Shown here in pieces: positions 1-64,000 of a stretch of DNA of 64,000 nucleotides. Within the stretch, counting starts at the first letter, position 1; each line of letters opens with the position of its first letter. The DNA is taken from assembly GCA_035084275.1 (NCBI GenBank), contig CM068756.1:14136001-14200000 (forward strand), in the 5' to 3' direction. Origin of the DNA: Hydrolagus colliei. Its lineage: Eukaryota. The notes under the pieces were generated by a model that made no database searches, was not told the DNA's origin, and saw only the letters and a program-made list of their open reading frames with translations. The position numbers were made by a program, and so were the translations under genes.

Positions 1-1785
1 AATCATTTAATCAAGTCTTAAGATGCGGTGCAGGTGTTTGGGTCCATGCAATACTCGGTACAGATGCCAGGGGTCAGGATGTCACAATAAATCCCTTTCA
101 ACCATCACTTAAAGTAGATTTGTGAGCTGTGCATATATTGCCTCATTCCACCTGATACTGAGGGTGTTATTAGTAGCTTCACTTACTGACAATCTGGTCA
201 CAAATAACAACCACATTATGGTTTTAAGCTTCCATTGCTAGATTTTATTAAAGATCACGAAAATAATGAGGGATATACACGCAAGCTTACCTTCAATTCC
301 CTTCCACTCTCGGAAATCAATCTATCAACCGATTAAACACTCAATCAATCAATGTTGTGAGGTAACTCCAAAGGAACTAGCTGCATAGCAACTTTGGCAG
401 ACAGTTTAATTTAAAGTTCTCAGATTCTGGAATTGGTTTAAATGATCTCCCCAGTGACTAGCCTCGGATTTATAATGGAAATTGACAGATTATGTTTTGA
501 GCAGGAAGCAGAACAATAAACACTACCAAGAACCAGCAATTGTGGCTGTTTTTGGGGTAACTCCAAAGGAAACAGCTGCATAGCAACTTCGGCAGAGCGC
601 AGTCAGCACATCACCATCCTGTTCTTAGTTAATGACTGTTCAGAGGCACGGGAGACAAAACAAGATAGATAAATGTTTGTGAAAGTAAAAGAGAATCACT
701 CTAAAATTACACTGTTACAAATGCAAACATCCACTTGGATCATCAACTTATCCCTGCTACACCATGACTACAGCAACAACAAACAAAACTGCATTTACAG
801 ACGCCTTTCACGTCGGGAGGACTGTAGTTGAGGCAATGACTTCACAAGGTTCCTTTCCAAACGGTGCTTCATTTACAACTTAATGTAGAGTACTAGGGAA
901 ATCGGCCCACCATCGTTGTGGATAGAAGAATCGAGAAGAGTCACCAAAAATCATTTAGTTTTGTATCATTCTGTGGTTATAAATACACATTGGAATAAAG
1001 ATCTCTTGCTTTTCACAAAATATAATTATTCGCCCACAAAATATAGTCAATTTATTTTACAGTATATTCTGTGAAGCGCTTTGAGACGTTTGAAAGATGT
1101 GTCAAGTCATTATATCAAATGCAAAGATTGTTATAATTATTTTGTGAAGTCCTGCAGCATGTTGGTTAGAGGGCTTGATTTGTGGCCAGGGCAAAACCTA
1201 AGGCAAGTTTCTTGCTTTGGGTAAAAATATTAAACAACTGTCATTTTTAAAATATAATTTTAATTTGAACGAAATGACATAACTTAATTTTTTTGTCTCA
1301 GAAATCTAATTATCCACAGTTGGCTGCTGAGTTTCACCCACAAAACACAGGGTCACTATACTTTACAATGTATTCTGTGAAGCGTTTTGTGATGTCTATG
1401 TGGTGATAGAATTTGGCCAATAATAGATTGAGTCCGTAGTGTAGCAGTTAGAGCGCTCACCTAACAAACGAGAGGAACTGGGTTTGATTCATGGGCAGGG
1501 CAAATCCTTCACACACACACACACACACCTATGTTTACAATAAGTAGAAACCCACTTGCTCAATTGATAGATTGATTTCTGGGAGTAATAAGCCCTTAAC
1601 ATATATAGATTTGTTCGCTCAATGCACAAACATTTGCTGTTCTCAATTAGCCGCATTGTTTCGCCCAGAAAACATACAGTCACTACACTTGAAATTATAT
1701 TCTGTGACACATTTCAAACGTCTCAAAAATGTGATAAAAGCAATGATTATTAATATTTTGCGAAAGAACCTCTGTCTCGCAATCA

Positions 1786-2103
1786 TTAATAATAATAATC
1801 CTTGCAGTTGATATCGCACTTTTCACACCTTGTGGACATCTCAAAGCGCTTCACAGAATATACTGTAAAGTGAATTGACCATATATTTATGGTTGAAACG
1901 TGGCAGTCAATTGCGCACAGCAGCGCCCCACAAACAGTCGTGGATTCAACTGCAAGTTATTATTTTTTTTGAGGGATTATTATTAGGCCTGTGGAGTAAG
2001 GAAACTTGCCCAAGGTTTCACCCTGACCTGCCTGGATTCGAGCACAGGTCTCGCGCTTGTAAGGCAAGTGCTCTAACCACTGAGCTACACTACAGGACTC
2101 CAC
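1786..2103 (-). mobile_element. tRNA-derived SINE (Deu-type core, L2-like 3' end, (ATT)n tail); representative of a family with dozens of copies or fragments in the window
   Basis: Head TGTAGCTCAGTGGTTAGAGCAC...GGTTCGAATCC (A/B boxes), core tgtgcgcaattggctgccgcgtttcgcccaca, tail gcgctatatcaaatgcaaggattattatt. Confidence 0.85.
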
Positions 2104-3177
2104 AATCATCTTCATCAGCTTCAGTGATGAGAAACAACCAGAAATCGTTTTGACATTTCACTTTGGCTACAACAAAATACAAAGTGAACGCTATAGTTAG
2201 AACTACAGCACTTCATTTACCTCAATGGCAAGATTCACCTCGAGGCTTCAATGGGGGAATTGTTTTCTTGTTAAATGTATTATATCCAAATTAACCTATA
2301 TTCACTTAATCCCAGTCGCCAATGCTAGAACTGTGTTTTAGAGATGAGGCATTTAAGCGTGAATGTGAGTGACCTGATTTTTTTTTCCATTTCACTAACA
2401 ATAATCCTTGTATTTGATAAAGTGCGTTTCACATCTTCTAGATGCCTGAAAGCGCTTCAGAGAATATACTGTAAAGGGAATTGACTATATATTAGTGGGC
2501 GAAACACGACAACTAATTTCCCACAGCAGTGTTCCACAAACAGCTGAGGGTTGAAATGTGCAATGTATTATTGCTTTTTTTTCCTCTCACGTGTGGAGTA
2601 AGGAAACTTGCCCCCAAAGTTTCATACTTGCCTGGAATCAATCCCAGGTCTCTCGCTTGAGAGGCGAGTGCTCCAAACACTGAGCCACAGGACTCCACTT
2701 ATAAAGGGACGAATAAAACCATGGTCTCCAAACAATGTGAAAAAACGAATAAAATAGAGATTTGAATGACCATAATAAAATGTGCTGAAAAGATGCAGAG
2801 TGCTGAACATAAAATAAAGGTGTTAAACTATACTGTATGTATATATTTCATGACGTTAAAAGTTGCCGGTGAATCGACACAGAAGCGAATGGATAAGTTT
2901 GCATAAGTGTCGATCAACAGAACATTTCAATAAACAACCCACAGCTGTTATCCTTTAACTCGATCTCAGAGCTTCGGGGCCGTAGTTTCTTGGCCAGGAA
3001 ACCTCGATTTTGTTGGAAACTGCAGGCCATAAGCGTGACATCCGTTTTATGTGTGTGTGTGTGTGTGTTGTAGGTTTCAGATTAAGGGCAAAGACTGCAA
3101 AAAATCCATTCCCCAAATAACTTGGTAGCCCTTTGCCCAGTCCTGGCGAAGAAATCCGTTTAAATCTGTTGTCTAAC

Positions 3178-3232
3178 ATGTTTGTGAGGAGCTCGGTTCG
3201 ATGGGCATTCATCCTGGGGATGATTTACACAG
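3178..3232 (+). CDS. Gene 1 leader exon
   Basis: ATG at 3178, 18 codons + G, hydrophobic (WAFILGMIYT), donor CAG|gtcagt. Same length and phase as the gene 2 leader. Confidence 0.7.
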
Positions 3233-6200
3233 GTCAGTCCTTCCAAATGAAGCCTTCAATAATTAGTTATTGAGAATGACTGTATTAATTAGTAATAATT
3301 CTCCAAAACGATTGATTTGAGGGTAAAGCAGGGTCTCTGTATGAATTATACAATGGTTTGTTATTTTGGCGTGACCATTGGTTCTATTCGTAGTTATTTT
3401 GAAACAATACTAATAATAAAAAAACGTTTTGATTTGATATTAGAGCCTTGTTGAGACGTCTCAACGCGCTTCACAGAATTCACTAAACTGCATTGACAGT
3501 GTTTCATAGGGAAACGGAGCAGAACATTGGTTTAAATTATTAACTGTGTCTATATTTGACGGTTTTTTATATCTATATATATATATATACTGTATGTAGA
3601 TATTTACTGATGTGATGTTGTCCATTCTCTACAGTTGTTGAGAATTCCCAGATTAAGCAAATTCCCCCCTCTCTGCAAAGTGAGAAAGGCTCTACGGTCA
3701 AGTTTTACTGCGTCTTTCCCCTCACTTCCGATCAAAATGCAATTAAGGTTCGTTGGTGGAAAGACGGAGATCGTGATTTCTTAGACGCAAAGAAAGATTC
3801 CCGAAATACCTTCACCATTGCAAGCAGGGCAGGCGCGGAGTTTCAGCTTCAGAGATTGAGGGTGAGCGATGCAGGAATGTATTACTGCAAAGTGGAGGGC
3901 GAGTACACTGGCAATGGGACAGGCTCCGAGCTCCGTGTCTCTGGTGAGTGTCAACACCAATGTGGCTTGAAAAAAAATTGTGCACGTTTAATGTATTTGT
4001 AAATATCTTCGTTTTCTTCGGTTTTATGAAATATATATTGTATTAGTTCAATTTCTATATAATGTTTATATGTTATATTTCACTCAAAATCTTCTGCTTT
4101 AGCTGTTTTCTATTATATATGTAAACATACCTCACATATTAGTATGTATATATGGTTTATATATCCTATACATATGAATTATATATGGATATATATGTGT
4201 GTATATAATGTTTATATGTATAAATTTACTTTGCAACAGTGAGTTTTCGTTGCTTCCACAACTGCACTGAAAACAATTGAATTTAATTTGCAAAACGGAT
4301 CTCTCAGTCAGTCCCATAGACACCTCACATTTGATTGCATTTAGTAGCTGTTTGTGCAAAAAAACACACGTGTCACTGAGGCTGCTGCTATTTCAGACTA
4401 TTTTCGAGTATATAAAGACTGATCTGAGCCCTACAATAAAAACAAACACGTTCAGGTGTGTGAGAACGATTGCTTACTATATCGGATTGCACAACATTGG
4501 CTATATTTCTAGTGCCCACCGCACTGTCCCATATACAACGATGTTTCGAAATCGATTCTATTTATGTGTATGAGGAGGTGGAAAGTTTTGAGAGATTATT
4601 TCAAAACCCATCGAATCTATACATCAAGAAATGCCACAATAAGCGTCAGACAAACAGCTAACCTAGTATAATCTGTGTTTAGCTTTATGTGTTAGCTTTA
4701 CCGGGAGATATGCATTGAAATTAATTTATATTTAAAACGTCTGTCTCTGAATCAATGGGAGGAGACATCATGGTTGTTATTACTCTCTCAATTTTATTTG
4801 AAATGAAATCAGGTCATTTACCCTATTATTGATTTAAATGTTTTAACTTTTCACTCAGGTCACAAATAATTTCCTTCACATCAAATAATCACATTCACTT
4901 TAGTAGAATGGTCCCCTCCTTCTGAGCTATGTTTGATGCAAAACGATTTTTAAAATTTTATTTCAAATATCACTTAAAGAATCTCCCCCATGCCCACTAC
5001 AACTAAGTTAATGGCAGACTTCAAACTACCCTGTGGATGTACTGCATGATCAGATACCACTTCCGGAGTTCGGTATTTTAACCTAAACTGAACATTTGGG
5101 ACAATACTACTAAGAATAATCCTTGCATTTGATACATCACTGTTCAACTCCAGACGATGTCTCATAAGCATTTCACAGGGTTGTATAATAATAATAATAC
5201 TAATCCTTGCAGTTGATATAGTGTCTTATCATGTTGTTGACATGTCTCAAACGCACTTCACAGGATATACTGTTAAAATGAATTGGTTGTGTGTTTTCTG
5301 AGCGAAACTGTAAATTCTGATGGCTGTGTGTTTTGCAGGTAGATGCTGTAGCCAATTTGTGCACATCAATGATCCACAATCTTTTAATATCGGCTGAAAG
5401 AAAAGGTGTTCAGAAATAGTGTACTTTATTCCAGCGCCACATTGTAACAGATATTTGCCTAACCCAAGGCTCTGGATTTCTAACAGGACAGAATCACATC
5501 CAGAATATTGGGAACTACACTATTAATAATAATCATTGCATTTAATTTCATATGAGGAGGACATCTCAAAGCACTTTGCGGGATTTATCATAAAGTGTAC
5601 TGACTGTGTCTTTCACAGGACTAGTCAATTTGTACATAGCACTATCTATCCCACATATAGCTCTGAAGCAAACACACAATTTATCTGGAGGATTATCAGA
5701 TGGAGTGGAAACTATCTTCATAATCCCTCGAAAAGCACTCTTTATTAATGGCATTCTCTACCCCAGAAGGTGTAGATGCTCAGTCATTGAACATATTAAA
5801 GACTGAAATTGACAACTTTTCAAAAGCTGAAGGGATTAAGGGATATGGGGTTAAGGGCGGGTAAATGGAATTAGGATAGAATCTTATTAAATGGCTGAGG
5901 GGGCGAATGGTCTACTCCTGCTTCCTACATTTTATATTCTTATGTTGACATTGTTGTCATCTAGGTGGTACAAGAAGTCCGAATTTCAACCCAAGCAACG
6001 AATAAACCTAAATTGAAACAGTTTGTGGTAAATTGGCTGCCGCGTTTTGCCCACAAAATACACAGTCAGGCTGACTTCACCATATATTTTGTGAAGCATT
6101 TTGAGATGGCTATTAAAATTTATTTTAAATATTTTTAAAATCACCACAGAAAAAAGGAAAATTAGGGGAATTTTTACAACAGAAGCAATTCATATCCTGA

Positions 6201-7886
6201 TTGCCTGACGCAGAGCTTCCTTTGATTCCCCTTCTTCCTTAGGTAATGACCATAACTTTATGCTAAATTGAAACTTCTAATTGTATTTCCTTAAGGATCT
6301 TAAATTCTGTTTTAGACAATATATAGTGTTGTCTTTAATGTTCAGTAATACATTACAGCTGCTGCAAGCTATTTCTTTTGACAAACATTCATTTGTTTAG
6401 TTTACACAGAATACAATTAACTTTGTTGGCACCTTGCACCTTGTTAAATGGATTGACTATATTTTCAGACTGACACATTTGCAGCCCAGTTGCACACAGC
6501 AATGTCCCATAAACAGCCATGAAACATATGAGTAATTGTATTCGGGAAGTTTGTCCAGGTCACCGGGAGATGCTCTCTCTGTTGTCGAGAAATACTTTGG
6601 GATGTTTCCAAGCTATAGGTGCTTTCAAACTTCAAGTTCATTCTTTCATAGATGAAAGGACTTTCTACCATTATCCTGACAGACAATACCCCAGAGAAAA
6701 CAAAAATATGCTACTCTTCATGTGGGCTATTGCTGTGCACAGACCAACTGCAGGATTTGTCCACAAATACCCAGTCACTACACTTTGGAGAAAAATCTGG
6801 AAATGATTGCTTTTGTGTGATAGAACATTATATTAAGTTACATTATGTGCAACTTTCGTTTCATACCGTTTATTAACTTTCTGACTCAAACTTAGTATCC
6901 ATGGAGTTATTAAATACAGTACTGCAAAGCAAATCAGCATTGTGATACCCAGTGAAATATGGTACAAAATATTTCATATTATATTAAAAATTGAAAACTC
7001 TTTTCTTGTTTGTTAACATCTTTCAAGCTCCTCCAACTGACCTGAAGATTTCCTCCACGGGGTCGTCGCTTTCTCCAACATATATGTGCACAACCACCGG
7101 GTTTTATCCTGATAACTTAAAGATGGAGTTCTTTAAAAATGACAAAAAACTAACAGCAGTAAAAGAACTGAAACAAAAGACACCAGAGGGAGACTATAAT
7201 TTTTCCAGCTCTGTGGAAGAGAAACAGCCTGTCCCGATTGGGACCGTATATTCCTGTAAGGTATCGCACTCCGCCCTCAAGAATTCACCCAAGACGGTCA
7301 CTTACACAGAAGGTAAGGGAAGCATATTATTGGAAATACTAGGGTATTTTTTGACGGTACCAAAGTACAATACTTTGATGGACTCCAGAGCATTGCTGAT
7401 ACAGACCAGCCAGAATGGCTCAGACCCTTCGGAAACAGGGATTCTTCCCATTGCAGCTGCTGTTAACACTGCAGCCCAAAGCCCTAACTCGTAGGGTTTT
7501 ACTAGATGCACAAACAGAGGGAAACTTGCCACGAATGGCATATTATTGTGTTGGTGATGGTGATTGTGTTGTTGATTAACATGATGGTGGTGATGATGTT
7601 TATTATTATAATAATAATAATTATTATTATTATTATTGAGGGTTTTAATCGGGTTAAACTCCAGCAGTCATCAAGTCTTGTCTCTTGCCAACCTGCGTTT
7701 GATCCTCTCCGGGATTCAGTACTGATTCGGTGTGATTTTTACGTATGAAAATAAATTGGCGTTTTATTTCCGTTTCAGAAAAAGAAACCGAAGACCCTTT
7801 TCCCTGGTGGATCTACGCTTGTATAAGTGCTGGAGTTCTACTTCTGCTGCTCACAATAATAATAATGCTTGCCTGTTGTTGCAGAA
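3178..7886 (+). CDS. Gene 1: VJ-C1-TM Ig-superfamily receptor (exons 3178-3232, 3635-3943, 7028-7312, 7779-7886; cytoplasmic exons uncertain)
   Basis: Four exons with AG/GT boundaries, all joining in phase 1 into one open frame: MFVRSSVRWAFILGMIYT-V-VENSQIKQIP...YYCKVEGEYTGNGTGSELRVS-A-PPTDLK...CTTTGFYPD...YSCKVSHSAL...-E-KETEDPFPWWIYACISAGVLLLLLTIIIMLACCCR. Confidence 0.85.
3635..3943 (+). CDS. Gene 1 V-set (VJ-type) domain exon, not in the ORF track
   Basis: ttctctacag| acceptor, |gtgagt donor, 309 nt phase 1-1. C-VFP, W-W-K, DAGMYYC and the G-strand GNGTGSELRV motif are all present. Confidence 0.92.
5690..5945 (+). mobile_element. CR1 LINE 3' end
   Basis: ccccagaagg-tgtagatgctcagtcattgaacat...ctactcctgct...(cttatg) tail, homologous to 62370-62580. 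Confidence 0.75.
7028..7312 (+). CDS. Gene 1 C1-set domain exon
   Basis: Inside ORF 6991-7494. CTTTGFYPD and YSCKVSHSAL C1 motifs, 285 nt phase 1-1, donor |gtaagg. Confidence 0.9.
7779..7886 (+). CDS. Gene 1 transmembrane exon
   Basis: cgtttcag| acceptor, |gtaagt donor, 108 nt. Uncharged ~22-aa hydrophobic stretch followed by CCCR. Confidence 0.88.
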
Positions 7887-10191
7887 GTAAGTGTATTTCA
7901 TTGATCGTTATTAAGTTTGTTTTGATAAGAATAATAACTCTTGCAATTGATATAACGCTTATAACAACAAAACTGCTCAAATGCTTTGCAGGCAAATTAG
8001 CACAAATTAGCCTAGAAACATGTAGTCTCTTAACTGCATTTATATATGAAGCATTTTCAGGTGGCTATAGGATTACTGTGAAGCACTTTATTTCCAGTGA
8101 AGGGTTTGAGACTTTGCGACGTTGTTGGCATGAAATACAGAGCCGTTCAAAAACAACCAACAAACAACACAATAACTTGTATTTATATAGTGTCCTCCAG
8201 GCTGGGCAGCATTTCAGACTGATTAGCAATGGCAGAGCCCGAGACTGAGCCAGGCAGATGGGGAATTTGGCCGTAAGCGCGGTCAAAATAAGTTCAAGTA
8301 AGGAGGAGATTCCCAAGCCATTAAGAGGACCTATTGGGCACCCGGGCTGAGGGTGGGAGCCAAAGAGGGAAAGATGATGGAAAGTGCAGTCAAACAGAAA
8401 GGTTCTCAGTATCAGTTTGAAAGTGAGCAGGATAACCACTATAATTGACGTCGATAAGATGTGAAAAGCGCCAGATCAAATGCGAGGATTATTATATGTA
8501 TTATTAATTCATTTTATGTTTAAAAATTAACAAATATTTTTGCCACAAGTGTTTGATTAAAAGATTAGCACATCACATTGAATATCCCCTCCGACTTTAC
8601 TTGTTATTAATCTATGCACTTCTAAATATGTCTTATTTGACTTGATACTGTGGTTTGGATATAAGAATCTCTGATCAGCCTGATTAATGGACATATTGTT
8701 ATGGACCTTGTTATGTGCAAATTTCTTTCAGGTCAGTTAACAGCGTTGTGGCAGACTGAACTGTGATCTCAACAGCAAGAATCATTGACCACATTTCCAT
8801 TGTGTTGCAATCTCAGCCTAAATTGAAAGCTAGTCACGAGAAGTGATATGATCATTTCCTCTTTTAAATTAAGAAAACAAATTGCAACACTGAATTGCTC
8901 AATACAGTTTAAAAAAATACGTTTAAGTAGAAAAACAACCTCTGTGCTTTAAAAGTAATTCTCATACAAATATATACTTTCGAACAAAAAAACTATGAAA
9001 TAGTATAGTCTATGAAATAATAGTAAATATTAAACAATACCTCAGTTTTCACTGATTTACCACGATGACTTGTTTGTTAAAAGTGCCAAAAAATTGACAG
9101 AAAAATACAATCATTGCACTTTACAGTGGAGTGAGGCATCAGTGCTAATTGCTTTGAGTTGTTCATTCCTAATGTAAGAACTGTTTTATGATACACAATG
9201 ATTTATATTATTTTTCTCCGATCTACACATACAGTCCGGTAGCTCAGTGGTTATTGTATTCGCCTTGCAAGCGAGAGACCTGGGTTTGATTACCCACAGG
9301 CAAAACTTGGAGCAAGTTTCCTTACTCCACATGCCTCTGTTTACTTAGTAGTAAGTTGGAACCTGGTTGTTAGTCGATTAGTAGATCACTTTTCCGGGAA
9401 TGATGATCCCTAACAAATAACTTGGTCCCTCAACCCACGACTGTTTGTGGGTTACTGCTGTGCACATTTGGCTGCTGTGTTTCGCCCACATTCAATCCAC
9501 TTTATATTATATTCTGTGAAGCACTTTGAGATGTCTGGAAGATATGAAAAGGACTATAACAAATGCAAGGATTATTATTATTTATTATTGTGGTTACGAT
9601 ACCTAATTGCTCTTAATAATGTATGCATGGGAACCCATGATATCCACAATGTCCAACACATAACAACAAACGGCAAAAAACGAAGACCATTTTATCCAAA
9701 GGACTAGATCTGGGGTCTCTTGCTTGTGACGTCGGTGCTCTAATCACTGAGCTACAGGACTGTATGTACAGATACTGCAAACTAATATAATAATAATAAT
9801 CCTTGAATTTCATATCTTCAAGATGTCTCAAAGCATTTGAAGATAAATCTTTGTATTTGATAAAGCACCTTTTGTATTCAAAGGACAATTTACCTACATG
9901 AAAGGCAACCATTCAAATGTAAGAATTTTGTTTTATTTAGGTTCCATGTCAGTGGAAGGTAAATGTTGGATTCTCGATCTGGTTCCGAGCTTGTAAGATT
10001 GTCTTTTAGCTAGGAATCTAAAACCATCTTCAATCATATCCAAACCAAGCTCTGAGTTTCACTGGATAAAGCTGAAAAACCTTTCCTTTTTTAAAATCAT
10101 CGATAGCATGAAAACAGCTAATGGTTCTGTTTTATTTATATTATCTAAACTAGAATTCTTTACATGTGTCATTCCAATGTTTTTCATACAG

Positions 10192-10274
10192 AGCGAGCTA
10201 AGAGACGTAAATCGGATCACTGTGTACGTTGCTCTGGATTGAAAACTGCAAAGCCCCAATGCAAGCAAGAGGAA
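10192..10274 (+). CDS. Gene 1 candidate cytoplasmic exon (homologous to the ITIM exon of genes 3/4, frame-shifted)
   Basis: tttttcatacag| and |gtgagt. Phase 0 reads ...ITVYVALD*; the +1 frame continues LKTAKPQCKQEE (compare VAYVALDLKSSNKTPRTKQQEE in gene 4). A possible 18-nt phase 1-1 mini-exon lies at 9941-9958. Confidence 0.5.
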
Positions 10275-10425
10275 GTGAGTTGCCAGATCGCTGAGAAGCC
10301 CAAAACAAATGTGAATCAAGGAACAAAAGTGAAGAACAAAGCACCAAAAAGCCAGAAGCGCCATATGAAAAATAAGGACCCTATCCTTGAATGAATGAAT
10401 TAAGAACAGTCTTGATTAACAGACA

Positions 10426-10572
10426 TAAGGACATAAGAACATAAGAATAAGGAGCAGGAGTAGGCCATTCGGCCCCTCGAGCCTGCCCCGTCATTCAACA
10501 AGATCATGGCTGATCTTCTAATCTAACTCCACCTGCCCGCCTGACCCCCTTATCCCTTCATCCCTTTATCCA
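10426..10572 (-). mobile_element. CR1 LINE 3' end
   Basis: acataagaacataagaa tail + ggagcaggagtaggccattcggcccctcgagcctgc. Confidence 0.8.
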
Positions 10573-13011
10573 TAAAATGGTAATTATTGAAACTTTTTAT
10601 TTGTATTAAAGTACGTGTCGTTAGTAATTAAATGTTTTCAAAACATATTCAGCGTTCATGGTTCTGGTTTCCATTCAAGTAACTGTGCTCTGGTTGACTC
10701 CTTGATTTTTATCAGCCCAGAATTTGTTTCAATTCAATTCAATTCATGGCTACCATGTTTCGCCCACAAATGTACAGTCAATTCACTTTACATTATTAAT
10801 GTACCACTCAATGAACATCTCAAAGTGATTAACACTGGTGCCTCACTGCATTGTACAGTGTACAAATTGTGTTTTATGGTCAATTTTGTGCACTTTTAAC
10901 TATGAGGCCATAGGTTAATATTTAATATTGAGTATTATTTAATCGTGAGCTTTCTTTGTTTGAATGTATATATTCCTATGATAATTACTTTCCAAGTAAA
11001 GAGGTTGTTTTTCTACTTCAATGTATTTTTATTATATTGAGCAATTTATTTTCTTAAGTTAACTATCCCAGGATAAAAGAGGGTTTCACTTCTTGTGCCA
11101 AAATGTTAAATTTTGGCTGATTAATTGCAACACAATGGAAACAATGGGATCTTTGCTACTCAAATCACATTTCAGTCTACCACAATACACCTGAGGCTTT
11201 AAAGTAATTTGCATGCAACAAGGTTCACGACAATATTTCTGATCCCAGGCTGATCAGAGATTCTTGTATCCGAAACACAATATCAACTGAAATGAGACAT
11301 ATTGAGAAGTGCATGGATTAACAAGTGAAGTTAGAGGAGATATTCAATGTAATATACTAAACCTTTCACCAAACACTTGCGGCATAAAAATATTTGTTAA
11401 ATATTAAACGTAAAATGAATTACAGTATAATGGTTATTTTGCTCACTTTCAATTTGATACTGAAAATCTATCTCTTCGACTGCACTTTTTTCCATCATCT
11501 TTCCCTTCCCCACCCTCTTTGGCTCCCACCCTCAGCTCCAGTTTCTAATTCCTAATCGGTCCTGTTTATGGCTTGGGATCTCTTCCTTAGTTGGACTTAT
11601 TTTGACCGCGCTTACAGTCACGTTCCCCATCTGCCTGGCTCTGTCTCGGGCTTTGCCATTGTTAATCGTTATGAAACACCGTGCAGCATGGAGGGCGCTG
11701 AGTAAGTGCAAAGAGTTTCACAGGAGATAAAATGCTTCCCAAGGAATCAAAGAGCCATCTGCAAAAAACTTCATATGTAAATGCTGTAAATTCAGCGTCT
11801 TGGGACAACTTCCTGATGTGAAAGGCGTTCTATAAATGTAATTTTGTTGTTGTTTTAGATGTTTCTAAGCAAGTACAGCAGCTAATTTGCACATAACGAG
11901 GTCCACGCATAACAACAAACAGTTATGATGCGAATGACCATTTTATTCGCCCACAAATATATAGTCAATTCACTTTACAGTATATTCTGTGAAGCACTTT
12001 GGGACGTTGATAAGATGTGGAAAGCGCTATATCAAATGCAAAGATTATTATTATTTATCATTATATTTGAAGGACTGTTGAGCAGGACACTGAGAGAAGC
12101 TCTTCAAAGTATAAAGGGTTCTTTAAAAATAATAATCCCTAATAATAATAATCCTTGCATTTTATATAGCACTTTTCACGTGTTCTAGATGTCTCAAAGC
12201 GCTTCACAGAATATACTGTAAAGTTGAATTAACTGTATATTTGTGAGCAAAACGCAGCATCCAATTGCATACAGCAGTGACCCACAAACAGCCAGTGATC
12301 AATTTATTATTATTGTTCCCTAAACATTTAATCTGATGTCTTATCACACTGAAATATCTCAAAGCCTCTCGCAGGGGATTTTTCTGGAAAGTTTACTGAC
12401 CATATTTGAAGGTCAATGTGACTGACGGTTAAATTTGCACACCTACCTCCCAGAAACTGTCGTGAACTGAATTAATGAATAAACAAAGGTCAGTACAACT
12501 GGAATAAATTTGTTAAAACTCCTTTAAAACAGTAGACATAGCAACTTTAGTAGGCAGAGTGGATCTTGGATTCAATTCTAATTGATTTAAGGAGGCGATT
12601 ACACTAAAGCAGCACCTCTCCAGCATTACATTCGAGCGTGAGCTCAAAGCCCTGACAACAGACTCCTGGTCTCGAGTGCTACTATCTAAGACAAATGGAA
12701 ACCTGTATCAAGTGTAGTGACTGTTTTTGTAAACAAATGTAGCACTCACGCTGGGCACAGCAAGATTCCACAAACAGCCATGAGGGGACACAATTTGCCG
12801 TTGGAGTACTAGCTGCTAATCACTCCACATCGCTTTGACTCAATATCGGAAGCTAATCTACCATTAAATATCCGAAGCCCAATGATCTCCTTTAATGAGG
12901 CCTTAACCTTTCTACAAATTGCGCTTATTTCGTACCAGTTTTAATTCTAAATCCAGTAGTCAACTTTAAAGTGCGGAAATGTTTGAAACAATTCGACGTG
13001 TATTATTTCAG

Positions 13012-13277
13012 GGTGTTGTCTACAGTAAAGCTGGACGGTAGCAGTCCTCGAAGGACTCGGTGCAAAGTTGTGTGGTTTGCTTTTAAACGGTTGTAACAGT
13101 TATGTGACCATCTGTAAGCCTGAAGCGTGCATTCTCCTGTTGATAAAACCAGTCTCCGGAGGAAACGACAGATCAGATTGACGGTGACAACGACCTGAAC
13201 AGATGTTCATCCGAGATGTGGTTTTACTCTATGATCCCCGTTTCTCGTTCATTTTCAAAAGCTATGTATTTAATAAA
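13012..13277 (+). other. Gene 1 candidate terminal exon with poly(A) signal
   Basis: tattatttcag| acceptor, GVVYSK(AGR*) in phase 0, non-repetitive sequence ending in AATAAA at 13272-13277. Confidence 0.4.
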
Positions 13278-13444
13278 GCTTTGTAATTGCCTACTTTTTG
13301 AGAGTTTTAAACATATATTATGAGTAAATAGAAACATTGAGAAAGATTTACTTTACAAAACTGTATCTCCTTCCGTTCTCTGATACCTGTCCCTCCAGTT
13401 TAAAGAACAGATTAACAGGTACAACTGTTGCAACTCCTCATTTG

Positions 13445-14100
13445 ACAACAACAGCAACAACAGAATTACTCTTGTATAGCGCCTCTCACATCAGGAGGCC
13501 GTCCCAAGGCGCTGGACAGTCACTATTTTAGACCCAAACTGAGGATGGGGTGGGAGGAGGGAACAGGGGGATTAGGAGTTGCCGATGGGTCCATCGAAGA
13601 GGAGAGTCTTGAGGCGAGACTTGAAGGAGGCCAGGGAGGGGACGAGGCGACTGCAGGCTGGAGTTCCAGAGGTTGGGGGCAGAGTGACTGAAGGTTCGCC
13701 CGCCAATGGTGGGCCGGGTGGGTCGGGGGCTGTGGAGCAGGCCAGAGTCTGCTGAGCGGAGGGGGTGGGCAGGTTGGTAAGGGGATAGGAGGTCACTGAT
13801 GTAGGGTGGGGCGAGGGGGGCTTTAAGTGTGAGGACCAGGATCTTGAATTGGATCCTCTGGATGATGGGGAGCCAATGGAGTCGGGCGAGGATGGGGGAT
13901 ATTGGGTCACGGAGTTTGGAACAGTAGAGGACACGGGCCACAGAGTCCTGGATTATCTGCAGCCTGCGGAGGGAGGAATTGGGAAGGCCGACCAGCAGGG
14001 CATTTGCATAATGGAGCCGGGATGTAATGAAAGCGAGGATTGAGGGTTTCAGCGGGTTGGTGATAATGGAAGAGTTGGAAATGTTGTGGAGATGGGAAAA
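13445..14100 (-). mobile_element. L2 LINE 3' fragment
   Basis: ORF 13528-13941 LARLHWLP...FKILVL; (TTG)n-like tail. Confidence 0.85.
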
Positions 14101-14319
14101 GACAATGTAGCATTTGGAAACTGAGAAACACTTATATATTAGTCACACTCATGGCAGAGTTGGAAGCTCTGTATGACCCGAGCCTTTAGCTGAGTTCAAT
14201 GCCCATTTTACTGTTTGAGTAATTTGATCTCACTTCCAATTGTGCAAAGATTGGGAGCAAGAAATCTCATTAGTTTGGAGGTCATTTTCACTATTACTAA
14301 AACTGGAATATAACAGTAC

Positions 14320-14700
14320 TCTGCCCACCCTTGTTTTCAAATCCCTCCACTCCTCTGCACCCCCCTATCTCTCTGATCTCCCCTCTCCCCAAACAAGCAC
14401 CCGCTGCCTTCGCTCCACCAGGTCTGGCCTCCTCCATGACCCCGAATCCTTCGCTCCACCCTCGGCGGCCGTGCCTTCAGCCACTACGCCCCGAGGCTCT
14501 GGAACTCCCTTCCTCACCTCCTTCTCCTCGCCCCCCTCTCTTCCCAGTTTCAGGTCACAGTTGAAGACTTTTCTCTTCGACCTCGCTTTTGGTCACCTTT
14601 CTGCCCCTGCCCCTGGCTCGGTCCCGGGATCCTCTATTGTAAAGCGCTCTGACACACTGTCCGGCGTGGAGGGCAAGTTTTTGTTGTTGTTGTTGTTGCT
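14320..14700 (+). mobile_element. L2 LINE 3' fragment
   Basis: VFKSLHSSAPPYLSDL...FRSQLKTFLF; (TTG)n tail at about 14682-14697. Confidence 0.85.
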
Positions 14701-14980
14701 GTCTGGCTTGGCTCCTCCATTTTCTAAATGATACAGGAAAACCGGGAAAGGTATTTGCTGACATTGAGTGACATTGGGAAACATTATATTCAAATAAAAT
14801 AAAGGTAAAGCTAAAGAAACCAGATCAAAGAAACAAATTGCAATGAACAGAAAATGATCTGTGATATTGATAAGACATTTGACTGCAATGCATTTCATCG
14901 ACTGCTTGGGGGCACTCAAGTGACGTGACCAAATCTTTGTACTTTAGGTTTCTTACATTTATTTCATGCTGAATGTATTG

Positions 14981-15302
14981 ATAATAATCCTTGCATTTGA
15001 TATAACGCTTTTCATAATCACTTTTTATCGACGTCCCAAAGTGCTTCACAGAATATACTGTAAAGTGAATTGACTGTACGTTTGTGGGCGAAACGCGGCA
15101 GCCAATTGCGCACAGCAGCGTCCCACAAACAGTCGTGGATTGATAATGACCAATTTTTATTATTGTGTTGTTTTTGGACGGATTATTATTAGGTGTGAGG
15201 AGCAAGGAAAGTTGCCCAAGGTTTCGACCTGATCTGCCTGGATTCGAACACAGGTCTCATGCTTGTAAGGCAAGTGCTTTAAACACTGAGCTACAGCTCC
15301 AC
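14981..15302 (-). mobile_element. Full-length copy of the same SINE
   Basis: Head, core and tail all present. Confidence 0.85.
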
Positions 15303-16054
15303 ATATACTGCAATCCCAATTTCCAAAAATAAATCAGTGATTATCTGCACTACAGAAAAGCGTAAGCAATAGAAGCAAATTACTACTGGAAACGAGCACA
15401 AAGCATACAAGTGTTGCAGTGATTCCCAGGTGGATCAGATTTCGGAAATCAGATTTCTGCTTGTGGATAGAATGAGGTGTTCAGCAAATTGGACACCACA
15501 TCATGAGAAGCGATGGTAGTACATGTAAATTGCTGTCTCCCAATTTATTCCCGCCTGACCTGCCTTACTTTCGGTGGCTGAGGTTTCAGCTTCTCTGCCC
15601 CCACCCTTGCCTCCTTCGAAGCCTGTCTGAAGTCCCTCCTTTTTGACCGTGCCTTCAGCTTCCCCCACTACCTCTGTAGCTCTCCCTTATCCCAACCCTG
15701 CCACGCTCTCCATGCTTGGGTCCTGATACCTAGCTGTTCAACACCTTTGGACATATTCCTGACGTGACAGGCGATCTAGAAAAGTAATTTTGTTGTTGTT
15801 GTCTCATGCAAAATCTGTGTTTGGGGTGTTGGACAGTGCACACACTCTAATAATAATCCGTCCAAAAAAAAGCAACACAATAATACAATTGGTAATTTCA
15901 ATCCACGACTATTTGTGGGACACCACTGTGTGCAATTGGCTGTCGCGTTTCACCCATAAATATACAGTCAATTCACTTTACAGTATATTCTGTGAAGTGC
16001 TTTGAGACGACTAGAAGACGTGAAAAGTGCTATATCAACTGCAAGGATTATTAT

Positions 16055-16630
16055 GGAAAGAGGTGAAAGGGCAGATATTGCAACTCCTGCACTGGCATGG
16101 GAAGGTGCCGGGGGAAGGAGAGCAACTGTTGATGGTGATGGAGGAAGAAACCAGTGAGTCATGGAGGGAATGATACCTTCAGAATGCTGAGAGGGGAGGG
16201 GAGGGAAAGGTGTATTTGGTGGATGGATCATGCTGGAGTTGTAGGAAATGGTGGAGGATGTTGAGTCTGGTTGGGTGGAAGGTGAGGGACATTACTACAT
16301 TACTCGTGGGAGGGACCTATCCTATTTCTGGGAAGAGGGGGAAGGAGTGCAGGCAGAGGTGAAGGAAACAAAGCAGACAAGATCAAGGGCCCTGCCTTCT
16401 ACAGTGCATGGGAATCCTCGGTCAAGGGAAATGTAAGACATTTCAGATGCCCTGGTGTAAAAGTTTGCATTGTCAGAGCAGATGCGGAGACAGAGGAACT
16501 GGGAAAAGGGAATGAAGGCAGGATGGGAGGAGGTGTAGTCCAGGTAACTGGAAGTTGGTGGGCTTGTGAAAGATTTCCGTAGATAATCTATGCCCCGAGA
16601 TGGAAATGGTGAAGTTCAGGAAGGGAACAG
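16055..16630 (-). mobile_element. Degenerate Penelope-like element RT fragment
   Basis: ORF 16473-16667 VPFLNFTISISGHRLSTEIFHKPT matches the PLE RT C-terminal LPFLD...KPT motif. Confidence 0.65.
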
Positions 16631-17812
16631 AGATGGTAATAATAATAATACTTCGTGAAAATCCCACGTCTCATTAAATGTTGAAGTCACGAGTCACAAC
16701 TGTGTAAGCCTGATTGACTTCATCACCATAGGGATAAAAAAACAATCATTGATTCCACTTATTCCCATTATATATTGACCACTCTGGGGTGTAGATGTCC
16801 AGTTATGCTTGTTGTGATGCTGTTGATGGTGAATTAGCCTGCACACACACACACACGCACACACACACACACACTGTCTATCTCAGCCTTTGCGCATGCT
16901 ATGGAGGGAATAGAGGGCAGCATCCAACAACAGCTACAACAATTTGAATTATACACTGTGCCCCTCATGCAGGGTAGCGTCCTAAGGCACTTAAACATGC
17001 TGGAGGGAGAATATATAATGAAACCACATTTCAAAATTCATCCTGCTCAGATGTGTTTATAATGTCATTAATATTTGTACACTGAACTTTCCACTCACCA
17101 CCCAAACCCCCAATTTACAACTTAGTTGAATGATAAGCATTGTAGCAGAGTATCTGTAAATCAACTAAGTCAATTGAAGGTTTTGTCCAGTAAAATTTAA
17201 TTGTATAGCTTTGGGTTCCTGATTTGAATCCGGTCTAAAATGGGTCACTGCTGTGCACAATTGGCTGCCACATTTCATCCACAAATGTACAGTCAATTCA
17301 CTTGATTCACAGTCAAGTGCAAGGATTATTATTATTATCATGACATTACAGTTCCCCACTAAAGCATGCTACACAGAATGATCTTGACTAATAAGCACAA
17401 AGCATAAAACTGGTTCCAAAGTTAGGACAAATTGTAACGAATTTGGGAGGTATAGTCCACAATAATGAATTGCTGGGATTTGAGAAATCGTACCAGTGGA
17501 TACTGGGCATCCTCCGATAACTATTTTAAATTTGCGACACACTGAATTTTTATACAAAATGTAGTATTTAAACAGTATGGTACTAAAAAAAAAATCAAAC
17601 ATTGACTTTGAATAAAGATTTTTAAAGCAAACCTCCGATAGTGGCATTCTTGGCAGAGGTGAACGTGTTCCTGACCTATGCAAACTATTGGCATTACATT
17701 AAGCAAACATCAGTACATCAGTAAAAAGCAATTACGTCAACATCTAATATCCTTTGTCTCTTCAATCCATGTGGACAGCCGGTGGCTGACTATTTTGCTG
17801 ATTCATCGTTAC

Positions 17813-18056
17813 CTCAGTGTACAGTACATTGTTGTCATTATGTACGATTCGATTTTCTGTAGAACCGGTCAGGTCTAATGTACATCAACTTCTTGATCTG
17901 GAAGGTAATGAGTTAAGCAGTTAGTTTATTGTCTTCACAATTGGGAAATTCAAAATTATGATTGGCAACGTTTTCAAAGTTTAACATAGTTCAGTTATTA
18001 AAAATTGCACTCCATTTATTTTGGAGCCTGTTGACTCAGAAAGTTCTATATCTATC

Positions 18057-18087
<31 letters not shown>

Positions 18088-18908
18088 CCTCTAAATATAC
18101 AGAACTTTTCTCGTTCTTTTTGGAGATTTGTGCTACTGGAATGCTGGAATATATCCAAATAATAGTTTGCTATTGGAAGACTTTCTACTGGTTTCCCAGC
18201 TAGTATAACCCTACCCATGAGGGCTTTTGCGTGTAGGGTTGGAAAAGCTGAGTGGGAAGAATCCTTGCCTCTCTGTCTTGCTGACCAATCAGGTTGGCTG
18301 TTTTGTCATCAGCAGTGCCCCCTGTGGACACTCATATCTCAGGAACTGAACCGCTGAGATTGTTGCAGAGAATTGATTGAATTCCAATGTTCTGATGCCA
18401 AGTATATCATCTTGGAACAGGATCAGCTCCATGGAGAATCCTGCTCTATCCCACTCTCCTCAGATAATAATAATTAGCGTTGCATTTCATATAGAGTCTT
18501 ATCACACCATTAAGATGTCTTAAAGTTCATCATAGGACACTCAGTAAAGTGGATTGACTGTGCATTTCATTGCCAAAAAACAGCCAGTTGTGCAATATAA
18601 TATCCTGCAAATAACCAAGGAGAGAGTAACCAATTTTTTATCTAAATGATTGTTAGCCAGGGCATTTGAGAAACTCCCTTCTCTTCTCAAATAGTGTGGT
18701 GAGATCTTAAAATTCACCTGAACAGGCAGATAGGACCTGTAGACATAATACAAAAGCAACAAATCATAGATTAATTGTAGGATATTTTCAGAAAACAAAC
18801 TTGCAAAGATAGATTGATCACATTATTATGTTACATTTGGCACAGCCACAGAATGATATAAATATACCACATTTTCGCAATATTGAGCTTGACTTTTTCT
18901 CTATTTTC
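17813..18908 (-). pseudogene. Gene 2 degenerate cytoplasmic exons (41-nt exon 18908-18868 with in-frame TAG; 85-nt ITIM-like exon 17897-17813 with frameshift)
   Basis: Phase 1-0 exon reads G-K-stop. The second exon reads KLMY in one frame and LDLTGSTENRIVHNDNNVLYTE in another, paralleling YVTLDL...TVYAQ of gene 3. Confidence 0.45.
18056..18083. repeat. (TA)n microsatellite (other SSRs at about 1509-1528 CA, 3049-3067 GT, 7600-7640 ATA/ATT, 16845-16873 CA)
   Basis: Direct reading. Confidence 0.9.
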
Positions 18909-19711
18909 CTAGAATACACAACACGAACATTTTCACAATAAATCATTGTCTCAGGAAGTAAATGCAACTAAGCCAACACCCACTCAGAATGGCATCTCAC
19001 ATGACTTCTCAGACCGCAATTCCAGGGAATCTCACTCATTCCTTTTAATACTGTATTATAATTTCTTCAAGGCTTTGGAATCAGTGATGGTGGGTACAAT
19101 GCTGAAATTATTTTAGAAATATCCATTCGCTTTCAACTCAAACTGTGATTTTCTTGCATTTCAAGAAATAAAAACCTATTGCACTAATTGGTAGCTGTAA
19201 AAAGTCTAATGGCATCAAAATCTTACTGTTCACACATTGGATACCACAACTTTCTATTCTATTAAACGTCTTTTCTATTCTCTCAAAGGATCTTTTGACA
19301 TTTTCCTTTCCTCTGAATCAAAACGTTGTGGGTTCAACAACAACTTGTATTCACATACATAGTGCCCTGCATGTGGGTAGCAACTTGGAGTGCTTAAAAA
19401 TGGTGTGGTTGAAGCTGTGCTGGAAACAGAGGGGACGTAAATGAAAGGACAGTCAGAGAGGAAACTCTTAAGGTGTGATTTTGCAAAATGGAGTGATTGA
19501 GGCAGAGGTTTGGAGCATAGTGTGTAAAGTATGGCCACCGATAGTGGAACAGAGGGTTCGAGTGACATGTAGGTGACCCCTGCCAGCTGAGTGAAGGCAG
19601 AGCAGTGGGTAAAAATAATAAAATAATAATTTAGTTTTTCACATTATCTAGACGTCCGAAGAGCTTCATGCAATAGATTGTAAAGTGAATTGACTGTGTA
19701 CTTTGTCGGCA

Positions 19712-20900
19712 AAACAACAACAACAACAACTTGGATTTATATAGCGCCCTCCAAGTAGGATGGCGTCTCAGAGCGCTTCCCAATAGCGGATCCCGAGCCA
19801 GGGGAGGGGGAAAAAGGTGACTGAAAGCGCAGTCGCAAAGAAAGGTCTTTAGCAGAGACCTGAAAGTAAGAAGAGAGGGAGCAAGGTGAAGGGAGTGAGG
19901 AAGAGAGTTCCAGAGCCTCGGGGCATATTGGCTGAAGGCATGGCCGCTGATGGTGGAGCAGAGAATTCGGGGGACAAGGAGGAGGCCAGACCCGGTAGAG
20001 TGAAGGCAATGGGTGTGGTTGTGAGGAGAGAGGAGGTCAGAGAGGTATGGTGTGCAGAGGAGTGGAGACATTTGTAAACAAGAGTGAGGATCTTGAAATC
20101 GATCCTCTCCGGGACAGGGAGCCAGTACAGTCTGGCAAGGACTGGGGTAATTGGGGAGTGGAGTTTGGTACGGGTAAGAATGCGGACGGCAGAATTCTGG
20201 ATGACCTGCATTGTATGAATGGTAACGGAGGGGAGACCGGTGAGGAGGGCATTTGAATAGTCCAGCCGAGAGGTAGCAAAGGCATGGACCAGGATTTTGG
20301 CGGCTTTCAGGGTGAGATATTGGTGGAGGGGCGATGCATCGGAGATGGAAGAAAGTGGTGCTGGTGAGGGACGGATGTAGGGGAGGAAGGATAATTAGGG
20401 ATCAAATCTGACCCCTATGTTGCATATGGGTTCAGAAAGTTTCAGATCGGGTATTTGGAGGAGGTGAGAGCCATGGGATTGAAGAAGTTGACGAGAGCCA
20501 AAGATTATGGCTTCCATCTTGTCAACATTGAGCTGAAGGAAATTGGCGCTCATCCAGCTCCTGATGTCTGACAGGCAGGCTGACAGAACATCAGGGGACT
20601 GAGGGTTGCAAAGTGAGGTGGACAAATAGACTTGGGTGTCATCTGCATACATGTGGAATTATTCCCCATTTCTGTGGATGACATCCTCAAGAGGGAGCAT
20701 GTGGATTAGGAAGAGGAGGGGGCCAAGGATGGATCCTTGGGCTACCCCACAGGTAACTGGGAGGAAACATTGTTTGTATAGATGTACCGCTGGCGGTTTG
20801 TGAGGTAGGACTCGAACCAGCAAGTGCGGTCCCACTGAGGTGGATGACGGAGGACAGGCAGTGGAGGAGCATGTTGGGTCAAAAGTGGAGGAGAAGTTAC
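19712..20900 (-). mobile_element. L2 LINE RT/3' fragment
   Basis: ORFs [30 protein letters not shown]; (TTG)n tail. Confidence 0.88.
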
Positions 20901-21305
20901 CAGGCTGCCAATGGAGTCTGTCTAGCAACGGGGAACCAGTAGAGTCTAGCTAGGTCCATCTTGGTGGTTGAACTCATTTTGCCTAGGCTGGACGATTGCA
21001 TTGTTGAAAATACAGTCTTTCGTGTGAAATATTAAATCAAGGTCCCATCTGTCTGTTCAGATGGATGATAAGGATCGCGTGGCACTACTCCAAAAGAGAA
21101 GGAAGTTTCTTCTGCTGTCCAGACCAACAATCACCCAAATATAGTTTGTCATTCACTTTGTGGCTGTTTGTTGGACAATATTGCAGGCAGATGTGATGCC
21201 ACATTTGCCTGCTAAATACACAATAACTACAATAATGATGTGAAGTGATTTAAGACATCACACTGATTTGAAAGGCATGAAATACTAGGATTATCAGTAA
21301 CTTAC

Positions 21306-21419
21306 CTCCACAGTTGTTGAATTGACATTGTTTCCAAATGAAGAAGAGCAGGACAAGAAATGCAAACCCAGCCCCTCCACATCCAAATATCCACAAGGAA
21401 AGGGGAATATCGTTACTGG
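21306..21419 (-). CDS. Gene 2 transmembrane exon, not in the ORF track
   Basis: tgtcttacag| and |gtaagt. 114 nt, the same length as the gene 3/4 TM exons, with SLW..GC...AFLV...KQCQ shared. Confidence 0.85.
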
Positions 21420-24400
21420 CTGTAAGACAGTATAAAACATAAATAATTTTTTAAAAAAACAACAGCACCACGACTTTGGCTGTTTACCTTGAATTTATAA
21501 TTAAAAACAACACAGCGTTGCTGCCAAGATATCTCTTTTTTAATTTTCCACATGTAGAAATCAGATCATGTGCTCTGAACTTCTAGTCTGGGGGAAATGT
21601 TACATTTTAAAGAGAAAATTGTCTTTTTATTGATCAGTTGATCATTCAGCACCTTGGAAAGTCCTCCTGCCATGAAAGGCATTCTCTAGCATTTCATGAA
21701 AGGTGCCATACAAATGTGCAATTTGTTGTTGTTGTTGTTGTCGTCATTCTATTTATCAGTTGAGAATACGGTAAATATTATTGGAGGAGAGGATGGGTGA
21801 GGCATGGGAAGGTGAATGGAGGAGATGGTTTGTGGTGGAGAAGAGGAGCCTGGGGTTATCCTTTGCCTCCAAGATTAACTTGGAGTAGAAAAAAGATTTG
21901 GTGGCTTGAGGGATGAGAGTTGGCTGGTGTACCAGGGGGAATTTACAGGAGTAAGAGAAGGTTCACGATGTGAGGGGGGACAAGGGAGTTGAGGATGGAG
22001 GAGAGGGAGTTGCCAAGAAAAGAGGGCAAAGAGGGTAAGTCAGTTTGTGGGGGCCAGAGTGGCAGGAGTTCAGATGATTCCAGGGCAGCAGAGAGGGAGG
22101 GGAGGGAGAATTTTTCCAGGGGCCATAGGTGATAGCAGAGGATTGAGTAGGGGGAAGGTATATGGAGGTTTTAAGGGAGATAAAGTGGTGGTCTGAAATG
22201 GCTTTATCAGTGATAGTGAAGTCCAAGATGGTAACCTGGGTGACCACCTGGTTAAGGGTGTGGTCATGGATATGTGTGGTGGAGTGAATGTGGATGGAGA
22301 GGTTAAAGGAGGAGGAGGGAGGAGAAATCACCAGTGGTAGAGCAGGAGGGGGTGAAGTGGAGGTTGAAATTGCTTAAAATAAGAAGGTGTTCAGAGCAGA
22401 GGGAGAGGGAAGATACGAGGGTGGAGATGTCCGAGAGGAAGGTGGTGGGGGGCTTGGAGGGATGATAGAGAAGGAGGATTTTGAGGGAGAGACTGGAGGG
22501 GTGGTAGCGAGTAAGGTACTCAAAGGAGAGGAAGCTTCCGGAGGAGAAAGAGGAAAGGCCAAGGTGGGACCGGGAGATGAGAGCCACACCACCACCATGG
22601 TGGTTAGGCCATGGGGTTTGATGAAAGGTGTGGCCGGGTGGTGTGGCCTCAATAAGGGGAAGGTGTCCTCACTGCTGAGGACAGCACAGCCAGCCTGTCT
22701 TATCAGCAGGATCTAAGAGGGCAGACCAGACACTAGGGGCAGAGAGGTATTCCCACTCACCTCCTCTTAGCCCTTTAAGCCAAAGCCCTAAATGGTAGGG
22801 TCATCTTAGCTGGACTAGCAGTGGGAAAGCTAGCCGGATGGCACTATCAACGGCAAATTATGTAATTTTGGCTGGTTAGACTCCAGCATTTACCCTAACG
22901 CACAGTCTGGGGTCTCCAAGCCTTGGCTCTCGCTAACCTGGGCCTAATACTCTTACGGAATTAGGTAAACAGGATCCATCCCTTCAGGGAGAGAGCGCAC
23001 ACATTCCATTTTGGAATGGAATGTGTGCGCTCTCTCCCTGAAGGGTGTGGAAATCCCAGAGATACATTGTTGGCAATGTATCTCTGGGATTTCCACACTC
23101 TCAGGACTCCATTTCTGTAGCTCAGTGGTTAGGGCACTCGCCTCACAAGCGAGAGACCTTGGGTTCGATTCTAGGCAGGGTGAAACTAGGGCAAGTTTTG
23201 TTACTCTCCACTCCTAACAATAATCCCTCAAGGAAAAAACAATAATACATTGGTCACTCAATCCAAGACTGCAACAACAACAAAATGACATTTGTATAGC
23301 GCCTTTCACGTCAGGAGGACGTCCCAAGGCGCGAGACAGATACTACTTCAGATCTGAGGTGAGGACAGGGGGCGGGGAGGGGGGGGGAGAAGTTGCCGAT
23401 GCATCCATCGAAGAGGAGAGTCTTGAGGCGAGACTTGTAAGAGGACAGGGAGGAGGGCGAGGTGGAAGGACTTTGGGATGGAGTTCCAGAGGTTGGGGAC
23501 AGAGTGACTGAAGGCTTGCCCACCAATGGTTGGGCGGGTGGGTTGGGGGACATGGAGCAGACCAGAGCCTGCTAAATGGAGGGGGCGGGCAGGTTGGTAA
23601 GGGAATAGCAGGAAACGGATGTAGGGTGGGGCGAGGTTGTGGAGGGCTTTAGATGTGAGGACCAGGATCTTGAATTGGATCCTGTGAATGATGGGGAGCA
23701 AATGGAGTCAGGTAAGGATGGGGGACATGGGCTCATGGAGTTTGGAATGGTAGAGGACATGGGCTACAGAGTTCTGGATTGTCTGCAGCCTGTGGAGGGA
23801 GAAATTGGGAAGGCCGACCAGCAAGGCATTTGCATAATCGAGCCGGGATGTAATGAAGGCGTGGATGAGGGTTTCAACGGCTTTAGGGGTGAGGTAATGG
23901 TGGAGTCGGGAAATGTTGCGGAGGTGGGGAAAGGCAGAACAAATCATTGCTTGAATGTGATGGAGGAAAGACATTTGAAGGTCGAACAAGACACCTGATC
24001 CCCCATCACCTCGCTTCCCTCCACCCTCCCTATTCCGACCCCAGTGCCTTGGGATGTCCTCCCGACGTGAAGAAATGTAATTTTGTTGTTGTTGTTGAAA
24101 CAATGACTGTCCGGCGCCTTGGCACGTCCTCCCGACATGAAAGTCACTATACAAATAATTTAGGTGGTGTTGTTGCACTGCAAGAGATGATTTTCTTCAG
24201 ATGAGATGTTAAACTGAGTTTCCATCTGCGTGTTTCGGCGGATGTCAATAGTGGCACTATTTGAAAAGAGAAGGTAGTTTCTCTCAATATTCTGGCCATC
24301 TCCCAAGTAAAATTGTTGACTCACTCCATAGTTGTTTATGGGACACTGTTGTCGTGCGCAACTGGCTGTCGATCCTCACCCTTGTCTTCAAATCCTTCCA

Positions 24401-27400
24401 CTCCTCTGCACCCCCCTACCCCTCTGACCTCGTCTCTCCTCAAACCAGCACCCCATTGCCTTCACTCCACCAGGTCTGGCCTCCTCCATGTCCCCGAATC
24501 CTCCGCTCTATCCTCGGTGGCCGTGCCTTCAGCCACTAATTCCCTTCTTCATTCCCTTCGCCTTGCCCCCTCTTTTCCCAGTTTCAGGTCCCAGCTGAAG
24601 ACTTTCTCTTCAACCGCACCTTTGGTCACCTTTGTACCTCTGCACCTGGCTCGGTCCCAGGGTCCGCTATTGTGAAGCGTTCTGAGATGCCGTCCGGCGT
24701 GGCTATATAAATCAAAGTTGTTGTTGTATTTCATCTACAGAAATAGACAATTAATCCACTTGATGGTATATCCTGTCTCCACAGGATATACCATCAAGGT
24801 ATCTCCTGTGGAGATACCACAGGAAGGGAATTAGTGGCTGCTTTGAGGTATCTCAACATGTTATAAGTTGCTAAATCAAATGCAACCATTTATATTATTA
24901 TTCTTAACATTATAAGTATTTTTGAATAGTGACACAAGATCTTTAACATCCACCCAAACAGGCAGATGGAACCTTGGTTTAATGTCTCATCTGAAGGATA
25001 ATAATAATAATCCTTGAATTTGATATAGTGCTTTTTACATCTTATCGATGTCTCAAAGCGCTTCACCGAATATACTGTAATGTGAATTGACTGTATATTT
25101 GTGGGTGAAACGCAGCAGCCAATTGTGCGCAACAGTGTCCCATGAACAGTTGTGGATTGAAAATGACCAATTTTTGTTATTTTTTGTGGGGACGGATTAT
25201 TACTAGGCATGTGGAGTAAGGAAACTTGCCCAGGGTTTTGCCCTGATTTGCCTGGATTCGAACACAAGTCTCACGCTTGTAAGGCGAGTGCTCTAAACAC
25301 TGAGCTACAGGATGGCGCCACTGCTAATGCAATATAACAACAACAACTTGGATTTATATAGCGCCCTCCATGCCGTACGGCATCTCAGAGCACTTCATAA
25401 TAACAGATCCTGTGGCAGAGCCAAAGAGAGGGGAATAAGGTAACCAAAAGTGTGGTAGAAAAAAAAGGTCTTTAGCTGTGACCTGAAAATGGGAAAAGAG
25501 CGGGCAAGGCAAAGGGAGTGAGGAAGGGAATTCCAGAGCCTCAGGGTGTAATGGCTGAAGACAGGGAGCCAGTGAAGTCTGGCAAGGACTGGGGTAATCG
25601 GGGAGTGAAGTTTGGTAAGGGTGAGCATGCGGGCGGCGGACTGTTGGATTTTGTGAGTGGTGGCGGAGGGGAGACTGGCGAGGAGGGCATTTGAATAGTT
25701 CAGCCGAGAGTTAACAAAGGCATGGACCAGTGTTTTGGCAGCTTTTGGGGTGAGATATTGGCGGAGAGGGGTGATGGAAGAAAGCAGTGCTGGTAAGGGA
25801 CCGGATGTGGGGGAGGAAAGAAAATTGGGGCTCGAACCTGACGCCTAAGTTGCGTACGGGTTCAGAGAGTTTTAGGGGAAGGTCGGGTAAGTAGAGGAGG
25901 TGAGAGCCGTGGGATTGAAGATGTCGACGAGAGCCTAAAAGTATGGCTTGCATCTTGTTAACATTGAGCTGAATATATCAATAAATTAGTTCTCCTTGAA
26001 GCTGAATTGACTCCAAGGTGAAATGCCTCACAGTGGAATGGTGCAATGAAGCCAGTGCTCTAATGGTAGTCTCGGTAGTCTGGTTCCTGAGGCAGGTCCT
26101 CAGTATTCCAAGTCACTGCTCACCTAGCATTGCACTGAAGTGAGCTGAGTCTATGAGCCCAAAGATTCAATAGATATCTATGTTTAGAGAAATAAACGAT
26201 CTTACCTTGTTTAGAATCAGAAACAGTGTAAATAGCAATGATTGGAGTTTTGAGGCTCAGGTGAGATACCAGGCAGGTGTAAACAGTCCCTCTGTTGACA
26301 GGCTTTGTTTCTTCCAAGAAGCTTGAAGCTTTAAAATCTCTCCCACCTCTCCCAAGCTGTTTGATTGTATTCACAGCCAAAACATTCTTATCATCTTTAT
26401 ACCAAGTGATAGTGATATCTTCTGGGTAAAACTCATCCGTTTCACAAACTAGAGTCAGAGAGGTGGTTGAGTTCCCGTTAGACACTTTCGAGATTATTTT
26501 AGGATGCATCGGGGTAGCTGTGAAAAAACAGAATAGAGAAGGAACATGCAAACCATATAATTTTGGAAACTGGAGCATTTATTCTCCAAAATATTCCATC
26601 CTTCCAGTGCAGTACAGTGATACAGACTATAATATTTCTGGGAACTGTTGAAATTTTCTTTAGGAATATCTTGAAATTAAATTGCTGATACTAACATTAG
26701 TGGAAATAATTTTACTATGTTGCAGCAATGAATGAAACAACAACTTGCATTTATATAGCGTCCTCCACGCTAGATGGAATCTCAGAGCGCTTCACAATAG
26801 CAGAGCCCGGGTCCGAGCCAGAGGGAGGGGGAAGGTGACCTTAGGCGCACTCGAACAGAAAGGTCTTCAGGCGTGACCTGAGATGGAAAAATGAGGGGCT
26901 GAGGTGAAGGAATTGAGGGAGGGAGTTCCAGAGTTTCGGGACGTAGAGGCTGAAGGCATGGCTGCCGATGGTGGAGCGGAGGATTCGGAGGACGAGGAGG
27001 AGACCAGACCCAGTAGAGCGGAGGCAGCGGGTACTGCTGTGAGGAGAGAGGAAGTTAGAGAGGTAGGGGTGTGCAGAGGAGTGGAGGGATTTAAATACAA
27101 GAGTAAGGATCTTGAAGTCGATCTATTTTGTGACAGGGAGCCAGTGAAATCTGGCGAGTACTGGGGTAATCGGGGAGCGAAGGTTAATTCGGAAACAGCT
27201 GTTAGAGGCATAAGAGCTGTAATACAGCAGTAGTAATGACAAAGGTTGAACTTGTAAATGGGGTTTCACAACTGTTAGTAGATGTATTCTATTACTCGAC
27301 TACATTAGGAAGCTTAATGCACGAATGCTGCGGCTGGGTGGGTAAGGTTGATTAGATGATTAGACATCCTCCCTACGTGAAAGACCCAATATACAATAAA

Positions 27401-29616
27401 TATAATTTGTATTTTATTATCAACAACACTCCGAGATTCAATGTACATCATTTTATATTTGTAATTTGTAAAGTTAGAGCGCTCTCCTCATAACTGAGAG
27501 ACCTAAGTTTGATTCCCAGCAGGGTGAATTGTTGAGTAACTTTCTTTAGTCCACATTCTTCTGTTTACCTAGTAGTAAGTAGTTGATTGATAGATTGCTG
27601 TTCTGGGTGTAATAATTCCTTGAAAAAAATAATAACAACGATAAATTGGTCACTTCAATCCATGATTATTTATGGGACACTGCTGCGATTCACCCACCAA
27701 ACACTGGTTCGGCCTCACCTGGAACATTAATAATAATAATTCTTGCATTTTGATATAGCGCTTTTCATATCTTGTCAACGTCTCAAAGTGCTTCACAGAA
27801 TACACTGTAAAGTGAATTGAATGTATATTTGTGGGCGAAACGCGGCAGCCCATTGCGCACAGCAGTGTCCCACAAACAGTCATGGATTGAAATGACCAAT
27901 TTTATTATTGTGTTTTTTTTGGAGCGATTATTATTAGGCGTTTGGAGTAAGGAAACCGCCCAAGATTTCGCCCTGATCTGCCTGGATTCAAACAAAGGTC
28001 TCACGCTTGTAAGGCGAGTGCTCTAACTAATGAGCTACAGGACTCCACATGAGAATATGAGTTCTGTTCTGGGCACCATACTTTAGGAAGGATACCAAAG
28101 GATTGGAGAGAGTTCAAAGGAGATTTAAGAAGATTGTATCAAGAAAGAGGTACTTCAGTTATCAGGAGAAGCTAGAAAAACCAGGATTATTCCCATTGGA
28201 GCAGAGAAGGTTAAGCAAAGATGTAATAGAAGTTTTCAAAATTATTAGGGGATTTGATAGGGTGAACAAAGAGAAACTATCTCCAATGGCGAGTGGGTCA
28301 GCAGCCTGGGGACGCCAGTTGAAAATAATTGTTAAAAGAAACAGAGTGGAGGTGAGGAGAAATACTTCCATGAGGCGATTTGTTTGGATCTGGAAGCATT
28401 GCCTGAGAGGTTGGTGGAAGCTGGTTTGATAACAACGTTTAAGAGAGAAGTAGATCATTATTTGCAGCGCTATGGAGAAAGCGTGGGTGCGTGGGCTTGA
28501 TTTGGACAGTTCTTTTCAAAGAGTCAGCACAGACACGATGGGCTGAATGGCTTCCTCCTGCGCTATATAATTCTATTTTCGATGATTGTATAAAAATATA
28601 CAGTCAATTAGGTGTTCCGTGGATCCTTCCTGGCTGGGCGAAATCTTGGGCAAGTTTCCTTACTTCACATGCCTCACATGCCCATAATCCTTCAAGAAAA
28701 CCCCCAATAATAATTTAGTTATTCAATCCATGACTGTTTGTGGGACACTGTTATGCGCAATTTGCTACGGCATTTCACCCACAAAATTTACAGTCAATTG
28801 ACTTCACAGTATATAATGCAAAGTGCTTTGAGATGTCTACCAGATGTGAAAAACACTACATCAAATGCAAAGATTGTTGTTATAATTATTATAATTTACA
28901 GTATATGCTTTGAAGCACTTTGAGATGCCTCGAAGACATAATAAGGTGATGTATCAAATGCGAGGATTATTATTATTATTTAGGGAATTTCATTTACATT
29001 AACACTAAAAGGTAAAGTGCAATACTAAATGCAGATTGGCTTCAAATATTTATGGTACTTCATTTATTTTGTAGTATTCACAAACAGTGGTATTGAAAAC
29101 CCCTCTCCTCTGGTGATTTAAGTTGAGATATGTGTTGAATAGTAGCAGCGGCCATTTACTTACCGTGGATAACCAGTGATGTTCCAGTTCCATTTGTCAT
29201 TCCTCTTTCCCAACATCTCACTCCACAGTAATAGGCTCCTGAGTCCTGGAGACTGATGTTCAGCAGCTGAAGGGAAGCTTCCCCACTCTGGGTAAGGAAC
29301 CGTTTCCTGCCGTCTGAGCCCGGCTGGAGATACTCATTCTCACCCAGTTTCCACCACTCAACAGTCACAGCGGAATTATCAGAAGGGGAGAAAATGCATC
29401 TGAAGGTAACATTGGCAGCTACGATGGCAACAGTGGTTTCAGGGGTTTGGGTCACTTTGAGGGGAACATCGGCAGCCACTGTCAAAGATAAATGCAAACT
29501 TTATGTATATGTATTTATCAAATAATATAAAAACATTGATTAAGAGAACCATATCGAATACCTGGGCCAATGGCGAGAATCACGAGGTACAGAAACACAA
29601 TCCGTTTCAAAATCAT
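21306..29616 (-). CDS. Gene 2: VJ-C1-TM Ig-superfamily receptor (exons 29616-29562, 29478-29164, 26517-26206, 21419-21306)
   Basis: All exons join in phase 1 with canonical sites: MILKRIVFLYLVILAIGP-V-AADVPLKVTQTP...CIFSP...WWK...DSGAYYCGVRCWERGMTNGTGTSLVIH-A-TPMHP...CETDEFYPED..WYK..YTCLVSHLSLK...-A-SNDIPLSLWIFGCGGAGFAFLVLLFFIWKQCQFNNCG. Confidence 0.85.
21780..22720 (-). mobile_element. Degenerate L2-type AP-endonuclease fragment
   Basis: ORF 21963-22331 TTHIHDHTLNQV...AISDHHFI resembles the APE C-terminal TH..GHTLD...SDH motifs. Confidence 0.65.
23272..24000 (-). mobile_element. L2 LINE 3' fragment
   Basis: ORFs 23348 and 23708 (FITSRLDYANALL, FKILVL). Confidence 0.85.
24372..24727 (+). 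mobile_element. L2 LINE 3' fragment
   Basis: Same 3' end and (TTG)n tail as 14320-14700. Confidence 0.8.
25001..25311 (-). mobile_element. Full-length copy of the same SINE
   Basis: Head, core and tail all present. Confidence 0.85.
25328..25972 (-). mobile_element. L2 LINE 3' fragment with internal deletions
   Basis: ORFs 25395 and 25711 (LARLHWLP; NLGVRFE). Confidence 0.8.
26206..26517 (-). CDS. Gene 2 C1-set domain exon
   Basis: ORF 26120-26578. ttttttcacag| and |gtaag, 312 nt. LVCETDEFYPEDITITWYK, YTCLVSH. Confidence 0.92.
26736..27225 (-). mobile_element. L2 LINE 3' fragment
   Basis: Same family 3' end. Confidence 0.8.
27728..28048 (-). mobile_element. Full-length copy of the same SINE
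   Basis: Head, core and tail all present. Confidence 0.85.
28055..28590 (+). mobile_element. CR1 LINE 3' fragment
   Basis: ORF 28103 ERVQRRF...LFPLEQRRL...VFKIIRGFD. Confidence 0.8.
29164..29478 (-). CDS. Gene 2 V-set (VJ-type) domain exon
   Basis: ORF 29156-29497. ctttgacag| and |gtaagt, 315 nt. C...WW...D-SG-AYYC...NGTGTSL. Confidence 0.92.
29562..29616 (-). CDS. Gene 2 leader exon
   Basis: MILKRIVFLYLVILAIGP, 55 nt, donor |gtatt. Shares VFLYL with the gene 3/4 leaders. Confidence 0.8.
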
Positions 29617-32600
29617 TTTGCGCAGTGTGGGTTGAAGCTTTCTACAAATAAATTCAAAGCACTTTTGGGTTTGGGACAACTCAGTTTGTGTTTAATCTGA
29701 TGCGATACCGACCAGGTGACACGTGATATCACAGCAGTGACGCCGCGAAGCTGCTGATTGAGTTGAAGAGGGTGAGATGGGTGAGATGCAAATGTCCTTA
29801 TTAGGCTGCAAGGTAACCTCCAAAGTTTGCAATCCATTCACTCTGATCCCCAGTGTATTGGCTATATCTGATGGAAAATATATAACATCAGATAGATTGG
29901 GCGGAAATATTTTGTGTTTTGACCCCCTTGTTTAGATGAAAGAATTGGGTAACTGCAATCAATTGACAACCACCATTACGAGAGCAAAAGAATATGTAAC
30001 AATCTCCATTCACATTTCTAGGTTGTCAACAAAATATTTGGAAAATGTGTTACGTATTGCGATTTTCTTCATGTGCACAGGTGTCGCCAAGCTTCTTTCT
30101 AGAAATAACCACATACTGTACTATATAAATATTCAGTAACTTAAGCTACACGAACACTAGAAACCCAACTGTTTTTTACATAGGAAATTTCCGCTTTCTT
30201 TGACTCACGAAATTCACCCATATTTGGGACTTAACTAGACTTTATCGTTTATTTTGCCAATAATATATATAGTCAATTTACTTTACAGTGTATTTTGTGA
30301 AGCACCTTCACTCATCTCGAAAACATGACAAATAAAAAAAATGATATTTGTATAAAGCCTTTCAAGTTGGGAGGACGTCCCAAGCCGCTGAACAGTAGAA
30401 CTGTTATATCAAATGCAAAGTTTATTATTATATTGCATATTTTGCATTGAGGCTTGAGAGAGGCACACAGGTTGTCTGGAAACATATTTTCTGTCAGGAA
30501 AACAAAACAAAACTGCACTTTGGCAATTATGCCAATAGATATTAATGGTTATCACCTCCAACCTGGTATTTCTGGGTTTGAAGGATTATGTTACCACATA
30601 AATATTGCAAAAATAATAATAATCCTTCAGTTTGATATAGCGCTTTTCATATCTTCTAGATGTCTCAAAGCACTGCAGGAGACACTCTGTAAAGTGGAGT
30701 GACTGTGTGTTATGCGGATGAAGCAAAATATTTTATTACCCGATTGGATGATTAATAATATTAATTATTAGTATGATTAATAATCACTTCCCTACACAAA
30801 ACAATGCTCATTCAATCTAGCGGAGATTCTCAACCCCGGAATTCTGACAAAATGTAATCTGTTGTTGTCTCAACGACATGTTAAGAAGAGGCTGTATCAA
30901 ATGCAAGAGTCATTATTATTTATGATACTATTAAGCTCCCTAAGACGCCATCCGACATGGAGATCGCTATATAAATCCAAGTTGTGGTTGTAATAATCAT
31001 GGAATTCTGTAGCTCAGTGTTTAGCAAGCGAGAGACCAGGCAACAAAATCACTTCACAGTATATTCTGTGAAGCGCTTTGAAACATTTAGAAAATATAAA
31101 AAATGCTATATCAAATGCGAGGATTATTATTATTGTTGCAATATTTATGTGATAACATAATCCTTCAAACCCAGAAATAACGGGTTTAGGTGATAATTGG
31201 AAGCCTTCTGCATTAAAGCCTGTCATAAAAGATAGGGAAATTAACTTCTCGTTAAATGTGTTTTGTGAAATCAACTGGCATGGTTCAATATTTTGATATG
31301 ATTACATGAGACAGAGGTAAGACCAAGACCATCTCATTGTGGGTAAAATCTGTTCACACTCCTCTGATGTTTCTCTATATGCTAATACGTACTCTGGAGG
31401 TTGAACAGAATACAGCAATGTGATCAACAACAACAACTTCAATTTATATAGCGCCCTCCACGCCGGACAGTGTCTCAGATCAGGAATGATGTGTTATTCG
31501 GCTCAATAGTCAACAACAACTTTATTTATAACACGAACAAATACTCGTGTTCCTAGAAGCTCTAATCACACACCTCGTTTGCTTGAACAGGTTTGATTGA
31601 CACAGAATGATCAATACCATTTATTAACTTCAACTGAACAATTGTGGCAATATATTCAGCCGATCAGTTGATGCCAATAACTACAGTAGGGAAGCCAGTA
31701 TCTTGGGTAGAACCAGATATATGTCCCAGATTATAATTATCACTGAGAGCTGTAAACATAGTACAATGTGTCACATTATGTGGTAAATGTGGATAAAACA
31801 CGGCAGCGAATTGCGCACAACAATTTCCCACAAACAGTCATTGGTTGAGTGAACAATTATATGTATATCTATAGAATGTTAAGTCTCAATCATTTAGTCC
31901 AATTATTTTCCTATGTGCCATTCACACACAGAGTGAATAAATATTCCAGATACATTGCAATAATATATTGTTAGAGCCATACAGAGGTATAATTTAATTT
32001 TTAACGACTGTTGGTATGTAGCTTGCAGTATCAGGACTAAATGTTGCTTTACTTTACCACCGCTGAATACTTACTGGTACAAATGTGGAAGTGTAAGTGA
32101 TGTGGGTGTCTGTCACACAGTAACTGGTGCCTTGGGGATCAATATGAATCCTGCTCATTGTGTGTTTTTTATGCAACGATTAGTCCTGCTTTAATCACAG
32201 TGAATCATTTCCTCACCTGAGGTGGCATCTGAGGTACTCTATCTATCAGCACCAGTGTATAACCATGTAACCACAATCAATGTTTCCACAGAGCATCGAA
32301 ATAAATGACTCATACGCTGTTTCATTAATTGACTCCGCCTTTTGACCACTGGCTGAATTAGTTTCTCTTGCTGAATACTCCTGGTGCTGCTGCCCAAGTT
32401 TTTCAACAAGTTTATAGTATTAATCGCTGGGTACTGGGTTTGGGGGCCAGTGATTTATGATCTACTTGAATTAAAACATTAAACTCCAACGAAGAATTAT
32501 GCACACCATTTAATGCATAGTAATAATGCTTGCATTTGATATAGTGCTTTTTATGTCTTCTAGATGACTCAAAGCGCTTCACAGAATATTACTGGAAAGT

Positions 32601-33724
32601 GAATTGACTGTAGATCGTGGGCGAAACGTGTGCACAGGAGAGTCCCACAAACAGTCATGGACTGAAATGACCAATTTATTATGATTATTTTTTAAAGGGA
32701 TTATTATCAGGTGTGTGGAATAAGGAAACGTGCCCAAGGTTTTGCCCTGACTGCCTGGAATCGAACCCAGGTCTCTCGCTTGCAAGGTGAGGGTTCTAAC
32801 CAATGAGCTACAGGATTCCACTATATTTAATGATAAACCCTGGAATCAGCCCTGAAATACTCTTATCCCCAGATGCCAGGGGTTTGACAGCACAGCCCCA
32901 TCAGTGGCAGCATCATTGAGGATTTACAGAGATTTACAAAGGGAACATTGGTCTGTGGAGGGCAATCACCATTTGTATCATTGAATTTGAGTCTTGATTT
33001 CAGTCTTGAGACATTGTATGCAACTGACTCAACACATCAATGTGAAAACCGTTTAAGCAACTGCCTGGAATGTGTGACAATATAAATAGGAGCACAACGA
33101 TCCTGCTTAAGTGTTCATGAAATTTAATTGAATTTAAACCAGTGAATAGATACAAAAGCATGTTGATTAAACACTTTAAAGAAAAAAACAATCTTTGCTT
33201 TGATTTCATCAAATGGAACGTTGCAGTGTGACACAGAAACAGATGCAATGAGGCACTTAGACTTTACTGATGGCCAACAAAAGGCTTTGTGGTGTGAGAG
33301 AGTAACTGTGATACACACACACACATCTATATATGTAGATGGAGATATATGCGTATACGTGTGAAATTGCTACACTTAAATAGACACACGCACCATCAGT
33401 TCATGTGTTGCATAAATGGCCTGTGAGTGTGGACAATTGAGTTCTTTATTTAACCAGAGACAAGGGTAAAAAATTAAATATTGCTTCATTTCAGCTAAAT
33501 TTTGCACATACTTGCATAACGCCCACACAATAACCGTTACATTGTGGCAGATGAATTGCATCGTATTTTCTTCGATAAGGTTAAGGTTATTTATATCAGT
33601 TTATTTCTAATTTGAGTCTCTGTTCGTTAGTGTCAACAGATGAGCCAACATAATACAGTATAGTGAAACAAAACATTACCCTCACTGCACATACTGAACT
33701 GATATATATTTACTTCCAGCTGCA

Positions 33725-34032
33725 TGTAATAATAATACTTGCATTTGATATAGCACTTTTCATGTCTTCTAGACATCTCAACGCGCTTCAGTGTATACTG
33801 TAACATGTATTGACTGTATATTTGTGGGTGAAACGCGGCAGTCAAATGCTCATAGCAGTGTTCCACAAACAGTAGTGGATTGAAATGATCAATTTTTTAT
33901 ATTTTATTTGAGAGATTATTATATGGCGTGTGGAGTGAGGAAACTTGACTAAGGTTTCACCCTGCCTAGAATTGAACCAAGGTCTCTTTCTTGCAAGGCG
34001 AATGCTCTAACCACTGAGCTACAGGACTCCAC
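33725..34032 (-). mobile_element. Full-length copy of the same SINE
   Basis: Head, core and tail present; the paralogous copy at about 49785-50020 is partly deleted. Confidence 0.8.
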
Positions 34033-34358
34033 AAGACAGAGGATTTATCCATGAGGCAGCTCAAACTCGGGCTGAATTACTTTTAAATGTAACGGATTGA
34101 GAATTGTTTTTAGAATTGATCACATGCTCTACATACAAATTTTGTAGTCATCAAACCGTATATTTGTTGCTGAAATTGGCTACACAGAGAATGGATGGAA
34201 GAGAGCTGGAATCAACTAAAAGGAGGCTGCTTTTTGGCCAATAATTCAACTGACGACCAATCCTTGAAATGTTTGGATTTCCCAGAGAGAGAGAGAAACA
34301 TTAGTGAACCGTATTCATTCATCATAATCAAAACACAAAATACCAAAGATACTGGAAA

Positions 34359-34568
34359 TCTGAAACAGAAACAGAAGTTTCTGGGAAAACTCAGCAGGTC
34401 AGGCAGCATCCATGGAGAAAGGAAAGTGAGTCAACGTTTCAGGTCCATGACCCTTTGTCAGAACTCAAAAGAAGGGTCGTGGACCCGAAATGTTGACTCA
34501 CTTTCCTTTCTCCATGGATGCTGCCTGACCTGCTGAGTTTTCCCAGAAACTTTTGTTTTTGTTTCAGA
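34359..34568. repeat. ~210-bp palindromic Penelope-type element with hammerhead-like core (copy 1)
   Basis: Arms of about 95 bp (…gaaaactcagcaggtcaggcagcatccatggagaaaggaaagtgagtcaac… and its reverse complement), 16-nt loop. Confidence 0.75.
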
Positions 34569-34734
34569 ATCACCATAGTCTATGGCTGAAGCCCAGTAGT
34601 AAGTACTTGGCTAAGCTGTATCTGAAACAAAGCGTAAGAATTCCATGTTTTGGTGTTTGATTTATTTTATTCAATTCTATCGAAGATATAGATTGACCAA
34701 ATTAAACCCAACACGTTAGGTTCGATAAATGTTG

Positions 34735-34740
34735 TTTATT
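34735..34740 (-). terminator. Candidate poly(A) signal AATAAA for gene 3 (equivalent at 50673-50678 for gene 4)
   Basis: First canonical hexamer I found downstream of the stop codon in each copy. Confidence 0.4.
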
Positions 34741-34789
34741 TGAGATCTACAAAACCACTTCACAGTGTTACAATTCACAGCCTTGGATG

Positions 34790-35593
34790 CCTCAATATCC
34801 AAGGCTGTACTCTCCACCTCACAAAGCCAATCAGGAACCTCGGCATCATGTTCGATCAAAAACTTTCCTTCCTCCCCCACATCCGCGCCTTGACCGGCAC
34901 CGCTTATTTCCACCTGCGCAACATTGCCAGGCTCCGCAACTATCTTACCCCCCGCGCTGCCGAAACACTCGTGCACGCGTACATCACCTCACGGCTGCAC
35001 TACGGAAACTCTCTCCTCGTCGGCCTCCCCAGTTCCTCCATTCACAGGCTGCAGGTCATCCAAAACTCTGCAGCCCGTGTACTATCCCGCACCCGCCTCC
35101 GCGACCACATAACCCCCACCCTCGCCCGTCTCCACTGGCTCCCCATCCTCCAGAGGATCGAGTTCAAGATCCTCGTCCTCACCTACAAGGCCTTACACGG
35201 CCTTGCCCCGCCCTATTTAACCAATCTACTCTCCCCCTACACGCCCACCCGGACCCTCCGTTCAGCAGGACTTGGCCTGCTCCAAGCCCCCCGCCCGAAC
35301 CGCCCCACCATCGGAGGCCGGGCCTTCAGTTTCTCCGCTCCCACCCTATGGAATGCCATCCCTCAATCCCTCCGTCTCGTTTCTTCCCTTTCCTCTTTCA
35401 AGGCCGGTTTGAAGACTTTCCTCTTCGACCGTGCCTTTTGTTCCACCCCGAATTTTTCGACCTCCCCTTCGTGTTTCACCCCTTCCCAAACACTCCCCTC
35501 TCAGCTCGGGTCACACGCCTCCTGTGCAGCGCCTTGGGACGTCCTCCCGACGTGAAAGGTGCTCTATAAATGTAACTTGTTGTTGTTGTTGTT
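34790..35593 (+). mobile_element. L2 LINE 3' fragment (open 271 aa), copy-1 specific
   Basis: ORF 34740-35555, nearly the same protein as 58235-59191; (TTG)n tail. Absent at about 50695. Confidence 0.92.
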
Positions 35594-35932
35594 AGAAACT
35601 TCACAGTGTTAGAAATCTGGTCCCAGATTTGTATTGGTATATTTTGTTCCAGTGATATAACAGCTTCATTGATTTTATAAACGATTATAGTTGATAGCAC
35701 AGCGACATTATCAGATTAGGATTTAACAATTTTGAAGATGAAATTGGATCGAGTTCATAAATGATGGTTAATAAGAATGGAATCGGGAAAAGGGTAAATG
35801 ATGTATTTCTGCAACTGTCAAAGCAGTGATACACCAGCAGACCAGACCAGCATTGATACACACACTGTCACTTGTCCACATTGACAGGGATCTGTGACTG
35901 ACATGCAGAGGTAATTGTCTATTATTGTGACA

Positions 35933-36097
35933 TTATGCGGCTGCTGACTCCGTGACAGTGACAGCTTTGTAGTTTCCGACATTTACCTCCGCATACTCTG
36001 AATTCTTGCCGCCAGGTTTAGCTTTTCCTGTTTTTTTGGAGCGAGGGAAATCCAGATCAGCGTAGGTCAGCTTGTCAGTGGCGGCTCCTCGCTTGGT
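35933..36097 (-). CDS. Gene 3 terminal ITIM exon
   Basis: ttgttttcag| TKRGAATDKLTYADLDFPRSKKTGKAKPGGKNSEYAEVNVGNYKAVTVTESAAA*. Confidence 0.87.
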   Translation of the reverse strand, partial: TKRGAATDKLTYADLDFPRSKKTGKAKPGGKNSEYAEVNVGNYKAVTVTESAAA

Positions 36098-39000
36098 CTG
36101 AAAACAACAATGTTTGGGATTGTCTTTTTGTTGGTTCCATGTATAGATTTACATAGAATGGTACAGGAACTGAGCAGCCGCTGTTTATACTTCACATTTC
36201 CTCCATTCTTACTTATTTTCTTCTAAAAATCTCTAATCTTTTCTCCTCGTCTCCGCAACATGGTTGCGTTATGTTATTCCAAACTCATCACCCCATGGCC
36301 AATTGGTGAATGTATTTCAAACTGAGATATGTAACTGTAGATTTAAGGCTCTAGATCTTAGCGATGAGCTGACAGCTGCTTTGGTTGGTGCAGATCAGTT
36401 AATCCTGGAATTCCCGATTGCTCTATGGGAACTTGAAATCTCAGGATGGCTGGGTCAGTATACAGTTATACACATGATCCTCGTTAATTTATTTGCAGAA
36501 TTGTTTATTCATATCTAAAGATTCAATCTTAGAATATTATGGCCCAGAAAGTAAGTTTGCTCATCGGACACGTGCTGTTAATTTGAAAGAATTGTGTATA
36601 GAGTCCCATTTACCTGCCTTTTCTCCAACACTCCTTAAAATTCATCTGTTTTTACATATCCCCATTATCTTCAGATAAAGGAATTATGTTGTTTCAACCC
36701 AGAAGGCTGAACATATTCAAAAACCAAATACAGAATACAAATGAGGTAGAAGATTGGAGAAGGGGACAAAATCATAACGATCAAACCAATGAAGCCTATT
36801 TACCAAACCCGTTCAACATTTTTTACATGTTGTTTACCTGGGCGTATACTGTCCTCTCCTCCTGTTGTTTAGGTCTAGGAGTTTTATTGGAACTTTTTAA
36901 ATCCAATGTTACATAAGCCACGTTGTCACCCACTGCTCCCTCCCCCGTCTGTAAAACAAAGTATAGAGTTAAATGGTTGTTCAGTTTCCTTCCTAGGTCT
37001 GTGCTCTTTGATTATGGTATTGATTAAGTAGGGATTTTAGGGGAAACAACGGCTACTGTTGAGTTCAAATATTAATGGCACATAACATCCAGTAAGTAGA
37101 TCGAGATCTCTCCAGAAGCAGAGAAAATTATGTTTCCAATTGATACTTTGCCATCCACCAATACGAAAATATGTTGCAGAACTGATTAGATGAATTCAAC
37201 AAGAATTCTCACTTCAAGTATTATCTCTTAAAATATCCTGGGATTAGCCCTGTTGCTAGGCACAGGCCTGACACTGAAGGATTACTCAAAAGGTAAATTA
37301 CTTGTTTATTGGAGTAACAATTTAATCCTTTAAAGGGGAATAAATAGGTCTATTTATTCCTATTAAGGAAAGGTTGAAAGCTTTGCGTTCATTGTCCAAT
37401 TAAACGTAAACTCTGTCTTGTTGGGGTGGGATGAGATTATTGTCTGTCTTGTCTTAAACTCTGTCTTGTTGGGGTGGGATGGTATGCTGGCGAATGATAA
37501 TCAGAATAACTTGGCGATACACTTCATCGTGGTTTATGGGACCATATTATGCGCAAATTGGTTGTAGCAAATAGAGTCGCTACAAAGACAAGGATTAGAA
37601 GCATTTTAAGATGATTAGAATTATAGGATCCACATTGATAATGAGTAAATTGGTCCATTGGTCACCCAAACTCTTTGGTGAAAAACTTATAATAGTAATA
37701 ATAATCCTTGCTTTTGATATAGCGCTTTTCACATCTTCTCGGCATCTCAAAACGCTCCATGGGAATATACTGCAAAGTGAATTGACTGTATTGCAAACAG
37801 CAGTGTCCCACAAACAGTTGTGGATTGAAATGAAATTTTTAGAAACATACCCGTTCTTCAAGATTGCCCGATTGAGTCAGGTTTCCCTTTGATCCTAAAT
37901 GTGAATAAAATTTACTGAATTAAATATTTACCCAATTTTAATGTTAACAATAAAATCATGTAATTATTCTACATTTTGGGATGAGTGAAATCCAAATATT
38001 CTCCTGCATTATTTACCCTCCACCTGAATCTGCATGTCACTCATACTTTCTTAAATCCTTAACACTGTGGGACTCTTTCCGTTGAATATTTAAAAGGTGA
38101 AACTTGGCGATGGCTAACCACTATTCCTCAATTCTTAAGAAACTTGGTTGTTTCCTGCAAGCTGAGCCTTGGTTTCTCTCCTGGGACTCTCAATAATAAA
38201 AATATATTTTTAATGTACCAATTTCAATGTAATACATTGCTGAATTCTGTTAAACAATAACAAATAACATGTGTAAAGTGCCTTTCACGTCGGGAGGTTG
38301 TTTACTGATAAACATACACCTGGCGCTAATCCCTGCATTTGTTTGAGACCATTCGTCAGTACAGTTACTTACAAATGCACAGAATTCATCCAATTATAAG
38401 GCAGTTGCAATACTGTATATTGAATCAGATTTCTGACATTGGATGTTGGAAAAGGAGAAATTCTGGGAAACTAACATTCACCTTGTGAAAGTGTTACGGG
38501 AATGAATCTGTTGTAATAACTACAAGTAATTGATGTTGTATAATCACAGCGTCACAGAACTCTACTATCATGGAAATAAGAATCAAGTCACTTTGTCTCT
38601 TTGCTAATAACCATTGGTGCTTTCGATGGTTTCATATCAAAGTGTAATGTTCACAATTAATTGCAATAAAATCTGAAGTTTCTTACCGTTTTTCTTCTTT
38701 AATTGGCAACGCTTCCCAATTATGATCAAAATCACCAGAAATGCGACCACACTCACAGCACATCCACCCCATAGTGAATAACCGGTTGGATTTTCAATCC
38801 CTGGAGAAATAGTACACACTGAGGTGAGACTGTACATTGCATAGGGGAAGGATTTATAGATTCAGTAGAATAGAAATGTTATGCATGTCACCTATGAATT
38901 ATATCTTGCACTGATTACATGTAAGTATTAAGCACGGTAAATGGTTTAAATATCATGTCTAATCTTAATCTGTGTATTTATTGAAAGAGGAATAAAAATT

Positions 39001-41771
39001 ACAAGGAGACCATCACTGAAAACAGTTTGATATTCACAGGTGTGAAACAGATCGACATCTGCTCTCGCTTATTTTTATTATTGCTCTTGAATCACACAGG
39101 CGAGGGCGACACTTGGAATAACACAAGAAGCGGAACATCGATTTTCAGAGAATACGTGGATTACAAAATCAAAATACAAAGCATTCATTGTAGAATAAGA
39201 CAACTGTACATAGTGGCATCTGATCACAGCAATGAAACATGCTGACTAGATTTGAGGAACATGGTGGGAATGGAAAGACATTTGATGAATCACGTGTCCT
39301 GAGCTGAAACTGAGGTTTTGAAAATTGGTCAGTTTTACGATGTGTTGATAATATCCACAATCGATAAGTAGATAGTATCGGTTTGGTTTAATGAAATGCT
39401 TGATGATTCACACCAAATGTTCCACATTCCAACAGTATAATGTATTTGATCAACATCTTGCACAACCCCCTCATCACTAATCTCAACACATTTGTCTCTT
39501 ATCAACTCTGGCATCGCTTCCTATCCCCACAGGTCTCCCGGGAGAGCAAGTCACATTCCATCCCTCAAGTCACGGGCAGGAGCTGCTGAACATTGACTGT
39601 TCCTCGGGTCTCTATCCTCAGCCTCTGCCCTTCACTATCTAGATGTTCCCACTTGGCGACAAATCGCTTCAGAGGATTCAATGAAAGGCGTTGTACAAAT
39701 ACAACTTTGTTGTTGATGTTGTTTACGAATCAATGCGGCTAAACATCCCTATGAGAATTGAATTAACAACAGTTGGGTTTTTAAAACTCTTTTAGAATCT
39801 TACCTGCTTTAGGTTTTGAGATGGTGTAGGTGGCAATAGCTGAATTCTTGAGGGTGATGTGAGACACCAGACAGGTATAAACAGATACGCTCTGGACAGA
39901 CTGTGTGTCTTCAATAGAGCTAGAGACCATATAGAGTTCCCACGAGTTCTGCTTTTCTATGGTTACTGTCTCTTCCACCATTATTCCTGATGTTGGTGTA
40001 ATTTCATTCCCACCTTTATACCATATGAGGGTGAAATCCTTTGGGTAAAACGCAGTAGTTTCACACACAATTGTCCGATGCTTAGTTGAATTCCTAGAAA
40101 AAATCCTTAGTGGAGTTGGGGGAACTGTAGAACAGATAATGGAGGAAAATCATATTAATTTTGATCAATCAGCGGGAGAAACTTTATCTTAATTCATTTC
40201 TTTGCAATCTCTCGATTCCTGAGTGCAAATGGAGATTTCTTTAGATTCACAAATATTCCTCTCACAGCAGCAGAAGCTTCCTCCTGCTGTAATTACCCTT
40301 CGGTTTTTATCAATTAATGTTGATTCGTAATCGTTGTCTTGCATATTATTACTATTATTGTGACTAAGATTATTTGGCGGAATTGATCGCTGCAAACTCT
40401 CGATCAGAGGAGACAGAGGATTCCTGACAGGTGTGAGAACACTGTATTATTCTGGCTCAATTGGTAGCATTCTCGCATCTGAGTTAGAAGGATATGGGAT
40501 CAAACTTGACATCGGGACTTGGAATTCACACAGTTGATGTGGAAACATTTGCTGCAATGCCGTTGTTAGGGTGAGAAATTAAATATGGTTTAATTCAACC
40601 GGTTATGTTGAACATTAAAGATCTCATGGCAATATTCAAAAACAATTTCTCTGACAGCCTACCCTTCAAAGTTAAAAACATGACCATCCACCTCATGGCT
40701 GTTGTGGGACATTGCTGTGAATAATTTGGCGGCTGTGTTTTCTCATAAGGTACCTAGTCTCATCGTTTTCCAAAATTTGTGATGCTTTGGGAGGTTTCAG
40801 TGGCATGACAAGGTGCTGGAGCAAATGAAAGGATTGTATTATCTCAGCATTGAGAGATTTTGATCAGGTAAAGAGGGAAACAGTGAGTCTGTAACAAAAG
40901 TCCATAAGTTAGAATCATTACCATGGAATAAAGGAAAGGTTGAATTGTGATGTTACTGAGAGGCGCTTGGGTCCAAAACAAAATAATGGCTGAAGCAGAA
41001 TCCATAAAGCTGTTAAAATGAATTTTACAGCCATTTCCTTTGTCTTCTACACAGATTTTGGATTACGTATTTGAATAATATGGATTGATTTTGCATGTAA
41101 CCTTTGTAACATTAGAAGTTTGTGAAATTATTTGTTAATTGTTGTACGATTAGAGTTGCATTATTTTATGTTTCAGTTGGATAGGGGTTATTTTTAATGT
41201 AATTTTCAAATATTTTCACTCTTCATCCACACTCACCGCACACAATTAAGCTTGATCCAGGTCCTGTTCCAATTACTGATCCCTGACGGATCACTGTACA
41301 GTGATAGACTCCAGAGTCCTGTAAACTCACATTCAGGAGCTGGAAGAAGCCGCTCCCTTTGCCTTTCACACCAAATGTTTTCCTGCTGTCCGCCTGTGTG
41401 TCCAAGTAGCCGTCCTCACCCTCCTTCTCCCACTTCACCTCCTCTCCTGAAACGTCTTGAGAGAAGGGAAAAATACAGCGGAAAGTGACGTTTGTCCCTC
41501 TGATGGCAGCCACACGTTTGGGGATTTGTGTCACTTTCTCTGTAGAATCGCCAGCAACTGTCAGAAAATAAATTCAAAAGATTGATTTCACAGATAATAT
41601 GCCGTGGACAAAAGCAAGCGAGTGAATAGACTAAAAAGTAAGTACATATGATAAATTGCACAAGGAAACAAGCTTGCACATATTTCATAGAAGAACTGAG
41701 TTGTAGAATAATAAAATACCTGTTGAAATAATATGTAAGACGGACAGATACAGAAACACAACACTCCCCAT
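35933..41771 (-). CDS. Gene 3: VJ-C1-TM inhibitory receptor with four cytoplasmic tyrosine motifs, 375 aa (exons 41771-41720, 41557-41237, 40124-39804, 38800-38687, 37894-37851, 36948-36838, 36097-35933)
   Basis: Seven exons of 52+321+321+114+44+111+165 = 1128 nt, all GT-AG, consistent phases 1,1,1,1,0,0, single open frame to TAA. Confidence 0.88.
36838..36948 (-). CDS. Gene 3 first ITIM exon
   Basis: tttgttttacag| TGEGAVGDNVAYVTLDLKSSNKTPRPKQQEERTVYAQ |gtaaac, 111 nt phase 0-0. Confidence 0.85.
37851..37894 (-). CDS. Gene 3 44-nt cytoplasmic linker exon (phase 1-0)
   Basis: ttcacatttag| GSKGNLTQSGNLEER |gtatgt. Supplies exactly the phase change needed, and is identical in gene 4. Confidence 0.72.
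38687..38800 (-). CDS. Gene 3 TM exon
   Basis: GIENPTGYSLWGGCAVSVVAFLVILIIIGKRCQLKKKN; ctccag| and |gtaag. Confidence 0.9.
39804..40124 (-). CDS. Gene 3 C1-set exon
   Basis: ORF 39781-40068. CETTAFYPKDFTLIWYK, YTCLVSHITLK; tctacag| and |gtaag. Confidence 0.92.
40450..40810 (+). mobile_element. Older, decayed Deu-domain SINE in the gene 3 V-C1 intron
   Basis: ggctcaattggtagcattctcgcatctgagttagaagg head and aaagatctcatggcaatatt core. Similar cores at about 18640-18730, 21040-21230 and 24180-24360. Confidence 0.55.
41237..41557 (-). CDS. Gene 3 V-set (VJ-type) exon
   Basis: ORF 41223-41534. NVTFRCIFP, VKWEK, DSGVYHC, GTGPGSSLIV; |gtgagt. Confidence 0.92.
41720..41771 (-). CDS. Gene 3 leader exon
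   Basis: MGSVVFLYLSVLHIIST + G, donor |gtatt. Confidence 0.82.
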
Positions 41772-41814
41772 GTCTGACTCTGGTTCTAATGAGCTGTAAC
41801 ACACAAACGTGGAG

Positions 41815-41895
41815 TATTTGATATAGAGTAGGCACCTGTGACACTGACTTCCTGTTTCTTTGGGTTCCTGAAATGTGGCTGGTGTGGTTGATGTG
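41815..41895 (-). promoter_or_regulatory. Candidate proximal promoter of gene 3 (Ets-type ACAGGAAGT at 41847-41855, TGTGGT Runx-type site); equivalent at 56202-56210 for gene 4
   Basis: Motifs 50-120 nt upstream of the ATG, kept in both copies. Short motifs only, no TSS data. Confidence 0.3.
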
Positions 41896-44800
41896 ATTTG
41901 AAATCCACTTCCACAATAAATTGTAAAAATACTGATTCTTCCTATTAATAGCAGAGAAAGGTTAAACAAATATATAAACATAAAACAATAGCGTTCAGCA
42001 TGACTATCGAGTCAGTGGTGCTTTCTCCAACCTGAAATGTTGTTTTAAACATGAAATCCTGTAGCTTGGGCAAGCTTCCTTACTACACATGCCTAATAAT
42101 AATCGGTCCAAAAAAAATACTATAACAAATATTGGTCATTTTCAATCCACGACTGTTTGTGGCACACTGCTGTGCGCAATTGGCTGCTGCGTTTCGCCCA
42201 CAAAGATTGAGTCAATTCACTTTACAGTATATTCTGTGAAGCGCTTTTAGATGTCGATAAGATGTGAAAAGCGCTTTGTGAAATGTGCAAGGATTATTAT
42301 TGTAACTCCGCCTGCAGTCAATAGTGTCAGAAACAAGCCGAACTGGTGGAATATTTCTGCTGCTAGCTCTCTCTGTCCCTTATTGATAGAAATTAACCTT
42401 TCTCTCTAAAGCGCCCACCCACCCTTTATGATACCACATTACCATCCCATTTTAACATTACTGTTCGTATCCAACATCCTGGCCACTCAACATTGCTCCC
42501 ATCTGTTTCTCCACTAAGCCCTAGAAATCCAGATTGTACCCATCCTGGTCCACCATCGTTACTTGACGACTTCTCTTCCCTCTCCCATCTCTACGATGTA
42601 CTGCAGAGTATCCAAGAACTGTATTCTTGACCCCCTTCTTTTTTCACCCCACACGCCAAATAATTAACCATCCCACCAAAAGCTACAGTTGGTCATTGAA
42701 ATGCACGACTGTTTGTGGGACATTGTTGTGCGCAATTGGCTGCTGTGTTACACCCACAAATGTATAGTCAATTCATTTTACTGTATATTCTGTGAAGCGC
42801 TGTGAGACATCCAGAAGACATGGAAAGTGCAATGATTATTATTGCACTCTCTCTCTTTGTGATACTATCCACAGACCAGCAATTAACTTTCACATTGATG
42901 TGAACGAAAGACAACTCAACTCAACCCCACTGTTGATTCAGGATCTATTTCATTGTCAAGACCTAGATGACCCCAGACTTCCTCTAAATTACTATTGATG
43001 AATCCCATCCTCCTTGTCTTTTGCAAATATTTCCTTTCTCCTGGAATATACTGTAAAGTGAATTGACTGTATATATGTGGGTGAAACGAGGCATCCAATT
43101 GCGCACATCAAGTGTTCCCACAAACAGTCGTGGATTGAAATGACAAATTTATTATTTTTGTGTTTTTGAGGGACCATTATTAGAAGTGTGGAGCAAGGAA
43201 ACTTAATCAAGGTTTCACCCTTTACAGTATATAAGGCAATATTTTGCACCACTCATACAAAGTATCAACTATGTTAGGCAACTCAGAACAACAACTTGTT
43301 CAGTATTAAAAAAAAATCCTAGTGCAGGAAGAGGGAAAACATAAAATGTGAAACATAAAAATAAATGCTACTTGATATTTGATAAGCTTCTTCAGCGCCT
43401 TTTCTTCCCGCAACCAGAATGGAATGTAGAACTTCATTCGAGAAGAACGGCCCGAGAATGCCATGAAGTCACTGCGCAATCACAAGGACCAGGTAGATTC
43501 CCAGTTCATCAAATCAGAGATTTAAAATCAGAGCATATAGACTCAAAATCTACATGCAACTCCAATATTGTCAATGGAAATTAAATTTTTTAGTTGTGAT
43601 CTATCCTTGCCACCCAATTTATTATTTTTATTAAGCTCCTCGTGCACGTCCATTCATGGGAGAACAAAGCTTGTCGTCCTCCTCAAACCAAACCGAAGGG
43701 ATAGAGTAACAATAACATCACTGAGCAGGACCAGGATATTATTGTAAAGGAAAAGTCCAAGCATAGAACTCTAAATGACATAGATTTACAGACCCAATTA
43801 AATTTGCAGGTAACATCAATTGATAGATAAACCAATGGGATGCACTAAGAGGAAACACAAATCTCCACAAATCCTCCACCCAAACAGGGTGTTGTGTTAT
43901 TTGTGGCACTATATAAATATATTCAGAGTCCTGTAGCTCAGTAGTTAGAGCACTTGCCTTACAGGTGAGTGACCTGAGTATCCTTACTCCACACATCTAA
44001 TAATAATCGCTCAAAACAATAATAAATTGACCATTTCAATCCATGACAGTTTGTCGGACACTGTTGTGGGCAATTGGTTGCTGCATTTTGCCCAAATAGA
44101 TACAGTCAGTTCACTTTGCTGTATAATCTATGAAGTGCTTTGAGACGTCTAGAAGATTTAAGAAGCGCCATATCAAATGCAAAGATAATTATTATTATTT
44201 TCATTGTTACATTACTCTGGTCAGACGGCACCTTGAGTAATGTAATCACTGCGACATAACGGGGCTTCCCAATGCAGTGGAAAACAATGAGGATGATGCC
44301 CCCATTAGGGGAATATGCCATGAGAGGTGTTTAAAATTGTAAATTGGATTGAAAAAGTCACCCCAGATTAATAGTTTAGGTTGTAGTAAAACGGCAGAAT
44401 AAGAGGACATAGGTTTTGAGTTGCAAGGGCAATATCAGAATAGATAGCAGAATAGATTTCTTCACAGCAACTAAAATAAGAATAGCTGGAATAGTTTGGG
44501 AGGAAGTTTGGCTGAGGCCACATCAAACACACACAGCTACAACACCACCTCATGCAGTAAGAATGCTGCCGTTCCATAAGAAATGCAATATTGTGCCCAG
44601 TTTTTACAGCCATTTTGCTACAATAGGCACCTTGATGGAAACATTAATAATCCATGCTCTATCTATAATCTGAGAGCATGAGACTCTTGCAGTGGAATTA
44701 TCCTTTGACATTTATAAATGCAGCAGAACGATTGGGGTTTTAACACTTATTTGTTTCATGTTGGGTACATTGTTAGTAGATACCCAAAATGCTCAATGCC

Positions 44801-45019
44801 GACACTTCAACTTTTTCACTGCATTTGACGAACTGCACCACATTTTGTTGCCTCCACCCTCTCTGTTTGTGCTTGAAATCCTCGCCATCCAAATATGCCC
44901 CAGTTCAGTGTCATCAGAAGTGAAACATATTTATGTTTTGGAGGGTTAGACTTTATATTCTAGACGTTTTGCATAAAACATTCATCAAGGTTCTGCTCAC
45001 AAATTGAGCAGAACCTTGA

Positions 45020-46244
45020 TTAGCATTGGGAATGGTTATTGTATCTTCCTGGACCTGTCCGCTGCGTTTGACACAGTCGACCACACCATCCTCCTCCACC
45101 GTCTGTCCTCCGTCATCCACCTCAGTGGGACCGCACTCGCCAGGTTCGAGTCCAATCCTCACAAACCGCCAGCAGTACATCTCCACAAACGTCTTTTCCT
45201 CCCGATCTCACTCAGGTGTCTGTGGGGTACCCCAGGGATCCATCCTTGGCCCCCTCCTCTTCCTCATCTACATGCTCCCTCTTGGGGACGTCATCCACAG
45301 ACATGTACGCGGATGACACCCAACTCTATTTCTCCACCTCACTTTGTGACCTCCCAGTCCCCTGATGTACTGTCCGCCTGCCTGTCAGAATCAGGAGCTG
45401 GATGAGCTCAAATTTCTTGCAGCTGAATGTTGACAAGATGGAAGCTACACTCTTTGGCTCTCGTCAATGTCTCCATTCAGGTGGCTCTCACCTCCTCCAC
45501 TTTCCCGGTCTCCCCCTGACACTCTCCGAACCTGTGCGCAACCTTGGAGTCAGGTTCGATCCCCAACTGTCCTTCCTCCCCCACATCAGTTCCCTCACCA
45601 GCACCGCCTTCTTCCACCTCTGACGGATCGCCCGTCTCCAGCAATACCTCACCCCAAAAGCCACTGAAACTCTGGTCCATGCCTTCGTCACCTCATGGCT
45701 GGACTATTCAAATGCCCTCCTCGCCGGTCTCCCCTCCACCACAATCCATAAAATACAACTCATCCAAAACTCTGCAGCCCACACCAAACTTTGCTCCCCC
45801 ATTACCCCAGTCCTTACCAGACTTCACTGGCTCCCTATCCCCGAGAGGATCGACTTGAAGATCCTCACCCTTGTTTTCAAATCCCTCTACTCCTCTGCAC
45901 CCCCCTACCTCTGTGACCTCCTCTCTCCTCAACCCAGCACCCGCTGCCTTCGCTCTACCAGGTCTAGCCTCCTCCATGTCCCCCCTAATCCTCCGCTCCA
46001 CCCTCAGCAGCCAGGCCTTCAGCCACTATGCCCCAAGGCTCTGGAATTCCCTTCCTCACTACCTTCGCCTCGCCCCCTCTTTTCTCAGCTTCAGATCCCA
46101 GCTGAAGACCTTTCTCTTCGACCGCGCCTTTGGTCCCCTTCCTGCCCCTGCCCCTGGCTCGGTCCCGGGATCCGCTGTTGTGAAGCGCTCTGAGACGCCA
46201 TCTGGCGTGGAGGGTGCCATATAAATCAAAGTTGTTGTTGTTGT
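45020..46244 (+). mobile_element. Degenerate L2 LINE RT/3' fragment
   Basis: [31 protein letters not shown]; (TTG)n tail. Confidence 0.88.
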
Positions 46245-46309
46245 AATGTAGCCCTGGATTGAGCAATAGGCCACTAACTTGCCATTTAATGCTGATCAAT
46301 GGTAAGCAC

Positions 46310-47118
46310 TAGGGTCCGGTGATATATCGATATATCGCTAAAACCCGATATAATTTTCATATCGATACGCCGATATAGGCATTTCAAAAATATGGATATA
46401 TCGAAAAATCAATATATCGAATTAAAAAATCGGAATACGTGCACACTGAACTACAAGACCCAGAATGCTCATCTCTATACACAATGCACAGACCGAGGTG
46501 CAAAGCCACCATATTGTATTCATAGTCCTCAAATACAATATACAGATATGCAAGGGTTGGGGGGGGGGGGGTGGGGGGAGGGGAGAGAGACAGCTGGGGG
46601 GGGGGGAGAGAGACGGCTGGGGGGAGGGAGGGGGAGTGAGACGGCTGGGGTGGGGGAGGGGAGAGAGACGGCTGGTGGGGGCGTGGAGGGAGAGAAAGAC
46701 GGCGGCGGGGGTGGAGGAGGAGAAAGACGGCTGGGGGGGGTGGGGGGGAGAGTGTGGGAGAGAGGGATGGCGGCGGGGGGCGAGAGGAGAGAGGGACGGC
46801 AGCGGTGGGGGTGGTGGGGGGAGAGACGGGGTGGATGTGATAATATACAGATAGATAGAGATTGGGGGGATGTGAGAGAGGAGAGAGACACAGAGACACA
46901 GACAGAAAAACACAGAGATGGAGAGAGTGGGTGTGAGAGACACAGAGAGAGAAAGATATTTACCTCCTGAGGAGATAGGCCTGAATGCGCGCGCACCCCG
47001 ATTGCGCTGCGCACGCATGCGCAGTACGAAAACCCCAAAATTATCGATATTTCAGTATATCTCGATATGAGCCCGTCGATGTATCTAAATCGGAAAATTT
47101 CCATATCAACGGACCCTA
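46310..47118. mobile_element. Non-autonomous hAT-type DNA transposon (MITE), 809 bp
   Basis: TIRs TAGGGTCCGGTGATAT / ATATCAACGGACCCTA, 8-bp TSD GTAAGCAC (46302-46309, 47119-47126), subterminal (A)TATCGAT / CCGATAT repeats. Confidence 0.88.
46555..46960 (+). repeat. G-rich low-complexity tandem repeat inside the hAT MITE
   Basis: Repeating GGGG(G)AGGGAGAGAGACGGCT-like unit. Confidence 0.85.
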
Positions 47119-50100
47119 GTAAGCACATGAGCAACCAAGAAAGTTGAATTGGAGAAAAGAAGAAGCAGGGGTTATTTTCTAGGTGTTTTCCGAATCACTA
47201 AGGATATAAATAAACTGTCAGCAAATAATATGTTTGATGAAGGAAAGGAATAATGCAGTGGAAATTGATGTTTATCCCTCTAATAACAATCATACATTCT
47301 GCTCGTAGTGTTACTTTGACTGAAAAATTACCAGTAACTAACAGAAAAAAGGTGCAGATTGTTCCAGTAAAATAACATCCCCCTCCCATGAATCTGATCA
47401 GTTTTGACTCTGATAACAACGCTGCACAAATGTGTAGCCACTTTACATGTTTCTGTGTCTTTGACTTCCTGTCTTGGAGGTTTTCAGGAAATTGAATTCA
47501 TGTTGTGAGCGTAATTCGTAATTACATGTAATCATTAAAGCTACGTCAACCTTCTGAATCAGAAGTGAGAGGGCGACCAAATGAGCCAGCCTGATACGCA
47601 ATGCATAATTCATGTTGCAGTCATCTGCAGCCTGGAAGTTCTTTGTTTCCTTGAACAGGTTTGTTTCACACAGAATGATCAATACCATTTATTAACTTCA
47701 AGTGAACCCATGATTACATTTGTACAATTGTGGCAATATATTCAGACGATCAGTTGATGCCAATAACTACAGTAGGGAAGCCAGTAGCTTGAAAACCAGA
47801 TTCTTGATCGTAAAATTAGGAGACAAAATATGTCCCAGATTATAATTTTCACTGAGAGCTGTAAACATGGTACAATTTGTCAAATAATGTGGTAAATGTG
47901 GGTAAAACAAGGCAGCGAATTGCGCACAACAATTTCCCACAAATAGTCATTGGTTGAATGTATATCTATAGAATGTTAAGTCTCAATCATTTAGTCCAAT
48001 TATTTTCCTATGTGCCATTCACACACAGAGTGAATAAATATTCCAGATACATTGCAATAATATATTGTTGCTACCATACAGAGGTATAATTTAATTTTTA
48101 ATGACTGTTGGTATGTAGCTTGCAGTATCAGGACTAAATGTTGCTTTACTTTACCACCGCTGAATACTTACTGGTACAAATGTGGAAGTGGAAGTGATGT
48201 GGGTGTCTGTCACACAGTAACTGCTGCCTCGGGGATCAATATGAATCCTGCTCATTGTGTGTTTTCATGCAATGATTATTCCTACTTGAATCACAATGAA
48301 TAGTTTGCTCAGCTGAGGTGGCATCTGAGGTACTCTATCTATCAGCGCCAGAGTATAACCATGTAACCACAATCTAAGTTCCTATTCAGCATCAAAATAA
48401 ATGACTCATATGCTGTTTCATTAATCGATTCCACCTTTTGACCACTGGGTGAATTTCTTTCTCTCGCTGAATAATTCTTGTGCTGCTTTTTAAATTTTTT
48501 TATAGTACTGTACTAATGACTGGGTACATTTGGGGGTTGGTGATTTATGGTCTAAATAAATCAATATTGATTTAATATTGAATTGAAATATTAAACTCTA
48601 ACGAAGAATAAAGCACACCGATTAATGCATAATAATAATAATCATTGCATTTGATGTGGCGCTTCTAATGTCTTCTAGATAACTCAAAATGTTTCACAGA
48701 ACTCAGTGGAAAGTGAATTGAGTATGTATTTTGTGGGCGTAACGCAGCAGCCAATTGTGCACAGGAGAGTCCCACAAACTAAGGAAACTTCCCCAAAGTT
48801 TTACCCTGACCTGCTTGGAATTGAACCCTCTTGCAAGGCGAGTGCTCTAACCAATAAGCTACAGGATTCCACTATATTTAATGATAAACCCTGGAATCAG
48901 CCCTGAAATACTCTTATCCCTAGTTGCCAGCGGTTTGACAGCACAGCCCCATCAGTGGCAGCATCATTGAGGATTTACAGAGATTTACAAAGGGAACATT
49001 GGTCTGTGAAGGGCAATCACCATTTGTATCATTGAATTTGAGTCTTGATTTCAGTCTTGAGACATTGTATGCAACTGACTCAACACATCAATGTGAAAAC
49101 CTTTTAAGCAACTGCCTGGAATGTGTGACAATATAAATAGGAGCACAACGATCCTGCTTAAGTGTTCATGAAATTCAATTGAATTTAAACCAGTGAATAG
49201 ATACAAAAGCATGTTGATTAAACACTTTAAAGAAAAAAACAATCTTTGCTTTGATTTCATCAAATGGAACGTTGCAGTGTGACATAGAAACAGATGCAAT
49301 GAGGCACATAAACTTTACTGATGGCCAATAAAAGGCTTTGTGGTGTGAGAGTGTAACTGTGATACACACACACACATCTATATATGTAGATGGAGATATA
49401 TGCGTATACGTGTGAAATTGCTACACCTAAACAGACATACGCTCCATCAGTTCATGTGTTGCATAAATGGCCTGTGAGTGTGGACAATCGTGTTCTTTAT
49501 TTAATCAGGTACAGCAGAGACAAGGGTAAAAAATAAACGTTGCTTCATTTCAGCTTCATTTTGCACATACTTGCATAACGCCCACACAATAACCTTTACA
49601 TTGTGGCAGATGAATTGCATCACATTTTCTTAGATAACTGTTAAGGTTATTTACATCAGTTTACTTCTAATTTGAGTCTCTGTTATTGTCATCCAATGAG
49701 CCAACATAATACATTATAGTGAAACAAAACATTACCCTCACTGTACACACTGAACTGATGTACATTTACTTCCAGCTGCATGTAATAATAATACTTGCAT
49801 TTGATATCACACTTTTCATGTCTTCTAGATGTCTCAATGCACTTCACAGTATATACTGTAACTGTATATTTGTGGGTGAAACATGGCAGTCAAATGCTCA
49901 CAACAGTGTTACTATTAGACATGTGGAGTAAGAAAACTTGACCAAGGTTTCACCCTGCCTGGAATTGAACCAAGGTCTCTTTCTTGCAAGGCGAATGCTC
50001 TAACCACTGAGCTACAGGACTTTTAAATGTAACAGATTGAGAATTGTTTTTAGAATTGATCACATGCTCTACATACAAATTTTGTAGTCATCAAACCGTA

Positions 50101-50298
50101 TGTTTGTTGTTGAAATTGGCTACTCAGGCAATGGATGGAAGATAGCTGGAATCAACTAAAGGAGGCTGCTTTTTGTCCAAGAATTCAACTGATGACCAAT
50201 CCTTGAAATGTTTGGATTTCCCAGAGAGAGAGAGAGAAACATTACTGAACCTTAAACAATCATTAGAATCAAACACAAAATACTACAGATGCTGGAAA

Positions 50299-50508
50299 TC
50301 TGAAACAAAAACAGAAGTTACTGGGAAAACTCAGCAGGTCGGGCAGCATCCATGGAGAAAGGAAAGTGAGTCAACGTTTTGGGTCCACGACGCTTCATCA
50401 GAACTCAAACGAAGGGTCGTGGACCCAAAACGTTGACTCACTTTCCTTTCTCCATGGATGCTGCCTGACCTGCTGAGTTTTCCCAGCAACTTTTGTTTTT
50501 GTTTCAGA
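50299..50508. repeat. ~210-bp palindromic Penelope-type element with hammerhead-like core (copy 2)
   Basis: Same palindrome. Minus strand has CTGATGA-agcgtcgtggaccc-AAAAC. Confidence 0.75.
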
Positions 50509-51029
50509 ATCACCATCATCTATGGCTGAAGCCCAGTAGTAAGTACTTGGCTAAGCTGTATCTTAAACAAAGCGTAAGAATTCCATTATGGTGTTTAATT
50601 TATTTTATTCAATTCTATCGTAGATATAGATTGACCAAATCAAACCCAACACATTAGGTTCGATAAATGTTGTTTATTTGAGATCTACAAAACAGTGTTA
50701 GAAACTATTGTAAACTGGTCCCAGATTTGTATTGGTATATTTTGTTCCAGTGATATAACAGCTTCATTGATTTTATAAACGATTATAGTTGATAGGACAG
50801 CGACATTATCAGATTAGGATTGAACAATTTTGAAGGTGAAATTGGATCGAGTTCATAAATGATGGTTAATAAGAATGGAATCGGGAAAAGGGTAAATGAT
50901 GTATTTCTGCACTGTCAAAGCAGTGATAAACTAGCAGACCAGACCAGCATTGATACACACACTGTCACTTGTCTACATTGACAGGGATCTGTGACTGACA
51001 TGCAGAGGTAATTGTCTATTATTGTGACA

Positions 51030-52042
51030 TTATGCGGCTCCTGACTCCGTGACAGTGACAGCTTTGTAGTTTCCGACATTTACCTCCGCATACTCTGAAT
51101 TCTTGCCGCCAGGTTTAGCTTTTCCTGTTTTTTTGGAGCGAGGGAAATCCAGATCAGCGTAGGTCAGCTTGTCAGTGGCGGCTCCTCGCTTGGTCTGAAA
51201 ACAACAATGTTTGGGATTGTCTTTTTGTTGGTTCCATGTATAGATTTACATAGAATGGTACGGAAACTGAGCAGCCGCTGTTTATACTTCACATTTCCTC
51301 CATTCTTACTTATTTTCTTCTATAAATCTCTATTCTTTTCTCCTCGTCTCCGCAACAAGGTTTATGTTATATTATTCCAAACTCATCACCCCATGGCCAA
51401 TTGGTGAATGTATTTCAAACTGAGATATGTAACTGTAGATTTAAGGCTCTAGATCTTAGCGATGAGCTGACAGCTGCTTTGGTTGGTGCAGATCAGTTAA
51501 TCCTGGAATTCCCGATTGCTCTATGGGAATTTGAAATCTCAGGATGGCTGGGTCAGTATACACATGATCCTCGTTAATTTATTTGCTGAATTGTTAATTC
51601 ATATCTAAAGATACAATCTTAGAATATTATGGCCCAGAAAGTAAGTTTGCTCATCGGACACGTGCTGTTAATTTGAAAAAATTATGTACAGAGTCCCATT
51701 TACCTGCCTTTTCTCCAACACTCCTTAAAATTCATCTGTTTTTACATATCCCCATTATCTTCAGATGAAGGAATTATGTTGTTTCAACCCAGAAAGGCTG
51801 AAGATATTCAAAAACCAAATGCAGAATACAAATGAGGTATTTGAAGATTGGAGAAGGGGACAAAATCATAACGATCAAACCAATGAAGCCTATTTACCAA
51901 ACCCGTTCAACATTTTTTACATGTTGTTTACCTGGGCGTATACTGTCCTCTCCTCCTGTTGTTTAGTTCTTGGAGTTTTATTGGAACTTTTTAAATCCAA
52001 TGCTACATAAGCCACGTTGTCACCCACTGCTCCCTCCCCCGT
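51030..52042 (-). CDS. Gene 4 ITIM exons (52042-51932 and 51194-51030)
   Basis: Near-identical to the gene 3 ITIM exons; 3 amino-acid differences by hand. Confidence 0.85.
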
Positions 52043-55000
52043 CTGTAAAACAAAGTATAGAGTTAAATGGTTGTTCAGTTTCCTTCCTAGGTCTGTGCTC
52101 TTTGACTATGGTATTGATTAAGTAGGGATTTTAGGGGAAACAACGGCTACTGTTGAGTTCAAATATTAATGGCACATAACATCCAGTAAGTAGATCGAGA
52201 TCTCTCCAGGAGCAGAGAAAATTATGTTTCCAATTGATACTTTGCCATCCACCAAGATGAAAATATGTTGCAGAACTGATTAGATGAATTCAACAAGAAT
52301 TCTCACTTCAAGTATTATCTCTTAAAATATCCTGGGATTAGCCCTGTTGCTAGGCACAGGCCTGACACTGAAGGATTACTCAAAAGGTAAATTACTTGTT
52401 TATTGGAGTAACAATTTAATCCTTTAAAGGGGAATAAATAGGTCTATTTATTCCTATTAAGGAAAGGTTGAAAGCTTTGCGTTCATTGTCCAATTAAACG
52501 TAAACTCTGTCTTCTTGGGGTGGGATGAGATTATTGTCTGTCTTGTCTTAAACTCTGTCTTGTTGGGGTGGGATGGTATGCTGGCGAATGATAATCAGAA
52601 TAACTTGGCGATACACTTCATCATGGTTTATGGGACCATATTATGCGCAAATTGGTTGTAGCAAATAGAGTCGCTACAAAGACAAGGATTAGAAGCATTT
52701 TAAGATGATTGGAATTATAGGATCCACATTGATAATGAGTAAATTGCTCCATTGGTCACCCAAACTCTTTGGTGAAAAACTTATAATAGTAATAATAATC
52801 CTTGCTTTTGATATAGCGCTTTTCACATCTTCTCGGCATCTCAAAGCGCTTACGAATTTTTAAAAACATACCCGTTCTTCAAGATTGCCCGATTGAGTCA
52901 GGTTTCCCTTTGATCCTAAATGTGAATCAAATTTACTGAATTAAATATTTACCCAATTTTAATGTTAACAATAAAATCATGTAATTATCCTACATTTTGG
53001 GATGAGTGAAATCCAAATATTCTCCTGCATTATTTACCCTCCACCTGAATCTGCATGTCACTCATACTTTCTTAAATCCTTAACACTGTGGGACTCTTTC
53101 CGTTGAATATTTAAAAGGTGAAACTTGGCGATGGCTAACCACTATTCCTCAATTCTTAAGAAACTTGGTTGTTTCCTGCAAACTGAGCCTTGGTTTCTCT
53201 CCTGGGACTCTCAATAATAAAAATATATTTTTAATGTACCAATTTCAATGTAATACATTGCTGAATTCCGTTAAACAATAACAAATAACATGTGTAAAGC
53301 GCCTTTCACGTCGGGAGGTTGTTTACTGATAAACATACACCTGGCGCTAATCCCTGCATTTGTTTGAGACCATTCGTCAGTACAGTTACTTACAAATGCA
53401 CATAATTCATCCAATTATAAGGCAGTTGCAATATTGTATATTGAATCAGATTTCTGACATTGGATGTTGGAAAAGGAGCAATTCTGGGAAACTAACATTC
53501 ACCTTGTGAAATTGTTACAGGAATGAATCTGTTGTAATAACTACAAGTAATTGATGTTGTATAATTACAGCGTCACAGAACTCTACTATCATGGAAATAA
53601 GAATCAAGTCACTTTGTCTCTTTGCTAATAACCATTGGTGCTTTCAATGGTTTTATATCAAGGTGTAATGTTTACAATTAATTGCAATGAAATCAGAATT
53701 TTCTTACTGTTTTTCTTCTTTAATTGGCATTGCTTCCCAATTATGATCGAAATCACCAGAAATGCGACCACACCCGCAGCACATCCACCCCATAGTGAAT
53801 AACGGGTTGGATTTTCAATCCCTGGGGAAATAGTATTCACTGAGATGAGACTGTACATTGTGTAGGGGAATGCTTTATAAATTTGGTAGAATAGATATGT
53901 TATGCAAGTCATTTATGATTTATACCTTGCAGTGATTTCGAGTAAGTATTAAGCACGGTAAATGGTTTAAATATGGTCTAATCTTAATCCGTGTTTATTG
54001 AAAGAGGAATAAAAATTAGAAGGAGACCATCATTGAAAACATTTTGATATTGACGTAGGGTTAGACAGGTGTTAGACAGATCAACATTTGTTCTCGCTTA
54101 TTTTTATTATTGCTCTTAAATCGATCACACTGAGGGCGACACACAGAATACACATGAAGCGGAATATCGATCTTCAGAGGAACCCTCACAAAATACAATC
54201 TATAAATTATAGAGTGAGACAACTGGACATAGTGGCATCTGATTGCAGCGATGAAACATGCTGACTAGCTTTGAATAAAAGGAGGAACATGGTGGGATGG
54301 AAAGACATTTGATGTCTTTCCATCCCACCAAACTTCAGCTCAAGACACGTGTCCTGAGCTGAAGTTTTGAAAATCATTCAGTTTTACGATGTGTTGATAA
54401 TATCCACAATCGATAAGTAGATAATATCGGTTTAGTTTTAATGAAATGTTTGATGATTCACATCAAATGTTCCACATTCGAACAGTGTAATATATTTGAT
54501 CAACATCTTGCACAACCCCCTCATCACTAATCTCAACACATTTGTCTCCTATCAACTCTGGCATCGCTTCCTATCCCCACAGGTCTCCCGGGAGAGCAAG
54601 TCACATTCCATCCCTCAAGTCACGGGCAGGAGCTGCTGAACATTGACTGTTCCTCGGGTCTCTATCCTCAGCCTCTGCCCTTCACTATCTAGATGTTCCC
54701 ACTTGGCGACAAATCACTTCAGAGGATTCAATGAAATGCGTTGTACAAATACAACTTTGTTGTTGATGTTGTTTACGAATCAATGCGGCTAAACATCCCT
54801 ATGAGAATTGAATTAACAACAGTTGGGTTTTTAAAACTCTTTTAGAATCTTACCTGCTTTAGGTTTTGAGATGGTGTAGGTGGCAATAGCTGAATTCTTG
54901 AGGGTGATGTGAGACACCAGACAGGTATAAACAGATACGCTCTGGACAGACTGTGTGTCTTCAATAGAGCTAGAGACCATATAGAGTTCCCATGAGTCCT

Positions 55001-56126
55001 GCTTTTCTTTGGTTACTGTCTCTTCCACCTTTATTCCTGATGTTGGTGTAATTTTGTTCTCATCTTTATACCATATGAGGGTGAAATCCTTTGGGTAAAA
55101 TGCGGTAGTTTCACACACAATTGTCCGATGCTTAGTTGAATTCCTAGAGAAGATCCTCAGTGGAGTTGGGGGAACTGTAGAACAGATAATGGAGGAAAAT
55201 CATATTAATTTTGATGAATCAGCGGGAGAAACTTTATTTTAATTCTTTTGTTTGCAATCTCCCGATTCCTGAGTGCAAATGGAGGTTTATTTAGATTCAC
55301 AAATATCCCTCTCACAGCAGCAGAAGCTTCCTCCTGCTGTAATTACCCTTCGGTTTTTATCAATTAATGTTGATGCGTAATCGTTGTCTTACATATTATT
55401 ACTATTATTGTTATTGTGACTAAGATTATCAGGCGGAATTGATCACTGTGAACTCTCGATCAGAGGAGACACAGGATTCCTGACAGGTGTGAGAACACTG
55501 TCAGGATATGGGATCAAACTTGACATTGGGACTAGGAATTCACACAGTTGATGTGGAAACATTTGCTGCAATGCACACTCACCCTGCACAGTTAAACGTG
55601 ATCCAGGTCCTGTTCCAATTACTGATCCCTGACGGATCACTGAGCAGCGATAGACTCCAGAGTCCTGGAAACTCACATTCAGGAACTGGAAGAAGCCGCT
55701 TCCTTTGCCTATCACACCAAATGTTTTCCTGCTGTCCGCCTGTGTGTCCAAGTAGCCGTCCTCACCCTCCTTCTCCCACTTCACCTCCTGTCCTGAACCG
55801 TGTTGAGAGGAGGGAAACATACAGAGGAGAGTCACGTTCATCCCTCCGATGAGCGTCACACGTTCGGGGCTTTGATATACTTTCACTGAAGAATCATCAG
55901 CAACTGTCAGAGAATAGAGTCAAACACTGATTTCACAGATAATACGCCGTGGACAAAGCAAGCGAGTAAAGAGAGTAAAAATTGAGTTAGTATACTGTAT
56001 ATGATAATAACACATGGAAACAGGCTTGTAGATATTTCATAGAAGAAATGAGTTATATAATAATGATAAAATACCTGTTGAAATAATATGTAAGACAGAC
56101 AGGTACAGAAACACAACACTCCCCAT
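51030..56126 (-). CDS. Gene 4: paralog of gene 3, VJ-C1-TM inhibitory receptor, 375 aa (exons 56126-56075, 55903-55583, 55174-54854, 53821-53708, 52915-52872, 52042-51932, 51194-51030)
   Basis: Same seven exon lengths and splice sites as gene 3, with an open frame. Tail motifs VAYVAL, TVYAQ, LTYADL, SEYAEV. Confidence 0.88.
53708..53821 (-). CDS. Gene 4 TM exon
   Basis: GIENPTRYSLWGGCAAGVVAFLVISIIIGKQCQLKKKN, 114 nt. Confidence 0.9.
54854..55174 (-). CDS. Gene 4 C1-set exon
   Basis: ORF 54831-55118. CETTAFYPKDFTLIWYK...YTCLVSH. Confidence 0.92.
55583..55903 (-). CDS. Gene 4 V-set (VJ-type) exon
   Basis: ORF 55443-55886. NVTLLCMFP, VKWEK, DSGVYRC, GTGPGSRLTV; |gtgagt. Confidence 0.92.
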
Positions 56127-56412
56127 GTCTGACTCTGGCTCTGATGAGCTGCAACACATGCATGTGGTATATTTGATATAGAGTAGGCAGCTGTGACACT
56201 GACTTCCTGTTTCGTTGGGTTCATAAAATGTGGCTGGTGTGGTTGTTGTGATTTGAAATCCACTTCTACAATAAATTGTGAAATACTAACTCTTCCTATG
56301 AATAGCAGAGAAAGGTTAAACAAATATCTAATCATAAAACAATAGCTTTCAGCTTCAATATCGAGTCAGTGGTGCTTTCTCCAATCGGAAATGTTGTTTT
56401 AAGCATCACCTC

Positions 56413-56723
56413 TTGTAGCTCAGTGGTTAGAGCACACATCGTACAAGTGTGAGACCGGTGTTCAAATCCAGGCAGTTCAGGGCAAAACCTTGGGCAAGCT
56501 TCCTTACTTCACACGCCTAATAATAATCTGTCCAAAACAAACACTATAACAAATATTGGTCATTGTCAATCCACGACTGTTTGTGAGACACTGCTGTGTG
56601 CAATTGACTGCTGCGTTTCGCCCACAATTATTGAGTCATTTCACTTTACAGTATATTCTGTGAAGCGCTTTTAGATGTCGATAAAATGTGAGAAATGCTA
56701 CATGAAATGCAAGGATTATTATT
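56413..56723 (+). mobile_element. Full-length copy of the same SINE in the gene 4 5' flank
   Basis: The paralogous copy at 42058-42300 lacks most of the head. Confidence 0.82.
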
Positions 56724-57443
56724 GTAACTCTGCCAGTGAATGTTTTGAGCTTGTGTGTTTCCCACACTTGCAGTCATTAGTGTGGGAAACAAGCTATTCT
56801 GTTGGATTTTTCTGCTGCTGGTTCTCTCTGTCCCCCATTGATAGAAATGCACCTTTCTCTCTAAAGCGCACGCCCACCTTCTATGATACCAAATTACCAT
56901 CCCATCTAAACATTATCCTTCGTATCCAACTTGCTGGCCACTCAACATTGCTCCCATCTGTTTCTCCACTAAGCCTTAGAAATCCAGTTTCTACTCATCC
57001 TGGTGAGTAGAAACTGAATTCTTCCTGTGTTACACCCACAAATGTATAGTCAATTAATTTTACTGTATATTCTGTGAAGCGGTTTGAGACTCTCTCTTGG
57101 TGATTCTATCCACAGTCAAGCAATTAACTTTCACCTTGACATGAATGAAAGACAACTCAACCCCTCTGTTTATTCAGGATCTACTGGTGCAACATCCATT
57201 TCCGCATCAAGACCTAGATAACCCCAGACTTCCTATAAATTACTATTGATCAATCCCATCCTCCTTGTCTTCTGCAAATATTTCCTTTCTCCTAGAATAT
57301 ATTTACAAATATATAAAGAGGAAAAGGCTAGCGAGGGTGAACGTGGGTCCATTACAGGCAGAGACCGGAGGAATTAGAATAGGGGACAAAGACATGGCAG
57401 AGTCATTAAACAAGTATTTTTCTACAGTCTTCACCATAGAAGA

Positions 57444-60400
57444 TGAGGCTGAACTAAATTGCGGCCCATTGTCAGAGGCATTGTCAGAACTACGTTCTGA
57501 TGTTTGCCTGGAACGTACTGGACTGTTGGACTAAATCTCATCAGACGAAGGCGGAATCGCAGTATGCGTGGAGGCATCATATCGAGTTCCTTCATCTGCA
57601 GAAGGGACACAAGTGGTTTGTGATCTGTCTCAAGGATGAAGTGTAGTCCTAGTACATAGTCAGAGAACTTCTCACAAGCCCAGGTTGCAACTAGTGCTTC
57701 TTTTTCGGTTACTGCATATCGCTTCTCTGTGTCACTGAGAGAACGTGATGCATAGTAGATTGGATGGCGTTTTCCATCGTCTTGGATCTGAAGAAGAACG
57801 GCACCAATGCTAGATGCTGAAGCGTCAGTGGCAACGAAGGTTGGACGTTTTGGGTCATAGTGAGCGAGAACTACAGATGAAAGTAGCAAATCTTTCACGT
57901 TTTGAAATTAACTCTGCTGTGCGTTACCCCAATACCAAGCTGTCTCTTTCCGTAGCAGCTGGCGTAATGGCTCGTTGATCTCCGCCAACCTAGGTACAAA
58001 CTTCCCAAGTTGGTTGACCATTCCCATGAATCTCTGGAGCTCAGTGATGTTTGTTGGGACTGGATACTCTGCAATGGCTGTCGTCTTGCGTTGATCAGCG
58101 TGTAGGCTTTTTCTTCAAACCCCCGCACAGTTTCCCACGGCGTCCCTCAGGGCTCTGTCCTCGGTCCTCTTCTTTTCACCCTTCACACGCTCCCCCTGGG
58201 CGACGTCATCCGCAGACATGGGGTAAATTTCCACATGTATGCGGATGACACCCAGTTGTACCTTTCTGCCTCATCCCTCAACCCCCAGACGATCGATGTT
58301 CTGACAGCATGTCTGTCCGACATCGAATCGTGGACGAGGGACAACTTTTTGCAATTGAACGTGAATAAGACCGAGGCCCTCCTGATTGGCTCAAGCCAGC
58401 GCCTCCGCACATCGGGCGCTGCCAGCCTCAACATCCAAGGCTGCACTCTCCACCTCACAAAGCCAATCAGGAACCTCGGCATCATGTTCGATCAAAAACT
58501 TTCCTTCCTCCCCCACATCCGCGCCTTGACCGGCACCGCCTATTTCCATCTGCGCAACATTGCCAGGCTCCGCAACTATCTTACCCCCCGCGCTGCCGAA
58601 ACACTTGTGCACGCGTACATCACCTCACGGCTGGATTACGGAAATTCTCTCCTAATCGGCCTCCCCAGTTCCTCCATTCATAGGCTGCAGGCCATCCAAA
58701 ACTCTGCAGCCCGTGTACTATCCCGCACCCGCCTCCGTGACCACATAACCCCCACCCTCGCCCGTCTCCACTGGCTCCCCATCCTCCAGAGGATCGAATT
58801 TAAGATCCTCGTCCTCACCTACAAGGCCTTGCACGGCCTTGCCCCATCCTACCTAACCGATCTACTCTCCCCCTACACGCCCACCCGGACCCTCCGTTCA
58901 ACAGGACTTGGCCTGCTCCAAGCCCCCCGCCCGAACCGCCCCACCATCGGAGGCCGGGCCTTCAGTTTCTCCGCTCCCACCTTATGGAATGCCATCCCTC
59001 AATCCCTCCGTTTCGCCTCTTCCCTTTCCTCTTTCAAGGCCGATTTGAAGACTTTCCTCTTCGATCGTGCCTTTTGTTCCACCCCGAACTCTTTTACCTC
59101 CCCTTCGTGTTTCACCCCTTCCCAAACACTCCCCTCCCAGCTCGGGTCACACGCCTCTTGTTTAGCGCCTTGGGACGTCCTCCCGACATGAAAGGCGCTA
59201 TATAAATGTAAATTGTTGTTGTTGTTGTTGTTGCTGCGTCTGTCACATGACCTAAGAATTTGATGGAGCCCTTGGAGAATTCACATTTGTCATTGAGTGT
59301 GAGCCCAGCTTCGAGTAGTCGCTGCAAGACTGCTCTCACACGTTGGTTGTGTTCAACTTGTGTGGTACCGTGAATGAGAATGTCATCCATATGGCAAATG
59401 ACACCATCGAGGCCAACGAGGATACCAGACATGGTTCGTTGGAAAATCTCTAATGCAGAACTAATGCCGAATGGTAGCAGGTTGAAGCAGTAACGACCTG
59501 AAGGTGTGATGAATGTAGTCAGACGTTTTGAATCTTCATGAAGCGGTATCTGCCAAAATCCACTCTTTGCGTCTAGCTTGGAGAAGATTTTACTTTTCCC
59601 ATGCTTAGCCAAGCTCTCGTCGACTGAGGACATAGGGTGAATCTCATGTTGTACACTCTTGTTGAGTTGAGTGAGGTCAACACAGATGCGATAGGAACCG
59701 TTTGATTTGGGCACAGTTACCATACCTGAGCACCATGTTGTTGGCATATTGACTGGCGAAATGACACCCTGTCGAAGCATGGACTGAATCTCCTTTTCCA
59801 CTTGTGGTAGTAGTGCGTGAGGCACTTTTCTCGGTGTGCACAAGCATACTGGCTTGGCGTCAGGGCACAGCGTTATGTGGTACGGTCTCTGAAGTTTTCC
59901 CAGGCCAGCGAACAATCCAGGATATTCTGCTTTGAAGTTGGGAGTTGGATTCTGCTTCACTTCATTTACTCTTGCGATGAGGCCAAGATCGACGCATGCT
60001 CGTTTACTGAGTAGCGAACATCTCTGGTTTTGAATTACGTAGAGTCGCTCAGTTATCTCCCTCTGGAGGTACTGCAGTTTAGCAATCAGCATTCCCTTCA
60101 CTGGTAGTGGGATGCCACCTGGACCACGGAAGGACTGATTGGTCTCTTTGAGTTGTACATCGGCTAGCCAGGGTTCTGTGTCACTGATGACAGAAACGGT
60201 TGCACCTGTGTCTAACTTGAAGCAGGTGCGATGTCCATCAACTGAGATGCAAGCACTCCAAAAGTCATCCTGTCGTGAGTCTTGAACTTCATGCACTTTT
60301 GTGTTTCTGCGTTTGGATGCAGCGCTGCGGCAAACTGCCTGGAAATGACCTTTCTGTTGGCAATTGTTGCATATGGCATCTTTTGCAGGACATTGTTGAC

Positions 60401-61275
60401 GTGAATGGCGTTGTCTGCCACACCATTGACAATTATCCATCTTGGAATCTCGTGTTTGCTGCATTTGTTTGCTCGACTTTAAGCTGTTGTCGTTGGATGG
60501 AGTTTTGCGTTTAGTGACATCATCAATGCTAGTGGACCAGATGTCACCACGGACAATGTCTCGGCTGTTATATCTTGCCTCTGACTGACGGCATTTATGG
60601 ACCGCTTTGTCAAGCGTGAGGTCCAGTTGGGCCTGCAGAGAGTCTGACAATTTTTCATCCAGCACTCCAACAACAATTCTGTCTCTGATTAAGCTGTCCT
60701 TGAGCTCGCCGTATTGACAGTTATCTGCTAGTCTAAACAAATCTTGTATAAAAACATCAATGGATTCGCCTGGCATTTGTTTTCGCCTGTTAAACCGAAC
60801 CCTCTCCACGATCACATTTTGTCTGCCTTCATAATGTTCAGTTAGTGCTTCTATAACTTCATCATATGTTGCAGTTTTCTCATCTATTCTGAGAGTGATT
60901 ATAATGTTATCGGCGCAATCTCCCATGGAAAATAGGAGTGTGCTCACCTGTTTTATGTCTTCTTTTTCATTGAGACCTGAGGCAATGCGATAACGTTCAA
61001 AATGATTGATCCATTTAAGCCACAATTCACATTGGTCTGGTCCATTTCCACCCTCAAACTTGCTTGGCAAATTAATCTGGGTCGACAGATGTGTAGCCAT
61101 GTTGTGGGTTTAACTTTCGGACCGCTGCCACCATGTTATATTCGAGATATAAAAGAGAGACCATGGAGAGATCGGCTTTCATGTAAGACGGCTTGATTAA
61201 GAAGAGACCACAAGCATGCAATTCCATGTGCTACCACAGTGGTCACCAGAAGGTGCTATAACCGATACATCTACA
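57444..61275 (-). mobile_element. Truncated Ty3/Gypsy LTR retrotransposon (5' LTR 61275-61134, PBS 61133-61121, gag-pro-RT ORF from 61100, RNase H 58107-57500, integrase remnant)
   Basis: ORF 59112-61100: CCHC knuckles, DTGA protease, LPFG/CHMDD RT. ORF 57431-57898: TDAS...YASRSL...ETDHKPL RNase H. SDNGPQF integrase motif near 57450-57480. LTR runs TG...CA followed by TGGTGGCAGCGGT. Confidence 0.92.
58108..59233 (+). mobile_element. L2 LINE 3' part (RT C-terminus, open for 318 aa) inserted into the Gypsy RT
   Basis: ORF 58235-59191 YADDTQLY...RLDYGNSLL...LHWLP; (TTG)n tail. Gypsy codons D-A-G-L-H are split at the junctions. Confidence 0.93.
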
Positions 61276-62906
61276 TTTAAGGGCATAGTGATTAGCATAA
61301 TCCTACACCTTGAAGACCATAAAAAGATTAGGCAGAGTCAACATGGCTTTACAAAAGGGAAGTCATGCTTGACTAATCTTTTAGAATTTTTTGAGGATGT
61401 ATCCAGCAGGTTGGATAAGGGGGAACCAGTAGATGTGGTATATTTGGATTTTAGGAAGGCATTTGACAAGGTGCCACACAAAAGGCTGTTACTCAAGATT
61501 AAGGCCCACGGGATTAATGGGAAAATATTAACATGGATAGAAGAGTGGCTATCGGGTAGAAAGCAGAGTGTAGCGATAAATGGATCATTCTCAAATTGGC
61601 AGGATGTAACTAGTGGAGTGCCACAAGGATCAGAGCTTGATCCTCAGCTATTTACTATTTACATCAATGATCTAGATGAGAACATTGAATGTAACGTGTC
61701 TAAATTCGCGGATGACACTAAACTAGGTAGCAGAGTGAGCTCTGAGGATGATGCAAAAAGATTGCAACAAGATATAGATAGGCTAGGGGAGTGGGCAAGT
61801 AGGTTGCAGATGGAATTCAATGTTAGCAAGTGTGAAATTATTCACCTTGGTAGCAAGAATAAAAGAATAGATTATTTTCTAGAGGGGGAAAAGTTAGATA
61901 GTGTTAGTATTCAAAGGGATTTGGGTGTCCTTGTACACCAGTCCCAAAAAGTTAGTTTGCAGCATTCATTTCAAAAGGTTTAGAGTACAAGAGTAGGGAA
62001 GTCTTGCTGCAACTGTATAGGGCTCTGGTGATACCGCACCTAGAGTATTGTGTGCAGTTTTGGTCTCCTTATTTAAAAAAGGACATACTTGCCTTAGAGG
62101 GGGTGCAGCGTACATTCACTAGGTTAGTTCCTGGGATGAGGGGACTGCAAACTAGGGCTGTATTCTCTAGAGTACAGAAGAATTAGGGGGGATCTTATTG
62201 AAACACATAAGATTCTTAAAGGGCTGGATAAAGTAGGCACTGAGGGACTGCTTCCCTGGTAGGAGAATCTATATCCAGGGGTCACAGTCTTAAAATTAAG
62301 GGTCAGCCTTTTAGAACAGAGTTGAGGAAACATTTCTTCACTCAAGGGTAGTGAATTTATGGAATTCACTACCCCAGAAGGCTGTAGATGCTCAGTCCTT
62401 GAACATTTTAAGGCTGAGACTGATAGATTTTTGAAAAATAGAGTGATTAGGGGATATGGGGATAGGGCAGGTAATCAGAGTTAGGTGAGAAGATCAGCCA
62501 TGATCTTGTTAAATGGCAGAGCAGGCTCGATGGGCCAAATGGCCTCCTCCTGCTCCTAATTCTTATGTTCTTATGTTCTTATACTGTAAAGTGAATTGAC
62601 TATATATGTGGATGAAACGCGGCAGCCAATTGCGCAACATCAACTGTCCTCACAAACAGTCATGGATTGAAATGACTATTTTATTATTTTGAGGGATCAT
62701 GATTATTAGGCATGTGTAGCAAGGAAACTTGGCCATGGTTTCACCCTATACAGTATATGCAGCATTTTTGCACTACTCGTATAAAGTATCAACTATATTA
62801 GGCAACTCAGAACAAAAACTTGTTCATTATGAAAAAAAATTCTTAGTGCAGGAAGAGGGAAAACACAACATCTAAAACAGAAAAATAAATGCTACTTGAT
62901 ATGTGA

Positions 62907-63540
62907 TAAGAACATAAGAATTCGGAGCAGGAGTAGGCCATTCAGCCCCTCGAGCCTGCCCCGCCATTCAATAAGATCATGGCTGATCTATTCTACTCCA
63001 CCGCCTTATCCCCATATTCCTTGACCCTTTTATCCACAAGAAATCTATCAATCTCAGGCTTGAATATGTTCAATGTGTGAGCATCTGCAGCTCTGTGGAG
63101 TAGAGAATTTGATAAATTCACTACCCTCTGAGTGAAAAAGATTTTTCTCAACTTAGTGCGAAAGGGCCAACCCCTAATTTTAAGAGTGTGACTCCTGGTT
63201 ATAATTTCTCCAACCAGGGGAATAAGTCTCCCACTATCTATTCTGTTGTGCCCCTTAATAATCTTATAGTTTTCTGTAAGATCACCTCTCATTCTTCTAT
63301 ATTCTTGCATATAGGGCTAGATTGCTCAACCTATCCTCATAGCTAATCCCCCTCATCCCAGGTACCAATCTAATGAATCTACGTTGCACTCCCTGCGAGG
63401 CGAGCATATCCTTTCTTAAATGAGTCCAGAACTGCACACAATATTCTAGGTGTGGTCTCACCAGGGCCCTATACAGTTGCAGCAAGACTTGCCTACGTTT
63501 ATATTTTAACCGTTTTCTAACAAATGCTAACATAAGCTTG
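62907..63540 (-). mobile_element. CR1 LINE 3' fragment, copy-2 specific
   Basis: aacataagaa tail, ORFs [15 protein letters not shown] and FFTQRVVN. Absent at about 43385. Confidence 0.88.
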
Positions 63541-64000
63541 GCATAAGATTCCTCAGCACTTTTTCCACCAGCAACCGGAATGGTTGGAATATAGAACTTC
63601 TTTCAAGAAGAACGGCCTCGAGAATGCCACGAAGTCACTGGGCAAACAAAGGGACCAAGTAGATGCCCAGTTCATCAAAACAGAGATTTAAAGATAGCAT
63701 CTCACTGCATATAGACTCCGAATCTACATGCAACTCCAATATTCTTAGTCAGTCAATGGGAATTGAATTATTCAGTTGTGATCTATCCTTGCCACCAATT
63801 TATTATTATTATTAAGCTCCTCTTGGATAAAATCATCCATTCAGGGGAGAACAATGTTTGTTGCCCTCCTCAAACCAAACAGAAGGGATAGAGTAACAAT
63901 AACATCACTGAGCAGGAGTAGGTTATTATTGTAACATATAACTCTAAATGACCTAGATTTACAGACCCAATTCAATTTGCAGGTGACATCACTTGATAGA

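Follow-up and report, generated by a model that had tools for sequence, protein, structure and literature searches.

Four germline-joined VJ-C1 receptor genes in the chimaera Hydrolagus colliei and their relation to SIRP, NKp30 and antigen receptors

Introduction

When a V domain that already carries its J-like strand in the germline is followed by a C1-set domain, the question arises whether the gene belongs with the rearranging antigen receptors, with NKp30 (NCR3), with the SIRP family or with none of these. Non-rearranging VJ and VJ-C1 genes provide comparative material for what the RAG transposon invaded and for how families of inhibitory/activating receptors, SIRP and NKp30 among them, began. 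Four such genes (g1 to g4) lie in the stretch of Hydrolagus colliei DNA analyzed here (64,000 nt without any N, hereafter the window).

Judged from their sequence, we take g1 to g4 to be germline-encoded innate receptors of the paired type, real and mostly intact, and the window is probably part of a chondrichthyan multigene cluster of germline-joined VJ + C1 + TM receptors with variable tails, at the end nearest to OGFOD1. This outcome corrects an attractive over-interpretation and reveals no new kind of system. The locus adds a clean and complete chimaera example, with intact models, a conserved OGFOD1 neighbour and young duplicates with diverging V domains.

Results

Gene Models and Exon Architecture

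The layout of four genes with leader, V, C1 and TM exons, proposed in a first-pass annotation, holds throughout, with g1 on the forward strand (ATG at position 3178) and g2 to g4 on the reverse strand (ATG of g4 at position 56126; Table 1). Exon sizes are similar across the four genes (leader 52-55 nt, V 309-321 nt, C1 285-321 nt, TM 108-114 nt), all introns are GT-AG, the leader, V, C1 and TM exons end in phase 1, and the leader structure is of the ordinary IgSF-receptor type. The J-like strands that had been read at the ends of the V domains (GNGTGSEL, NGTGTSL, GTGPGSSL, GTGPGSRL) do lie inside the V exons, with the GT donor following a few codons on. Pfam assigns a V-set and a C1-set domain in 4/4 genes, with E-values for C1-set (PF07654) of 2e-9 to 2e-14 and scores of 37.8-54.2 bits vs. 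a curated gathering cut-off of 21, and the FYP…W…C.V.H signature of C1 domains is present in the set. A single C1 exon lies between V and TM in each gene, with no second C1 detected by tblastn. All four TM segments are free of charged residues, Lys and Arg included, and a classical activating partner, as known from "paired receptor" families, is therefore not apparent in the window.

Complete ORFs with every canonical Ig residue and splice site were obtained for g1 (319 aa), g3 and g4 (375 aa each), including cytoplasmic exons beyond those first noted (one in g1, three each in g3 and g4). The view that most key exons are invisible to an ORF finder applies to the leader, TM and tail exons but not to V and C1, which are visible at ≥90 aa.

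Table 1. Exons and relics of the VJ-C1 genes, in positions of the window.
Gene	Feature	Coordinates	Strand	Remarks
g1	Exon 1, leader (MFVRSSVRWAFILGMIYT)	3178..3232	+	phase-1 GT donor; aligns with Callorhinchus P0195
g1	Exon 2, VJ domain, end ...YYCKVEGEYTGNGTGSELRVS then G/GTGAGT	3635..3943	+	Pfam; AF2 pLDDT 92-94
g1	Exon 3, C1-set (…FYPDNLKMEFFKND…YSCKVSH…)	7028..7312	+	PF07654 E 1.5e-10
g1	Exon 4, stalk + TM (…DPFPWWIYACISAGVLLLLLTIIIMLACCCR)	7779..7886	+	TM uncharged, CCC juxtamembrane
g1	Exon 5, cytoplasmic tail + stop	10192..10394	+	aligned end to end with P0195
g2	Exon 1, leader (MILKRIVFLYLVILAIGP)	29562..29616	-	
g2	Exon 2, VJ domain (…YYCGVRCWERGMTNGTGTSLVIH)	29164..29478	-	Pfam
g2	Exon 3, C1-set domain	26206..26517	-	E 1.9e-14
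g2	Exon 4, TM (…SLWIFGCGGAGFAFLVLLFFIWKQCQFNNCG)	21306..21419	-	4.8 kb downstream across repeat insertions
g2	ITIM-pair exon relic (…*CTLDLTGSTENRIVHNDNNVLYTEV)	17798..17881	-	first Tyr codon lost to frameshift/stop
g3	Exon 1, leader (MGSVVFLYLSVLHIIST)	41720..41771	-	
g3	Exon 2, VJ domain (…YHCTVIRQGSVIGTGPGSSLIVC)	41237..41557	-	extra Cys at V-C1 junction
g3	Exon 3, C1-set domain	39804..40124	-	
g3	Exon 4, TM	38687..38800	-	
g3	Exon 5, cytoplasmic, 44 nt	37851..37894	-	phase 1 to 0
g3	Exon 6, first ITIM/ITSM pair (VAYVTL … TVYAQT)	36838..36948	-	79% identical to Callorhinchus tail
g3	Exon 7, second pair (LTYADL … SEYAEV) + stop	35933..36097	-	
V relic	Truncated V exon (…VKVTLRAECMIVIRGININFHCIIPF…)	47234..47338	-	between g4 and g3; E 8e-4 to g3 V
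g4	Exon 1, leader	56075..56126	-	
g4	Exon 2, VJ domain (…YRCSVIRQGSVIGTGPGSRLTVQ)	55583..55903	-	
g4	Exon 3, C1-set domain	54854..55174	-	
g4	Exon 4, TM	53708..53821	-	
g4	Exon 5, cytoplasmic, 44 nt	52872..52915	-	
g4	Exon 6, first ITIM/ITSM pair (VAYVAL … TVYAQT)	51932..52042	-	
g4	Exon 7, second pair (LTYADL … SEYAEV) + stop	51030..51194	-	

Rearrangement Signals

The proposal of VJ units joined in the germline, without RSS and with a single C1, agrees with the position of the J motif within the V exon and with a strict RSS scan (heptamer-spacer-nonamer) that gave 0 matches in the window. A relaxed scan gave 26 weak sites relative to approximately 10 expected from shuffles, none of them abutting the 3' end of a V exon, and the sole relaxed site within 300 bp (5/7 + 7/9) falls in g3's leader intron and has the opposite orientation. 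Genes of this kind would never rearrange, and their specificity would be fixed in the germline.

Divergence and Tails of the Four Genes

The tails of g3 and g4 carry two ITIM/ITSM pairs each (VAYVxL, TVYAQT, LTYADL, SEYAEV), with up to three pairs in homologues, and a Callorhinchus XP model (P0013) aligns with the TM and tail of g3. The "SIRP-like tail" of the first-pass annotation is appropriate for g3 and g4, with their four tyrosine motifs, but not for g1, which has no tyrosine motif in its tail, nor for g2, in which the ITIM exon has decayed. The two genes are related by tandem duplication (83-97.6% nucleotide identity) and appear to be young duplicates within the expanding lineage. Their V exon diverges much faster than the remaining exons, which would suit a domain that contacts ligand and faces shifting selection; the dN/dS values of 1.04 for VJ and 0.25 for C1 come from one pairwise comparison, in which positive and relaxed selection are inseparable. 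Upon ligand binding by the V domain and phosphorylation of the tyrosines, g3 and g4 would recruit the tandem-SH2 phosphatases SHP-1/SHP-2 and would damp activation as SIRP-alpha does, a role predicted from the motifs. The Cys at the V-C1 junction, found in g3 and many relatives, could form disulfide-linked dimers.

A different behavior is seen in g1, whose model aligns end to end with Callorhinchus P0195 (215/319 identical), a protein with curated-type accessions (NP_001279892.1/AFK11468.1). The g1 lineage has been kept since the holocephalan/elasmobranch split. Orthology of this one member of the family spans ~400 million years in chondrichthyans, and g1 seems to represent a lineage that is old, evolves slowly and is matched 1:1 by orthologues in chimaera, sharks and rays. 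The juxtamembrane motif PWWIY is invariant among g1-type orthologues, and the tail is basic (Lys/Arg-rich) and Cys-rich with a CVRCS motif; g1 may act through lipid-raft/palmitoyl anchoring or may serve as a counter-structure. The 3' end of g2 could be decayed or simply missed; having retained its ectodomain and TM and lost its ITIM exon, g2 may be a tail-less or decoy form, or a pseudogene in the making.

The Family Across Cartilaginous Fish

The first-pass annotation had rightly suspected an expanded and poorly annotated family in cartilaginous fish. Dozens of members occur in sharks, rays and Callorhinchus, where the cluster spans at least 0.45 Mb, and the family is predicted already wherever a shark, ray or chimaera genome has been annotated, under misleading automatic names (tapasin-related-like, Ig lambda-1 light chain-like, NCR3 ligand 1-like, SHPS-1-like, SIRP-alpha-like, B7H6-like); the RefSeq names of the family, whether tapasin-related, Ig lambda, B7H6-like or SHPS-1-like, are unreliable. 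Part of the novelty at stake in the first-pass annotation is lost, Callorhinchus having annotated 1:1 orthologues of g1, g2 and g3/g4. The window proteins are 67-78% identical to their Callorhinchus milii orthologues, and the tree consists of two clades (SH-aLRT 98 each), in which g1 groups with P0195, joined by shark and ray orthologues, g2 with P0001, and g3/g4 with P0012. Callorhinchus shares the gene order OGFOD1 -> g1(+) -> g2(-) -> g3/4(-), and OGFOD1 is followed by a g1-type gene in sawfish as well.

Discussion

The reading that we prefer, an OGFOD1-linked cluster of germline-encoded receptors, can be taken one step further. The cluster might be a distinct, as yet unnamed, non-rearranging lineage that predates the holocephalan/elasmobranch split, with a conserved g1-type founder and a birth-and-death ITIM branch, and might represent the stock of the SIRP-type inhibitory receptors (VJ-C1-C1, two ITIM pairs). 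We regard this extension as speculative and on balance unlikely. If it is true, a living outgroup would allow a single tree to place SIRP, NKp30-type and antigen-receptor V(J)-C1 genes in order.

It is also important to consider whether the genes are the true SIRPs of cartilaginous fish, as orthologues or co-orthologues, rather than merely SIRP-like, which we think rather improbable. They share with SIRP a VJ in a single exon followed by C1, and the four tyrosine motifs in the tails of g3 and g4 are arranged as two pairs, whose spacing and flanks (LTYADLDF / SEYAEV) we take, as a lead only, to be like those of the human SIRP-alpha tail. Modelled with AF2 (pLDDT 94.3, pTM 0.82), the g1 ectodomain finds its best global superposition in Foldseek with SIRP-alpha (2wng, TMq 0.71, rmsd 4.7 Å), the C1 domains have one of their best matches in SIRP-alpha d3 (45.5 bits, identity up to 34%), SIRP d2/d3 form the nearest outgroup of the C1 tree on an unsupported branch, with human SIRP-alpha the only SIRP included, and SHPS-1-like is the automatic name of many RefSeq models. 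SIRP, however, is V-C1-C1 where these genes have one C1, and SIRP-alpha d1 scores just 22 bits with the family V HMM, under NKp30 and PD-L1, and pairs with a Polypterus protein rather than with the family in the V tree. The conserved neighbour in sawfish and Callorhinchus is OGFOD1, and nothing seen there ties the locus to the SIRP region; human OGFOD1 is at 16q13 and the SIRP locus at 20p13. ITIM/ITSM pairs of this type are found in many unrelated receptors; they are short motifs of convergent origin, which weighs on the reading preferred here as well.

An "NKp30-like V" had been noted in the first pass, and the F-G strand motif YYC[KR]VEGEYTGNGTG.L.V does resemble human CRVEVLGLGVGTGNGTRLVV. 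The corresponding reading, that the cluster consists of NCR3 family members of a primordial shark type with an added C1, is also favored by a small-panel search with a g1-type V HMM, in which NKp30 ranks first (33 bits) ahead of the PD-L1 V domain (29) and all others (≤18), and by the name "NCR3-like" that NCBI gives to one isoform, V-only, of the sawfish g1 orthologue. However, a V HMM of the whole family places PD-L1 V (39 bits) over NKp30 (34), and NKp30 is missing from the best 50 Foldseek matches of the V model. BLASTP of human NKp30 (query verified against PDB 3pv6_B) aligns with g1 at 27% identity (37 bits, 15% gaps), whereas horn-shark P0079, with VJ-only domains on another contig, reaches 36-40% and 57-77 bits per domain; in the V tree P0079 groups with NKp30 and the g1-g4 family forms its own clade. 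The genes also carry a C1 and no basic TM residue. Linkage to the MHC, suggested earlier as a check, is contradicted in sawfish, where the g1 orthologue sits beside OGFOD1 (44.86 Mb on a 54-Mb chromosome) and MHC chromosome 34 (gene list to 19.8 Mb) has "NCR3-like" genes of its own between DDAH2 and AIF1; the window itself contains no MHC gene. MHC-linked NCR3 genes of sharks were reportedly described by Kinlein and colleagues in 2021 (nurse-shark MT914154-MT914161). Our comparison sets the genes of g1 to g4 type apart from the true NKp30-type genes that sharks have, which are VJ-only. The link to NKp30 is thus weak and the cluster is not the NKp30 gene; membership in the NCR3 family is decidedly unlikely.

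Less likely still is that the cluster is a surviving relic of a pre-RAG antigen-receptor precursor of the UrIg/UrIg2 or PRARP kind. An unsplit VJ exon followed by C1 reproduces the domain order of Ig light and TCR chains, Ig light chains obtain the lowest Foldseek E-values with the g1 ectodomain model, and the possible disulfide dimers of g3 and many relatives fit the same picture. The family C1 HMM gives 48 bits for Ig-lambda C, 46 for Ig-kappa C and 45.5 for SIRP-alpha d3, and the C1 profile search of the PDB matched Ig C, UrIg2 and SIRP C1, with the UrIg2 structure 9dmx at 98 bits over three domains. This architecture is nevertheless common to SIRP and many non-antigen receptors, the leader is an ordinary one, the V tree keeps the family apart from the Ig V sequences of a small panel, and the OGFOD1 neighbourhoods of sawfish and Callorhinchus revealed no linkage to MHC or Ig/TCR loci. 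No feature marks the cluster as ancestral rather than derived.

That the genes are functionless, decaying copies is hardly credible, since the frameshifted ITIM exon and repeat-filled introns of g2, the Callorhinchus g2 orthologue model that ends after C1 and the truncated V relic at 47.2-47.3 kb stand against intact g1, g3 and g4 (ORFs, canonical Ig residues, splice sites), purifying selection on C1 (dN/dS 0.25, g3 vs. g4) and a g1 conserved since the holocephalan/elasmobranch split, with NP_ and AFK accessions for its Callorhinchus orthologue.

Comparison With Known Systems

PRARP (Fu et al., 2019, J Immunol 202:1992, via PMC10751288) and "NCR3H" (Janes et al., 2023, via PMC11999971) are, by description, likewise non-rearranging VJ-type IgSF genes that non-mammalian vertebrates have kept. 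UrIg and UrIg2 also place a non-rearranging VJ before C1-type domains in cartilaginous fish and are auto-annotated as Ig light chain, but they have many C domains, a split leader and linkage to the MHC or to Ig/TCR complexes (Flajnik et al., 2023, 2025; PMC12227049), whereas the present genes are linked to OGFOD1 and have a single C1 and tails of the receptor type.

Ig light and TCR chains share the V(J)-C1 order, the lowest Foldseek E-values and the top C1 HMM scores; they differ in having RSS-flanked V and separate J segments, neither of which the cluster genes possess, while the cluster genes encode TM and signalling tail in the same gene. NKp30 is similar in its germline VJ exon and F-G strand motif, but its ectodomain is a single VJ without a C domain, unlike g1 to g4 with their C1-set exons, and mammalian NKp30 has a basic TM residue for adaptor pairing that g1 to g4 lack. 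NCR3 is also located in MHC class III (AIF1-NCR3-DDAH2 in shark and sawfish), as the orthologues of the cluster genes beside OGFOD1 are not.

The SIRP family, whose partners are CD47 and, for SIRP-beta, DAP12, likewise consists of type I membrane proteins in which a single exon holds the non-rearranging V together with its J-like G strand and precedes C1-set, and the C1 of our family scores SIRP d3 equally with Ig light-chain C. The differences are the single C1, g1 and g2 without an ITIM tail, the OGFOD1 neighbour and a V domain that is not specially close to SIRP d1 (22 bits). Overall, with VJ + C1, four tyrosines in two ITIM/ITSM pairs (g3 and g4 only) and the best global fold match, the cluster genes most resemble SIRP-alpha.

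Gene models and germline joining

The window is vertebrate, AT-rich DNA with retroelement fragments throughout and 0 N, and regular-expression scans of its six-frame translation return V-domain ends (Y.C…G.G[TS].L) and true C1 signatures (Y[TS]C.VSH), exactly four of each. From the flanks of these matches we built four gene models, g1 to g4, each with leader (52–55 nt), V (309–321 nt), C1 (285–321 nt) and TM (108–114 nt) exons, all ending in phase 1 and separated by GT-AG introns throughout. Pfam assigns a V-set and a C1-set domain to 4/4 genes, the C1-set at 38–54 bits against a cut-off of 21. The four VJ-C1 genes proposed by the first-pass annotation therefore lie where it placed them, its outer coordinates being the start codons of g1 and g4.

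The cytoplasmic ends of the models were sought by tblastn with homologue tails, followed by inspection. A fifth exon completes g1 as a protein of 319 aa with a Lys/Arg-rich tail (…CCCRKRAKRRKSDHCVRCSGLKTAKPQ…) and no tyrosine motif; the predicted exon junctions of g1 are 3232/3635, 3943/7028, 7312/7779 and 7886/10192. Both g3 and g4 gain three extra exons (44, 111 and 165 nt), giving 375-aa proteins whose motifs VAYV(T/A)L, TVYAQT, LTYADL and SEYAEV form two ITIM/ITSM pairs on two exons that resemble duplicates of each other. For g2, the same search found no intact tail exon in the window; there is a relic of an ITIM-pair exon in which a frameshift/stop destroys the first tyrosine codon, and the TM exon stands 4.8 kb from the C1 exon, with repeat insertions between them. 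Over its full length the g1 model can be aligned to its Callorhinchus milii orthologue P0195 (215/319 identical; NP_001279892.1, AFK11468.1). Since accessions of this type usually stem from sequenced transcripts, this gives indirect support for the g1 splice pattern. For g3, a Callorhinchus RefSeq model matches the TM and tail.

All four V exons carry, after the F strand (Y.C), a J-like G-strand motif (GNGTGSEL, NGTGTSL, GTGPGSSL or GTGPGSRL) and, 4–5 codons further on, a consensus donor (G/GTGAGT or G/GTAAGT). The canonical RSS pattern is absent across the whole window, and a relaxed scan yields 26 weak sites compared with ~10 in shuffles, none of the 26 being at a V exon 3' end. The earlier observation that these V domains are germline-joined without an RSS is thus confirmed.

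Coordinates of features in the window
Feature	Position	Strand
g1 ATG	3178	+
g1 fifth exon	10192-10394	+
g2 ATG	29616	-
g2 ITIM-pair exon relic	~17.8 kb	
g3 ATG	41771	-
g3 V-C1 junction codon	41237-41245	-
g4 ATG	56126	-
g4 V-C1 junction codon	55583-55591	-
Tandem copies	31577-42066, 47645-56420	
Retroelement insertion	34789-35593	
Match to that insertion	58425-59229	
Low-complexity block	46380-47135	
Truncated V-exon relic	47234-47338	-
Retroelement debris	57431-61983	
RT/RNase H fragment	57431-57898	-
gag-protease-RT ORF	59112-61100	-
LINE-type RT ORF	61216-61983	+
SINE-like copies	1787-2089, 14981-15304, 24999-25313, 27728-28050, 32517-32821, 33727-34026, 56411-56723	

Duplication and repeats

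Self-comparison of the window reveals tandem copies of 83–97.6% identity that carry g3 and g4, which are accordingly young duplicates. The copies are 83–88% identical at their V/leader ends and reach 97.6% in the tail exons. A retroelement insertion, 95% identical to a second stretch of the window, interrupts the tandem copy. Between g3 and g4 the per-exon Nei-Gojobori dN/dS is 1.04 for the VJ exon and 0.25 for C1, with tail exons 97–100% identical. A truncated V-exon relic (…VKVTLRAECMIVIRGININFHCIIPF…) between g4 and g3, 5.5 kb upstream of g3, is probably what is left of one more gene copy. It lies beside a purine/pyrimidine-skewed, GC-rich low-complexity block; both strands of this block contain long ORFs, rich in Gly/Arg/Glu or in Pro/Ser, but it is no gene. 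Among the retroelement debris are a gag-protease-RT ORF of 662 aa that looks intact, another fragment with RT/RNase H, and an RT ORF of LINE type with matches to repeats in the sawfish locus L003. A SINE-like element of ~310 bp is present in at least 7 copies (77–87% identity) in cluster introns and spacers.

A cartilaginous-fish family and its location

Family searches were word-indexed, with g2, g3 and a g1-type alignment, or exhaustive, with HMMER and a V profile. The V-C1-TM matches from these searches come from cartilaginous fish only: the chimaera Callorhinchus, the sharks Heterodontus, Heptranchias, Chiloscyllium, Hemiscyllium, Rhincodon, Stegostoma, Scyliorhinus, Mustelus, Carcharodon and Cetorhinus, and the rays Pristis, Hypanus, Hemitrygon and Mobula. 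Their record names ('tapasin-related protein-like', 'immunoglobulin lambda-1 light chain-like', 'NCR3 ligand 1-like', 'SHPS-1-like', 'SIRP beta/gamma-like', 'M1-specific TCR beta chain-like', 'uncharacterized') are automatic and mutually inconsistent.

The ectodomain tree resolves two clades (SH-aLRT 98 each). Clade A unites g1 and its Callorhinchus orthologue (support 100) with shark and ray orthologues, and in its members the motif PWWIY is invariant and the C-terminus basic. Clade B is the expanding, mostly ITIM-bearing branch, where g2 pairs with Callorhinchus P0001, and g3 with g4 and then with Callorhinchus P0012. Window proteins and Callorhinchus orthologues are 67–78% identical, so that the window comes from a different holocephalan. 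Within the wider group, Mobula birostris P0162 carries a family VJ domain directly on a TM and ITIM tail without C1, a predicted arrangement which shows that loss of C1 may occur. The best non-chondrichthyan matches of the family V profile are turtle and viper receptors (P0026, P0033, P0041, P0051, P0095, P0106, P0116; locus L007) with 3–6 tandem VJ-type domains (…GNGTGTQVTI) and ITIM tails (EVTYADLNF … VVYTEV), automatically named NCAM2, FCRL5, titin-like or otk-like; the turtle locus has no neighbour genes within 10 kb.

Gene order and strands in the window agree with Callorhinchus scaffold MU249845.1 (15.2–15.7 Mb and beyond), which reads OGFOD1-like, g1 orthologue (+), g2 orthologue (-) and g3/4 orthologues (-), the OGFOD1-like protein being of 551 aa with 2OG-Fe(II) oxygenase and Ofd1_CTDD domains and the cluster extending over at least 0.45 Mb. 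In the sawfish, too, an OGFOD1-like gene precedes the g1 orthologue, which lies at 44.86 Mb on a chromosome of 53.95 Mb. The sawfish MHC is on chromosome 34, with a gene list to 19.8 Mb in which DDAH2 and AIF1 flank three separate 'NCR3-like' genes, and in the white-shark MHC (chr19) five genes that bear the label NCR3 stand between AIF1 and DDAH2 (Verissimo et al. 2023 supplementary tables, PMC10751288). In sawfish at least, the family is therefore not the MHC-linked NCR3 set, and the MHC linkage that the first-pass annotation had proposed checking does not hold there. We dropped as unproven a placement of white-shark P0007 in MHC class III, its position of 103.77 Mb on CM029971.1 falling among unlabelled chr19 genes (PMC10751288 table); another member of the family from that contig has a GeneID (LOC121279610) far outside the chr19 range.

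Relation to NKp30

The V domains had also been described as NKp30-like. The human NKp30 ectodomain was confirmed against PDB 3pv6_B and human SIRP-alpha against 2wng; the scores of all other references in our HMM panel serve as leads only. By BLASTP, NKp30 matches g1 at 27% identity (37 bits, 15% gaps) and the three VJ domains of the horn-shark VJ-only gene P0079, on a different contig, at 34–40% (57–77 bits). The whole-family V HMM scores PD-L1 V at 39 bits, NKp30 at 34, Ig-kappa V at 24 and SIRP d1 at 22, and the g1-type V HMM gives NKp30 33 bits, PD-L1 29 and others at most 18; in both, scores for references other than NKp30 and SIRP are leads. This local panel was used because in PDB profile searches with the V and C1 alignments, as in the exhaustive representative V-profile search, multi-Ig proteins dominate as their domain scores add up, which prevents a per-domain ranking of NKp30 or SIRP. 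The V tree joins NKp30 to P0079 (SH-aLRT 86) and sets the family apart as a separate clade. With the V domain modelled by AF2 (pLDDT 91.9) as query, Foldseek returned from PDB generic V-set matches only (nanobody, CD79b, PD-1, NCAM, PD-L1) with no family signal, and NKp30 was absent from the first 50.

The likeness to NKp30 is real at the F-G motif, but it does not amount to privileged kinship, since NKp30-type genes that are much closer exist elsewhere in sharks. At the horn-shark locus L008 (Heterodontus francisci CM071064.1, 31.45–31.49 Mb), where there are no neighbour genes within 10 kb, P0079/P0170 has three tandem VJ domains, one TM and no C1, and may be either a multi-VJ NKp30-type receptor or an annotation-pipeline fusion of tandem NCR3 genes.

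Proposed function and comparison with known receptors

We propose that g1–g4 would act as germline-encoded surface receptors. Engagement of ligand by g3 and g4 should lead to tyrosine phosphorylation and recruitment of a tandem-SH2 phosphatase, which would fit the spacing of the motif pairs and make both receptors inhibitory. In g1 the ectodomain, juxtamembrane Cys cluster and basic tail are conserved, with no recognisable signalling motif in the tail and no charged TM residue, and g2, judged from its sequence, appears to have lost its signalling tail. At the V-C1 junction g3 and many relatives have a Cys (…LIVC/VPPTP…), which suggests that part of the family may form disulfide-linked dimers. 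The junction residue is Cys124 in g3 (…SLIVC/VPPTP), with Cys also in several Callorhinchus paralogues, and Gln in g4, so that the two could possibly differ in covalent dimerisation.

Non-rearranging VJ-C1 receptors are a known kind, represented by SIRP, PRARP and UrIg, to which the shark NCR3 literature may be added. Kinlein in 2021 and Janes in 2023, the latter with 'NCR3H', may already have named this VJ-C1 family. The genes are real and their architecture is as first described, but the family is already in public annotation with 1:1 orthologues, one of them with curated-type accessions. With a small residual probability it is an undescribed lineage.

Among known systems, the genes resemble SIRP-alpha most. 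AF2 models the g1 V-C1 ectodomain with confidence (pLDDT 94.3, pTM 0.82), and in Foldseek the lowest E-values belong to Ig light chains, but with poor superposition (TM ~0.45), the best global fit being SIRP-alpha 2wng (TMq 0.71). Ig-lambda C, Ig-kappa C and SIRP d3 score alike with the family C1 HMM, at ~46–48 bits, the Ig scores being leads, and the C1 tree recovers a monophyletic family (SH-aLRT 91) with SIRP d2/d3 as nearest outgroup, without support. This does not establish the genes as members of the SIRP family: they have a single C1 where SIRP has two, a V domain that is not close to SIRP d1, and another neighbour gene. Taken with the four-tyrosine tail of g3 and g4, however, the fold fit, C1 scores and C1 tree make SIRP-alpha a fair functional analogy, and it seems reasonable that g3 and g4 may work in a similar way.

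Follow-up and report, generated by a model that had tools for sequence, protein, structure and literature searches.

A tandem pair of putative SIRP-alpha-like inhibitory receptor genes in the chimaera Hydrolagus colliei

The window (the whole 64-kb stretch of Hydrolagus colliei DNA that was analysed) carries two genes, gene 3 and gene 4, which are probably tandem SIRP-alpha-like V-C1 receptors. They are predicted to be inhibitory via SHP-1/SHP-2, with a tail that is homologous to the tail of SIRP-alpha or shares a module with it. The family of these genes is best described as 'SIRP-alpha-like'. Orthology to SIRPA is unproven because there is only one C1 domain, V and C1 are generic, the tail is split by an intron, the number of tail units varies and a tilapia protein gives a better match.

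Structure of gene 3 and gene 4

Gene 3 and gene 4 form a tandem pair on the minus strand, with the copies ~15 kb apart. Each has 7 exons and an intact ORF of 375 aa with canonical GT-AG splice sites, and introns in phase 1, which is typical of the IgSF, were seen in both. A leader is followed by a V domain that bears a J-like motif, a single C1 domain, a TM helix, a short exon and two tail exons. The features were as follows (a caret marks an exon boundary):

41720..41771, minus strand: gene 3 exon 1, start codon and signal peptide MGSVVFLYLSVLHIIST; donor phase 1
41237..41557, minus strand: gene 3 exon 2, V-set Ig domain with J-like motif GxGSxLxV (GPGSSLIV); Pfam V-set; AG/GT sites; phase 1/1
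39804..40124, minus strand: gene 3 exon 3, single C1-set Ig domain; Pfam C1-set 2.1e-9; phase 1/1
38687..38800, minus strand: gene 3 exon 4, stalk and uncharged TM helix LWGGCAVSVVAFLVILIIIG with stop-transfer sequence KRCQLKKKN; ends in phase 1
37851..37894, minus strand: gene 3 exon 5, 44-nt cytoplasmic exon, (G)SKGNLTQSGNLEER; phase 1 to 0; from the exon-phase scan
36838..36948, minus strand: gene 3 exon 6, tail unit A, TGEGAVGDNVAYVTLDLKSSNKTPRPKQQEERTVYAQ; acceptor ttttacag^ACG, donor CAG^gtaaac, phase 0
36915-36913 and 36846-36844, minus strand: tyrosine codons of gene 3 exon 6, Y296 in VAYVTL and Y319 in TVYAQ^T, respectively
35933..36097, minus strand: gene 3 exon 7, tail unit B, TKRGAATDKLTYADLDFPRSKKTGKAKPGGKNSEYAEVNVGNYKAVTVTESAAA and stop; acceptor ttttcag^ACC, stop codon 35935-35933
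36064-36062 and 35995-35993, minus strand: tyrosine codons of gene 3 exon 7, Y333 in LTYADL and Y356 in SEYAEV, respectively
56075..56126, minus strand: gene 4 exon 1, leader
55583..55903, minus strand: gene 4 exon 2, V domain
54854..55174, minus strand: gene 4 exon 3, C1 domain
53708..53821, minus strand: gene 4 exon 4, TM; donor A^gtaaga
52872..52915, minus strand: gene 4 exon 5, 44-nt cytoplasmic exon
51932..52042, minus strand: gene 4 exon 6, tail unit A (VAYVAL, TVYAQ^T)
51030..51194, minus strand: gene 4 exon 7, tail unit B (LTYADL, SEYAEV) and stop

An earlier note on this DNA had placed a four-tyrosine tail at 35933-36948. The tail was found at this position on the minus strand, its peptides and the GT-AG phase-0 splice were confirmed, and a second copy is present in gene 4.

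The 44-nt exon 5 was found by a scan for exons of the right phase and was then confirmed by homology to Callorhinchus milii, where its counterpart in P0001 is GSKGNLTQLGNPEDQ. It leads from phase 1 to phase 0 and brings the tail into frame with the TM exon. Splicing of the TM exon straight to tail unit A was rejected, being out of frame. The donor of gene 4 exon 4 is A^gtaaga, and the split codon is therefore Arg, not Gly. The leader at the gene 4 copy showed 94% identity to the leader of P0001.

It is very improbable that gene 3 and gene 4 are unexpressed or decaying duplicates with unused tail exons. The locus is full of retrotransposons, the exact gene 3 product had no match on record in an exact-product look-up, and gene 2, the neighbour of gene 3, has one frameshifted relic tail exon (the only ITIM tail exon that an HMM scan found for genes 1 and 2), all of which would suit such duplicates. 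However, the 12 splice sites, the full ORF and the stop position are kept in both copies, and the orthologous junctions are used in the NCBI gene models of C. milii. Between gene 3 and gene 4, dN/dS was 0.25 in the C1 domain (purifying selection), and therefore they are not decaying pseudogenes. The corresponding value for the V domain was ~1 (dN 0.13, dS 0.125).

The four-tyrosine tail and its predicted function

The spliced tail of gene 3 has a length of 91 aa. Its tyrosines lie in VAYVTL, TVYAQT, LTYADL and SEYAEV with a spacing of 23/14/23, and only 3 residues differ in the tail of gene 4. The linker from VAYVTLDL to TVYAQ comprises 15 aa and not 17 aa, as had been noted earlier. Three of the four tail motifs are canonical ITIMs in each protein, and the TM helix is without a charged residue. 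In TVYAQT, the +3 residue is Thr after splicing, and the motif thus departs from both the canonical ITIM and the ITSM pattern. Exon 6 read through unspliced yields the canonical TVYAQV. The last exon has a cryptic donor that is homologous to the working donor of the preceding tail exon.

Each two-tyrosine unit of the tail is an exon of its own. A unit has an ITIM of the form (V/L)xY(V/A)xL, and 23 residues on comes another motif with a tyrosine, which is TVYAQT in unit A and SEYAEV in unit B. Units B and A shared 35-38% identity (score 58, z = 8.9). Members of the chondrichthyan family differ in how many units they carry, with 2 to 10 tyrosines in the tail. In an alignment of 15 sequences from chimaera and shark relatives, Y296, Y333, Y356 and Ala334 were invariant, while Y319, Leu299, Thr317 and Thr332 were conserved in at least 90%. 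No other stretch of the tail is as well conserved as that with TVYAQT (EERTVYAQTKQG), and this motif, exactly or nearly so, occurs again in sharks, rays and chimaeras. The NCBI models P0001, P0003 and P0010 of C. milii also use the splice junction TVYAQ^TKRG. The unit-per-exon organisation, the homology of the cryptic donor, the variable unit number and the conserved non-canonical TVYAQT are the more original points of the analysis.

An inhibitory function with recruitment of SHP-1/SHP-2 through the paired ITIMs is the most likely role of this tail. This prediction was derived from the motif grammar and from the way SIRP-alpha, PZR, PECAM-1 and G6b-B work. PZR/MPZL1, PECAM-1 and G6b-B are paired-ITIM receptors that recruit SHP-2/SHP-1. 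They have two tyrosine motifs ~22-26 residues apart, often YAxL(D) and then xxYAx(V/I), and the tandem SH2 domains of one phosphatase molecule read each such motif pair. They differ from gene 3 and gene 4 in their ectodomains (no V-J and C1) and in having one pair instead of two.

The gene products would be type I receptors with a signal peptide, a V domain with a J-like motif, a C1 domain, an uncharged TM helix and a disordered tail of about 115 aa. Once the fast-evolving V domain engages a ligand, Src-family kinases would phosphorylate the tyrosines of the tail. The phosphotyrosine pairs, ~23 residues apart, would in turn be bound by the tandem SH2 domains of SHP-1 (PTPN6) and SHP-2 (PTPN11), and the docked phosphatase would damp activating signals in the leukocyte bearing the receptor.

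Alternatively, the tail could serve as a switch or adaptor platform, with TVYAQT recruiting SAP/EAT-2-like adaptors, Csk or other SH2 proteins and with an activating or context-dependent outcome. The recurrence of this motif in all three groups and its conservation would be in line with such a role, as would its departure from the ITIM consensus and the canonical TVYAQV of the unspliced read-through. Moreover, the Thr at +3 and the Val found in ITSMs are isosteric. Nevertheless, a switch or adaptor platform is distinctly unlikely, given three canonical ITIMs per tail in the paired geometry that is typical of SHP-1/2 docking.

The chondrichthyan family and its ectodomain

Judged by their sequences, gene 3 and gene 4 are members of a chondrichthyan 'SHPS-1-like' V-C1 multigene family. 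Further members were found in Callorhinchus, Heptranchias, Heterodontus, Scyliorhinus, Chiloscyllium, Mustelus, Mobula and Leucoraja. The matches were full-length and colinear, with E-values from 1e-171 down to 1e-39. The relatives in C. milii, sharks and rays had 42-70% identity over V, C1, TM and tail, and the best identity on record to the products of gene 3 and gene 4 was 69-72%. In the family alignment, the identity to the first sequence was 35-50% when gene 4 (89%) was set aside, and the tyrosines were kept. The relatives have the same exon junctions, including GSKGNL... and TVYAQ^TK, and the same tail consensus; in the C. milii model P0001, two tandem genes are fused into one.

The NCBI name of most relatives is 'tyrosine-protein phosphatase non-receptor type substrate 1-like'. 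Other names in the family are 'SIRP beta-1-like', 'tapasin-related-like', 'Ig lambda-1-like' and 'NCR3-like' (e.g. P0001, P0003, P0010 and P0002). These database names are automatic and inconsistent. The find is real yet largely expected because the family is already labelled as SIRP-alpha-like in databases. Nothing is overturned: the class of molecule is well known, and the relatives are SIRP-alpha-like in public annotation. No publication on the family turned up in a search of the literature on SIRP, CD47 or NKp30 in cartilaginous fishes. The UrIg paper concerns a different gene with the domains V-C1-C2-C3 and mentions neither SIRP nor ITIM (PMC12227049).

For a comparison with the SIRPA neighbourhood (PDYN, STK35, NSFL1C), the 64-kb window offers family genes and retrotransposons only. 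Its DNA identity to the C. milii locus was 78-80%, introns and flanks included. In C. milii, five loci are spread over 15.22-15.61 Mb of MU249845.1, which corresponds to a cluster of at least 0.39 Mb. No non-family neighbours were found within +/-10 kb at six loci (five in C. milii and one in Leucoraja). With its fast-evolving V domain, the cluster resembles a family of diversified paired receptors more closely than it does one conserved pair of SIRP-alpha and CD47. The CD47-like 'don't eat me' axis or NK missing-self pathway that had been proposed for gene 3 and gene 4 is pure inference.

The AlphaFold model has two confident Ig domains and a TM helix (residues 236-265), and the pLDDT of the tail was below 50. 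In the V domain, the block pLDDT was mostly 83-96, with one block at 78. The J-like motif is GPGSSLIV in gene 3, and the family consensus is GNGTGSxLTV. The top 60 PDB sequence matches of the V domain included no SIRP V domains, and the best were PD-L1, scFv and TCR. For the C1 domain, IgM C-mu, SIRP-alpha, SIRP-gamma, UrIg2 and MHC II were matched at similar per-domain levels. The family profile scored SIRP-alpha in the PDB at 97 bits, marginally above lambda light chains (about 86 bits). In the V-only and C1-only PDB profile searches, scores summed over several domains (titin, Ig heavy chains) prevailed, and SIRP could not be ranked against other families per domain.

SIRP was not among the Foldseek top 50 for the AlphaFold model, which instead comprised Fab, TCR, PD-L1 and B7-H6 chains. 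The lowest E-values to the predicted ectodomain came from Fab and TCR chains. The target-normalised TM-score was 0.71 for PD-L1 and 0.66 for B7-H6. Some family members carry NCBI names taken from this group of proteins. B7-H6, PD-L1, Ig light chain and TCR are without this four-tyrosine tail, and the likeness is that of a generic V-C1 fold. By sequence or predicted fold, V and C1 of gene 3 and gene 4 are thus generically Ig-, TCR- or B7-like and not specifically SIRP-like.

Likeness to SIRP-alpha and possible origins

With the family profile (8000 word-sharing candidates scored), the best match beyond cartilaginous fishes was a SIRPA-like protein of the bird Gavia stellata (E = 2.8e-39). The alignment was colinear through V, C1, TM and all four tyrosines. 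This orthologue (P0051) was used as the reference SIRPA. Its gene adjoins an opioid-neuropeptide gene (prodynorphin- or PDYN-like), which we take to be the expected SIRPA neighbour, as at the human locus.

The earlier note had described the tail as a 'near-verbatim' copy of the SIRP-alpha tail. Since only 24 of 77 alignment columns (about 31%) and one of the four motifs (LTYADLD) were identical to Gavia SIRPA, this is an overstatement; SEYAxV matched at 5 of 6 positions. The second motif is (T/S)EYAxI in SIRP-alpha and TVYAQT in gene 3 and gene 4. The tail alignment with vertebrate SIRP, proposed in the same place as a check, was significant. The Smith-Waterman score of the tail against the Gavia SIRPA tail was 78, compared with 28 +/- 5 for composition-preserving shuffles (Gumbel p ~3e-6). 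None of the 3 x 4000 simulated ITIM-consensus tails with the tyrosine spacing of SIRPA reached 78 (a maximum of 68), and the simulations included a variant with Ala imposed at +1. A tail-only family HMM scored Gavia SIRPA at 39.9 bits (E = 3.9e-5 at a scale of 1.8 billion sequences), and the single-sequence tail scored it at 24.3 bits (phmmer).

Like SIRP-alpha (SHPS-1, PTPNS1 or CD172a), gene 3 and gene 4 encode type I IgSF receptors with an N-terminal V domain bearing a J-like motif, a C1-set domain, an uncharged TM helix and a disordered tail with four tyrosines as two ITIM-type pairs. The claim of a similar tyrosine spacing held (23/14/23 vs 24/17/26 in Gavia). So did the claim of one C1 domain where SIRP-alpha has two (V-C1-C1, with two also in Gavia SIRPA), as a single C1 exon lies between V and TM. 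The suggested comparison of intron phases gave a mixed picture. In both, the TM exon ends in phase 1 directly behind the basic residues of the stop-transfer sequence, and the first tyrosine comes 8-11 residues after a phase-0 intron. However, the four tyrosines of Gavia SIRPA lie in a single exon, whereas gene 3 and gene 4 have an extra phase-0 intron between Y2 and Y3, and one cytoplasmic exon of 44 nt stands against two of 22 nt and 40 nt in Gavia SIRPA.

It is possible, though doubtful, that the family consists of true SIRP-alpha (co-)orthologues in which one C1 was lost or not yet duplicated, with CD47 binding and a phagocyte 'don't eat me' signal. The syntenic avian SIRPA as the best match outside cartilaginous fishes, the colinear whole-protein alignment including the four tyrosines, the similar spacing, the common intron phases around the TM exon and the tail start and the majority NCBI name all point in this direction. 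Against it stand the single C1 domain and the lack of SIRP-specific similarity in V and C1. Moreover, instead of one conserved gene, the family forms a large cluster that diversifies rapidly, with an extent of at least 0.39 Mb in C. milii and a V dN/dS of ~1 between gene 3 and gene 4. The tail is split by an extra intron, its unit number varies and its halves (units A and B) do not pair one-to-one with the SIRP-alpha halves. The earlier suggestion of SIRP relatives stands as far as the colinear and significant tail and the best outside match to a bird SIRPA are concerned; V and C1, the tail intron and the varying units do not bear it out.

An exhaustive phmmer search of 1.84 billion proteins with the tail as the query listed no tetrapod protein, SIRP-alpha included, at E <= 1e-3. 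Among its 23 matches, those whose sources were looked up were chondrichthyan, save one tilapia protein, and the remaining matches look like family members, except one repetitive, apparently bacterial protein. A tail-only search of a 5.8-billion-protein database (E <= 10) returned only four C. milii proteins, with SIRP-alpha absent. The tilapia protein (LOC102081169, P0033) is uncharacterized, and the repeats of its tail follow the grammar of the family units (EExxIYSDVKxGAAEDNLMYAEI... AVYSEV). It scored 37.3 bits with phmmer (24.3 for Gavia SIRPA) and 52.1 bits with the profile (39.9 for SIRPA), and these higher scores are in part due to its repeats. The isoform has nine tyrosines and is without a recognisable Ig ectodomain.

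The family may also be a cartilaginous-fish V-C1 family without a special tie to SIRP, its tail having converged on, or exchanged, an SHP module of the form YAxL(D), about 23 residues and then (S/T)xYAx(V/I). The generic Ig-, TCR- or B7-like ectodomain and the tilapia tail, which is equally or more similar despite the lack of a recognisable Ig domain, would fit this explanation. The same applies to exon duplication, which multiplies the units within the family (2 to 10 tyrosines), and to the similarity between units inside one lineage, which is at least as high as that across lineages. YADLD-type ITIM pairs also occur in unrelated receptors, e.g. G6b-B and PZR. We nevertheless lean against convergence or exchange, as the tail similarity was above the ITIM-constrained simulations, the top outsider of the whole-protein profile was SIRPA, colinear also through TM and linker, and the intron positions and phases flanking the tail are common with SIRPA.

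Gene 3 and gene 4 bear on the origin of inhibitory 'self' receptors, on the evolution of paired receptors and on the age of a CD47-type axis. If the inference of SIRP-alpha-like receptors holds, SIRP-alpha-type paired-ITIM receptors that recruit SHP phosphatases go back to the common jawed-vertebrate ancestor or originated at a very early stage of cartilaginous-fish evolution. Cartilaginous fishes would then have expanded them into a large, fast-evolving cluster and not kept a single conserved gene. Tentatively, the chondrichthyan V-C1 cluster might be regarded as a sister lineage of SIRP or as close to its ancestor, with the two-tyrosine unit as an ancient mobile module that would be older than the split of cartilaginous and bony vertebrates and would have been multiplied independently. 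Sharks and chimaeras would have gained copies of the module by duplicating exons and tetrapod SIRP-alpha by duplication inside one exon, whereas in teleosts it would have been grafted onto Ig-less proteins. Were such a sister lineage true, the SIRP-type SHP-recruiting inhibitory pathway would date to the origin of jawed vertebrates, and TVYAQT would be a conserved, uncharacterised phosphotyrosine motif.

Gene models and tail exons

The window sequence is vertebrate DNA without any N. Four genes were delimited by open frames with Ig hallmarks (a slash marks an exon boundary):

3616–3999 (V), 6988–7491 (C1), ~7790–7890 (TM), plus strand: gene 1
29159–29500 (V), 26123–26578 (C1), ~21300–21430 (TM), minus strand: gene 2
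Genes 3 and 4, both minus strand: tandem V-C1-TM receptor genes
37894–37851, minus strand: 44-nt exon of gene 3, GSKGNLTQSGNLEER
36948–36838, minus strand: tail exon A (exon 6 of gene 3), translation TGEGAVGDNVAYVTLDLKSSNKTPRPKQQEERTVYAQ; acceptor ttttacag/, donor CAG/gtaaac
36097–35933, minus strand: tail exon B (exon 7 of gene 3), translation TKRGAATDKLTYADLDFPRSKKTGKAKPGGKNSEYAEVNVGNYKAVTVTESAAA followed by a stop; acceptor ttttcag/
52042–51932 and 51194–51033, minus strand: tail copy of gene 4

Phase-1 introns join the leader, V, C1 and TM exons of gene 3. A direct splice from the TM exon to tail exon A was ruled out, as it is out of frame. The 44-nt exon was found by scanning for exons with a fitting phase, and it matches GSKGNLTQLGNPEDQ of a Callorhinchus milii model. 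Once assembled, genes 3 and 4 each comprise seven coding exons, joined at canonical GT-AG splice sites, that give an open frame of 375 aa. Pfam identified one V-set and one C1-set domain in the product, in agreement with the earlier note, which had described one C1 domain instead of two. The SIRP-defining pair of C1 domains is absent from both genes. In the AlphaFold model (family alignment of 23 sequences), both Ig domains were confident, with block pLDDT mostly >80; residues 236–265 formed a transmembrane helix, and the tail was disordered (pLDDT <50).

The tail tyrosines are Y296 (VAYVTL), Y319 (TVYAQT once spliced), Y333 (LTYADL) and Y356 (SEYAEV), with spacings of 23, 14 and 23 residues. 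They form two pairs, 23 residues apart within each. There are three canonical ITIMs per tail; TVYAQT is neither a canonical ITIM nor an ITSM. The four-tyrosine tail claimed in the earlier note was confirmed with minor corrections only: its coordinates proved exact on translation of both tail exons, and the linker is 15 aa long, not 17 aa. The tail peptides of gene 4 were 95–98% identical to those of gene 3 (tblastn against the window), and tail exons A and B were 35–38% identical to each other (tblastn within the window).

The TM segments of genes 1 and 2 are uncharged (WWIYACISAGVLLLLLTIIIMLACCC in gene 1). Gene 1 (3616–7890, plus strand) belongs to the V-C1-TM family but is more divergent, with 30–38% identity to C. 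milii proteins. No intact ITIM exon was detected in the window for either gene, including the part downstream of gene 1. The sole tail-like sequence downstream of the gene 2 TM exon (..CTLDLTGSTENRIVHNDNNVLYTEV, 17765–17884, minus strand) is a relic of a unit-B-type exon, frameshifted relative to its own acceptor and with the first tyrosine gone. For this reason, gene 2 may have lost its ITIM tail.

Relatives and likeness to SIRP-alpha

All highly significant matches of the spliced gene 3/4-type protein were cartilaginous-fish proteins. The best match was a C. milii XP protein named 'tyrosine-protein phosphatase non-receptor type substrate 1-like', i.e. SIRP-alpha-like (69% identity), and the remaining matches were named SIRP beta-1-like, tapasin-related-like, NCR3-like or Ig lambda-like. 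No protein identical to the window gene product is on record. A family profile of 15 sequences added Heptranchias, Heterodontus, Scyliorhinus, Chiloscyllium, Mobula and Leucoraja, and a Mustelus relative was found through a tail-only search. Databases already annotate relatives as SIRP-alpha-like; no literature was found on the chondrichthyan SIRP-alpha-like family or on the CD47 of cartilaginous fishes.

Across the family alignment of 15 sequences, Y296, Y333, Y356 and Ala334 were invariant, Y319 and some tyrosine-flanking residues were ≥90% conserved, and the tail consensus was xxYAxLxL..K..RPKxQEERTVYAQTKQGAxxxKLTYAxLDL..SKKT.K.K.....TEYAxx. In C. milii, the family spans at least 15.22–15.61 Mb of one scaffold. 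The non-coding DNA of the window matched the locus of the C. milii family protein P0001 at 78–80%, in an alignment that includes the intron separating the tail exons. Given this level of identity and the lack of an identical protein on record, the window represents either a holocephalan different from the annotated C. milii assembly or a divergent paralogue that has escaped annotation. The NCBI model of P0001 (489 aa; locus L002, MU249845.1, 15.247–15.287 Mb) has a V-C1-V-partial C1 layout and a tail without a preceding TM segment. It looks as if two tandem genes, the counterparts of window genes 3 and 4, had been fused, and it is probably an annotation artefact.

The sole strong non-chondrichthyan match of the family profile was the 'SIRPA-like' protein of the bird Gavia stellata (P0051; E = 2.8e-39, 8000 word-sharing candidates scored). 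Its gene adjoins an opioid-neuropeptide (prodynorphin-like) gene. Going by the human locus, PDYN is the neighbour to be expected for true SIRPA. The tail of this avian SIRPA, in which the tyrosines are 24, 17 and 26 residues apart, has the sequence ...NNLTYADLNF-...-SEYACIQT-...-NLTYADLDM-...-SEYASVQIPRK.

A local alignment of the window tail with the avian SIRPA tail spanned all four tyrosines (score 78; 24 of 77 columns identical, ~31%). Composition-preserving shuffles scored 28 ± 5 (Gumbel p ~3e-6). Simulated tails in which the SIRPA tyrosine spacing was kept and the ITIM consensus was forced, even with Ala at +1, peaked at 68 in 3 × 4000 trials, below the real score. Moreover, the whole-family HMM was colinear with P0051 across V, C1, TM and the four tyrosines, and the tail-only HMM scored 39.9 bits on P0051 (E = 3.9e-5 at 1.8-billion-sequence scale). 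Taken together, these results indicate a tail likeness to SIRP-alpha that exceeds generic ITIM grammar.

The tail is not 'near-verbatim' SIRP-alpha, as the earlier note had put it. LTYADLD is the only motif identical between the window tail and avian SIRPA. An exhaustive single-sequence search with the window tail listed no non-fish protein at E ≤ 1e-3, and the bird SIRPA protein reached just 24.3 bits (E = 4.5). SIRPA was outscored by tilapia LOC102081169, which has no recognisable Ig domain; its scores were 37.3 bits (window tail) and 52.1 bits (profile), to which its repeats contributed. In this Oreochromis niloticus protein (P0033), only a short part is extracellular and the tail contains nine tyrosines. 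The repeats follow a grammar (..EESDIYSDVKMGAAEDNLMYAEI..) that closely resembles the chondrichthyan tail units. Such a two-tyrosine module may predate the SIRP family or be more mobile than it.

The V domain had PD-L1, scFv and TCR V domains as its best solved relatives by sequence, with no SIRP among the first 60 structure matches. The C1 domain matched IgM C-mu, SIRP-alpha, SIRP-gamma, UrIg2 and MHC II beta at similar per-domain levels; the value for SIRP-alpha 2wng (3.4e-10) extended over two domains. With the whole-protein profile, SIRP-alpha came sixth (97 bits) and lambda light chains reached ~86 bits. The Foldseek top 50 consisted of Fab, TCR, PD-L1 and B7-H6 chains without any SIRP chain, and the highest target-normalised TM-scores were those of PD-L1 (0.71) and B7-H6 (0.66). 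The PD-L1/scFv/TCR-like V domain, the unspecific C1 domain and the SIRP-free Foldseek top 50 therefore mean that the ectodomain is a generic V-plus-J-motif and single C1 module, neutral on SIRP ancestry.

Exon architecture and possible origin of the tail

Each tail half is encoded by one exon, and the halves are paralogous (score 58, z = 8.9). Against SIRPA halves 1 and 2, unit A scored 26 and 49 and unit B scored 52 and 61, while the two SIRPA halves scored 62 against each other. Hence, there was no pairing of A with half 1 and B with half 2.

The chimaera genes and Gavia SIRPA have in common a TM exon with a phase-1 end directly after the basic stop-transfer (KKKNG/ vs KQSKG/) and a phase-0 intron 8–11 residues ahead of the first tyrosine. 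Between these two points, there is one 44-nt exon in the chimaera, whereas Gavia has exons of 22 nt and 40 nt. The four tyrosines of Gavia SIRPA are all in the last exon, whereas the chimaera genes have a phase-0 intron between the second and third tyrosines.

Family members have 2 to 10 tail tyrosines, with xxYAxL alternating with TVYAQT-type motifs, so the four-tyrosine state is one of several. Independently of SIRP-alpha, a two-tyrosine unit may have been duplicated to give the four-tyrosine tail. In tail exon B, GAG/gtaaat (35986–35991, minus strand) directly follows SEYAE and is positionally homologous to CAG/gtaaac, the functional donor of exon A after TVYAQ (36832–36837, minus strand). 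An origin of exon A from a duplicated last exon is hinted at by this donor-like site. Were exon A read through, its product would finish in ...TVYAQVNNM and a stop, with a canonical TxYxxV motif; this hints at possible alternative tails. What is most original here is the exon-unit build of the tail, together with the conservation of TVYAQT.

Proposed function and divergence of the tandem copies

In SIRP-alpha, PZR, PECAM-1 and G6b-B, phosphorylation by Src-family kinases leads to docking of the tandem SH2 domains of SHP-1/SHP-2 and to inhibition. We infer a similar mechanism for genes 3 and 4 because of the three ITIMs in two 23-residue pairs, the disordered tail and the uncharged TM segment. 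Src-family kinases would phosphorylate the tail tyrosines, the phosphorylated tail would recruit SHP-1 and SHP-2 through their tandem SH2 domains, and the docked phosphatase would inhibit activating signals. The strictly conserved TVYAQT motif belongs to neither canonical class and may bind another partner. The SHP-recruiting inhibitory SIRP relative proposed in the earlier note is partly supported: the ITIM-pair grammar and the tail likeness speak for it, and the two-C1 feature of SIRPs is missing. SIRP orthology and a CD47-type pathway are possible, and the evidence speaks neither for nor against CD47 binding. Genes 3 and 4 are best read as encoding putative inhibitory receptors that are SIRP-alpha-like and would recruit SHP phosphatases.

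Self-comparison of the window revealed a tandem duplication of ~15 kb (31.6–43.8 kb corresponding to 47.6–64.0 kb), with an identity of 97.6% across the tail region and lower values upstream. The 3' 2 kb of the copies (35613–37756 vs 50712–52850) was 97.6% identical.

Table. Divergence between gene 3 and gene 4 by region
V domain (41237–41557 vs 55583–55903): dN 0.13, dS 0.125, dN/dS ~1; 29.5 non-synonymous changes
C1 domain: dN 0.025, dS 0.10, dN/dS 0.25
Tail: dN 0.015, dS 0.015, dN/dS ~1; almost no divergence

That the tail regions are nearly identical suggests a recent homogenisation of the 3' part, possibly by gene conversion. The values for the V domain suggest diversification of the ligand-binding domain. 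Overall, such divergence is what two functional immune receptors would be expected to show while diversifying, and not what pseudogenes would show.

A V-exon fragment stands alone between genes 3 and 4 (47204–47338, minus strand; 42–46% identical to family V domains) and is probably a relic of a further duplication. Retrotransposon debris takes up the space between the genes (57434–61109, minus strand; 58106–59188, 61201–61980 and 34692–35552, plus strand). It includes a 665-aa Gag-like/reverse-transcriptase ORF with an adjoining RNase H ORF (LTR-retrotransposon-like) and two further, LINE-like reverse-transcriptase fragments. One retrotransposon fragment occurs in two copies (95% identical), directly 3' of gene 3 and upstream of gene 4. 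The stretches at ~20000–24000 and 46300–47100 are G-rich and of low complexity, with strong GC skew and Gly/Glu-rich or Pro/Ser-rich open frames, and they probably derive from simple repeats or transposons. A SINE-like repeat of ~300 bp was found at 1787, 14981, 24999, 27728, 32517, 33727, 42065 and 56414.
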